Assembly (NCBI GenBank): GCA_024137785.1
Contig: JAHRHZ010000032.1
Coordinates: 13,453,768-13,504,732 of the forward strand
DNA length: 50,965 bases
DNA from: Ginglymostoma cirratum
Taxonomy: Eukaryota
Reading direction: 5' to 3'
Shown here: positions 1 through 50,965 of the stretch, one piece after another
How the letters are laid out: the number at the start of each line of letters is the position of its first letter
Numbering within the stretch: the first letter of the stretch is position 1
Position numbers and translations under genes: made by a program
The notes under the pieces: model-generated
Database searches by the model: none
What the model saw: the letters and a program-made list of their open reading frames with translations, nothing else
Told to the model about the DNA's origin: nothing

Positions 1-113
1 AGGCCCGAAACGTCAAGTTTTCCTGCTCCTATGATGCTGCTTGACCTGCTGTGTTCATCCAGCCCCATGCTTGTTATCTCGGATTCTCCAGCATCTGCAG
101 TACCTTTTATCTC
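1..113 (+). mobile_element. PLE 3' terminus with tail (element starts before the window)
   Basis: GGCCCGAAACGTCAAG...GCAGTACCTTTTATCTC, near-identical to 17012-17125. Confidence 0.9.
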
Positions 114-1648
114 AGAGATGGTCTTATCTTTGATTCATACTATGGGAGTAGTGAGACTACATGAAGTAAAAACATAAGGATTTGATTTTAAGTACGAGTT
201 TAGCATCAAGGAAGAGACAATGTATGGTGCATAAGAAACATTCTGCATCCAATCTACCCCCAATACATTTCTGGACAGTGTTGTTTCCTTGAGATCAAAT
301 ATATTCAAATGTGCATCATCAAACCATCTGATTACCAGTATTACATGTTACCACAGCCAGGTGGAAATTCAACTTCACAGAATATTAATGAGCTGCAACA
401 TTAGCTGCAAAGGCAGACTTAAATATTTGAGTTGTATGGCATTTTCATTCACATAACAGGTTATATGCTTGCATATTTGCTTTTCTTATTGGAAAAATAT
501 ATTATTCCATTGGTACACTTGGCATGTAACCCTTGACAAGTATTATCTTTGTTCGTGTCTGTTTTTCATCCAATGTATATTACATGTAATGATCTATTCC
601 AGTGTTTAATTAACTCGCCTCCAGAAGTTTGCTGATGTGTGACTGTTTTATGACTTTATCTTGATGATTAGCACAACTATTATATCATGCTGCAATGATT
701 TTGCCAAGTCAGTTTGGATCATGTCACAGGACAGACAATAGTGCGACTCAAAGAGCCAAATATATGTTGCATAAATACAAGTTGCATTAAGCCAAACTTG
801 AAGAAAAAGTGAGGATGACATCAAATTATTGCAGCCAGCAATGAGTGCTCAATGGGCAGAGGTATGGCAAATAATCTTTGTGGATTTTCCCTTGACATCT
901 TCTCGTAAGGACAGAATTTCAAATATTGCAATTATGTCCTATTTAAAAGTTCCCTTTCCTTTCCTCATTACAGCTATCCTAAGTACTTAGGACAAAAAAT
1001 TGTTATGCACTTGTTTTTGAGGATGTGGTTTGCAATCACAAACAACCTGTGCTTGTTGCCATGGAAGGAGGCAGTATGGGAATCAACAGAATGATTTTAG
1101 CAAGTTGCACAGTGCACCCTGCTGACTGATTTCACGCACAATAAGGGGTCTGGTTTCAATTAGCTTGTTGCACTTTGAAACAATCTCTGCCTCTTAAATT
1201 CACAAGATTTGTAGCCTCTTACCTGTTCTTTTGACCATAGTATGGCTGTCCCTACATAAAATTCTGATTGTGGATATTTCAGGAATAGTAATGATGTTGA
1301 ATGTCAAGAGGAGATGATTTGATTGTGTTTTGTTGGAATTGGTTATTGGACGATACCTTGGTTGTGTTAATGTTACTTCAACCCATGACTGAATGCCATC
1401 AGATCTTGCTAGTTCTGTAGTCTGTTTGGCAGTGTGCCCTTCATATCTGGCAGTCTTAATCAGTAGTAGTGGTGCTACCAAATTACTTGTTCATAATGGC
1501 CACTGAAGTTCCTCACCCAGAATATGTTCTCAGTGCTATTTTCAAATGGTGTCCAACGTGGAGGAATGCTGATTCATCAGCTTGAAGAGTTGAGAGCAAG
1601 GTTGGGAGTTGGACTTAGTAAAATGCTTCCTTGCCTATATTTGATGTT

Positions 1649-1817
1649 GTCAAAAGTCACACAACACCATGTTATAGCCCAACAGGTTTCTTCCGGGGAT
1701 GAAGGGGCAGTGCTTCAACAGCTTGCCATTTCAAATAAACCTGTTGGACCGTGACTTGGTGTCGTGTGACTTCTGACCTGGTTCACCCAAGTCTAACACT
1801 GGGACCGCCACATCATT
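1649..1817. mobile_element. Fold-back mini-element, family C (older, internally deleted)
   Basis: Homologous to 9200-9415 in opposite orientation; 13-bp TSD TATTTGA(T/C)GTTGT at 1638-1650 and 1818-1830. Confidence 0.78.
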
Positions 1818-2075
1818 TATTTGACGTTGTGTTGGCACATTAGGGAAGGGAGAAGCACCAAAAAGACAAGCACTAAGAAGTTGGATAGGGTGAATAGTTG
1901 ATTTCTATTTAATTGTGAGTGGTGTGGATAAAGATGTTAGTAAGAAGGATTTGTTTGTTGCTCTTTTTTGTTGAATGGTGACAATGGGGATTCTGTGAAG
2001 TGAAATCTTAATTAGATGTGGCAGTGGTGAATCGCAGGCCTGTAGTGGTCAAAGAAAGCAACTTCATTAAAAACA

Positions 2076-2298
2076 GAGATAACACGGTGTAGAGCTGGAT
2101 GAACACAGCAGGCCAAGCAGCATCAAAGGAGCAGGAGAGCTGACGTTTCGGGTCGAGACCCTTCTTCAGAAAATGTCCTGACCTAGTCTGCTTAATGTCA
2201 GCTTTCCTGCTCCTCTGATGCTGCTTGGCCTGCTGTGTTCATCCAGCTCTACGCCGTGTTATCTCAGATTCTCTGGTATCGGCAGTTTCTACTATCTC
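2076..2298. mobile_element. Fold-back PLE-derived mini-element, family A
   Basis: Two outward-facing copies of the PLE 3' end; 15-bp TSD TCATTAAAAACAGAG at 2064-2078 and 2297-2311. Confidence 0.88.
2141..2169 (-). ncRNA. Minimal hammerhead motif in a fold-back mini-element
   Basis: CUGAAGA-A-GGGUC-UC-GACCC-GAAA-CGUC with a perfect 5-bp stem II. Confidence 0.75.
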
Positions 2299-3334
2299 AT
2301 TAAAAACAGAGTCTGGATTTGCATTCTTTCTCACCCCATCCAGAGAGACAGGGTGCACTCTGCCTCCATTTTTTTCTCCTCTTCCTCATCATTCTTTTCC
2401 TCCTCTTATTCTACCTCGTACTACTCCCAAAGGTCTCTAGACAGAGGCAAACATGGAGCATGCAGCAGGTTACTATGAGATTTGAAACCCACTCTGAAAT
2501 GAATTGTAAAGTTGTAAAAAGCAGTCAAGGAAGTAGAGGTCTGGCTTGAGCAGCCGGAGTCTCTGCTAAAACTTTGCATGACTCCTGCTCATCAATAATA
2601 ATATTTCAGCTTGGCTTGATAAACTCTCTTTTGGTTTTCTGCTCCTCCCAAGGTTTCTTGATAACCTTGTATGAACAATATGGGTTAGTGAAACTTCAAA
2701 AACATGTCCAACATCATCAATCCTTTTGGAATCCCATTTGGAGCAAGGAAAATCAATTGTTAAACGTGCCTATACCCAGCAATGTAGAATAATTGGCAGT
2801 CATCTATATTGTTTATCTTTGCAAATTTATTCCAGTAAATCTCAACACCAAGCAAAATTAGGAGGCGCAAGAATTATTTTTTGCATGAGATTGATAATTT
2901 TAAAAACTTAATTGAAGGCATTGAAAAGAAAATGCAACTTATTAGATGAATGTAATCATGTTATTGTAAAATGTTCAGATTTGAAATGTCAGTCACCAAG
3001 ATAAGCACAGCAAATGAAATGCTTTATCAGAGAACAGTCTGGCAATTCTTGAACGCAAGTGTTGCTTCACGGCATGGCAGTTGCTACAGTTAGTGTTGGT
3101 TTCACAGTTCATTAGAGTGCCACCAAGTGGTGTCTCAGGGCAGTATTGATATTTAACATTGAACTTCCCACTTAGTGTGATGCAATCATTAATCACAGAT
3201 TGGGGTCTAACAGGTATTTGTGGTTGGTAATTTTCATAGTTAACTGTTAGCATTTTCATATAGGAAAGCCTAAAAAAAAGTAACATTTCAAATGGGGTCC
3301 ACAACCTATGGAGATATTTTATTTTCTTCTTTCT

Positions 3335-3622
3335 AGAATCAGAGAATCCCTATAGTGTGGTAGTAGGCCATTTGGCCCATCAAGTCCATACTGACCCTCT
3401 GAAGAGCATCCTACCCAGACTCACTCCCCTACCCTACCGCTGTAACCTTGTAATTCCCAAGGCTAATCCACCTAGCCTGGACTGTGGCAGGAAAGCAGAG
3501 CATCCAGATGAAACCCATGCAGACACAAGGAGAGCATGTAAACACCACCCAAACAATCACCCAAGGGTGGAATCAAACCTGGGTCTGTGAAGCAGCAGTG
3601 CTAACCTCTGAACCACCATGCC
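3335..3622 (-). mobile_element. HE1-type SINE
   Basis: Reverse-complement homology to 28653-28988. Confidence 0.85.
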
Positions 3623-3689
3623 TTGAAGGTATTTTAATGTTTTATAGGTGGAGAGAGAAACCAAAGTGGTGTTAATTGGTTTTATTCTC

Positions 3690-4270
3690 TGGCAAAGCCA
3701 TCATTTATTGCTCATTCCATACTTGCCCCATGAGAAGGCACTGGTAGGTGAATGTTGAAGGTGCTAATTGTGCCAGTTAAGTGCATTGCTTTATCCTGGA
3801 TGGTGTTAAGCTTCTTGTGTATTGTTGGAGCTGCAGTCATTCAGGAAAGTGGAGAGTATTCAATTACACTTCTGACTTTTGCCTTGAATAAAATAAAGAT
3901 GGTGGATGATGTAGATGATGAACACGTTAAGGGAGGTCAGAATTCCTAGTCCCTGACCTGGTCTTACAGCTTCAGTATTTATTTTTCTCATTTAGTTTCT
4001 CGTCAATGGTAAACACCAGATTGTCAATAGTGGGGTATTCAGCAGTAATAAAATCATTGAATGTTGATGGGTGATTCCTAGATCTTCTTTTGAGATAGTT
4101 CATGCTTTGCACTTGAGTGGTGTGAATGTTGCCTACAACTAATAATCCAAAATCTGGGTGGTATCCACATCATGCTGCTTATAGAGGTAAATGACTTCAG
4201 CATCTGAGAAGTGCAAATAATACTAAACATTGTGCAATCACCATTGAACATCTTAACTCAATGAGGGAAG
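3690..4270 (-). mobile_element. Degenerate CR1/L2-like LINE fragment
   Basis: Same tail family plus RT-region remnants; a related piece lies at ~1250-1640. Confidence 0.55.
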
Positions 4271-4394
4271 GTGCGGTATGACTTTGATTGACACTACTGG
4301 CACCTCATGATATCTGCCACCTCTGTCAGTCGGTGTTTCAGAGTAAGGGTTGTTTCAGGTAGTTCATTGTCATCAATCGTTCTTATCAATAAGT

Positions 4395-4650
4395 AAAAAT
4401 AGAAACTGCTGCAGAAACTCAGTAGACTTAGCAGCATCTGTGGTGAGAGAAAACACAGTTAACATTTTGAGAATGATATGACTCTTCTTCAGAACAGGAA
4501 GAGGTTAGGAAATTGTATTTTTTTGCTATTGACAGGGTTGGAGGTGGAGCAAATGGAATGGATGGTGCGGGTATGCAGAACAGCAAACAAAGGGATTGCT
4601 ATTGGTGGGAAAAGAAAAAAAAGCATTATAAATATTGAGAGGCTGAAAAT
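4395..4650 (-). mobile_element. Degenerate family B PLE terminal fragment
   Basis: AACTCAGTAGACTTAGCAGCATCTGTGG...CTCTTCTTCAGAAC, similar to the family B arm. Confidence 0.55.
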
Positions 4651-4829
4651 GGTGGCGTACAAAATAATTTTGCTAACTTTATTCAGGTGTGACAGGACTT
4701 TGACATGCTTGTACAGAAGGCAATTAGGAAAGCACTTTTAACACCATTTACCAATTTCATTGCCAATATTTTCTTTAGCTATGAAAGGATATACTTTCAT
4801 AAGAGCGAGTGCAATGAAACTTCGCTAAA

Positions 4830-5185
4830 CTGAGTTCTGGTATAAGGGGATTACTCTCTGAGGAGAACCAATTAGTCTACACCTATATTCTCTTGCGTTT
4901 AGGAGAATGAAAGCTATGTAACTACAATAATTTAAATTCTTAAGAGCCTGGGCAATGTAGATGCTGGGCCAATGCTTCTCTTGGCTGTGGAGTTTAGAAG
5001 TAAGTATCACAGTCTGAGAATAAGGGGTTGGTTACTTAGGACTGCGAGTAAGGAAATTATATTATTGAGTATCTCGAGATAATATGGGTTAGTTAGTTGA
5101 GACAAAAGATAAACTGTGGTATTATTGAATAATGCAGCAGGCTTGAGGACTAAATAACCTGCTCCTAATCTATTTCTTACCTTTT
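4830..5185 (+). mobile_element. Degenerate CR1 3' end
   Basis: Remnants of LYSLAFRRM and the tail GCAGCAGGCTTGAGGACTAAATAACCTGCTCC. Confidence 0.55.
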
Positions 5186-6989
5186 TTCTGCTTCTACAGA
5201 AACACACAATATAGAAGAATGTCATACTGCCTGTGCTCGTGATTTAGTTGAGCTATCCAATTAGTTCCACATCTTAGCCTTTCTCCCATAGGCTTTCAAG
5301 AATTTATTTGAAAATTAATATTAATCTACTCTTCCCCTCATGCCACCTCTGTTTTTTGGCTCATTATCTTAAACTGTGTCTTTCTATTACTAGAAATGTT
5401 TTCTCCTACACTATTTGATGAAATTTCTGTAAGGTCCAACCAATCTAATGATGTCACACAATCTTGGGTGGTGAAAAGAGGAGTCTAGATTGAGATCCTG
5501 ATGGAGACAGATGTGTCATTGTTGTTTCCTGGCTAATCTTAGTTACTATACTAAACTATCCAATGTTGATTGTATCTATTGCTAGTGTGCTATTGCTATT
5601 GTGAAGGCAGGTGGTGCTCTAGTTAAAACTGATCAGTGGTTGAGCCTGTATTACTGTCAGCCAAATGGTCGCTTGGACTAAATATAGAAAAGAGGATTCG
5701 CAGCAGTACAGTGCACATAGCATGGGGATCTGGGTGAGATTGTTTCTTAAATATCACAAGTTAACAATGGTGAATAAAGTCCATTGCATCTAAGAGAAAA
5801 TAAATTTTAGAAGTTAAATGAGGTTACTGCTTTAAATACTTTGCCTCTTAAAGAATACTCATTAGACAGCACCTGCAAGTGCTTGTGCAAACAAGTAATT
5901 AGTGGAGTTGTGTAAGAAACAAGGCACTTCAGGCTAGAACCATCATTCAAACAAAATATGGGGCACAGAAGAACCAGGGTGAGATTTGGTATTTGACAGC
6001 CAATTTTGGACCTTTGTGAAGGAAGTTTAAAATCCCTGTTGGCAAGTAGATAATGGTTAAATTAATGATGCTAAAGACCAAGTCATGAAAATTAAAAATT
6101 AAAGAAGGAGTACTTATTGTTCGCAGTAGGTGCAGTGACCATGAAGCAGAGCTACTGTAGCAAAGTCAGGAGCCATAGAATTAAGTTACACTGGACTGCA
6201 GTATCAAGAATGTCATTGGGCTCATTTAATGTGATAAAAGGGCAATTTAAAAGCTAGAAGGGAGAGAGTCTAACAGAAGAAGATAGTTTGAAGTCTTTTA
6301 AATCAATAAGAATGGAAGATTAAAGCACAATTTTGCCAAGAAATGTTTTTAAGGCTGCAACCATAAAGCTTTTTTGGAAAGTAATGGAAGGGGATATGCA
6401 ATGTACTTCAGGCTGTGAAAGTTGGGAAAGTGTCCACTTGGTCAATGATAAAGTGGAAAACCTTTAACTTAGCTGCAGAAAGTGTGGAAAACTGTCACTT
6501 AACCTGCAGATGGCAGGAAACCACTACTTTGTGTGTAAAGATGTGGGAAATCCATTAGTAAGCCACACAGAGGTACTATATTGTTATTAAACAAAATTTA
6601 AAGCTTTATTAGAAAAAAAGATACAGAATTGCTACAATATATGATTTATAGCTTTAAAATAAGGAAATAATAAAGCCTTGTTTTAAAGCCTTGTAAGGTA
6701 AAGAAGATAAAACAGCATTGTATAATGTAGACTATAAAATCTATTTAGCAGAGACAGAAATGCAGCAGTGTTTAGATAAAACAGAAATTAAGACATCATG
6801 AAAGGATGAATCATAAATAATTACACCAAGAAGACAAGGCTGGAGATATAATAAAATTGCAGAGATTTAATTTCAGAGATGCGCCAAAGAAAACTCAATT
6901 CTGGATATCTTAGAGAAAACAATACTTACAGCACAGAATGTTTTTCAGCTTTAAATACTAAATCTGTAGTTGATTAAGTAAATACACTA

Positions 6990-7238
6990 AATGATAAAAA
7001 AAGACCCGTGGATGTTAGAAACCAGAAACAAAAACAGAAATTGCTGGGAAAAACTCAGCCAGTCTGGCAGCATCTGTGGCGAGAAGGCAGAGTCAACGTT
7101 TCAATTCCAGTGACCTTTGTTCAGAATGGAAGAATGGGTTCTGAAGAAGGATTACTGGATCCAAAATATTGATTCTGCTTTCTCTGCACAGATGCTGCCA
7201 GCCCTGCTGGGTTTTTCCAGCAATTTCTGTTTTTAAGC
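6990..7238. mobile_element. Fold-back mini-element, family B, inserted in Gypsy gag
   Basis: Inverted arms (AAAAACAGAAATTGCTGG...CCAGCAATTTCTGTTTTT) with decayed hammerhead cores; 14-bp TSD AAGTAAATACACTA at 6976-6989 and 7239-7252. Confidence 0.82.
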
Positions 7239-8570
7239 AAGTAAATACACTACTGTTTTCAATAGGACCTACAGCTGACAACATTCTCAATTTTCAAAAT
7301 ATAAAAGAAGGCACAGACACTTTTGAGTTGCTCTTCAACATTTTGACAATTAATTTAATCTGAATATAAACAAAAATCTTGAAATAACAAGAGTTAGTAA
7401 AGAAGTTCACTATCCAAAGGAATCAATAGAAAATTTCATTAATTATCTCCACAGATCAGTGGAAAACTTTGACTGTAAAGCTTTGAAATCAGATTTTGTA
7501 TGAAACCAAATAATTTTTGAATCATTGATAAGTTTTTGATACATCTAATAAGGTCCAAAGAAAATCTGACTTTGGGAAAGGCTATTCAAAATGTGGTGGA
7601 AGGAACCCTGCAAGAAAACAGAAACCATCCATATAGTATAAACATTCTCTAGGTACACATGACAAGGCATCATAAACAGTTAGTGCTGTAAATAATGTCT
7701 CACAGTTGCAAGTTGTACCAAGTTATGACATACGTATGCTACATCTGTAAAACTATAGGTCACTTCCAGAGGATGTGCAGAAGAAGGACCCAGTTTCAAA
7801 GCAGCAAAAAGCCCAAATTCTTACTCATTTTAATGCTACAGAAACATCAGCAGTAGGAAAAAGCATTCATAGAGTAAATTAGTAATTCAACTGACTGAAC
7901 TTTGACAGAACCTATTTGTGTTCATTGCCATCTCATTTTTTTTATCTTACTACAGGGGTCAGTCTCACTGTCTCATCAGTTGTCTCAAAGGTATTATCCA
8001 TTCCATAATGGATAGGAATACCTGATTGTATTTGCATTGCTGACCATATCATTGTTATGGGTGAGTTAAAGGCAGAGCATGAACACAATTTTCAGCTGCT
8101 GGTGACAGCAATTCAATTCAATTCAAAGGACTAACATTTAACAGAGTCAAATCAACATCAACCTGATAAACCTCTTTGGGTCTATTTATTTTGTCCAGAG
8201 AATCCATTCTATTCCAGTTAAGATTAAGGATAATTAATAAATGCTGACCCCACAGGATGAAGAGCATCTGCAATGTTGCCTTGAATCTTTTAAATTTCCT
8301 ATAGCTATACAATCAGCACCTTGCAGAAAAGGTTTTATCTGCTGAGGGATTAGCTCAAGAAAGACATCTCCTATATGTGGAAATACAACTACCAATATGT
8401 CTTTGCTTCTCTCAAGTAGGTTCTTTCAGCAAAATCTTTCTTATTGTAATACAATTACCCTAGAAAAGACATGATTCTCAAATCCAACGCATTGCAAAAA
8501 GTTTGCAAGACAAAAGACCTATTGCCTTGATTCTAAACCCTGCCATTTGCACAAGTATACATGTCTAGGA

Positions 8571-8885
8571 AGGTGGTATTATTGCCAAATAGGTAATTCA
8601 GAGACCCAGGTATTGTTCTGGGGACCTGAGTCAAAATCCCACCATGGCAGATGGTGGAATTTAAATTCAATAAAAATCTGCAATTAAGCATGTTAAGAGA
8701 ATAACCATGAAACTGTTGTTAATTGTCTAATGTCCTTTAGGGAAGAAAACTGCCATCCTTAGCTGGTCTGGTCTACATGTTACTCCAAACCCACAGCAAT
8801 ATTGCTGACTGTTAACAATTAGGGATGGGCAATAAATACTGGCATTGCCAGCAAAGTTCACATCCCATGAAGGAATTAAAATAAA
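8571..8885 (+). mobile_element. tRNA-derived SINE with LINE-type tail, inserted in Gypsy
   Basis: Tail AGGGATGGGCAATAAATACTGGC...CACATCCCATGAA, shared with 27905-29095, 42280-42455 and the LINE end at 27150-27490. Confidence 0.7.
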
Positions 8886-9199
8886 ACCAACTATTCCAAC
8901 ATTGAGGGTGAGACATCAAACCTGGAATTAGGCATCATGCAATTTCACATATACTTATTTTGCAGGAAATTTACCAATGAACCGGATCATAAGCCATCAG
9001 AAACAATATGTCACAAACTGCAAATAAGTGCAGGGCCATTTTTGCAGCGTTTACTTGTCAAGGGGTAAGGATATGACTTTGAAGTGAGATATAAGCCAGG
9101 TGCCAGAATGATTACGTAAACACTCACTGAGCAAATTACCCAATCGATAAAAGACCATGCTATTCCTTTTCACCTATATGGTGATGCTACAGATTATGA

Positions 9200-9415
9200 A
9201 GTGGAGGTGCCAGTGTTGGACTGGGGTGGACAAGGTCAGAAATCACATGACACTGGGTTATAGTCCAACAGGTTTATTTGAAAATATAAGCTTTTGGAGC
9301 CTCACTCCTTCTTCAGGTGTTGAATAGTCAACACCTGAAGAAGGAGTGAGGCTCTGAAAGCTTGTATTTTCAAATAAACCTGTTGGACTATAACCTGTGT
9401 TGTGTGACTTCTGAC
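9200..9415. mobile_element. Fold-back mini-element, family C
   Basis: Near-perfect palindrome 9235-9323 / 9328-9415 with a 4-nt loop (ATAG), plus a ~35-nt unpaired tail on the left. Confidence 0.85.
9335..9364 (+). ncRNA. Hammerhead motif, family C (mirror copy at 9288-9316 on minus)
   Basis: CUGAAGA-A-GGAG-UGAGG-CUCU-GAAA-GCUU. The mirror copy has CUCC-AAAA, implying an ancestral CUCCGAAAGCUU. Confidence 0.68.
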
Positions 9416-10416
9416 ATAGACATTTAAGGTGAAGATCTTCTCAAGGTGATTAGATTTTGGGCACAGCCAGAGTGAACAGTTGAAATTAGAAACTGCCAGA
9501 GATGATCAACTATAAGACTTACATGAGAACATTATTTATGCCATGGCCTGACAGTACTAAATAAGCGTATGAGGCAATTCCTTCATTTTGGTCATAGAAG
9601 GACAAACTTGGTATATTGTGTCAGTTCATCTTCAAGAGCAAACAAGGTCGAATATCAAAAGCATTCTGCCAAGATATGACATCCATGTTATACCAGGAAC
9701 ACATGGTTATAGTACACACAAGTCAGCTAGCACACGAATCTGTGCACTGGCCAGGGATAATTCAAGGTATTCAATGACTTGCATGTGACTAATGCCAAAT
9801 ACATCAAACCTAGCATTGAAGGGAATCTCTTTATCCACATGAAGTTCCTTCCATTCCTTGGACAAAAGTAGCAACAGAACTATTCAGACTATATGGGGAA
9901 TCTTACATCTTTGTGATGGATTACTTCTCTCAATTTCCCATGGTTCAACAACATAACAGTGCAATAAGCATTACCATTGCTGATACACTGAATATTATTT
10001 TCAGTTTATTTAGTATTGCAGATCAAATACAGTCTAACAAAGGACCACAGCACATTGGCAAACCATTTCAAGATGTACACTAAGTAGGGAGTAATCCATA
10101 TTATACCATCACCTATCTACTGATGCTCATATGGTCTAGCAGAACATACAATTCATACTATTAAATCAATGATCATTACTGCACCATCTGCAAAGCAAGA
10201 TTTTCACATTGCATTACTGCATGTTGTGCCACACCAATGGAGAAGGGATTACCATCTAGAGCATAATTTATACTCAGAAGGCAAGTATAAACCCCACTTT
10301 GCATAGCAAATAAGACATTCTTCTTGAAAGACAAATGAGAATTAAGCAGATGGAGGAGCTAGGAGCAAGTAGATAACTACCACAAATGTGCACTGAACAG
10401 ATGGTGTGAATTAGAA

Positions 10417-10643
10417 CAAAGTTGCTGGAAAAGCTCAACAGGTCTGGCAGCGTCTGTGAAGGGAAAAACAGAGTTAATGTTTCGGGTCTGGTGACCCTTC
10501 CTCAGAACTAGTCCGGGTCACCGGACCTGAAATTTTAACTCTGCTTTCTCCTTCACAGATGCTGCCAGACCTGATGAGCTTTTCCAGCAACTTTGTTTTT
10601 GTTCCTGATTTACAGCATCCGCAGTTCTTTCAGGTTTTATTTA
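10417..10643. mobile_element. Fold-back mini-element, family B
   Basis: Inverted arms; 13-bp TSD GTGTGAATTAGAA at 10404-10416 and 10644-10656. Confidence 0.85.
10474..10505 (-). ncRNA. Hammerhead motif, family B
   Basis: CUGAGGA-A-GGGUC-ACCA-GACCC-GAAA-CAUU-AAC. Confidence 0.68.
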
Positions 10644-11221
10644 GTGTGAATTAGAAAGATAAATACGAATATTTGGATATGTGCAAAGGTTTCAAGAATA
10701 ATGTAGCTACACTGTGAAGGAACAGAAGCTAGCTCAGAGCAATGTAAAGCCCACCAATCAGACATAAAGGGAGTGAGGAAGAATAGTCCAAGAATGATGA
10801 TTTTGTGATGATGTTGAGTGATAGCAACCAGCAGCAAGACAACCAAATTGTCAAACAAGTGCAAAAGACAACAGTGCGTATCTCTTTAGGCAGGTATACG
10901 ATCAACAGAGTAAGATAAATTGTTAAAAATTCAAAGGCTTACATTGAAGTTTAAAATGTTAGCCTTGTAAACTGTTTTTACCTGTTTGTACAATTATTAA
11001 AATGGTACAGATACAATCATGTATGTCTGTTTGGGATTTATTTTTATCTAAGGAACAAGTGAGATGTGTCATGTCTCACAGCCAGTCTGTTAGTATACTT
11101 TTAAGAGACATGCTCATGATATCAGCACCACATCATAGTATGGGAGCCAACAGTAAAAGAGCTCAGACTCTATCTTACCTCAGATCACTCTCATGCAACT
11201 ATGTTTCTCTCTTATAACATT

Positions 11222-11423
11222 CTTACCAGACCATAGTGCTGCTCTCTCATTAGAGAGGGGCAGATGGGAAGACAACTTGTGGTGGCTTAACCTGAGGGTC
11301 ACCACACCTCAGGTAGGGCAGAGGTTGAGAAGGAGAGTCCTTCATGGTAATCTCAGCCCATTCAGGAATTGAACATATGCTGCTGGCAAACCAGCCATCC
11401 AACCAACTGAGCTAAATGAAACC
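11222..11423 (-). mobile_element. tRNA-derived SINE (second copy 46653-46835, plus)
   Basis: TTAGCTCAGTTGG head; CTCTCTAATGAGAGAGCAGC core shared by both copies. Confidence 0.7.
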
Positions 11424-12026
11424 CGCAATTCCACAATATCCACATCCAATTTCTTCTTATGGGAGATTGCATAACATTGCCGCCTCTGGTAAAACACGCC
11501 GTTGGAGGCAGACACAACCACTCAGCTACTTCTAAAGTTGATCTCAAATCTCCTATACTCTGAAGTGTACCTTTTTGTCCAACATCAGTTCATAGCCAGG
11601 TAAACCTGATTGTAAAGATGAATCTTAAACAGGAGTAACATACATTAACAATGCTTTGTATGAACTCTCCATTTTTGTTTTGGTAATCTTAAATTTTCTC
11701 CTCTAGTTACTAACAAATCTGGCTTGGCACTTTAATATTGGGCACAATTTTGAAACTTACAGAGGCCAAGTAATTAGGGAACAGCTGAAATACAGCCAGG
11801 AATTTCCTCAGAGTTGGTCTTGCTCTGCCATTGTAATTGCATTGGCACCTCTATTTATACACAACGTTAAAGGTCTAGTTATACACTTGCCTATTGGAAA
11901 ATTTGAAGGTGGGTGGTATGTAAAATTCACAGCATGGCTTTTCCATCACCGACCTGCTTGCCCTGACCTTTCTGAAACTTAATAGAGGATGGGATAGCTA
12001 TTGGGCAGCCATTTGCCATGGAGGAT

Positions 12027-12078
12027 TGGTGGTGGTGGTGGTGGTGGGAGGGGGGAGGGTGGGGAAGGGGTGGGGGGG
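12027..12078 (+). repeat. (GGT)n plus G-run tract with G-quadruplex potential
   Basis: TGGTGGTGG...GGGAGGGGGGAGGGTGGGGAAGGGGTGGGGGGG. Confidence 0.6.
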
Positions 12079-12719
12079 CACTCTGATTCACTGTATTTAG
12101 GTACATGTGACTACAATAAACCAAATTAAATATATTACCTGTGACGGGGATAGTCCACATGGGAAGCCTACAGCACTGCATGGGTTGGTATGAAACAAAG
12201 ATGGGAGAGAGCTGAACCTAGTTTGTGGGTCCCCAACAATAAGCCCATTAAAGGCAACATACACCCCCTCCCCTAACTCCAAACTTCATAACTCTCCCTT
12301 TGTCCACTCCCCTGATCTTTCAAACCCTGTTTCCATCTCCTTCACTGTGGCTGCCACCTGGCCTTGACATTAATCTGGGCTTATCTCTAAGCCTGGGCTC
12401 CTCTTTGTCAGGACTTGCTGTGTTCCCAGCAGTGAGCACCACTCCCACACTGCACTTCAGGGACTTCAGAGATGCTGGTCATCCAAATGCTGAGAGTTCT
12501 CTAAGGCAGGGCTACATCCCCAGACACAGACAGATATTTTCCAGTGTTAAATTGTTTGGGATGGCTGGCAGGGTTGTGAACAGGATCTCCCTCAACCTTT
12601 TAGCCAGGGGTCAGGGTCTTGACACCTAGTTAAATACAGCCCAGAGTTCCGGCACATATTGAGTGAAGTGTGAGCCATTCTCAGGAAATTTGCAGTGTCT
12701 GTAATTTCAAAGGCCAATG

Positions 12720-13340
12720 ATTTTGAAATTGGCCAGATAGAGGCTGCATGAAATTGAATAGGGCAAAATGTGAAGTGATACATTTTTAAAGGAGGAAGGT
12801 GAATTATAAATGTAGAAAATAACAATAAAAGAAAACAAATGCTAAAACATTAAGGCAACTAAATGAGTAGCTTTACAGATCTTTTAAAATGGAAGATCAA
12901 ATTGTCCATTTTATAATAAACTAAACATTTAGTATCTTAGGTTTTGTAAGTAAGAACACAGTACATAAACAAAGTGGTAACACTGTCTGAATCATTGGTT
13001 AAGGTTCAGCTTGAATATTGTCTCCAATTTCCATTTCCAAGAGGGTTCATTCAGATATTAAAGTGATACAAAGCTTGAGAAACTGGGCTCTTCTAATTAG
13101 TAGAAGAAAGATTAAGAGGGACTTGAGTGGGTGTTCAAAATTCTGAAGATTAGGACTTTTAATGGAGAATTGTTAGATAATCTACTACTATCAGGAACTA
13201 GGTGTACATTAGCTTTTAAGAGGAAAGGAAACTTTTTTTAAAGTACCAGGATATGGGAAGAGAGCAAGCAAGTGGGTCTGCTTTGAGTAGGTGAGCAGAT
13301 GCATGATGAGCTATTCCTTCAGTACAGTCAAGTTCTATAT
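12720..13340 (+). mobile_element. Degenerate CR1 fragment
   Basis: AAATGTGAAGTGATACATTTT (KCEVIHF) and CAGCTTGAATATTGTCTCCAATT (QLEYC.Q) motifs. Confidence 0.55.
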
Positions 13341-13993
13341 TTAAAAAAGCATTTTTTTCTCAGTGGTTAATAAAAAAACTAACCAATTTGAACACATAGG
13401 GACAATCTATAAAAACTGGAGGCTAAATTGCATATTTAAATGCTGAAATGCTCGATCAGCATTATTGACAATTATGCTGGGAGCAAGTTCACTGCTGTTT
13501 CTCTGAAACTGATGCTATGGATTTTAGGGAGTCAGTGCAAGGAAGCACCTCCAGGAAAACATCTCAGGCTGTTAGAAGGGCTGGAAAATGAAGCCTTGGT
13601 GCCTGAGCTGTTTTCCCTCCCAAGAAAACACATTTAAACATGTCAAAAAAACACATGCTCCTATCTTCTTGGCACACTGGTTTCCAAAGAGGTATTATAT
13701 TTCTCAGAGGCTGGAGTTACAAGAACAAGTGAGTCTCCATTCCAGTGTCTTTGTCCAGAGAAGACAGAGGCTTCACACGAAACCAGGGCTACCAAAATTC
13801 CTAATATATGGCAACACCTGTCCTATCTAACCTAGTTTGTAGGCTTTCAACCTCATTCTCTTCAGAGTTACAGCAGGAGTATTTAGAAAACATCAAGGAT
13901 TTGTGTTCCTCTCCTGATCAAGGGGATTAAAATAATTGATTGCTTTGGTACAACTGATGACATGACTTTTTTTTACATGTCTTGTGTTTGCAT

Positions 13994-14082
13994 TTATTGT
14001 GGTACCCTTCCCATACTTTCATAGATGTCATCGTCTTCATTGTTTCTATCTTTATGAGATTGTTTATTCTTCATTGTTTTAC
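13994..14082 (-). CDS. Terminal cytoplasmic exon of the Ig receptor with Tyr motif
   Basis: Acceptor TTTCTTTTATCTTGACAG, phase 1. Encodes GKTMKNKQSHKDRNNEDDDIYESMGRVPQ*, an acidic run before YxxM. AATAAA overlaps the stop. Confidence 0.72.
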
Positions 14083-15409
14083 CTGTCAAGATAAAAGAAA
14101 GTATGATTATGATTAGTGTTCCTTCAAGAAATAGGGCAACATTCATACTTACATACGATTGCACATTAATTTGGACTGCAAGATGTCATTGGTGATTACC
14201 ACTTGATGGGGAGATTCAGGACATTAATTTGTAACTATAATACTTCAATACAAATATGTAAAATCATATATGTTTTCATCTATTATTATATGCTTGTTTT
14301 ATATTCCCCTTGTCTAAGACCTCTGCATGCTCTCACTTTAGATGGTTAACAGGAGGTCTCCAGAAATATTGCTTTTGATGCAATGTGTGGTTTGTAAAAG
14401 CATCCAGCAGCTTTTAAAACAAAACAGCACCTGGTTAACTGCAAGAAAAGCAAGTTATCATTAACTACACTAAATGCATCTTCACAGTGCATTCTATACT
14501 CACATGCAGAATCTATTCTCCTTTCCTGCTCATCACGGGCAGGGTGCAAGGTAGGGGAATTAAAATTGAGGCCAATGTCTCAGTTTAATCCTGTTATAAT
14601 ATACACCATCACTTTCACTTTGATATGAAAAGGTCTCTGAAGTGTATCAAAATGAAATTGGTGGTTTAACTTGGAAATGAGTCCTGATTTGACTCCTGAA
14701 ACCAATGAAGTTTGGAGGCGTGAGAAGCTGCCTGGTAGGAAATCTCACACCAGTTAAAGTTCACAGCAAGTGTTTGCATAACCTTTGCATAACATTGCAA
14801 CTTAATTTTCAAAATGCCTGTATATTTTTCAAGTGTAAGTGTACAATGATTTTCACTTAAAATGGAAGTGGGTCTCTCCCCTGCACTTTTCCCAATATTA
14901 AAAATGAGCTTTCAAGCATGCTGAAACACAACTCCAGATCATCAACCATAACTGGGGTTTGACAGCTGTACATTACATGTTAACTGGTTTCACATCATTA
15001 CCAGCTGTATAATGGCAGCCCAGCTGTACCTAAATAGATCTAATTACACATTGGCAATCAAGTTTTGTCCGATCAGTTTCTCCAAAGCAACGGCATTTTT
15101 CTCTCCCAGTTCAACTTTCAAAATTCCACTGCAATGATGACATGGCCTGAAATGTGGAACAGTTGATGGCTGGACAAATTTCACACTGTGAAAACTACAG
15201 AAAAGCAACTGCCATGCACAATTGTTTTGAAGTTATGAGTTATAATGTGTATTTTTTCTGAATGGTTAAGGTTGGTGGATGGTGTGGGTTGGTAAGTGTG
15301 AAACACAACTGCATCACATTAGTGATAAAATTGATAGCAGCTTCTGACTTTATCAATGAATATAGCAGAGAATCTACCAGTGGGTATGTCGCTGATTGCC
15401 AAAACAAAC

Positions 15410-15496
15410 CACTGCGGTCATTGAAGTCAATGTGAATACATAAGGCATCATTTCCAAAGTCCATATATGTGCCAATTTCATTTTCAAAGCCTATCT
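15410..15496 (-). CDS. Candidate internal cytoplasmic exon of the Ig receptor
   Basis: Acceptor ACTTTCCTGTAG, weak donor G|GTTTGT, 87 nt, phase 1-1. Encodes EIGFENEIGTYMDFGNDALCIHIDFNDRS; the frame stays open to 15240 if the donor is skipped. Confidence 0.45.
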
Positions 15497-16169
15497 CTAC
15501 AGGAAAGTCATGGCTTGATTTTCCACAGGGTACGGACTGTTTTGGGTAGGTTTGGGTGAATGGGAGATGTTGGGTCCAGCAGGAAGTGGGGTGTCAGGTC
15601 CTGCGTGGGAAAGGGAGGGATGTTGAGTCCTGGGATTCATGTCAGGTTTGTTGGAGGGAGAGAGGGAATCGAGTCCAGCAAAGGGGAAAGGGTCCTAGAT
15701 ACAGGAAGAGAGGGGTTGTGTTAGGTTCTGGAAGGTATGAAGGGTCTAGATGAGCTCCAGTTGTAGGAGTAGTGGGGTAAGGTGAGACTCAGTTTCACAG
15801 TTTTCCAGGAGTTAGACTAATTTTACAGACTAACATCTCCTGAGTAACTATTTATTTAATTTCAGTGAAACTTCCCAAACTCTCCAATTTAAAAGAACAC
15901 CTTTGGAGGGTTCCAGATGGGCGTGTAATTGCCCAGTGGAATCTGCAATTTCAGAGTCTCTTCAGAGTGTCCTACTCTGGGGCTTGTGCAACACAGTAAT
16001 GCACAACCTTCATCTATGTTGCAGAAAAAAACTGTTTGGCCATCAGAAAACTGGGTCAATGTTGATTCAGGGATGTATAGTGGTCAGGTTACCATGTTTA
16101 TCTTCTCTGTTCTTCTTGAAAATGGTAACATAGAATCTCTTACGTTCTCCTGAGAGACCAGAAAGAATG

Positions 16170-16310
16170 ACTAATGTAAAATATGGCATCTCTGACAGTG
16201 CAGGATTCCCTTAATACTGCACTGACATATCAGCCTAGACTATGTCAATAACTCCAAAAACTTATGATACACTGCCAAATGGTAACAACTGAACCATGGC
16301 TTATGGTGGT
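16170..16310 (-). mobile_element. DeuSINE (SacSINE1/AmnSINE-like) Deu-domain fragment
   Basis: GGCATCTCTGACAGTGCAGGATTCCCTTAATACTGCACTG...TCAGCCTAGA resembles the conserved Deu core. Confidence 0.55.
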
Positions 16311-16993
16311 ACAGAAGTGGGTGGGTTGGTAAAAAGGATGTCTCAGGATTCAGACTTTTAACACTTTAACCTCCCACCTCCATCCAAAACCATGCACTTT
16401 TTGAAGTTAAAATTCCTCCAATGAATCTAGACAATTCTTGAGATTTTCATTTTGAGATACTATACTTCAATTCTTGAGATCTTAGAATTTTTAAAAATAA
16501 TCACACTTTAGGTTTATAGTTTAGTTTAATACTTTGTCTGAATAATGAAAATGCATCAACATGAAAAATTAGTTCTGTTTTTCTCTCCAGATGAGACCTG
16601 GCCTGTTGAGAATTCCCAGCATTTTTCACTTCTTTTTCAGCATCAATGGTATTTCATCTATGTACACACATTATATGTTAGTACTTACTACAAGAAAACA
16701 AAGGATATTGTTTCGGAAATTTAAAATCGTTGATATTGTAATGTGGCTGCATGTTTGCTTATGTGACATTTATAGAAGCAGACAATGACAAAATGAGTTA
16801 TTTTGCACTCTTGGTATGAGTTGTTTGCCGGGTTGACTCGTTATGAAGCACGCCATCCTTTAAAGTCCATTACATTTTATGGACTTTAAGATAATTGCAA
16901 GGTCATAGAGTTCTACAGCATGGAAACAGACACTTTGGTCCAACTCGTCCACGTCAACCAGATATCCTAAATTAATCCAGTCCTTTTTGAAGA

Positions 16994-17029
16994 TTTTCTG
17001 AAGAAGGGTTTAGGCCCGAAACGTCAAGT
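16994..17029 (+). ncRNA. Minimal hammerhead motif
   Basis: CUGAAGA-A-GGGUUUAGGCCC-GAAA-CGUC-AAG. Confidence 0.75.
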
Positions 17030-17125
17030 TTTCCTGCTCCTATGATGCTGCTTGACCTGCTGTGTTCATCCAGCCCCATGCTTGTTATCTCGGATTCTCC
17101 AGCATCTGCAGTACCTTTTTATCTC
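16994..17125 (+). mobile_element. PLE 3' terminus fragment with hammerhead motif
   Basis: CTGAAGAAGGGTTTAGGCCCGAAACGTCAAG through the tail TTTTATCTC. Confidence 0.88.
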
Positions 17126-17713
17126 TGATACCATTAAACAACCAGTCTGACGAACGACATAACAGTGAAATTTGACTACAAAATTGCACAAAATATTATT
17201 TGATGCATGGTTATTTTTGCTATATTATGTTGTAAATCAATGATAATAATTGCCCAGGATTAGAACATTTTATTGTTGATTATTTCTGTAGAAAAGTTCA
17301 GAGACATCTGTAAATGCTAAAGTTTCGTTTTCCAAAGCTGTTAAAACCATAGTTGATTATGAGAAAGTTTACTGGGTGGAGCAAAGGTCCTGTAAGGATT
17401 CTGGGTGAAAGTAGATTTGGCAATCACAACTAGCAAATACACTGATGTTAATCATTTAAAAAAAAAACTCCGATTTTTGGTATCTCCATGCAAACACCAG
17501 TAAAACTTCACGAATAAAAATGAACTCTCAGAAAGTTATTAACTAAACTTTATAATTCATGTAATCCTGATATATATCCTCTCTAATTATGCTTATTATT
17601 TCTGTACATTAATATGTTCATTAGTGACTTAAACCTCTTCATTTCCTTTTCTTCCTTAAAATTCTTTCCATTGATCTAGATTTTCTTCATCTTGCCTGAC
17701 AGATAACATACCC

Positions 17714-17921
17714 GAGATAACAAGGTGTAGAGCTGGATGAACACAGCAGGCCAAGCAGCATCAGAGGAGCAGGAAACAAGCCCAAGGAGCAGGCCTTCCA
17801 GGCCTGGAAGGCCCGAAACGTCAGCTTTCCTGCTCCTCTGATGCTGCTAGGCTTGCTGTGTTCATCCAGCTCTACACCTTGTTATCTCAGATTCTCCAGC
17901 ATCTGCAGTTCCTACTATCTC
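17714..17921. mobile_element. Fold-back PLE-derived mini-element, family A, intronic in the Ig gene
   Basis: Inverted arms; 15-bp TSD CAGATAACATACCCG at 17700-17714 and 17921-17935. Confidence 0.88.
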
Positions 17922-18680
17922 AGATAACATACCCGCTCTGGCTCAGTCTCTATTTTTCACTATTTATTCACACATCATTCTTTCTGTACGGACAAATAAC
18001 TGCCTTCCCACAGATTTCCACCAAGCTGAGGGCAAACTTGAAAGAGAATCCTGACAGAAATTAACAAAGACTTTCAAGCATTTTCTCTCATCATTCATTG
18101 CCTTTCAGTAAATCTATATTGGCGTATCAATTGTTTAATAAGTAACCACATTTCATGACTAAATTTCATAGTGGGGCCTGTTTTTAGAGATCAATTCCAT
18201 TGTGGGTATTTACAACATTGGGTTATTTTTCTTTAAGTTAATTCTTGGGTGTGAGTATTGCTGACAAGAACAACATTTATTGCACACATATCATTGCCCT
18301 AACTGGTGTTGGAGTTTGTGAGAAACTTTGTCTTGAATTGCATAGCATTTTGATACAACTGAATGACTTGCTAAATCATTTTTGAGGGCAGGTAAGAATT
18401 AAGTAAATTAATTAGGTACTATAGTTCTCAAATGGTAGATAGGGATTGCAGGTTTACTCACTAAAGCGTATTAGAGAACTAATTTTTTGACATTTCAACA
18501 ATTTCAATTTATTTTACTGATTCCAGTTTATTTTCTCTATTTATACTTTTTAAACAAGATATTTTAATCAATGTTTATTTTTGTCACCTATTGGTTCCTG
18601 ATTAGTACCTAGCATAGAACAATATTTTGTTTTGCATTCTCAGTCACGTAGCTATCCATTTTTATTTTGTCTCCACTTAC

Positions 18681-18800
18681 CTTGCCTTCTTGACCTTCTC
18701 CTGCAATGTCTCACAACAGCCCATGTCAAAATAGTTACGCTGATTAGTGCTCCTGTTCCAGACAATGCACCTATCAAACCATAATTTACCATGATGTAAT
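18681..18800 (-). CDS. Transmembrane exon of the Ig receptor
   Basis: Acceptor TTTACTTTTTAG, donor G|GTAAGT, 120 nt, phase 1-1. Encodes DYIMVNYGLIGALSGTGALISVTILTWAVV followed by the basic stop-transfer RHCRRRSRRQ. Confidence 0.88.
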
Positions 18801-19410
18801 CTAAAAAGTAAACCAAATATGTTAGATGAAACTAGGTGGGATTGACTAGATATTCCATTAATGAATATGACCATAATTCAATGAGTTCCTGCAGTAGCAG
18901 GAGTTGTGCAATTTACTTCTTTATAACCAAGTAGGAATGGGCATTGTTATCATTTGGGTATTGTTCTCAGATAAGCACTTTTATAAAGTATACTTAATTG
19001 CTAGCCACACAATTAACTTTTTGATCAGGAAATGGAAGCCTGTTTACATGCTACCAAAATTCAATTCAAACACACCAATGATATAGCACTCCTCCCTTGC
19101 GTCACCAAATTGTCCGCCTACTTATGAACTCAAAACTTGTTTTGGGCTGTGTATTATACAAGGAGATAAACATAATTTATTTGGTCAAATGCTGCAACTC
19201 CCGACATATTTCAATCAAATGAATATAGAGATTTTCAAGAGTTGGGGGTACTTTTAGAAGTTGGAAATGGAAATAAGAGCAGAATATCAGACAGAAATAT
19301 ATTAGATTTTGTATTATATTATAACTTATAACTTATGCATAGCTTTATAACTTTTATAACTTATACATTAGTTTCACAAAATGATAATGCTGGTCAAACA
19401 GAATTCTTAC

Positions 19411-19488
19411 CATTGGTTTCATTAGCTTTCATGAAAGTGAGGTTAAAGACTGCAGTTGTGTTCCAACCATTATATATTTGTACTTCCT
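19411..19488 (-). CDS. Stalk exon of the Ig receptor
   Basis: Acceptor TTTCATTTTCAG, donor G|GTAAGA, 78 nt, phase 1-1. Encodes EEVQIYNGWNTTAVFNLTFMKANETN with three N-glycosylation sequons. Confidence 0.8.
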
Positions 19489-19799
19489 CTGAAAATGAAA
19501 ATGTGAACAAGGAATTAATAACAAACAAGGAACTGACTCTTGTTACAAATCACGTCTTTGTGATTTAGGATACTGTCAAGTGTACATGTTACCACAAGGT
19601 GTAGGAAATTTCCTTTTTTAATAATGATTAGTATGTCACCCGTGGTTTTTCTTCCGGATGGAGGTGACTTGAGAAACTCTGAGGACTGGACAGCAACTGG
19701 AGATTGTGGAAACTACCAAGGAGTTGAGCATAGTCCTAAATGTTTGTTATGGAGTCAATAGAAGCTTGGCTAGTGGCAAGTGAAGATATTTTGGGGTAA

Positions 19800-19940
19800 T
19801 ACTGAAAAATGCTGGAGAAACTCAGCAGGTCTGGCAGCATCTGTGGAGAAAGACAGAGTTAATACTTCAAGTCTGGTATGATTCTTCTTTGAAACTGTGT
19901 TGATTTCAGATTTCCAGTATCCACAGTTTTTGCCTTTATA
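19800..19940. mobile_element. Degenerate family B mini-element
   Basis: GCTGGAGAAACTCAGCAGGTCTGGCAGCATCTGTGG followed by the tail ATTTCAGATTTCCAGTATCCACAG. Confidence 0.65.
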
Positions 19941-20400
19941 TGAGATTTTGGGTGTTACTTGCAACTAAAATGCTGCTTTTATTGCTACATAATCAATTCC
20001 TATTGGCTGGGCCACTGTCAGATTCTTCACACAACTGTGGTTTTTCTATTCATCAATCCTGTCAGATTTAGCAATCAGTCCACAGGCCAGGAGAGTTCAG
20101 CCACTCAGAATGACTGGACATGTTCACAGCAACTTAAAGAGAAATATATTTGCATTTACAGTCACCTAACGTCATTTTTAAAAAGTAGACTAAGGACAAC
20201 TAATGTAAGTGCTGGAGCTTTAAATACGAAATACATAAAGGACTTATGTTAAATAGCAGATTGCTGATGTGCTGAGATTCTACTAGTATTGCATAGGTTT
20301 GGTCTCGCCACATTGCTGTGAAATACTCCAAGCAGTTGGACTATGGTGTAAATTGCTCCTCATGGAAAGATTTATGCCGATAAACACCTTTGACCACAAG

Positions 20401-20486
20401 TCAGTCAAGTAGTGGTGTGTACGTAATACACAATAAGCCCCATAAGACTGCATAAGTAATTTGGTGGACTGACTCATAACTAGCAC
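20401..20486 (-). CDS. Candidate alternative terminal exon (GPI-signal-like)
   Basis: Acceptor TTTTCGTGCTTGTCTGTAG; phase 1 gives GASYESVHQITYAVLWGLLCITYTPLLD*. Lies between the V and stalk exons. Confidence 0.3.
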
Positions 20487-20574
20487 CTACAGACAAGCAC
20501 GAAAATGTAAGGTTGGTTGCTGGCTGGAAAGCCCCTTCCCATTGGATCCTTCCTGAAATCTTATCACCTTTGCA

Positions 20575-21272
20575 TGGCAGCTGTGATGGAGAACAGACTG
20601 CGGTCCATATACTTGTAAACTGTGCTTTTGTAAAGAAGGTCTGAGAGAAATTGTTTGTTAATGTTCACCTTAAACTGCTCTGCAATGCAAGACTGCACTC
20701 TGAATGCTGTTGCCAGGAATGAACACCGATATAAATATTAATTGCAGTTGGAGTACCATTATCTCAGTGACAGGTGCTGTTTGGTCTGCTAAACATTTTC
20801 TGGAACATTTCAACTTCCAGGACTATGTGCTGTGAAATGCACTAAAGCTTGGGACAGCTATTGTTGAGGTGCAATGGAGAAAAGGCACTTCTAAAGGCAC
20901 TTTTCAGCGAAAGTACACTGAGAGGTTGGAAAATGTTGAACACTTTGACCTGACAAGGAAATAGTCTGGGAACTTCAAGAGTATTGAATTGTTTTGAGGC
21001 ACCGCATAGTGGAAAGTGGTGCATAGTGAACAGTTTATTTTTATTGCATTTTCAATAAATTTTCCATTTAAAATGTTCTACCCTCAGACTGTATGCCTGA
21101 CAAGGAATGCACTTTGTATATATTGAGAATATGACAATCGTATTGACACAGCTAAGAGTGGAACATGTTCGAAAAAGTCATATTTTACAGCATTTTCTAT
21201 AATTTTTGGTCAAAATGCTTTGTAAACTACTTTTAAAATTTTAATGACAATGCATATTTTTGGGAAAAAAGA
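20575..21272 (+). mobile_element. Tx1/L1-clade LINE 3' end
   Basis: CDGEQTAVHILVNCAFVKKV zinc-knuckle relic, then AVWSA and QDYVL..ALKLG; A-rich end. Confidence 0.65.
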
Positions 21273-23431
21273 TGCTTGACTAATTTGCAGATCTGATAGT
21301 ATCCTGATCTATTTTGACATAATCTGACTAATTTCACAAAATGCAATTCTCACTTCGTCAGTTTATAAAAACTTTGGAATAGTGTATATAACTGCAGTGG
21401 CATGGTTTTCATCCATAAGATACAGTCCATAATGTAAACAAATCCAAACTGCAAGAACCAAGCAATGAAAATATGGATTTATGATTAATGAAGATGATAG
21501 GGAAGTTGGGAGTTAGACTGACAATGTTTTCTATGGGTAGGCATCAATGGTAAAAGTATGATGTTCCTTTCATACTACACATGAACAGGGCACTATACTG
21601 TTGGTTCCTCATTCACTCATCTGACACTGACACAATTAGCCTTGCTGCATTTAATAAAGCAGAACACTGGGAAGACCTATTTGAAAGACTAGCTCCTCAC
21701 TAAAGGTGAGAAGCAAAACAATTTTAAAGAGAGAGAGAGCTGTATACAACAGGATACAGTCATAAAGCAAACATAAAATCTTGAAACCATATGTTTTGTT
21801 TCTTATTAAAAAAAATTGCAGATTCTGGAAAATTGAAATTAAAATATAAAGGACTGGAGTAACTCTGCAATTTTGTACCATGTGTGGAGAGAGAAATAGA
21901 ATTCTGGGTGTAACAACTCTTCTTTGGAAACTCAGTTTGCGAACTTCCCCTTTCACAGTTCAGAAAAGAGATAAAGAATTTATTGACTTTGATACGGTTT
22001 CTCTCCAAATGGATGGAAGGAGAGTGAACGATCCACTTTCATGCATGCCCTGCACACAATTCTTAGCTTCAGCCGACTGAGACCACAATTATTTTTGTTT
22101 AATATCGCTGGTATATAATAACCCCTGTTCCTCGTTGTGTGGAGAACATGATGGTGCTTCAATTCATGTTTGTAGATACAACTACGTATCCCTGCTTGCA
22201 ATTAGCCAGTTAAGAGTGAACCATATTGGTAATGGGCTCACCTGGTAAGGATAGCAGCGTTCCTTCCCAAAAGGGTGTAACTGTACCAGATGAGTTTTCT
22301 TAAAAAATTCAGCAGATTTACAAACGGACACTTTTAGACTGAACTCAAATTCTCAATTAGTTAGGTCGACTGATAGGTCGACTGCACAAAACAGAGGAAA
22401 TCAGTCGTGGATCTTGATCAATGAATCTTCCTTTGCTTTCTAATTCAGTCTGCGCAACCATTCGTACTGTTTCCTTTCTGAGCTCTTTGTCACTGATATT
22501 TCTCCAAATTGTAACGAATGTCTACCTGGTGCATTCACTACTCCGCACAGATTAGTGACTCAGACTCTCCGCCAGTTTTCTCCGTCTTTCCTTAAATCAA
22601 AGTGGGAGCGTCTGGGAAGGGGGAGAGGTGAGTGTGGAGAGATGCCCACTTGAACCGCTCACTCATCCCCAGCAAACTGCAAAATATCTGTTCCCATCAA
22701 GTTTCAAGCGATCTGTTGATTGTATCATCCGAAAATCATAACCTTCACAGGATTTAAGACACTCCCTGTAACCTTCAAGAAAATACTGGGGATTTTCCTA
22801 CTTACATAATGGTCAGACCACTGGGGCGACACAAAAGCTGAATACCAAGACTTTCAGCGATACTGGTTCTTTTGTGGCCCACGCGCTAAATAATGGCCGT
22901 AACTGAATGACATTTAAGGAAGAGATGAAAGGGGGAAAAAAGAGATACAACAAAAAAAGTTCACAAATTTAGCTTAGACGCGTCAATGAGAATCCATCCT
23001 CAGAAAGCCAGACATGGGGGTGTAGATGAAATGACTCATTCACATTCGAAGGACTCACGCTAAACCACTTGCTTCGTTGACAGACTCTTTTTAATCTTAA
23101 TGCAAACTAACTGGCGTTCCTTCAAGAATCCTTTGTCCTGCTTGCGCGGGGCACACAGGCCTCGTTGGACACTTGCACAGATCCTTCTGCTGTTTGCATT
23201 GCTTTTTTCCCCCTTTCCCACGGGCAGAACTGTAATCTCGTGGGACTCGATCTGTAAAATTGCCCTAAGCCAACCCTGAAGTAGGTGTCCGGAATAATGT
23301 ACCTTAATTGTCAACCTCTCTTATTTAAAAAGAAACAGAGATTGCTGGAAAAACTTGGTAGGTCTGGCAGCATCTGCAAAAACAAGCAGGGTTAATGTTA
23401 TGTGTCCAGGGGACCTTCCTTTTTTTAAAAC

Positions 23432-23668
23432 AAAAATCCCTACAGTCTAGAAACAGGCCTTGGGGCCCAAGACGTCCACACCGATTCAACCCTCTACTCT
23501 ATCCCTGTAACTCTACATTCCCCATGGCCAATCCACCTAACCTGCTCATCTTTGGACTCTGGAAAGAAACCGGAGCACCCTGTGGAAACCCGCACAGTCA
23601 GTCGCCCGAGGCTGGAATGGAACCCACGTCCCTGGCACAGTGAGGCAGCAGTGCTAACCAGCGTGCCA
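23432..23668 (-). mobile_element. HE1-type SINE
   Basis: Same family; ends GAGGCAGCAGTGCTAACCA. Confidence 0.8.
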
Positions 23669-23789
23669 TCAAAACCCATTCATTCAGGTGATGGTCAGAA
23701 CCTGGAACGCACTGCCTGCAAGGTTAGTAGGAAGTCAAACCCTCATAACACTTAAGAAACATTTAGAGGTGCATTTGGATGCCAAGACA

Positions 23790-24004
23790 TTTCATAGAAT
23801 TCCTGCAGTGTGGAAAGCGGTCATTCGCCCTAACGAGTCCACACCGGCCCTCCGAAGAGCATCCCACCCAGACTCACCCCCCTACCCTATTGCTGTAACC
23901 CTGCATTTCTCACGGCTAACTTATACATCCCTGGACACTATGTGCAAATTAGCATGGCCAATCCACCTAACCTGCACATCTGTGGACTGTGGGAGGAAAC
24001 CCGA
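23790..24004 (-). mobile_element. HE1-type SINE 3' part
   Basis: Homologous tail and V-domain segment. Confidence 0.78.
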
Positions 24005-24902
24005 TGTCTTCAAAGATAATGAGTATCCTTAATCTACTGAGTTTCTCCAGTAATTTCTGTTTTTGTTTCAGATTTCCAGCATTAGCAGTTTTTTTTTAAA
24101 GTGAGTCTCCTTTTGTTTTGTTCAATTTGGATTTTAATTTACGGGTTTGCTAGTTATGTTTCCTTTAAATTGGAGGTGGGGGGGAAACAGTTGACACCTG
24201 TAAGTTTCTGCTGGCGCTGGTACATGGCTTATCTCACTTAATCCTGATGGATTCGTTGCAAACAAACAGAAGCGCCAAAGAAATAAAATGGTTTGATTCT
24301 CCTTGGTTTCTCCCGGTCGAATAGCCTGCGTGGAGTTTAAAGGTTGCAGTTAGGATTATTTGGCCGGCGTCTCTGCAACTTAATTTCTATAATGTAATGA
24401 TTGATGCCCTTCATAGTAATTCATGATATGGAAATAGTGAGCTAATAATCATTGATGCGGTAAAGTCGGTTCCAGGATGAGGTTACTCAAGTAAATAAGG
24501 TTCTCAGTAACACTGTAAGATGAGAATCTCAGTTTTGCTGTTTAGCTCAGTCTTTCTGTCTCCTGTCTCCAACCACTGCAGTTCTAGAAGTGACAAGTAA
24601 TGGACTGAGCAGTAACTTTTCATGAGGGAGAACATAGATCTTAGCTGGTCTGTTGTGTAATCCAGGTTTTGTTAAAAGTGCAAATGCAAACTACGAGGCC
24701 CAAGCAAAGACATCTCAATAATGTCAGAGCTATCCTCCAAGAATTCAATTCCCGCACAATCTACATTGATAGGCACCGCTGATGTTTCTCACCACTTACA
24801 ATCGTGTTTCCCCAATGCCAATGATTCATTGCAATTCGTTCCATGGAGTGTTATTAAACACTCCTTGAACGTCTCGAACGACATTGAACACACAATACTT
24901 AC

Positions 24903-25250
24903 CGATCACGTTCACGATAATGTCCTTGGTGAACTGGTCTCCATTCCAATTTGTCACTGTGCAGGAATATGTCCCGGAATCATGCGATGTCACATTCTGG
25001 ATGGAGAGCGAATGGTTCGGGTAGATTTGTGCCCGGTGCAAGTAGCCGCTGAACCAATGGGTATTCCATTTCTCTTCTTCTGACATTAACTGGACGATGG
25101 AGCGCCGGGTGTTGGTGCTCACATACTTCCACTCCACTGTGTGCACCTGGTCAGTGATACTGGCGAAGGACACTTCCAGGAATATGTTCCCATTAACTTT
25201 TCCAATGACAACCTTGGGGCTGGCTCCAGCGGCCGCTGCTTGCAGTACAA
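24903..25250 (-). CDS. Exon 2: Ig V-set domain, CD2/SLAM/CEACAM-N-like
   Basis: Acceptor TCTTTTTCAG, donor G|GTAAGT, 348 nt, phase 1-1 and open. Shows C-strand VEWKY, SLSIQNV and F-strand DSGTYSC. B-strand Cys absent (NIFLEVS), as in CD2-family N-domains. Confidence 0.92.
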
Positions 25251-25333
25251 CTGAAAAAGATGGTACACAAGGTGAGGCAACAGGTCCATTGCTGTGGGAC
25301 ACAGTAGCAACAAGAGGTGCCCGCATGAATTAC

Positions 25334-25388
25334 CTTGCAGCCAACAGCTGTAGAATGCAGCCGTCAGGAACTTTCTTGTCCAGCTCAT
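25334..25388 (-). CDS. Exon 1 (signal peptide) of a single-IgV type I membrane receptor
   Basis: ATG at 25388 reads MSWTRKFLTAAFYSCWLQ, then phase-1 donor G|GTAATT. An 83-nt intron joins in frame to the V exon, completing a hydrophobic leader (...WLQVVLQAAAAG). Confidence 0.8.
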
Positions 25389-25504
25389 CGGGAACCAACC
25401 CTGCACTCCCGTGTTGGAGCCACTGCAACTTAATCTCTGATTATCTGCAAACGATTCGTGTTTCTGCTCAGGTGGTGGTTAGAGGCAAAGCAGAGGCAAG
25501 CGAC

Positions 25505-25515
25505 GAAACGAAACT
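25505..25515. promoter_or_regulatory. ISRE/IRF-like element upstream of the Ig receptor ATG
   Basis: GAAACGAAACT (AGTTTCGTTTC on minus) about 117 bp 5' of the ATG in a locally CpG-richer region; a GATA site (AGATAA, minus) lies near 25441-25446. Confidence 0.45.
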
Positions 25516-25877
25516 GCCAAACCGCCTGCACTCACAATGGAAAAGACTGAGTGAGTAGGTAAGAGACCAGGGTTGATCGCCACTGGATGCAAAGCAAGGG
25601 GAATTAATGCCCAACCTCGCTGTTTGTAGTATGGCAACACTTAGTTCATGTACATCTTTTCTACGTGCAATATTATTTAATGGATTATTGCTTCCCTGTC
25701 GTGGAAGCTTCCATTCGATTTAATGAATGTTTAAAATTACGACCCCAAAATAAAGCCGGCAATTTACAGAAAGTTGCTTCATATAATGTACACTGAGATC
25801 TTTCACCATTTAGTGTTTGACACACTCGCTTCCCCCACCCCCAACAGGCTGTAGATTGCTCCAGACAGATATTTAAG

Positions 25878-25970
25878 GAGATAAAAGGTACTGCAGATGC
25901 TGGAGAATCCGAGATAACAAGCATGGGGCTGGATGAACACAGCAGGTCAAGCAGCATCATAGGAGCAGGA
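25878..25970 (-). mobile_element. PLE 3' terminal fragment (~93 bp)
   Basis: Reverse complement of window 21-113. Confidence 0.88.
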
Positions 25971-27149
25971 GCGCTGCTGACAACTACAGAAGGAATTCCT
26001 CAGAAGTTTGGGAAGATTCCTTCCGCTTTAGAGAAATCACAACTTATCTGCCTTTTTTTTGGGGAAGTTCTTCATTGGCAGAAATGACTTCAGTAGCTCC
26101 ACAAATCCTCATCCTACCCCCACCCAATTATTATTAAATAGCGCTGGAGAGAGAAATTCCTCGACTTGCTCGCGCGCTGAAAATTGTGATCAATGATTTC
26201 GTTAAAAACAGTTGAAGTCGAATTCGAACGATTGACATATCATTTATAAATTACAAAAGGTTATCGCGTGGAAATGTTAAAAATCAATTTACAAACCGCA
26301 GGGGAGGTGGAAACAGATTATTGGAGAATTAACTTTTAGAAACTTTTTTGGAAATCGGAGTTCAGGACAAGAATATAAATTTCCAAGTACTCATACTAAC
26401 GAATGAAATTATTTTTCAGAGGTGATGATAATTAGTAAATGCAAAGAGATTTCTAGTGAGCCTGACCAGACCGAGATGAGAAAGTCGAGCACCACTTGTA
26501 TCTGACAGCGAATGGAACGTAATCAAATTGGTGAAAAATAAGACTTTCAGCTCCTGAACATTTAAATTTACAAAGGATTGAGTTAAATGCATGCACTAGC
26601 TAAATATTTGGTTTGAGCTGCTGAGAGCAACGCTATGTGCCTATGACGTGTCACAATTCTATTCTGGAAAGGAAGTTGTGTTGCTCAGATGTTGCATCCT
26701 GCCAAAAGCACTAGTTGCTACATATCAGCAACACTCAACACCAGATTAATTGTTTTTTTTTGTCTGAAAGCTATTTCAGATTGCTAAGCAACTGTTTAAC
26801 TTTAAGCCTTCTTCATGGCAAACCACAAAAATTCACATTTCTAAATTCGGTAATAATTAAGAAATCCCAAAAGGATGAGCCACAACTGATGTGTTTAACA
26901 ACGTTAAGCCAGTACAAACCCCGAATAAGTTGAAATATCTCATTTGACCATTTCCACATTGGCTGCACTACAATGAATACATAATGGCCACTGCTTAATG
27001 TAATGCCACTGAATAGCAAGACATCTAACCAATTTATAGGCAAACATTCAGAAATGAGACAAGAAGGGGAAGGAGTAAGTACAAAGGATTTTACCGAAAA
27101 AACTTTAAAGAAAAATGGTGTATGAATATGCAAAGTAGCATTTTTAAAA

Positions 27150-27490
27150 TTCATTCGCAGGATGCGAATGTTGCTGGTTAGGGCAACAGTTATTGTCCAT
27201 CCTTAATTATCTCTGAGAAGGTGGTGATGAGCCATCTTGTCTTCTTGAACCGCGGCAGTCCATGCATTGTCGGTACATCCATAGTGCTGTTGGGGATGGA
27301 GTTCTAGAATTTTGACTCAGTAACAGTGAAGGAATTATTCTGCAACTCTTTTTTATTGCAAAAAAGTACTGTATTCATAAAAAAACTTTTTCATTAAAAA
27401 TATCAATATAGTTATGATTCAGGTTGGTGTGTTGCCTAGAGGGAAACTTGCATAAGGTGGTGTTCCCAAGCATTTGCTGTCATTGTTCCA
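27150..27490 (-). mobile_element. CR1/L2-like LINE 3' end
   Basis: Reverse complement carries GGTTCAAGAAG..CTCATCACCACCTTCTC and the shared SINE/LINE tail. Confidence 0.65.
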
Positions 27491-28001
27491 TGTTTCATCA
27501 GATTTTGTTCAGTAGCTTAATTATGCTGAACCCAAACTCATCAAGACACCTGATGGAATAGCAATGGGAAATAAAGCACTGAACATGTAAAAGAGGAACA
27601 GATATAATGGTCAAAAAATTCTATCCATCATTGTTCACAGATAAATTTGACAATTTCAGTGCATTTAGTTTAGTTAGCAATATCTTCACATTTAACAAAA
27701 GTCAAATTTTGTAGATGCAAATTTTTCATCAGAACTCTTTACATGCTTGTATATTTTGTGTAATCTTACAAAAACATGACAAATGTAGAGGTTGAAACAT
27801 ATTATAAATCAGTGACCATTGTTTAGTGAAAATGCATAAGGTGAACTTAAAAATGCAGAAATTCAAAAATACCTAATTTTTCTGATAACAACCCTTGGGA
27901 CAGATGGTCCAATAGTGGTAATATCACTGGTCTGATAATCTAGAGACACAGGCTAATGCTCTGAGGACATGGACTCAAATCCCACCTCAGTAGCTGGTGC
28001 A

Positions 28002-28480
28002 GGTCCAGATGTATCATGGCTTGGTACGGTAACTGCTCTGCCCAGGACTGCACGAGAACTACAGAGAGTTAGAACACAGCCCAGTCCATCATGCAAGCCA
28101 CCCTTCCATCCACTGTCCCTGTCTATACTTCTCACTGCCTCGGAAAGGTGGCCAACATAATCAAAAACATCACCCATCCCTCTTATAACCTCTTTCAATC
28201 TTTTCCGTTGTGCAGAAGATACAGAAGATTAAACACACAGACCAACAGATTCAAGAACAGCTTCTTCCCCGCTGTTATTAGACTTCTGAATGGACCTCTC
28301 ATATTTCAAATTTAATGCTGACCTTGCTCTTTGTGTATCTTCTCTGCAGCTGTAACATTGTATTCCTCGCTCTGTTCTATTACCCTTATTCAGTCTGTAT
28401 GGTATGATCCGCCTATACAATATGCAAAACAAAACTTTTCACCGTACTAGATGCATGAGACAATAATAAATCAAATCAAA
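28002..28480 (+). mobile_element. Rex1/Babar LINE 3' end
   Basis: WYGNCSAQD..LQRV, then YTSHCLGK..NIIK..THP..LF...RRYR..TNRFKNSFFPAVIRLLN; tail AATAAATCAAATCAAA. Confidence 0.8.
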
Positions 28481-28652
28481 GTTACAGTCAATTACTATAT
28501 ATCCGGAACTGAAAGCTGTCCTCATTAATGGTGACAATGAAAATATTATTGCTTGTTGCAAAAACACATTTTGTTCACTAATGGCCCTGAGGGAAGGAAA
28601 TCTTTTGGTCTACATGTGTCTCCAGCTCCACTACAATGTTGTTGACAATGTT

Positions 28653-28988
28653 GGGGGTAATGCGGTGGCTCAGTGGTTAGCACTGCTGCCTCATAGTGCC
28701 AGACACCCAGGTTCGATTCCACCCTCAGGCAACTGTCTGTGTGGAATTTGCACATTCTCCATGTGTCTGTGGGGCTTCCCTCTGGTTTCTTCCCCTAGTC
28801 CAAAGATGTGCAGGTTAGGTGGATTGGCCATGCTAAATTGTCCCTAGTGTCTAGGTGGATTAGCCATGGGAAATGCAAGGTTAACAGGGATAGGGAAGGG
28901 AGATGGGTCTGGGTGGGATGTTGTTTGGACAGTCAGAGTGGACTCGATGGGCTGAATGGCCTGCTTCCACACCAGAGGGATTCTGTGA
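28653..28988 (+). mobile_element. HE1-type V-SINE (full length)
   Basis: tRNA head with A box TGGCTCAGTGG (28666-28676) and B box GGTTCGATTCC (28710-28720), V-domain core and CR1-like tail. Confidence 0.88.
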
Positions 28989-29696
28989 AACTGCTGTCTG
29001 AAATTGTGGAGCAAACCACTCAGTTTAAGGAAAATAAAGATGTTCAACTGTCTTTGCCAGTGATGCCACTTCCCATGAAAGGAAAGAAAAAAAATTACTT
29101 GTCTGAAGTCAACAGAAAGCATGGAAATCAAAATGTTAATTGAGCAAAATATATAATACACCCTTGCTACCAGCCTAGAGAGTGTAATCCATGAGGTTGG
29201 GAGGATTTTTTCTTCATGATGATTCCAAACATAGAAGATATGCTTTCCACTTGAAACCTCATAACTGAATAGATTTGCTGAGGAAATGTGTTTCTATGGG
29301 AGCTAAGTAATACTAGCAATATGTCAAAAAGAAAAATTATGTGCAATGTATGTGGTGGCAAGTACTTATTGAATACAATTGCTTTTTTTCCCAAAGGTGT
29401 ACCTGTATCTCTGGGGTTGCAAATGGCTGATCTTATAAGAATTCTCAGCATCACATTCAGCTTTATCAGTATGACTTGAAGCTGACACCAGGGCAGATAT
29501 TCACACGCTAGAGGGATTTAGAAATTTAGAAAGGGAAACATACAATGAGTCACAAACATTAAATTGTCTGATTCTGGAACACATTGAGGTTAATAGCGTG
29601 TGGAAGTACAAAATTGAAAGTTTCTTGATCTCTACATTTTACAGGGGGTGTTAAAGATGGTTCCTAAGGAGAAACTTCATTGGTGAGCCCCTCTTT

Positions 29697-29856
29697 AGAA
29701 TTATAGAACCCCTACAGTGTGGAACCAGGCTCATCAATTCCACGCTGACCCTCTGAAGAGTATCACGCCCAGACACATCCCACTGTCCTATCCCTGTAAC
29801 CCTGCATTTCCCATAGCTAATCCACATGGCCTGCACATTCCTAGACACCATGGTAA
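29697..29856 (-). mobile_element. HE1-type SINE 3' fragment
   Basis: AGAACCCCTACAGTGTGGAA...CCCTGTAACCCTGCATTTCCC. Confidence 0.75.
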
Positions 29857-31273
29857 ATTTATCCCTGGTTTTGTTGTCATGGCATTACGTCTTTCCTTTC
29901 TACCATGCTCCGGGCACTGGCTTGAGAGTTGGGTGTAGGATGGTAGAAGAGTATAAAGACTAAGCAAAGCCTGCCTGGGACTAGAATGTAAATATTCCTT
30001 CTTTGAACACTTATCTCAACGTAAATCGTATATTCTTTAATTATTTTATCATCTGATTCCATTCGTAACATTAATTTAAATCCCGTTGGGGCTAAATTGG
30101 ATAGCTTACAAAATTGGATGCAGGCTGCAGTACTGAAAGAAGGTTAATGACCTCCAATGAGTGCTCAAAGTCAATGAACAATGTCTCATGTGCCATATCC
30201 TAGCATTGTACCAGTAGACTCTAATACAGCTCAATGCCTTATTTAGCAAGAAATCTTCTATAAATCATGTACTGAGTGAAGGGCAAAGCAGGAGAAAGAA
30301 ATCCTTCTGGTGGTAATTAAAGACAACAGCATTACAAGGGTGGAGTTCATAATCTTAATGTGAACCATCATGGTAAAGTTAAGTTGAGTTTGGGGTGTAC
30401 AGTATTTATGGCACTAAAATCATTGAAATAGCAGAGATGTTTGTACAAAAAGTGTTGGTAAATCAGAACTATATCGACATGCATCGATATGGGTGCAGGT
30501 TGTTTCTTAACGAGCAGAGATGCACACAAGAATGAATTTAGTGATGTATCATGTATTACATTATATAAAATACACACTACTGATCTTTGAATTCCAATTT
30601 AATACCTGGGAGCTTTGTGGAATGATTTTAAAAAGAGACCAAAAACATTGATTTAAAATGGCCACAGACATCATTTGATCCACAGAAGTTTGAACACAGA
30701 AGTTTTTTATGAAACCAACATGAATTAGGTCAAAGACCTAATCTGAGCTGAAACTGACTTATTTGCAATAAAACCAGTCATCAAACCCCTCCTCCGCTCC
30801 CCCCCACTGGCAGATGTCTAAAGGTCCTACCCTCCTCTTTGATTTATACCATTATAAGAATCTTCACATGTTGAAGATACACATCACCTACAATTATCAA
30901 ACTTGAACGTAATGAGCTTAGCAACTGGTATACACAACAAAGCTGCTTTCCAACAATTTTATTTTTCTCAGGGTTAGCAGGTAATAAAGATACCTTTGTT
31001 ACTCAAGACAAACTTGTGAGTGGCTACTTATGGAAATATTACAAATTAGTTAACTGCAGTAAGTCCAGAAGGCGTTAGTCATAAACCTTAACAACTTAAC
31101 CCTTCGGTGCAACAGACCAAGAAGATTGAAAAGAAGAAAGTTGGCTCAGCCCTGCTCATCTGGTCATAACACAGGAGGAGATAAAAGGTACTGCAGATGC
31201 TGGAGAATCCGAGATAACAAGGCGTGGGGCTGGATGAACACAGCAGGCCAAGCAGCATCATAGGAGCAGGAAA

Positions 31274-31309
31274 TCTTGACGTTTCGGGCCTAGACCCTTC
31301 ATCAGAAAT
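31274..31309 (-). ncRNA. Minimal type I hammerhead ribozyme motif in PLE terminal repeat
   Basis: Minus strand reads UUU-CUGAUGA-A-GGGUC-UA-GGCCC-GAAA-CGUC-AAG: conserved core, stem II, palindromic ACGU in place of stem III, GUC cleavage triplet. Confidence 0.8.
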
Positions 31310-31858
31310 GGGGGAGGGGAAGAGGGTTCTGAAATAAATTGGGAGAGAGGGGGAGGTGGAAAGAGGATGGATAGAGGAGAGGATAGGTGGAGAGGAGGCA
31401 GACAAGTCGAAGAGGCGGGGATGGAGCCAGTAAAGGTGAGTGTAGGTGGGGGGGTAGGGAGGAGATAGGTCAGTCCAGGGAGAACCGACAGGTCAAGGGG
31501 GCGGGATGATGTTAGTAGATAGGAGATGGGGGTGGGACTTGAGGTGGGAGGAGGGGATAGGTGAGAGGAAAAACAGGTTAGGGAGGTGGAGATGAGCTGG
31601 GCTGATTTAGGGATGCGGTTGGGGGAGGGGAGATTTTGAAGCTTGTGAAATCCACATTGATACCATTGGGCTGCAGGGTTCCCAGGCTGAATATGATTTG
31701 CTGTTCCTGCAGCCTTCGGGTGGCATCACTGTGGCATTGCAGGAGGCCCAGGATGGACGCGAACCATTTCAACTCCCCCTCCCATTCCTCAGACTAAACA
31801 ACTGCACATCCCAGTCGCGAACCATTTCAACTCCCCCTCCCATTCCTCAGACATCCCT

Positions 31859-33343
31859 ACCTAGGTCCGTGACACCACCCACGCCCTCCACCTCCTCCAG
31901 AACTTCCAATTCCCCGGTCCCCAACACCTCATTTTTACTATGGATGTCCAGTCCCTATACACCTGTATTCCCCATGCAGATGGCCTAAAGGCCCTCCGCT
32001 TCTTCCTGTCCCGCAGAACTGACCAATCCCCCTCCACCGACACCCTCATCCGCTTAGCCAAACTCGTCCTCACCCTCAACAACTTCTCTTTCAATTCCTC
32101 CCACTTCCTACAAAGGGGGTGGCCATGGGTACCCGCATGGGCCCAAGCTATGCCTGCCTCTTTGTAGGTTACGTGGAACAATCCGTCTTCCGTACCGACA
32201 CTGGCCCTAAACCCCACCTCTTCCTCCGTTACATTGATGACTGCATCGGCGCCGCCTCGTGCTCCCACGAGGAGCTCGAACAGTTCATCCACTTCACCAA
32301 CACCTTCCACCCCAACCTGAAGTTCACCTGGACCATCTCCAACACTTCTCTCTCCTTCCTGGACCTCTCTGTCTCCATCTCAGGTAACCACCTAGAAACC
32401 GATGTCCATTTCAAGCCCACTGACTCCCACAGCTACCTAGAATACACCTCCTCCCACCCACCTTCCTGCAAAAATGCCATCCCCTATTCCCAATTCCTTC
32501 GCCTCTGCCGCATCTGCTCAGGATGAGACATTCCACTCCCGTGCATCTCAGATGTCCTCATTCTTCAAGGACCGCAACTTCCCCCCCACAGTGGTCGAGA
32601 ACGCCCTTGACCGTGTCTCCCGCATTTCCTGTAACACATCCCTCACGCCCCGTCCCCGCAATAATAACCAAAAAAGAATCCCCCTCGTCCTCACGTACCA
32701 CCCCACCAACCTCTGGATCCAACGCATCATCCTCCGACACTTCCGCCATCTGCAATCAGACCCCACCACCAAAGACATTTTTCCCTCCCCACCCTTACCT
32801 GCCTTCCGGAGGAACCACTCCTTCTGCGACTCCCTTGTCCGCTCCACACTCCCCTCCAGCCCCACCACACCCCGCACTTTTCCCTGCAACCGCAGGAAGT
32901 GGTACACCTGCCCCCACACCTCCTCCCTCACCCCAATCCCAGACCCCAAGAAGACTTTCCACATCAGGCAGATGTTCACCTGCACATCTGCCAATGTGGT
33001 ATACTGCATCCGCTGTACCCGTTGTGGCTTCCTCTACATCGGGGAAACCGAGCGGAGGCTTGGGGACCGCTTTGCAGAACACCTGCGCTCAGTTCGCAAT
33101 AAACAACTGCACCTCCCAGTCGCAAACCGTTTCAACTCCCCCTCCCATTCCTCAGACGACATGTCCATCCTGGGCCTCCTGCAATGCCACAGTGATGCCA
33201 CCCGAAGGCTGCAGGAACAGCAAATCATATTCAGCCTGGGAACCCTGCAGCCCAATGGTATCAATGTAGATTTCACAAGCTTCAAAATCTCCCCTCCCCC
33301 AACTGCATCCCAAAATCAGCCCAGCTCATCTCCACCTCCCTAA
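31859..33343 (+). pseudogene. PLE RT + GIY-YIG endonuclease ORF, frameshifted near 32110 and 32520
   Basis: ORFs 31940-32167, 32119-32526 and 32474-33343 together give consecutive RT and EN motifs in different frames. Confidence 0.92.
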
Positions 33344-33594
33344 CCTGTTTTTCCTCCCACCTCAAATTCCACCCCCATCTCCTATCTACTAACATCATCC
33401 CGCCCCCTTGACCTGTCTGTCCTCCCTGGACTGACCTATCTCCTCCCTACCCCCCTACCTACACTCACCTTTACTGGCTCCATCCCCGCCTCTTCGACTT
33501 GTCTGCCTCCTCTCCACCTATCCTCTCCTCTATCCATCCTCTATCCGCCTCCCCCTCTCTCCCTATTTATTTCAGAACCCTCTTCCCCTCCCCC

Positions 33595-33630
33595 ATTTCT
33601 GATGAAGGGTCTAGGCCCGAAATGTCAAGC
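33595..33630 (+). ncRNA. Hammerhead motif copy in PLE 3' end
   Basis: CTGATGAAGGGTCTAGGCCCGAAATGTCAAG; CpG decay in the ACGT palindrome. Confidence 0.7.
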
Positions 33631-35309
33631 TTTCCTGCTCCTATGATGCTGCTTGGCCTGCTGTGTTCATCCAGCCCCACGCTTTGTTATAACACAGGGG
33701 GAACTGTTTTATCTTTTGATCTGCATTTAACTCTGAGTTGGATTGGGAGATGTTGGATGGTTCTGACTTACTTGAATAGTCACCCAGGAAAGATTAGAGG
33801 GCTTAAGACCAACTCCAACTCCTGAGTAACTATGGAACTGATCCCCTCCTGTGACCCAGCCTGATCGTCTCAACAACCTATGCCTATCTGAAACCTTTTT
33901 CCCTTGACACACTCTGATATACATCTGTCCTGACTCAAGCTAACCAATGAATTTCCCCAGAACCATTTGAAAACTCCCTGACCTCCCTGACCTGAATCCA
34001 TGACTCCCCATGGTCCAAACAGCCCCAAACTCACCACCTGACTCCTCCCTTGATCTGACCCAACTACTGCCTGACCCTGCCTACTCCTCACCCACCTCCC
34101 ACTTATCCCCACTTCACCTGCCACATCACCACTCTACCCACTTGCCACTCTACCCCGATACCAATCTGCCACCTTATGCATCTATAACCCACGCAACTGA
34201 ATCGCTACCAACCTAATAACCTACTCATCACCTCCATATTGACACGTCTACTTACCTAGGTATGATCCTATCCCACTGTCACCCTATCCCCTTACCTCAG
34301 CCTCTCCACCCCCTTACCCATTTACCTCTCTCACTCACACTCATTCATTCATTCAAATTAATATTGAATGGGAAATAAGAAATAAAAACTAATGACGCTG
34401 GGAATTATTAAGTAACAATGTTATTAAGTGAATAAATAAAAATGAGAAAAAACATTACATTTACAATGAGTCAATAAAAATATCATTAAATGTTTAAAAG
34501 AAACAGGAAAATATAAGCTATGTAATTTCTGAAAACATGCTACACAAGTTTCATGCAACTTACCTTGAGTTTCAATCCTTGTCCACTGCTGCCCTTTAAT
34601 GGACATTTCAAATTTTCAACTGTTGGTGAGAAAAGGGTATGGAATAATTCTCCTGTGCTGTGTTGAGGAGTATCTAACTTGAAGAGCTAGACACTTCAGC
34701 AAGCAGCCCGCTTTGGAACTGTGACCTAAGCAGGGAGATTTTCCGACAATTGGCAGTGATCAAAACAGTTCTGATGCCTATCTAAAGTTCTAGCCAATAT
34801 CTGTTGAAAGTAGTATTTCAAAGTAAGTAGCAAATAGTAAGTCAGTACACTTCAAGGAGACTGCAGTAGTAAGACAAGTGAACACAGGTCAAACTAGTAG
34901 GACTAATGGAAAGTTCTTTAGCTACAAGGTAATTAACTCATGGCTTGGCCATCTGAAAAATTTAAAATGGGAGCACCATTGCTCTTGTTATCATCAAAAT
35001 AGTTATTTCTACTCATTTCAAGGGGAAGTTCACCCAATAAGTGTGGATTAATGTTCAGACTTACGCATGCACATATACCCTCCAAGGCAGAAGATTTGTC
35101 TCAGTGATGGATAAAATAAGCCCTCCCAGCAGACTCAGGCCACCAGTAGAGGACCCAGACCCAACTGAAGATGCAGGTGAACAATCCTCTGTGCTCCACA
35201 AGTTAATTGCTACAATTTACTCACTGCAACCTCAAACTCACGGGGCCTTCACACAGTCTAATTCAGCTGCTATACAGCCATGCTGATTTCAGCTTCACAT
35301 GTTTTACAA

Positions 35310-36420
35310 TTAACAATACTATACAGGAACAGGCCCTTCGGCTCTCCAAACCTGCACTGATATATTTTGCCCTTCCACACTAAAACTGTCTTCATTTACA
35401 GGATCCATATCCTTCGATTCCCTTCCTACTCATGTATTCTTCTAGATGTTTCTTGAATGTTGCTATGGTGTCTACTTCCATAACCTCCTCTGGCAGCGCA
35501 ATCCAGGCACTCACGACCCTTTGTGTGAAAAACATGCCTCACACATCTCTTTTAAACTCTCCCCCCTCGCACCTTGAACCTGTAATAATTGATCCCTCCA
35601 CCCTGGGAAAAAGCTTCATACTTTCCACTCTATGCCATTCACAATCTTATAAACTTCTGTCAGGTCACCCCTCAACCTCCTGTGTTCCAGTGAAAACAAA
35701 CTCAGTCTATCCAACCTTTCTTCATAGCTAAAATGCCCCATACCAGGTAATATCCCGGTTAACCTTTTCTGTAACCTCTCCAAAACATCCACATCCTTCT
35801 GGTAGTGTAGTGACCAGAACTATACACAACATTCCAAGTGTGGCCTAACTAAAGTTCTACAAAGCTGCAGCATAACTTGCCTATCTGTATACTCAGTGCC
35901 GCTTCCAATGAAGGCAAGCATGCCATAGGCCTTTTTTTAACCACCTTAAATACCTGCGCTGCTGCCTTGATCTGTGGACCTGCACATGCACTCTGGGACC
36001 TCACTTGTGGCCAAAGAAGATAAAAAGATGCTGTCAATGCTCCAGCAATTTGTTCTCTTGCCTCGCACAATATTCTGGGATAGATCCCATGAGGACTCAG
36101 GGACTTTTCTAAATTAATACATTTTAAGATGCTGAACATCCTTCCTTTTTAATAGCAACTTGACTTAGAAATTCAACACTCCCTTCCCTGAGATTATCCT
36201 CCACCAATTGCTTCTCTTTGGTGAATACTCATGCAAAGTTTTCATTTGGGACCTCACCTGCCTCTTCTGGCTCCACACATAGATTCCCTTCTTTGTCCTT
36301 GAGTTGGCCAACTCTTTCTCTGGCTACCCTCTTGCTTTTTATATATGTATAAAAAGCCTTGATTGTGTTTGCAAATGACTTTTCATGACCCTTTCTAGCC
36401 CTCCTAATCCCTTGTTTAAG
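35310..36420 (-). mobile_element. CR1/HER1-type LINE 3' fragment
   Basis: ORF2 motif SPHGIYPRILCEAREQIAGAL and a typical CR1 3' end. Confidence 0.8.
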
Positions 36421-36489
36421 TTCTGATGTTTAATGATGTGTACTGAAAAGCTCATTACCACTTTATGTTCCAATATCTAATGCTTCCTT

Positions 36490-38300
36490 GACAGTGTACT
36501 TCCAGCTCACTTTACTGGGGAGGGATCAGCACCGGTCAGGGCTATGCACACTTATCCAGTGTTCATGCAGACACTCCCATCACATGCACCCCTTCTCTTT
36601 CTCTTGTCACAGAACAAGCTGGTACACATTAGGATGGAGTGGGCCAAGACCAGCAGAGGCTTTACTAAGTTCCATTTTGATGATGAGATGATCCTACTGG
36701 TGAGTCAGGACCAAGATCATTGCTGGGCAGATGATCAGTTCGGCATGGCAGGAAGGAACATCATGATCTGCTCTTCTCAGATGTACTGGTTGTCTTACAC
36801 ATTCAGCTTATATCAGGGTGTCTAAATCTTCATTAATGAATTCTCTCTCTTCACTTCCACAAGCACAAGCAGTCAATAACAGAGAGCAAAACAGAAGCGG
36901 GCACAGCAGATGCCCAGCAGCACCAACACAGAAACAGTCACCTTAGTAGGTACCTTAGTTAGATTAGACGTGGGGACACAATTTGGTGAACACATCACCA
37001 GCAGGTGCCTGCAGCCACTAGAGGGAGAAACATCCTCAGGTCGTTGACATTCAGAAGACTGCCGACGACATGGCACCTGCTGAGCTCTATGCAGAAGATG
37101 TACCTATGTACTTGGCCATGAGGTTAATCTGCAGACAGAGGCAAGGGAAAACAGATAGATAGGTCACCGGTTCTTACTGCCGGACGGTGTTTATTGAACT
37201 TTGATCGACTATGTGGCTCTGACATCTGAGACTTGGCTGCCCCCGCAGAGACCCAGGTCCAGCAGAACACTCCATGGCTACACTTGACTTTCATTCCATC
37301 ACTCAAGTCATGGGTGCCCATGGTCAATGGTAAGGTGAGAGGGTCAAGAGGCACCTCGACCTCACTCTGGTTTCTCCTTCCTTTTGAGGAGATAGGGTGG
37401 TGCCAGCAGATAACCACAAGGAGGAGCTTTCTTTCAGGACACTCCAGAGGTCCTCTAGCCATTTATCTCATTCTCCAAGTGACTTCATTGGCTGCAGCAG
37501 ATCAGGTCAAAGAGGGTGTATCTACATCTATGGAGGAGACTCTGAGAAGTCTTGGGCCCTCCAGACATAAGCCTGTTGAGGAAGCTCACGAAGGGCATCA
37601 CTGTCATTGGGGAAGACCGGCTAGCAGGCTCCCTCTATCTCTGCTGTACGTGTCGAGGCTACATCTAGACAGAGTGGGAGGCGAAGGAAAGTCAATGTTG
37701 TTTTGAGGACACAGGCATGCATGTAATGTACATACTTTGGTTTCCATTAGCAGCCTGGACATTTTTAACACTTGAGGTTTGAAATGCACATCTAAGTGGT
37801 GTCTCTCACAGATGATTTACACGTCAATGGACAGGAAGTTTTCCTTATTCATAAATGCTGCTGGATGGTGACAGGGTGCTCTGAAAACTACACTGATACA
37901 ATCGATTACACCTTGCACTAAAGAAATCCTGCAACGGCAGCAAAGCCGATGGCTCTGTCTGCCTCACTCCCTGCATCATCCTAGCAAAGCTGATAAATTG
38001 TTGTGTTTCAGCAAAGAAAGTATCTTAGTTTACGAGTGGATGCTATGAGATTGCACAGGGGTCCCCAATGGCTCCTTGAAATGATCCACGTGAATAGCAA
38101 TTGAGGATCATTGTCACCTTCAAGGCAACTGGAATGGGATTGCTTCCTAATCCGTGAGAATACAAGTACTCATCTAGCAGCTGGCAGATGTAGGAAGTAC
38201 CTTCCTGGGACATCCTGAGGTGTTGTTGACACTGCTGTTCGGTCAAAGGCAAATATCTCTGGTGAAGCCTGTCAGCTTGGTTTTAGACCAATGCTCTCCG
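36490..38300. mobile_element. Decayed PIF/Harbinger DNA transposon (transposase on minus, Myb/SANT-type partner on plus)
   Basis: Minus 37700-38260: LTEQQC..LRMS..ICQLL..PVALKVT..LN.YSRGSFQ..GDPCAIS, then VQGVIDC..RAP..FMNKE. Plus 36612-36750, after an acceptor: NKLVHIRMEWAKTSRG, resembling KLAHN.RE..KTGGG. Confidence 0.8.
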
Positions 38301-39099
38301 TCTATGTGGTGACAGCCCTCTTGTACAGGATGTTATGTCCCTGCAGACTGTGCCACATCCAGTGCCAGATCCTGCTGCTGCTCATGTTGTTGCCATTGGA
38401 GCAGGAAATGCCTGTGGTTTCTTCTGAGAAACAAAATGATCAGAAAACTGGCAGGATTGATGTTGCAGTTGTCAGTTGCTTTCAGGAGATCTGTGGAGAC
38501 AGTAATGTCATGTTTCTGTCAGGTTTTCACACTGTTAGCCTGTCTGATCATTCCTGAGAAAATCCTTCATTTACTGTATTTTTCACCTGGTCCCCTCCAA
38601 CCCAGCACGCGTACGTATGAAAACTGCATCCTTTGTGGATTCAAAGGACAGCTCCTTGTGAACAACATGACCCGCACTGCTGGCAGTGTGCACTGCTTTT
38701 GTGTAGTGAGGGCAGCCAGGGCACCTTCCCATAAACAATAGTCAGCTTTCCTTCAGGGAGCTCAAACCTCTCTAATGTGATCATGGCACCATCAGCAGAT
38801 GTCATCACCCCCTCCCCACCCCCCCAACTAAATCCCTGTTCTTGCCAGTTTTCCCTATGTGGAAGAAATGCAGCCAGGAAGCTAAAGTGTGCTGTCTAAT
38901 GGGATAGGATGTGACCTAATTGCAAATCCGGAAAACATTCCACCCACTCTGAGTGTGTGGTTGCAGCCATTTTCCATTTCCATTGTGCATTGTTACAATT
39001 CACATGAGGATGGAAGACAACACAGGTCACATGTGGCACAGTTAGTTGTAGGGTTAGCCTGGCAATCAAAAGCACACCCTCCCACCAACTTCCCTTTTC

Positions 39100-40420
39100 C
39101 TTTCTTCTTGGCACTCCCCCTTGACCCCATCAGGACTGAACTTCCACATGTTCTTTCACACCTCTTTCATCTTTGCCAGATGCCATCAGCACCTTTTACC
39201 ACACCTTGTTCTTTCCATGCTCTTCCTTTTCTATATCCCCTGTGAATATACCATTTTTATTTCCTCCAAACCAATTTGCCGTTGTTGTATAGAATGCACA
39301 GGGCATGTTGCAACTGCCTTCTTTGGTGTCACATGCGCCCATCCATTATCTCAGTGTTTGGGCTAGGTTCCCTTCTGATGTGCATTAGCCTTCATCACTG
39401 CTACCTCCAATGACAGTCTAACCGCTGTCACTAATTCCTCAATTCCCATCCTGAGCTGTACATGCCTTCTTCATGAAGTGATGCACCTCCCCTTCAACTC
39501 CATGTTATCATACAACCATTTCATATCCCAAAGATTTGCTTACATGTTAGCCCACAGAGTGTAGGATCACATTGTTTGTTAATCTAATTTCTAGTCACCA
39601 CCACTTCTGAAGATTTGGATGGTCACTACCTATTCGTGATTGTACTGTCCACTTACAGATTACCTTGATCAATAGCATCCTCGAACAGAAACTGTCACCA
39701 ATAATTAGTTACTAGCATTTAAATTCACCACACAAATGTTTGAACTAATGAATCAGATCCTCTAGCTCACTTTTCCTTAAACTGTTCCAACTTCTCAACA
39801 CAAAGCACATTTACAGTTTCTAGCTTCTAGTGAGTCTTTGAAGCATCTTTACAATATTCTTAACAAGAGTAATCAAAAAATTCTATTTAACCCCAGGCAG
39901 TAACAAATTTGATCATGTTCATCCTTTAAACATTTCAGATCTCACAAGTCCAGATCCAAATAAGCAAATCGGTTCCCTTTTATCTGAATTTTGTCTTCTT
40001 AAAAATATTGCTGTTTCCCAGAGAAACAACATCTGTCAGTATCTTTTCATCCTTTGTCTTTGCTATAATCTTCACTGACTCCTTTAGAAACCCAGTTGTC
40101 TTTGCAGAATGTAATCAGAGAGAAGTGTTTAACTTAAAAATTAGTTCCCGACTAGCATGCCTTAGACTAGCTGGTTTTATTCTGAACTTCACCTTCTTAC
40201 TCGTTGACCCAACTCTGTAATAAGATTGACTTTTACCTCCCTGCTGCCCACAGATGGTTTTGACCTACCCATTCTGCTAGTGGCTCCTGAGAGGTCTGTC
40301 TGGCATTTTGTCTTTCTTCTCCCACTGTCCTTCCTGCCAGCATGGTTCTGCCTACTCAACCTGATGCTTCCTGTCCTTTCAGTTTCATTCACACTTGTCA
40401 GGTACGGCTCTTTGCTCGAA
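39100..40420 (-). mobile_element. Endogenous retrovirus pol relic (class I/epsilon-like RNase H to integrase start)
   Basis: 39443-39369 reads IEELVTAVRLSLEVAVMKANAHQKG, then DNGWAHVTPKKAV and RAWKEQG..ADGIW. This matches the retroviral RNase H C-terminus V.V..C.AHQKG....GN..AD..AK.A. Outer bounds uncertain. Confidence 0.62.
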
Positions 40421-43400
40421 CTATGGGGGAGTAAATGAAAACAGATTCATCCAAATGCAGTTCTGCAGATGTGACACGACCACCTGCAACAACACAAAAT
40501 GACACTGGACAACTTAACAGATCAATTTATGATTGTTTATTTCATATGTACATGTGGAGAGCCAGCTTTATCACTGTGACATGTGAGGTTCACACTTGTG
40601 GGTTACAAAATACACTCCAGCTTCATTCAGACCATTACTCTTCTCTGTCTCACATTACCTTCTGTTTCCCACACTCTTTACAGGCATCCTCTGCATTTTA
40701 TTCAAGGCCAGACCTATTTTGCTGATACTGCAGCTCCCACACATTTAGCTTGTCTTAGTTTATCTGTGGTTCCCCTTTCTTTGACAATATGACTGAAAAT
40801 TTAACTCTTCACTAACTGAAACTGATTCAACCCCTTCGGCTGTCAAATATAATTTCCTTCTCATTGATCTTTAGTGTGTATAACACATGATCTGATGAGA
40901 TGTGCTAATCTGTTCTGTATTTGTAATCTTGAAACCGTTTAAAAATCTTAGGAATTATAAATTCCACATTTGCCAATTTGTTGATCCATTAAATAGATCT
41001 GAAAGCTGACATTCTTCTGGTGCAGAGATTGAAATTGGTGAATTTGTTGTATTGTTTGACTGTTGACAGGCTATTGAAGTTATTGATGTGGATGTTTATA
41101 GGAAGGACTTTGTTCTCTTTGTACTTAACTCATTTTGTAGTCTCGTTACATTCTTAGCTGATTACAGTTTTAGTTTGTAAATATTGTTGGTGTAGTACTA
41201 ACACACAAAGTTGTTCAAGTTCCTGCTGCTCCAAATGCTAATTTCAATGTAATGTATGGTTTTCTGTTACTGATATGGCTTCTTCACAGAGGTGAACTGA
41301 AAATAGGTTGCATTTGCTGACACTAGTGCATGCGATATGCATTGCTTAAATTTGCATTTGGGGTTTTGGATAGAGAGAGGGAGTGAGAATAGCCCTTGTG
41401 ATGTGTCCCTGGAGATGGCAGGAGAGTGGGGGACTGGGCAATGTGGCATAGGACAGAGGGGCAGAATGTGGAGTGAGAGTGAGAGAGAGGGGAGAGGGCC
41501 TCCACTCCATTCCACGTTCCCCACCCCCACCCTGGTCCTCACATCCTCTGCTGAACGTTCTTTCAATATCACATCATCTCTGCACATTCACTGTGTGGTC
41601 TTTGCATGTGATATTATCAAAAATTCACATGATGTGATGGGTTTGGAATTGTGTATACGTGCATTTCCAGATTAGCAGATATGCACAGTCGCTCACAGTT
41701 GCAGGTGTCAGTAGATACTGCCTTGAAAATCTTCCTTTTCCAAGATTGTCAAAGGTTTTTGAGTTGAAATGTTCTCAATCTGAATTCATGCAATAAGATC
41801 CCATGATTTTTCTGACTGTATTAAAGATATCTACTGTAACATCATTGGCATTTATCTTTTCTTTGCAATCAAGGTATTTTTGTGGTGAATTTGATACCAC
41901 ATGATTAGTTTTGCACATTTTTCTTTACCCAAATTTCTGCCTTCTAACTAATGAAATTGATAACATTTCTTTGTTCTGTAAAACTTCAAATTTGCTATTC
42001 AAATGGTGGAAATAATAAAGACTTCGCAGGTTTCACTGTTAGGGCTTTGAGACATCAATTTGCAATATTTATTCCTGATTTTGTTTCCATTTCCTAATCA
42101 ATGTTATTTAATCATGCGCCTGCAGAACTATCTTAAATATGCTTTGTTAAACTTTTCATTGATTAAATAGTTCAGAAATTTTTTAACTCAATGGTAGAAG
42201 TCTAAAATGTGGGCTCCTCAGCTTACCTCTTTCATAAAAGTTAACCTTTTATGGCCCTTGTCTTAAGTGACTGGATCTGTTATCCCCACCTGGTCTGGCC
42301 TGTACGTAATTCCAGATTCAGAGTAATGTGATTGACTCATAACTGCTCTTTGAAATGGCCGTAGCAAGCTACTCTATTCAAGAGGCAGTTGGGGACAGGC
42401 AATAATTGCTGGCACCATCAGCAACACCCTCATCCCATGAACAAAGGGGGAAAAATACTTTTTCATGACTTATAATTTTCAGGTGGTTTCTCTAGGGGAG
42501 TTTCCATGCAGAAGTATTTCCTTCACGGTGACTGTTCAGCTTTGCTGTTTTTCTGGCTGCTGGATGGTCTTAAACCCGTACCAATGATTTCTTGAGAAGA
42601 GTTTTTAAACATTCTTCTCTTCTCCAGGCCATATATATTTGTTTCTTGATCTCCACCTCTACCACAATTTTCTGGGTAAGGAATCCAGTGTGGTCACCAT
42701 CTTTTTTGTGATGTCACACATTGAGTTTGGGTTCTTTTCAAGGCTGGTCCCGGAGAAGGCAGTGTCAAGGGCTGTCATCAAGCTGAGCCTTCACTATTTA
42801 TTATCATGCATTAATGCTGTAATACATGGTAATCATACTGGGCTCCAATTTACAATTCCACTCGGTAATAACTAATCTACCTTCTTCACATGTTTAGATT
42901 CAGGTGATCTCAATGTACCTTTCTGAGAGAATATTGCAGCTTAGAGTCCTGTAGCCATCTTCCAGAGTGTTGTGACTGCCCACTCAGTGGTATTTATGCT
43001 CGGCTTTGTGTAGTTCCGTGACATCATCATAATTGGGGTCCTAATCCACTGACACAACATTATTAGTCAGCATATATTAAAATTTGTTGTGTAAAAACAA
43101 AGGCCTACATCATGTGGAGGTAATCATTGTTGTATTAACAGCTCTTTCCTTGAAATTGGTGAACAATTTTCAAACTGTAATTGTGAGAGATACAACAGCA
43201 AACTCACACCTGTCTATTGAATATTTTCATTTCTTATGGTGTATAGTGAAAATCTATGGCGAATACGTACCTGGAGCACTTTCAGAAAACAGTTATCTTG
43301 AGACGGCTACAAGCGCATCTTTGACAAGTTGGCAACAAAGTGTGCTATAAGAAAGACAGACAAATCCAAGTTTTAAATATCAATCAATAGCTTTCAATTT

Positions 43401-45456
43401 ATAAGCTATTTACTGCATTTCTAAGTTCTAACTGCATCTTGTCTTGGGACAGTTCCACTATCCATAGACTGGACATATACTGGACTCCAGAAACACAATA
43501 TGCTCTGACACATTTTTGTCTGTATTTATGTACAAATAAAGTGGATTTACAGATTTCTCTTTTAAGATTATTTAGCTAACAAAACATACAGTAAGAAAGA
43601 GAAAAGAACTAACCACACAATGCACAAATAAACAAAGTAAGTATTTTTCTGTCACTTACTTGGAACACACTGCACTCTGTGTTGGCTATGCTATCAGTTT
43701 CTGAGGTTTCCCCTTTGACTGGTATCTGCCTCTCTGCTCTGCATAGCATCTGCTGGTGCAGGCTTTCACACTGTTTAAACCTGCATTGTATTTTACTAGT
43801 CTCTATACTCCCTAGAACCTTCAACCCCTTTCTCTTTATCAGACCCAGTCTTGATCATCTCCATTAATAAGGGATGACAAAGTTAGTGTTCCCTCTCTCA
43901 TATAGCTTCATCTCCATCATTATATAAGGTCTGCAGTCAGTTGTCGTTCAGGAAGTAGCCCTTGACATCTTTTTGCATACAATACCTTCCCTTAGAGACT
44001 AAACAGACCTTGCTATATCCTCTTCTCATGGTTCTCGAAGATGTAACTAGAGAGCTAGACTGACAAGAGACAACTAGGACTAATGCAGGTCAAAACATCA
44101 GTTAGGACTGAGTTGACTTTTCAGTTATGGCTACTTCCTAAAACTTTTGTTCTTCTGCCCATTGTTATATTCTACCTGCAGGATGATCTGGAGATAGGTC
44201 AGTGATGATTTCCTGACAATGGCAGTGATACCAGTTGGTCTTACTTCAAATATTCCGTTTGTCACTGTTGTAAGTAGATCAACACTTTGGCCCAGATATT
44301 CCAATGGCCAGAGAGCTGTTGGAGCAGATTTGCAACTGTGCATTATGACCATGTGGAAATCTGAACACAACTGTCTCTGAGGGAATTGTCCAGAAATTTT
44401 AAACACTGATGGGCAAGACTCCAGCATTCAGAACCCCCTGTAAAAGCCCCTTAAGATCTAACTCACCAGATCAATTGTTATTTGGGAAATGTTAGACGAT
44501 TAAAAACATTCTGTAATCATTGAGTAGCTAATAAGTTGAACCCCTAAATACACCCTTCCCCTCCTGACTCCCAATCCAACAACTCTCTCCCTACCTCCTG
44601 ACACCTCCCCATTTCCATGCTGCCAACATCCACCCTCTGCCTGACATGGCCATCCTGTAACCCCTGTTGGACACGAGCTCCCCCAGCCACCTCCAACATG
44701 ACCTACATCACTCCAACTCAATAGCCACTTCACCTCCTCACTCATTTCGCACCCCACCCCTCATCCACCTGTCACCTTATGCCTGCATACCCATCTGACA
44801 CCATACCCTTCCATCTGGCACCCTATGGTCTACTCCCATTTCCTTAACCCCTTCACCCATCTAGTATTTAATCACCCCCTAATCCACCACTGCACCTTCC
44901 TGTCATTCTTTACTAACCCTCCCACAGGATCTGTGCTGCTGGTCATTTACATCACAGAACATAGACTGCTGCTAGAGGGGGCCTGGTTTTGAAGGTGATC
45001 ATCTCCACAGTTGGCTGTGAGGATTCCTCAACAAGTTGTCCTTGTTTTGTAACAGGAGGCTCCTGTCTACTAATTTCCAGAGTAGAATTCATTCAACGTA
45101 TCTGTGTTTTCGCTTGTCTGATCAGGCCTGTAAATAGAGTTTCTGACCCTGACAGAATGTCTGGGCCCTTGTGTGTAAGATAGTGCTTATCCAGGGCCAA
45201 TGTCAAACCACACAATAGTATTATGAACTGATCCAAGTGCAATGTTTTTAACACATATCCTTCTGTGCACTTTACAACTTGCTTTAAAAGGGTCTGGATT
45301 TGTCAAGGCATGGCCATACATAGATGGTTAAATGGTTTTAATTTGCAGACTGGAAAAAAAAACCATACAGCTCAAACTATCCCTTTTGAACTCACTTACT
45401 ATTAATAATAATATATAGGATCATGGAACAGTAGAGCTCAGAAAGAGGCTCTTCAC

Positions 45457-46381
45457 TCCTTTGTGATTTGCAGCATCTTTGAATCAGTTTCCAGGAGTCG
45501 AGGTGAGATTCTCAATAGGGAGCAGTGAGTTGCCTATTAAGGGGATTATTGCTTGTTGATTACCTTATTAACTGCACATCAACCTTATTAGTATGCAGCT
45601 TCCTGTCTGATTACCCATCATGAGCGAACTAAATGCCAAGAATTCTTGAAATGGAAGTCAGAATGTCTACCTGTCAGCTTTGGTCTGCTATTGGCTGTAA
45701 AGAGCTGCCATGTTGGTCACCAGGCAACAGCATCTCAGGGCATGATCCATGGGCATCAGCCACATATAAACCCTCAGAAACAGACACTGGCATCTGAGAA
45801 TAGCCAACCCCTCATGATACTCATCGCACCTCTACGTTTTACTGGTTCTTGAAAGAACTATGCAAATATTCCCATTCTCCAGCTCTTTCACCATAGCCCT
45901 GCAAACATTTCCTATTAAATACTTATTAAATATTGTTGGAAAGTAAGCATTGAATCCACAATCATTTTTGGCAGTCCATTTCAGATCATAACTTCTCACT
46001 GCATTGTTTTATATTACTTTGGTTATTTTGTCAACAGATCTGCAAAAGTCTGTTTCCACCCTGTATAACTCTATTTACTTATTCAAATCATGGTATAACT
46101 TTGAGTACCTCTATCAACCCTTTCCTTAACTTGTTCTTTACAGCCAATAGCAGACCAAAGCTGACAGGTAGACATTCTGACTTCCATTTCAAGAATTCTT
46201 GGCATTTAGTTCGCTCATGATGGGTAATCAGACAGGAAGCTGCATACTAATAAGGTTGATGTGCAGTTAATAAGGTAATCAACAAGCAATAATCCCCTTA
46301 ATAGGCAACTCACTGCTCCCTATTGAGAATCTCACCTCGACTCCTGGAAACTAATTGAAAGATGCAGCAAATCACAGAGGA
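45457..46381. repeat. Long inverted repeat, arms 45457-45703 and 46135-46381
   Basis: 45486-45703 is the exact reverse complement of 46135-46352 (218 bp by eye); the outer ~29 bp have 4 mismatches; spacer 431 bp. Confidence 0.95.
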
Positions 46382-46427
46382 CTGACAAAAACTGCCATCT
46401 CATCTCCAGTTACATCGTCCTCTGTGT

Positions 46428-46480
46428 ACACACACACACACACACATTCTCTCTCTCTTCCCCCCCCCCCCCCCCCCCCC
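46428..46480. repeat. Compound microsatellite (AC)n-(TC)n-poly(C)
   Basis: Directly visible; C run 46460-46480. Confidence 0.9.
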
Positions 46481-46652
46481 AACCCCTTGCTCTCTTGAAG
46501 GACCTGGACATTTTTCTGACGTGTGAATTTCTCACATTTGCCAAAGGTTCCTCCCTCTTCCTAGGCAGTCTCTTGCCATTGTGGAAGACTTTCTTCCACT
46601 TCAATTGGGTGGGTTCTGAGCAGTCCGAAGCAGACTCAGCTATCAGTGGACT

Positions 46653-46835
46653 GGGGTCAGTTTAGCTCGGACGGCTGGATTGCAATACAGAATGATGCCA
46701 TTAGCGAGGATTTAATTCCCACACTAGCTCAGGTTACCACGGACAACTTTCCTTCTCAGCTACTACCAGTCATCTCTCTCTAATGAGAGAGCAGCCCTAT
46801 GTTCCAGTCAAATTATGGAGACTTTACCTTTCAAC
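46653..46835 (+). mobile_element. tRNA-derived SINE
   Basis: Homologous to 11222-11423. Confidence 0.65.
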
Positions 46836-47180
46836 CACAGAACCGGGAGCTGTTGAAAGGTTGGGGAAATGTCTTATTCTGCAGTTTAAGCATTGTTAAG
46901 AAGAGCTTCTCTGGTAAAAGTACCATAAGGACTCATGTGGGTGAGACATTGTGCTGGACAACCAACGCTACCCTTGAAAAGGATTTTGACTCACTTGCAG
47001 AATCTTCAGTCTTTCTCAGCTTTTCAAAATTTGCACTTTAAATGATCAGATTTGCCAGAACAGTATTCATGTGCAACATGGTGTATTGTTTAACGAACTG
47101 GAGTGGGTATGCAAATAACTGATATTATTGTTTACAGCAAATTCAATTCTAGAGTGATTTGACTGGCAGTTTAGCATCAT

Positions 47181-50100
47181 ATATAAATAGAGAGAGGGGG
47201 AAGCGATGATAGAAGGTGGATAGAGGAGCAGATAAATGGAGAGAAGACGGATAGGTCAAGGAGGTGGGGATGGAGCCAGTCAAGGTGAGTATAGGTAGGG
47301 AGTTGGGATGGGGGTTGGTCAGTGAGGAGGGAGGGGCGGGTAGGTGGGAGGGAAGACAGACAGGTCAAGGAGGTAGGGATGAGGCTCGTAGGTAGGAAGT
47401 GGGGGGGCGTTGGTCAGTGAGGAGGGAGGGGCGGGTAGGTGGGAGGGAAGACAGACAGGTCAAGGAGGTAGGAAGTGGGGGTGGGGTTGCTTAGTCAGGT
47501 GGGAGGAGTGGATAGGTGGGAGAAAAGACGGACAGGTCAAGGAGGCAGGGACGAGATGGGCTGGTCTTGGGATGAGGTCGGGGGTGGAGAGATTTTGAAG
47601 CTAGTAATGTCCACATTGAGACCATTGGGCTGCAGGATTCCCAGGTGGAATATGAGGTGCTGTTCCTCCAGCCTTCGGGTGGCATCGTTGTGGCACTGGA
47701 GGAGGCCCAGGATGGTCATGTCGTCGAAGGAATGGGAGGGGGAGTTGAAGTGGTTCGTGACTGGGAGGTGTTGTCTTTTGTCACGAACCGAGCATAGGTG
47801 TTCCACAGAGTGGTCTCCAAGCCTCCACTTGGATTCCCCGATGTAGAGGAGGCCACATCGGGAACAGCGGATACAATATACTAGGGAGTTGCAGAGACAG
47901 CGGTCCCTCCGGAAGGCAGATAAGGGTGGGGAGGGAAATATATCCTTGCTAGTGGAGTCAGACTGCAGGTGGCGGAAGTGGCGGAGAATGATGCATTGAC
48001 TCTGGAGGTTAATGGGGTGATATGTGAGGACAAGGGGAATTCTGTCTTTGTTGTTATTGTGGGGAGGGGGTGTGAGGGTTGAGGTGCGGGAAACGCGAGA
48101 GATGCGGTCGAGGGCGTTTTCGACCACTGATGAGAGGAAATTGCGGTCCTTGAAAAATGAGGACATCTGGGATGTTGGGGAGTGGAACGCCTCATCTTGG
48201 GAGCAGATGCGGCAGAGGTGAAGGAATTGGGAGTAGGGGTTAGCGTTCTTGCAGGAAGGTGGGTCAGAGCAGCTGTATTCTAGGTAGCTGTGGGGGTCGG
48301 TAGGCTTGAAATAGATATCAGTTTTCAGGTAGTTACCAGAGATGGAGACAGAGAGGTCCAGGAAGGAGAGAGAAGTATCAGAGATGGTCCAGGTGAACTT
48401 GAGGTTGGGGTGGAAGGTGTTAGTAAAATGGATGAACTGTTCGAGCTCCTCATGGGAGCATGAGGTGGCGCCGATACAGTCATCGATGTAATGGAGGAAG
48501 AGGTGGGGGATAGTGCCAGTGTAGCTGTGGAAGAGGGACTGTTCCATGTATCCTACAAAGAGACAGGCATAGCCTGGGCCAATCGGTACCCATGGCCACC
48601 CCCTTTGTCTGTAGGAAGTGGGAGGAGTTGAAGGAGAAATTGTTAAGTGTGAGGATGAGTTTGTTTAGGCACATAAGTGTGTCGGTGGAGAGGGACTGGT
48701 CGGGCCTGCGGGAGAAGAAGAAGCGGAGGGCTTTTAGGCCATCTGTATGGGGAATGCAAGTGTATAGGGACTGGACGTCCATTGAGAAGATGAGGTGTTG
48801 AGGGCCAGGAAATCGGAAGTTTTGGAGGAGGCGGAGGGTGTGGGGAGTTCCTGGACCGGGTGGAGAAAATGGAGTCGAGATAAGTGGAGATGAGTTCGGT
48901 GGGGCAGGAGCAGGTGGAGACGATGGGTCGACCAGGGCAGTCAGGTTTGTGGATTTGGGGAAGCAGATAGAAATGAGCGGTGTGGGGTTGGGGAACGATG
49001 AGGTTGGAGGCTGTGAGTGGGAGGTCACCTGAGGTGATGGTGTTGTGGATGGTCTGGGAAATGATGTTTTGGCGGTAAAGGTGGGATCATGATCAAGGGG
49101 GTGGTAGGAGGAGGTGTCAGAGAGCTGGTGCCTGGTCTCGGCGACGTAGAGGTCAGTGCGCCATACTACAACTGTGCCTCCCTTGTCCGCGGGTATTATG
49201 GTGAGGTTGGGGTTGGAGCGGAGGGAACGGAGGGCTGCACGTTCTGTGTGGGAGAGGTTGGAGTAGGTGAGAAGTTGAGGCGATTGATGTCACAATGGCA
49301 GTTGGAGATGAAGAGGTCGAGAGAGGGTAGGAGGCCTTGGGATGGTGTCCAGGAGAAGGGAGTGTGTTGGAGGCAGAAGGGGCCAGTAGAGGGAGGGTTA
49401 GACACACGATTAAAGAGATAAGCGCAGAGGCAGAGGCAGTGGAAAAACTGTTTGGTGTCCAGGCGTGAGCAATATTCGTTGATGTTCGGGTGGAGGGGGA
49501 TAAAAGTGAGTCCTTTACTGAGGACTAACCGTTCATCCTCAATGAGGGGGAGGTCTGGGGGGAGGTGAGGGGGTTTTCTTGGATCCTCCCCCATCACCTC
49601 CATCCCAGTCCCCAAGAAAACCTTCCACATTAAACAGATGTTCACCTGCACATTCACTAATGTCGTATACTGTATCCGCTGTTCCTGATGGGGCCTCCTC
49701 TACATCGGGGAAACCAAGCGGAGGCTTGGAGACCGCTTTGTGGAACACATATGCTCGGTTTGCGACAAACGACAGCACCTCCCAGTCGCGAACCACTTCA
49801 ACTCCCCCTCCCACTCCTTGGACGACAATTCCATCCTGGGCCTCCTCCAGTGCCACAATGATGCCACCCGAAGGCTGGAGGAATAGCACCTCATATTCCA
49901 CGTGGGAATCCTGCAGCCCAATGGTCTCAATGTGGACATTACCAGCTTCAAAATCTCCCCACCCTGACCTCAGCCCAAGACCAGCTAATCTTGTCCCCGC
50001 CTCCCTGACCTGTCCATCATTTCTCCCACCTATCCACTCCTCCCACCTCACTGACCAAACCCCACCCCCACTTTCTACCCACTAGCCTCATCCCTGCCTT

Positions 50101-50441
50101 CGTGACCTGTCTGTCTTCCCTCCCACCTACCCGCCCCTCCCTCCTCACTGACCAACCCCCATCCCAACTCCCTACCTATACTCACATTGACTGGCTTCAA
50201 CCCCGCCTCCTTGATCTGTCCATCTTCTCTCCACCTATCTGTTCCTTTATCCACCTTCAATCATTGCCTCCCCGTCTCTCTATTTATTTCAGAGCCCCCT
50301 CCTCCTCCTCCATTTCTGAAGAAGGGTCCAGACCCAAAACATCAGCTTTTCTGCTCCTCTGATGCTGCCTGGCCTGCTGTGTTCATCCAGCTCCACACCT
50401 TGTTATCTCAAACTCCAACATCGGCAGTTCCTCCTATCTCT
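47181..50441 (-). mobile_element. Second Penelope-like element: long minus-strand arm (47181-~49582) and inverted plus-strand 3' arm (~49583-50441)
   Basis: Minus-strand ORF pieces LSKGLTFIP, MDVQSLYTCIPH..GVAMGT, LHYIDD and LVYCIRCSRCGLLYIGES. The plus arm repeats the EN end and 3' terminus. Perfect 14-bp TSD CAGTTTAGCATCAT at 47167-47180 and 50442-50455. Confidence 0.95.
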
Positions 50442-50683
50442 CAGTTTAGCATCATGACATTTGTGTGAAAAAGAAATTGTCAGAGTTGAAGGTGTACTGG
50501 TGACAAGTGACCACCAGATGGTGGAACAGTCATACACTACCTATATCAGAGTCTTGTTTATTTATACCAGTTCACAAGATCGAGTAAATGCAAAAGGACA
50601 TGAGGCTCTAATTATTCACCAAAACTATCATTGTTATCAGCATCATGACTGTAATGTTGAATGGGCAACTAGATGGACTCTGT

Positions 50684-50965
50684 GATAACAAGCATGGGGC
50701 TGGATGAGCACAGCAGGTCAAGCAGCATCATAGGAGCAGGAAAACTTGACGTTTCGGGCCTAAACCCTTCATCAGAAATGGGGGAGGGGAAGAGGGTTCT
50801 GAAATAAATAGGGAGAGAGGGGGAGGCGGATAGAGGATGGATAGAGGAGAGGATAGGTGGAGAGGAGGCAGACAGGTCGAAGAGGCGGGGATGGAGCCAG
50901 TAAAGGTGAGTGTAGGTAGGGGGGGAGGGAGGAGATAGGTCAGTCCAGGGAGGACGGACAGGTCA
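50684..50965 (-). mobile_element. 3' terminal region of a third PLE insertion, continues beyond the window
   Basis: Near-identical to 31213-31495, including an intact hammerhead motif. Confidence 0.9.
50744..50779 (-). ncRNA. Intact minimal hammerhead motif
   Basis: AUUU-CUGAUGA-A-GGGUU-UA-GGCCC-GAAA-CGUC-AAGU; stem I AUUU/AAGU. Confidence 0.8.

Follow-up and report, generated by a model that had tools for sequence, protein, structure and literature searches.

Closest described systems

Insertions that combine an inverted arm, a tail of 30-40 nt on one side only and a target site duplication (TSD) have already been published for Penelope-like (PLE) retrotransposons carrying an endonuclease (EN+) (PMC3846280, PMC8557442). 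Those reports, which include Pen2a_Av of Adineta vaga (PMC3846280), deal with single cases having TSDs of 8-10 bp and favour antisense self-priming or EN-mediated resolution, whereas the present data show a modal TSD of 14 bp over 89 elements and point to priming from both ends; the pairing of tailed with tail-less arms and the wall of arm 5' ends are also counted here. For Poseidon_Ac (PAc) of Anolis, both strands are cleaved and extended in vitro, with two adjacent internal starts of reverse transcription that bound the tail (PMC11167929). The strands did not differ in start site in that system, which weighs against the complementarity reported below, and the main text of the paper gives neither a stagger length nor a complementary use of the sites at the two ends of one insertion. 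The later steps of PLE integration, beyond first-strand initiation, are said to await validation (PMC11167929, PMC8557442). A literature search for counts of complementary start sites, for a stagger of 14 bp and for minis formed by run-off in sharks found no such paper, and Arkhipova 2006, Evgen'ev and Arkhipova 2005 and Fig. S2 of PMC11167929 may contain some of this. The signature itself is known, and it is the numbers from this genome that are new.

In LINE-1 twin priming, both 3' ends of the target prime and an inversion results within a TSD of about 15 bp; the arms copy separate, non-overlapping stretches of a single RNA, one arm beginning at the poly(A). The arms described here, in contrast, are overlapping inverted copies of the same region that begin at two fixed internal sites without poly(A), and LINE-1 twin priming was rejected on this ground.

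Elements of the window

The window is the whole stretch of Ginglymostoma cirratum DNA that was analysed, 50,965 nt in length. It carries the following insertions and features of three families (A, B and C); the shortfall of a tail-less arm is counted from the end of the full tail.

1..113, + strand: young tailed arm of family B, cut by the window start
1638..1830: two-arm mini of family A; TSD 1638-1650 / 1818-1830, one mismatch; left arm tail-less (39 nt short), right arm tailed
2064..2311: two-arm mini of family B; TSD 2064-2078 / 2297-2311, exact; left arm 33 nt short, right arm tailed
6976..7252: two-arm mini of family C; TSD 6976-6989 / 7239-7252, exact; left arm tailed, right arm ~43 nt short
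9196..9415: two-arm mini of family A; left arm tailed, right arm tail-less; no TSD
10404..10656: two-arm mini of family C; TSD 10404-10416 / 10644-10656, exact; left arm 46 nt short, right arm tailed
16995..17126, + strand: lone tailed arm of family B, starting at the putative RNA 5' end; no TSD
17700..17935: two-arm mini of family B; TSD 17700-17714 / 17921-17935, exact; tail-less arm 33 nt short
25878..25982, - strand: lone tailed arm of family B; no TSD
31166..33702: young two-arm element of family B; TSD 31166-31179 / 33689-33702, one mismatch; left arm tailed, 583 nt; right arm tail-less, 1933 nt, 36 nt short
32441..33340, + strand: broken ORF piece with C-terminal GIY-YIG endonuclease; Pfam PF01541, E 1.6e-5
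33564..33605, + strand: putative pLTR promoter and RNA 5' end, assigned from sequence and the 5'-end pile-up; TATA-like TATTTA at 33564, initiator-like A at 33595 (31 nt downstream), hammerhead-like core CTGATGA at 33599-33605
47167..50455: older two-arm element of family B; TSD 47167-47180 / 50442-50455, exact; left arm ~2.4 kb (about 2365 nt), minus strand, ~153 nt short; right arm tailed, ~0.9 kb (about 895 nt)
50670..50965, - strand: 15-bp TSD and tail-less arm of a ~6.2 kb element, the rest of which lies beyond the window

Judged by their sequence, the elements are EN+ PLEs with a C-terminal GIY-YIG domain and a linker of the Neptune/Nematis type. The endonuclease, with its two internal cysteines, exceeds the Pfam cut-off at 32441-33340, which bears out the GIY-YIG assignment of the sequence-only reading; a motif of the VYCIRCTRCGFLYIGET type is present in the window and in three of eight long loci, and is broken in others. 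The reverse transcriptase (RT) motifs YIDD, ADKG and LSKG lie in the expected order, with YIDD upstream of the 32441-33340 piece in a different frame; the ORFs seen are not intact, and Pfam gave no RT match on the broken pieces. Between RT and EN, a CX2-5CxxC linker of the CNRRKCYTC type is found in five of the eight long family B loci, with equivalents in one family C and one family A locus, and is mutated or deleted in both window copies. Membership of the Penelope/Poseidon clade, in which this linker is absent, was therefore rejected.

The C-terminal GIY-YIG with internal cysteines, the CX2-5CxxC linker and the DKG motif are likenesses to the Neptune and Nematis PLEs (PMC8557442), to both of which the linker is common; the TSDs that were inspected give no sign of the microsatellite insertion bias mentioned for Neptune (PMC8557442), a single one of those listed being GA-rich. 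The elements resemble PAc in internal start sites that bound the tail and AT-rich targets, and may resemble it in a pLTR hammerhead; PAc is also predicted to form a dimer (PMC11167929). They differ from it in that PAc belongs to the Penelope/Poseidon clade and has its tail inside the ORF, whereas in family B the linker is CX4CxxC and the tail lies upstream (~39 nt) of the likely ATG.

The layout is evident from the partial tandem copy L284/L303, in which pLTR, tail, a continuation, ATG and an N-terminal ORF common to L282 and L291 follow one another, with a second pLTR copy at the 3' end; the optional tail of 30-40 bp and an inverted 5'-truncated copy are also present. By eye, a CTGANGA...GAAA core with a 4-nt palindrome occurs in families A, B and C and may represent a minimal hammerhead in the pLTR. 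The motif is described in part in PMC4209133. Rfam gave no hammerhead match at E<=1, and the MFE fold is without a hammerhead.

Target site duplications and empty sites

The sequence-only reading had listed seven TSDs of 13-15 bp in the window, all of which are present with the positions and lengths given there, five of them exactly and two with one mismatch. In a chance control, a 13-mer with at most one mismatch near two random window points arose 4 times in ~20,000 trials. The insertion at the window edge (50685), whose tailed partner lies outside the window and with which it has a 15-bp TSD in common, fits the pattern as an eighth case. Over 89 two-arm elements (six from the window; duplicates taken out, and L160, with an 8-bp repeat far off any arm end, dropped), TSD length peaks at 14 bp (29 elements), with 61 at 13-15 bp and 77 at 12-17 bp, in agreement with the proposed stagger of about 14 bp. 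A TSD accompanies 34 of 53 random pairs as compared to 13 of 530 shuffled controls; the control rate for targeted loci was 8 of 760.

TSDs are lacking in 19 of the 53 pairs and in 133 of 162 unpaired arms; age or missed partners account for part of this, but not every event is cleanly two-ended. At 9196-9415, an end repeat longer than 5 nt was not found, though both arm types are present; this insertion and those at 16995-17126 and 25878-25982, which do not fit, had been omitted from the first reading. The TSDs of single arms spread more widely (8-20 nt), and the arms that bear them end at the tail in 11, at the tail-less site in 16 and elsewhere in 2 of the 162 (control 36/1620).

That the repeats are true target duplications is supported by paralogous empty copies, which hold a single TSD in 17 of 20 testable cases, the other three lacking the expected overlap. 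The orthologous empty sites which the first reading had proposed as a check were not found at 1638, 2064, 6976 and 10404 in contigs of two related organisms; these insertions are common to the relatives, as their contigs run from the flanks into them. Base preference at the target is mirror-symmetric between strands (r=0.63, with 0 of 5000 permutations as high), with an A at position -8 in 88 and at position -7 in 95 of 178. An overlap of at least 3 nt is seen in 9 of the 52 tailed junctions with non-negative overlap and in 12 of the 47 tail-less ones, against roughly 6% expected from a geometric estimate that was not simulated; zero overlap was recorded in 13 and 21, respectively. Priming by microhomology at the target is occasional and not required.

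Pairing, start sites and length of the arms

All three families show a bimodal distribution of arm ends. In each of the seven TSD-flanked window insertions the full tail is present on one arm, as first noted; the other arm, which had been put at ~35-45 nt short, is about 33-46 nt short in six, and about 153 nt short in the seventh (47167). Of 53 random pairs, 40 are tailed plus tail-less (six of them the window's own), 2 tailed plus tailed and none tail-less plus tail-less, while 11 have an off-site end. Mixed pairs thus make up 40 of 42 against 21 of 42 expected under independence (p about 2e-10), which upholds the earlier idea that the two target 3' ends start at two different fixed sites. 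One targeted locus, L233, has both ends tailed and a 12-bp TSD.

The element runs on beyond the tail. In the L284/L303 tandem copy the sequence continues past it into the 5' UTR and then the ORF start, and positions +1 to +3 after the tail in 155 family B copies (T 67%, G 53%, A 62%) match this continuation; both start sites are therefore internal, and the claim that one start is terminal is not sustained. The anole element likewise starts internally at both tail boundaries in vitro (PMC11167929).

These observations are probably best explained by priming of reverse transcription from both cut target ends, staggered by ~14 nt, at two internal sites, giving head-to-head arms. The element protein would nick both strands ~14 nt apart; both exposed 3' ends would then prime at different internal sites 33-40 nt apart, and the two cDNAs would be joined at their 3' ends via microhomology or a few filler bases. 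Single-arm insertions would reflect extension of one primer of the two. The origin of the stagger in two nicks and the order of events are what we infer from the finished insertions, and one RNA or two may be used. The arms of L274, a verified insertion, come from two different haplotypes, and a strict single-RNA model fails to account for this. An apparent 7/7 arm difference at one site was discounted, as the loci had been selected with a rare-allele query.

An unlikely alternative, close to published suggestions, is that RNA is the template for priming at one end only, while the inverted arm is made on the first cDNA by fold-back self-priming or a template switch and the EN trims the tail off one arm as the intermediate is resolved. 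One-sided tails would follow naturally; junction palindromes have been read as self-priming (PMC3846280) and the tail has been ascribed to EN-mediated resolution (PMC8557442), several mini junctions overlap by a near-palindromic 7 nt, and partner arms mostly share subfamily alleles (358/408). A copy cannot exceed its template, yet among long pairs either arm may be the longer (7 vs 7). The arms of a pair also reach different points with filler bases common at the centre, the tail-less site is as frequent an end point of single arms as the tail, and neither the L274 haplotypes nor the in vitro starts at both tail boundaries (PMC11167929) agree with copying from one cDNA.

The 7/14 count likewise led to rejection of a general rule that the tail lies on the shorter arm, which had been noted for the two large window elements and does hold there: in the random sample, 5 of 7 long unmasked tailed/tail-less pairs carry the tail on their shorter arm, as do 2 of 7 deep-ORF-anchored copies. 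The count covers 20 of 39 listed long copies plus the random sample, with pairs without a readable centre excluded. Tail-anchored loci with 1.5-kb flanks, a biased and uncounted set, lean to shorter tailed arms.

It is quite improbable that two independent RNA-protein units prime the two ends with a free choice of site, the pairing rule arising through later selection or repair. Arm agreement is lower at polymorphic (88%) than at near-invariant sites (95%) and a few pairs, L274 and L199, differ at linked sites, as this would predict, part of the discordance being an artefact of the rare-allele selection of loci; free choice would, however, also yield ~10 tail-less plus tail-less pairs of the 42, where none was observed.

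Putative RNA 5' end and the hairpin minis

For 25 of 106 family B and 46 of 86 family C arms, the 5' end falls in the 12 nt immediately upstream of the CTGANGA core, with few just beyond. The ends accumulate at an initiator-like A that follows a TATA-like box by 29-31 nt (A, B and C); the 22 family A ends, however, are concentrated at -15 and at -5 to -3 and not at the predicted -8. Most arms stop at this putative RNA 5' end, ~100-135 nt from the start sites, so that the earlier placement of priming in the RNA 3' region fits the long arms only. Start sites in the 5' pLTR copy of the transcript would lead to run-off at the RNA 5' end after ~100-135 nt and hence to hairpin minis, while use of the downstream pLTR copy would give kilobase arms, variably truncated.

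Two RNA runs aligned to a full-structure copy revealed no position, the predicted +1 included, at which many molecules begin. RNA mates are balanced across strands, and depth lies mostly in the pLTR (about 13,000 vs 200-400 over the 5' ORF in one run). Fold-back RNA joints end at the predicted +1 in 5 of 15 listed, and these are likely genomic minis within host transcripts.

The junctions of 47 of 48 minis are distinct. Together with the 5'-end pile-up, this indicates that the minis are likely one-off run-off cDNAs, each from a single event, rather than a mini-element family. Self-propagation of the hairpins as a non-autonomous, MITE- or SINE-like family moved as units, which their abundance and like size (about 170-260 nt) might suggest, is very improbable in view of these differing junction configurations and of the same ends and TSDs on kilobase elements and single arms, the similarity in size being explained by the fixed distance from the start sites to the 5' wall.

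Implications

A further proposal, for and against which the balance is even, is that an asymmetric two-slot complex, together with strong-stop-like run-off of the 5' pLTR at a TATA-Inr start, produces the many ~200-bp hairpins with which genomes of the shark type are flooded. One nick would be tied to the distal start and the opposite nick, 14 nt off, to the proximal start, giving two first-strand cDNAs per event with separate second-strand priming absent. If true, the two-slot reading would explain hairpin abundance without any non-autonomous family. For annotation, such abundant hairpins can be misfiled as MITEs, SINEs or microRNA precursors; all 16 Rfam matches obtained were to miRNA families and sub-threshold. 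For the existing in vitro system, the analysis offers three sharp numbers: a stagger of ~14 nt, strictly complementary start sites at the two ends and run-off at a defined 5' end.

Insertions in the window

The seven direct repeats reported by the sequence-only reading were confirmed at their coordinates, five being exact and two carrying one mismatch; the random expectation for a comparable match is 4 in ~20,000 trials. Every one of the seven repeat pairs encloses two inverted arms with their 3' ends outward. The elements, named by the start of the left target-site duplication (TSD), belong to three families (A, B, C) of Penelope-like element (PLE) terminal repeats (pLTRs), minis being short two-arm hairpin insertions.

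PLE insertions and arms in the window
1638: family A mini
2064: family B
6976: family C mini
9196: family A two-arm mini without TSD
10404: family C mini
16995 and 25878: single tailed arms without TSD
17700: family B
31166: family B
47167: family B
50685: edge element; partner outside the window tailed, 15-bp TSD common to both arms

The claim that the partner of the tailed arm stops typically 35-45 nt short held roughly for six insertions (33-46 nt) and failed at 47167 (~153 nt). The observation is real, two over-generalisations excepted. Both arms of the 47167 element contain tandem duplications of 95-97 nt in their 3' UTR (47292-47549, 49994-50176), and the long arm is missing the ORF linker region. 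At the junction of the young 31166 element (31758-31859) a ~37-nt piece of its own EN region is duplicated, which suggests template jumps during arm joining.

Two further features were recorded. At 45453-46385, 251-nt inverted arms (98% identical) flank a 431-nt spacer; a third arm copy lies ~12 kb past the window end (100% over 239 nt), with only weak matches (65-75%) elsewhere, and the structure looks like a recent local rearrangement rather than a PLE. At 24829-25329 (-) lies an immunoglobulin V-set reading frame (PF07686, E 1.4e-8), which probably belongs to a host gene for an Ig-superfamily receptor as one of its exons.

Element identity

The ORF of the large elements is broken, has a GIY-YIG domain at its end (PF01541, E 1.6e-5) and carries YIDD, ADKG and LSKG motifs upstream of this domain; the two ORF copies in the window share 56% identity over 275 aligned residues. 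A CX4CxxC linker, a type assigned to Neptune and Nematis and not Poseidon in PMC8557442, is present in their genomic relatives. Long A and long C copies also reach ORF pieces, and the mini families A, B and C are terminal repeats of GIY-YIG-bearing PLEs. In all three a hammerhead-like CTGANGA...GAAA core was identified by eye, which an Rfam search did not detect. In B and C the ~33-40 nt ahead of the tail seem to recur within it as a degenerate repeat (B has CCAGC...TATCTC two times), and the two units may be tandem protein-binding sites. Long B copies (loci L282-L300) frequently break off in an Ala/Thr/Pro-rich low-complexity N-terminal ORF stretch, a second truncation hotspot.

Target sites

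The random sample comprised 882,774 unmasked bases from eleven genome regions, the window included; targeted loci were added. Of 53 inverted pairs, 34 carry TSDs, as against 13 of 530 shuffled ones. Their mode and median are both 14 bp, with 13-15 bp in 61 of 89 two-arm elements, these being maximal lengths that include chance overlap. Where the target was a repeat, other copies carry the TSD sequence once (17/20). The target preference is mirror-symmetric (r=0.63, 0/5000 permutations), the base A being enriched 7-8 nt outside each edge. PLE arms also sit inside the pLTRs of other PLEs (C arms in B and in A) in region R_C32_77928 upstream of the window and in others; the site appears empty in 210 paralogous matches, a pattern that fits cleavage in pLTRs.

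Arm 3' ends and start sites

Arm 3' ends in the random sample are bimodal (0 and ~-33 in B, ~-40 in C, ~-39 in A). The 53 inverted pairs comprised 40 tailed with tail-less, 2 tailed with tailed, none tail-less with tail-less and 11 with one end off both sites, whereas independence predicts 21 mixed pairs of 42 (p about 2e-10). The same site is almost never used twice within one pair. Among unpaired arms, TSDs occur in 29 of 162 (control 36/1620), namely 11 tailed, 16 tail-less and 2 other; either site is therefore usable alone. Among seven long pairs of the random sample the shorter arm bears the tail in five, and among seven deep-ORF-anchored pairs in two, so its position in both large window elements is no rule.

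The proposal that one of the two start sites is terminal was not borne out, both being internal: in L284/L303, a tandem copy, ~39 nt separate the tail from the ATG of the N-terminal ORF common to L282 and L291, and in 155 B copies the first three post-tail bases are biased to T, G, A, as in that continuation. Both tail boundaries are likewise internal RT start sites in an anole element (PMC11167929). In L303 a splice-donor-like GTGAGT follows the family B tail, with an AG 34 nt on, just ahead of the ATG; this interval is shorter than a usual vertebrate intron allows.

As a measure of whether one RNA or two serve an insertion, partner arms were compared at 408 non-CpG polymorphic sites; they match at 358, where unrelated arms would match at 244, and agreement at near-invariant sites is 95%. 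Most pairs have a haplotype common to both arms; one (L274) has clearly different ones.

Origin of minis

Arm 5' ends cluster within 12 nt upstream of CTGANGA (25/106 B and 46/86 C in the random sample; 33/88 B and 14/29 C at targeted loci), with few slightly beyond and many scattered downstream. In long copies an initiator-like A occupies the cluster point (B, CCATTT; C, TCAGTT; A, TCACT). It lies downstream of a TATA-like box by 31 nt in B, 29 nt in C and 31 nt in A; family A ends fit it more poorly. RNA reads did not directly show the predicted transcription start. A TATA/Inr pair is noted in a rotifer pLTR (PMC3846280), and PMC2377424 characterises the promoter in D. virilis as lacking a TATA box. 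Mini junctions are distinct in 47 of 48. Minis are likely run-off cDNAs from the transcript's 5' pLTR copy. Sub-threshold Rfam microRNA matches of hairpin minis (9272-9379, 2108-2233, 17736-17865; E down to 1e-8) are an annotation trap.

Relation to known elements

The insertion signature is already known: PMC3846280, PMC8557442, PMC2377424 and PMC8969392 describe the inverted copy, one-sided 30-40 bp tail and TSD, and PMC4209133 treats the ribozyme. The accessible part of a 2026 retrozyme preprint (10.64898/2026.07.22.740005) mentions neither sharks nor tails. A literature search, its coverage excluding two key reviews and all supplements, returned no count of complementary site use or of a 14-bp stagger. 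The present counts support, in quantitative terms, two-ended priming at complementary internal sites, and they offer a likely explanation for the minis.

What the first reader, a model, noticed from the sequence alone, without database searches (positions are those of the whole stretch)
1638..19960. A multi-family system of non-coding, hammerhead-bearing fold-back mini-retroelements
Seen: six clear ~170-250 bp elements, each made of two outward-facing copies of a PLE-type 3' end, in three sequence families. A: 2076-2298, 17714-17921. B: 6990-7238, 10417-10643, with relics at 19800 and 23328. C: 9200-9415, 1649-1817. Each family has its own hammerhead variant (GAAACGUC, GAAACGUU, GAAAGCUU), always with a palindromic stem III. 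They look like MITEs but have long TSDs, and family A matches the RT/GIY-YIG elements in this window. Inference: either a retrozyme-like class of hairpin RNAs mobilised in trans by PLE proteins, or the commonest abortive product of PLE integration. Families B and C predict two further autonomous PLE partners elsewhere in the genome.
Basis: partly seen in the sequence, partly recalled or inferred. Interest (0 to 1): 0.88.

Follow-up and report, generated by a model that had tools for sequence, protein, structure and literature searches.

The report
Penelope retrotransposon mini fold-back insertions
The six short hairpin-like repeats are real, but they are dead-end by-products of Penelope-like retrotransposon integration in a shark genome, a structure already described in other animals, not a new class of self-propagating hairpin elements.

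Summary
Six inverted-repeat elements sit at the stated places. Five have clear 13-15 bp target-site duplications (TSDs). All six carry minimal hammerhead (HHR) motifs with a palindromic stem III.

They are not a replicating hairpin family.
- The RT/GIY-YIG Penelope-like element (PLE) copies at 31.2-33.7 kb and 47.2-50.4 kb have the same layout: two outward-facing 3' ends, a 14-bp TSD, and a 31-40 nt "tail" on one arm only.
- The central junction differs between the two copies of each family.
- In contigs of the same species, the C1 junction has at most single-copy depth, while the arms run about a thousand-fold or more above it. Other family-B fold-backs show many different junctions.

The literature already covers this: inverted truncated copies and a one-sided tail, opposite-strand HHR pairs, and extension of both DNA strands in vitro.

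Two details I did not find in the papers read.
- Most short arms are not randomly truncated. They start 0-8 nt upstream of the CUGANGA box, and in long A copies that point lies 31 nt after a TATA-like motif.
- All eight complete insertions with two canonical ends have one tailed and one tailless arm.

Family B is homologous to family A. Autonomous partners for B and C could not be tested. The scan has noted the same thing on other pieces of this genome.

The parts
2064..2311 (.). A1 fold-back with its TSDs (2064-2078 and 2297-2311). Left arm on the - strand, 2079-2172, tailless, with an intact hammerhead at 2142-2169. Filler of about 2173-2193. Right arm on the + strand, 2194-2265, truncated at GAAA, followed by a 31-nt tail at 2266-2296.
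17700..17935 (.). A2 fold-back with its TSDs (17700-17714 and 17921-17935). The two arms meet in a near-perfect palindrome at about 17802/17803. The right arm carries the tail at 17889-17920. The hammerhead region is partly deleted or rearranged.
6976..7252 (.). B1 fold-back with its TSDs (6976-6989 and 7239-7252). Left arm on the - strand: tail 6990-7029 and body 7030-7127. Filler of about 7128-7135. Right arm 7136-7238, tailless. Both arms reach the 5' edge of the hammerhead, and both cores are mutated.
10404..10656 (.). B2 fold-back with its TSDs (10404-10416 and 10644-10656). Left arm on the - strand, 10417-10509, full length to position -4 and tailless. Filler 10510-10514. Right arm 10515-10604, truncated inside helix II, followed by the tail at 10605-10643.
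9197..9415 (.). C1 fold-back. Left arm on the - strand: tail 9197-9234 and body 9235-9323. A 4-nt centre at 9324-9327. Right arm 9328-9415, tailless, with an intact hammerhead at 9335-9363. No clear TSD.
1638..1830 (.). C2 fold-back with a 12/13 TSD (1638-1650 and 1818-1830). Left arm on the - strand, 1649-1693, truncated and tailless. Right arm 1698-1777 followed by the tail at 1778-1817. The hammerhead is decayed.
19788..19953 (-). Family-B insertion with very unequal arms and a TSD of about ATTTTGGG(G)T. One arm is full length and tailless (19799-19895, - strand). The inverted partner consists only of the tail plus a few nucleotides.
31166..33702 (.). Coding A-type PLE insertion with the same layout. 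TSD ATAACACAGG(A/G)GGA. Inverted arm 31180-31756 on the - strand, with the tail and an intact hammerhead at 31278-31305. Direct arm 31757-33692 on the + strand, carrying RT and GIY-YIG remains, tailless, with its hammerhead at about 33599-33626.
47167..50455 (.). Second coding PLE fold-back, TSD CAGTTTAGCATCAT (47167 and 50442). The - arm, about 47181-49540, encodes RT and endonuclease and ends at the TATA-like region without a hammerhead. The + arm, about 49590-50441, carries the tail.
16997..17125 (+). Solo A-type mini-insertion with an intact hammerhead (16998-17025) and a tail. Its 5' end is ATTTT|CTGAAGA. It is 100% identical over 108 nt to the copy at 1-108.

Best explanation
Each element is one integration event of a Penelope-like retrotransposon (PLE).

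**Proposed mechanism.** The PLE's GIY-YIG endonuclease cuts both DNA strands 13-15 bp apart. Both 3'-OH ends then prime reverse transcription of the element's terminal RNA region. The two cDNAs grow toward each other and are joined head-to-head. This leaves two outward-facing 3' ends flanked by a target-site duplication.

**Tail asymmetry.** One arm starts at the distal reverse-transcription start site and keeps the 31-40 nt tail. The other arm starts at the proximal site and has no tail.

**Why the mini elements are short.** The template segment is short. Most arms run from a start site back to a fixed point 0-8 nt upstream of the hammerhead's CUGANGA box. I infer that this point is the 5' end of the RNA, that is, the transcription start site inside the pseudo-LTR. 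On this reading the minis are run-off copies of the segment between the transcription start and the RT start sites.

**Fate of the copies.** The copies do not include the upstream TATA-like region and carry no ORF. They are therefore dead on arrival and decay neutrally. The hammerhead is simply carried along.

**Shown versus inferred.** Shown: the anatomy, the TSDs, the unique junctions and the match to coding PLEs. Inferred: both-strand priming in vivo (demonstrated in vitro only, for an Anolis PLE) and the transcription-start origin of the sharp 5' end.
For: - **Same layout in coding copies.** The RT/GIY-YIG copies at 31166-33702 and 47167-50455 have inverted arms, 14-bp TSDs and a tail on one arm.
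- **Junctions differ within the window.** The two copies of each family have different central junctions.
- **Junctions differ genome-wide.** At the C1 junction, depth is 0-10 in the same species, where single-copy baseline is about 20. In a sister species it is 73-92. Depth on the arms is 1e4 to 1e6. Skip-joints from 10505-10509 to 10545-10594 carry different filler sequences, which means other B fold-backs have other junctions.
- **One-sided tail.** All 8 complete insertions with two canonical ends have one tailed and one tailless arm. If the two arms chose their start sites independently, the probability is at most 0.5^8, about 0.004.
- **Sharp 5' ends.** Five of five long B arms begin at (A)GTT|CTGA. 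A arms begin at ATTT(T)|CTGA. C1 arms begin at TCAACAC|CTGA. In one search, many copies lose similarity exactly at 10508/10509: 140 contigs in the same-species run (at 10509), 1356 contigs in the sister-species run, and 3171 RNA reads. What follows is heterogeneous (agreement 0.34-0.41).
- **Promoter-like signals.** Long A copies have TATTTAT 31 nt upstream of the A in CCATTTC, which is the point where the mini arms begin.
- **B is homologous to A.** Profiles of B and A hit each other, including the coding copies' ends, with E values from 9e-11 to 1e-6. The two families share a tail motif, CAGCATC[CT]GCAGT.
- **Literature.** Inverted 5'-truncated copies and a 30-40 bp tail at one end are standard PLE features (PMC8557442). 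An Anolis PLE cleaves and extends both strands and starts reverse transcription at two adjacent internal sites that bracket the tail (PMC11167929). Pairs of minimal hammerheads 100-700 bp apart on opposite strands have been reported (PMC4209133).
Against: - Both-strand target-primed reverse transcription has been shown only in vitro and only for a lizard PLE.
- There is no RNA evidence here for a 5' end at the hammerhead edge. The one RNA-seq lay showed only read-through reads on both strands and no preferred starts or ends.
- The transcription-start reading rests on a sequence motif in four long A copies and on about a dozen arms.
- Three of the twelve arms are truncated elsewhere.
- C1 has no clear TSD.
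- The - arm of the 47-kb copy ends at a non-canonical place.
- One family-B junction contig has depth 324 against a baseline of about 20. Some fold-backs may therefore exist in several copies.
- No coding partner was seen for B or C.
Confidence: 0.75

Rival explanations
1. The fold-backs are a non-autonomous, retrozyme-like or SINE-like family. The whole hairpin would be transcribed and re-inserted as a unit by PLE proteins acting in trans.
For: The arms are extremely abundant. C1 and A2 are near-perfect palindromes. One family-B junction contig has depth 324 against a baseline of about 20. Non-LTR retrozymes are thought to derive from PLE pseudo-LTRs (bioRxiv 10.64898/2026.07.22.740005).
Against: Junctions differ in all three family pairs. 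The C1 junction is essentially single-copy while its arms are at least a thousand-fold deeper. Many different family-B junctions exist. There are no same-strand tandem hammerheads, so unit-length RNA cannot be cut out. Hammerhead cores decay freely. Coding copies show the same fold-back, so no special hairpin family is needed.
Confidence: 0.06
2. The arms are ordinary, randomly 5'-truncated abortive cDNAs. Their short length would reflect only poor processivity of the reverse transcriptase.
For: PLE insertions are known for heavy 5' truncation (PMC8557442). Three of twelve arms (A1 right, B2 right, C2 left) and the relic arms are truncated at assorted points.
Against: Nine of twelve arms, plus the solo copies at 16998 and 4492 and the long arm of the unequal fold-back at 19799-19895, end within 0-8 nt of the CUGANGA box. 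Five of five long B arms end at the same 3-5 nt. Genome-wide, similarity is lost at 10508/10509 and heterogeneous sequence follows.
Confidence: 0.1
3. Snap-back origin. A single cDNA would fold back on itself at a hairpin such as helix II and prime its own second strand, producing the inverted arm without any priming from the second DNA strand.
For: The centres are very small in C1 (4 nt) and A2 (about 2 nt), with near-perfect symmetry.
Against: A self-copied arm should carry the same outer end as its template, yet one arm always has the tail and the other lacks it. Fillers of 5-21 nt and unequal arm lengths occur in A1, B1 and B2. Both-strand extension has been shown directly in vitro (PMC11167929).
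Confidence: 0.07
4. The elements are MITEs, that is, deletion derivatives of a DNA transposon with terminal inverted repeats.
For: They are short, non-coding, inverted-repeat elements with TSDs.
Against: The TSDs are 13-15 bp and vary in length. The arms of A are the 3' ends of RT/GIY-YIG retroelements, and B is homologous to A. The termini are asymmetric, with a one-sided tail. Central junctions vary.
Confidence: 0.01

Closest known systems
Penelope-like element (PLE) insertions with an adjacent inverted 5'-truncated copy and a one-sided 30-40 bp tail (Craig et al. 2021, PMC8557442; Frangieh et al. 2024, PMC11167929)
   Same: Two outward-facing 3' ends, TSDs, a tail at one end only, a minimal hammerhead in the terminal repeat, and an RT plus GIY-YIG ORF in the long copies of family A.
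   Different: Here both arms are reduced to about 45-140 nt, so the whole insertion is only 170-250 bp and non-coding. Most arms end at one defined point at the 5' edge of the hammerhead rather than at random. Partners for families B and C were not seen.
Minimal hammerhead ribozymes of metazoan PLEs (Cervera and de la Pena 2014, PMC4209133)
   Same: The CUGANGA box, an extra nucleotide before helix II, a G10.1-C11.1 pair, no loop 3, palindromic positions 15.2/16.2, and a helix I of 3-4 bp. That paper also reports thousands of dispersed copies and some pairs on opposite strands 100-700 bp apart.
   Different: Sharks were not among the species named in the parts of that paper read here. The pairs here are closer together, with the two cores 0-50 nt apart. 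No cleavage activity was tested.
Metazoan non-LTR retrozymes (Cervera and de la Pena 2020, PMC7229834; Li et al. 2026 preprint)
   Same: Short, non-coding, hammerhead-bearing sequences related to PLE pseudo-LTRs.
   Different: Retrozymes are same-strand tandem repeats with at least two hammerheads that release circular RNAs of 170-400 nt. The elements here are inverted pairs or solo copies, so no unit can be excised.
L1 twin priming (established knowledge: Ostertag and Kazazian 2001, cited from memory and not read here)
   Same: Both ends of a staggered break prime reverse transcription, which gives an inverted segment inside one TSD-flanked insertion.
   Different: In L1 the inverted part is a different, more 5' region of the same RNA. 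Here both arms copy the same terminal region.

Membership tests
Penelope-like element (insertion product) | An ORF with a telomerase-like RT and a GIY-YIG endonuclease in autonomous copies | tested here: met
   Met for family A only. Pfam GIY-YIG matches the ORF at 32474-33343. The closest protein is a Rhincodon typus protein at 88% identity, which scores just above the Pfam cut-off for GIY-YIG and has a sub-threshold RVT_1 match. tblastn maps RT and endonuclease on 31.8-33.2 kb and 47.5-49.5 kb. The six mini elements have no ORF. For B and C no coding copy was seen.
Penelope-like element (insertion product) | A minimal hammerhead in the terminal repeat | tested here: met
   Five strict motifs against 0.005 expected. 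Decayed versions are present in the other arms. Helix II shows compensatory changes between families: G-C to A-U at 10.3/11.3, and U-A to G-C at 10.4/11.4.
Penelope-like element (insertion product) | [quoted passage not shown] | tested here: met
   All 8 complete insertions with two canonical ends have one tailed and one tailless arm. The 47-kb copy also has a tail on one arm only, but its other arm ends non-canonically. The tails of A and B are homologous.
Penelope-like element (insertion product) | An adjacent inverted 5'-truncated copy, and a TSD | tested here: met
   C1 lacks a clear TSD.
Non-LTR retrozyme | Same-strand tandem repeats carrying two or more hammerheads | tested here: not met
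   No two hammerheads lie in the same orientation within one element. The direct-repeat search found no tandem units of these families.
Non-LTR retrozyme | Expression as unit-length linear and circular RNA | tested here: inconclusive
   In the poly(A) RNA-seq run, reads lie equally on both strands, 98% run on into unrelated sequence, and there are no preferred starts or ends. That library type cannot detect small or circular RNAs.
Rfam Hammerhead type I (canonical) | A match to the Rfam covariance model, which expects helix III and loops 1 and 2 | tested here: not met
   No hammerhead family appears at the gathering score, at E<=10 on 25 kb, or at E<=10 on a 91-nt slice holding an intact motif. 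This is the expected result for the minimal, dimer-type variant.
MITE (DNA transposon derivative) | Terminal inverted repeats matching a transposase element, with a short TSD of fixed length | tested here: not met
   The arms are the 3' ends of a retroelement. TSDs are 13-15 bp. The termini are asymmetric.

The most novel reading that the evidence does not exclude
The mini fold-backs may be a genomic record of how PLEs integrate in vivo. On this reading, a dimeric PLE complex copies one short RNA segment, running from the pseudo-LTR's transcription start to two adjacent RT start sites. It copies that segment twice, once from each cut DNA strand, and each start site is used exactly once. That would explain why every insertion has one tailed and one tailless arm, and why the tailed arm is usually the shorter one. 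If correct, a simple census of these relics would map the transcription start and both RT start sites for every PLE family, and would show that use of the two sites is coupled rather than independent.
Probability: 0.3. Interest if true: 0.55.

Novelty: new member of a known kind. Interest (0 to 1): 0.3.

Why it matters
The finding does not reveal a new class of mobile element. It explains a very abundant shark repeat as the smallest form of a known PLE insertion structure. That helps repeat annotation, because these elements can be mistaken for MITEs or miRNA hairpins: Rfam miRNA models hit them spuriously.

For PLE specialists, two regularities are worth a genome-wide check. One is the sharp 5' end at the hammerhead edge. 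The other is the pairing of one tailed with one tailless arm in every insertion. Together they would carry the in-vitro picture (both strands extended, two RT start sites) into natural insertions, and they suggest the two start sites are used in a coordinated way.

Tried and rejected
No shark loci could be fetched to look for RT/GIY-YIG ORFs upstream of B or C arms, or to collect more junctions.
- **Indirect link through proteins.** I tried to connect B and C arms to ORFs through protein N-termini. The first 200 residues of 17 full-length PLE representatives gave no match to any arm. This is uninformative, because those proteins are 50%-identity cluster representatives of unknown species.
- **Open reading frame in the arms.** A frame runs open through the whole A and B units and at first suggested an ORF start. 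Family C has no such frame, and I did not pursue it.
- **Rfam.** It gave only spurious miRNA-hairpin hits and no hammerhead.
- **"Opposite strands" joints.** I first considered them other fold-backs. I rejected that, because they switch between the two arms at the same element coordinate, so they are alignment artefacts.
- **C1 TSD.** The best flank alignment is 10 of 13 matches and is displaced from the element ends, so it is not convincing.
- **Earlier scan notes.** A search by sequence and two searches by words returned nothing.
- **Hammerhead cleavage as the source of the sharp 5' end.** Rejected, because the cleavage site lies about 30-37 nt downstream of that end.

Full report
**1. The observation**

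Five of the six are flanked by direct duplications:

| Element | Target-site duplication | Positions |
|---|---|---|
| A1 | TCATTAAAAACAGAG (15 bp) | 2064 / 2297 |
| A2 | CAGATAACATACCCG (15 bp) | 17700 / 17921 |
| B1 | AAGTAAATACACTA (14 bp) | 6976 / 7239 |
| B2 | GTGTGAATTAGAA (13 bp) | 10404 / 10644 |
| C2 | 12 of 13 matches | 1638-1650 / 1818-1830 |
| C1 | none convincing | - |

I wrote a strict minimal-hammerhead descriptor after Cervera and de la Pena 2014. It requires CUGANGA, an optional extra nucleotide, a helix II of at least 4 bp, GAAA, a palindromic 15.2/16.2 pair, and U followed by H. It finds five intact motifs in the window, against 0.005 expected in shuffled sequence.
- The intact motifs lie at 9335-9363 (+), 16998-17025 (+), 50748-50775 (-), 31278-31305 (-) and 2142-2169 (-).
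- The remaining arms carry the same motif with point changes, many at CpG.
- Helix II shows compensatory differences between families. Position 10.3/11.3 is G-C in A and B and A-U in C. Position 10.4/11.4 is U-A or U-G in A and B and G-C in C.
- Rfam detects no hammerhead, even on a 91-nt slice. It reports only spurious miRNA-hairpin matches to the fold-backs. That is expected for this loop-less, dimer-type variant.

**2. What the elements are**

The stretch 31166-33702 holds a PLE copy with GIY-YIG and RT remains. Its closest protein is a whale-shark (Rhincodon typus) protein at 88% identity, which has a GIY-YIG match just above the Pfam cut-off and a sub-threshold RVT_1 match. This copy has the same plan as the minis:
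- an inverted arm at 31180-31756;
- a direct arm at 31757-33692;
- both 3' ends facing outward;
- a TSD, ATAACACAGG(A/G)GGA;
- a tail of about 33 nt on one arm only.

A second coding copy at 47167-50455 is also a fold-back. Its TSD is an exact 14-bp repeat, CAGTTTAGCATCAT.

Family A arms match these 3' ends at 85-91%. Family B is homologous to A over the whole unit, from the hammerhead to the tail. Profiles of the two families hit each other, and the B profile hits the ends of the coding copies with E values from 9e-11 to 1e-6. Family C shares only the architecture: a minimal hammerhead, about 50 nt from the cleavage site to the proximal end, a tail of about 39 nt, and a 13-bp TSD.

In total the 51-kb window holds about 17 PLE-derived insertions.

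**3. Do the fold-backs replicate as units?**

- Within the window, the central junction differs between the two copies of each family.
- I laid contigs of the same species (run X1), contigs of a sister species (X4) and two RNA runs (X21, X22) on 9000-10800.
- On the arms, summed contig depth is 1e4 to 4.5e5 in X1, where single-copy baseline is about 20. In X4 it reaches 4.9e6. The tool warns that summed depth is not a copy number.
- At the C1 junction (9325-9328), depth is only 0-10 in X1 and 72-92 in X4.
- For family B, many skip-joints run from 10505-10509 to various points between 10545 and 10594, each with a different filler (TTC, TTCTG, ATGGAAG, TTGC, GGGG, GG and others). These are other fold-backs made of one full-length arm and a variably truncated partner.
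- One such junction contig has depth 324, so a few junctions may be multi-copy. I record this as an open lead.
- The "opposite strands" joints in the same table switch arms at the same element coordinate. I treat them as alignment artefacts.

Contigs of the sister species, about 3.9% diverged, run from the flanks into the outer ends of C1 and B2. Both insertions therefore predate that species split.

**4. Comparison with the literature**

The layout is a textbook PLE feature.
- Craig et al. [quoted passage not shown]
- Cervera and de la Pena 2014 (PMC4209133) define the minimal hammerhead. [quoted passage not shown] They note thousands of dispersed copies and some pairs on opposite strands 100-700 bp apart.
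- Frangieh et al. 2024 (PMC11167929) show that a purified Anolis PLE cleaves and extends both DNA strands. They also show that reverse transcription starts at two adjacent internal sites whose spacing equals the tail.
- Retrozymes (PMC7229834; the 2026 preprint) are same-strand tandem arrays. These elements are not.

The scan has already flagged the same elements on other pieces of this genome, and one follow-up reached a similar verdict.

**5. Two regularities not stated in the papers I read**

*Sharp 5' ends.* The short arms are mostly not randomly truncated. Nine of the twelve arms, the solo copies at 16998 and 4492, and the long arm of the unequal fold-back at 19799-19895 begin 0-8 nt upstream of the CUGANGA box.
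- Family A arms begin at ATTT(T)|CUGA.
- Five of five long B arms begin at (A)GUU|CUGA.
- C1 arms begin at UCAACAC|CUGA.
- These few nucleotides are exactly the 5' strand of helix I.
- Genome-wide, many copies lose similarity at 10508/10509: 140 X1 contigs (at 10509), 1356 X4 contigs and 3171 RNA reads. The sequence that follows is heterogeneous, with agreement 0.34-0.41.
- In the four long A copies, TATTTAT lies 31 nt upstream of the A in CCATTTC, which is the nucleotide where the minis begin. That is canonical TATA-to-initiator spacing.

I infer that the minis are run-off cDNAs from the RT start sites back to the transcription start of the pseudo-LTR. The copies would then lack the promoter and be dead on arrival. 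This step is inference. I have no RNA 5'-end data.

*Tail asymmetry.* All eight complete insertions with two canonical ends have one tailed and one tailless arm (A1, A2, B1, B2, C1, C2, the 31-kb copy and the 19.8-kb relic). Independent choice of start site would give this with probability of at most 0.004. Among the six insertions with unequal arms, counting the 47-kb copy, the tailed arm is the shorter one in five. One speculative explanation is that both polymerases of a dimer copy the same RNA, one from each start site.

**6. Limits**

Coding partners for B and C, and a larger set of junctions, could not be obtained.
- Only one reads-lay call was allowed. It covered C1 and B2 only.
- The RNA run is poly(A)-selected and shows only read-through signal.
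- No hammerhead activity was tested.

**7. Verdict**

The "hairpin retroelement class" reading is not supported. The "integration by-product" reading is supported, with the refinement that most arms are complete copies of a short, defined RNA segment. These are new members of a known kind, of moderate-to-low interest overall, with a specialist-level lead on PLE mechanism.

Noticed in passing
window 1-108 and 17012-17119: Two A-type mini-insertions at different loci are 100% identical over 108 nt, and the second has an intact hammerhead. They closely resemble the long copy that starts at 50675. This suggests very recent activity of this PLE subfamily.
   Followed up: partly
window 47167-47200: The - arm of the 47-kb PLE fold-back encodes RT and endonuclease over about 2.4 kb. 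It ends at the TATA-like CTATTTAT motif, directly next to the TSD, so it lacks the hammerhead and the usual 3' terminal segment of about 100-130 nt. This outer end is non-canonical and unexplained.
   Followed up: partly
window 10505-10575 (reads lay): A contig of the same species joins a full-length family-B arm to a partner arm truncated at about position 60, with filler TTC. Its depth is 324 against a single-copy baseline of about 20. This particular fold-back junction may therefore exist in roughly 16 copies, perhaps inside a larger repeat.
   Followed up: no
window 24826-25326 (-): A 166-aa ORF has an immunoglobulin V-set domain (Pfam E=1.3e-8). It is probably an exon of an immune-type receptor gene. 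Another note of the scan covers this stretch.
   Followed up: no
window 3339-3484, 23487-23549, 23792-23937, 29693-29838: Another dispersed repeat family, about 60-130 nt, containing ...CCCTGTAACC..CATT.CCCA.GGCTAATCCACCT... It is unrelated to the PLE arms and was not identified.
   Followed up: no
window 23333-23420 (-) and 24034-24105 (+): Two family-B 3' ends face outward about 600 bp apart. One is tailless and the other has a tail. The sequence between them contains copies of the unidentified repeat listed above. It may be one fold-back with later insertions or a cargo. No clear TSD was found.
   Followed up: partly
window 47299-47555 and 49980-50173: Tandem repeats of 77-97 nt, G-rich on one strand and C-rich on the other, lie inside the 3' UTR region of the PLE copies. 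This region accounts for the strong GC skew of 32-34 kb and 46-50 kb.
   Followed up: no
window 16993-17127, 10510-10648 (element orientation): One reading frame stays open through the whole A unit and the whole B unit, from hammerhead to tail, and gives similar peptides (..RPET..ML[LP]DLL..SS..). In the Anolis PLE the ORF starts inside the hammerhead, so this may be the start of the PLE ORF. Family C has no such frame.
   Followed up: partly
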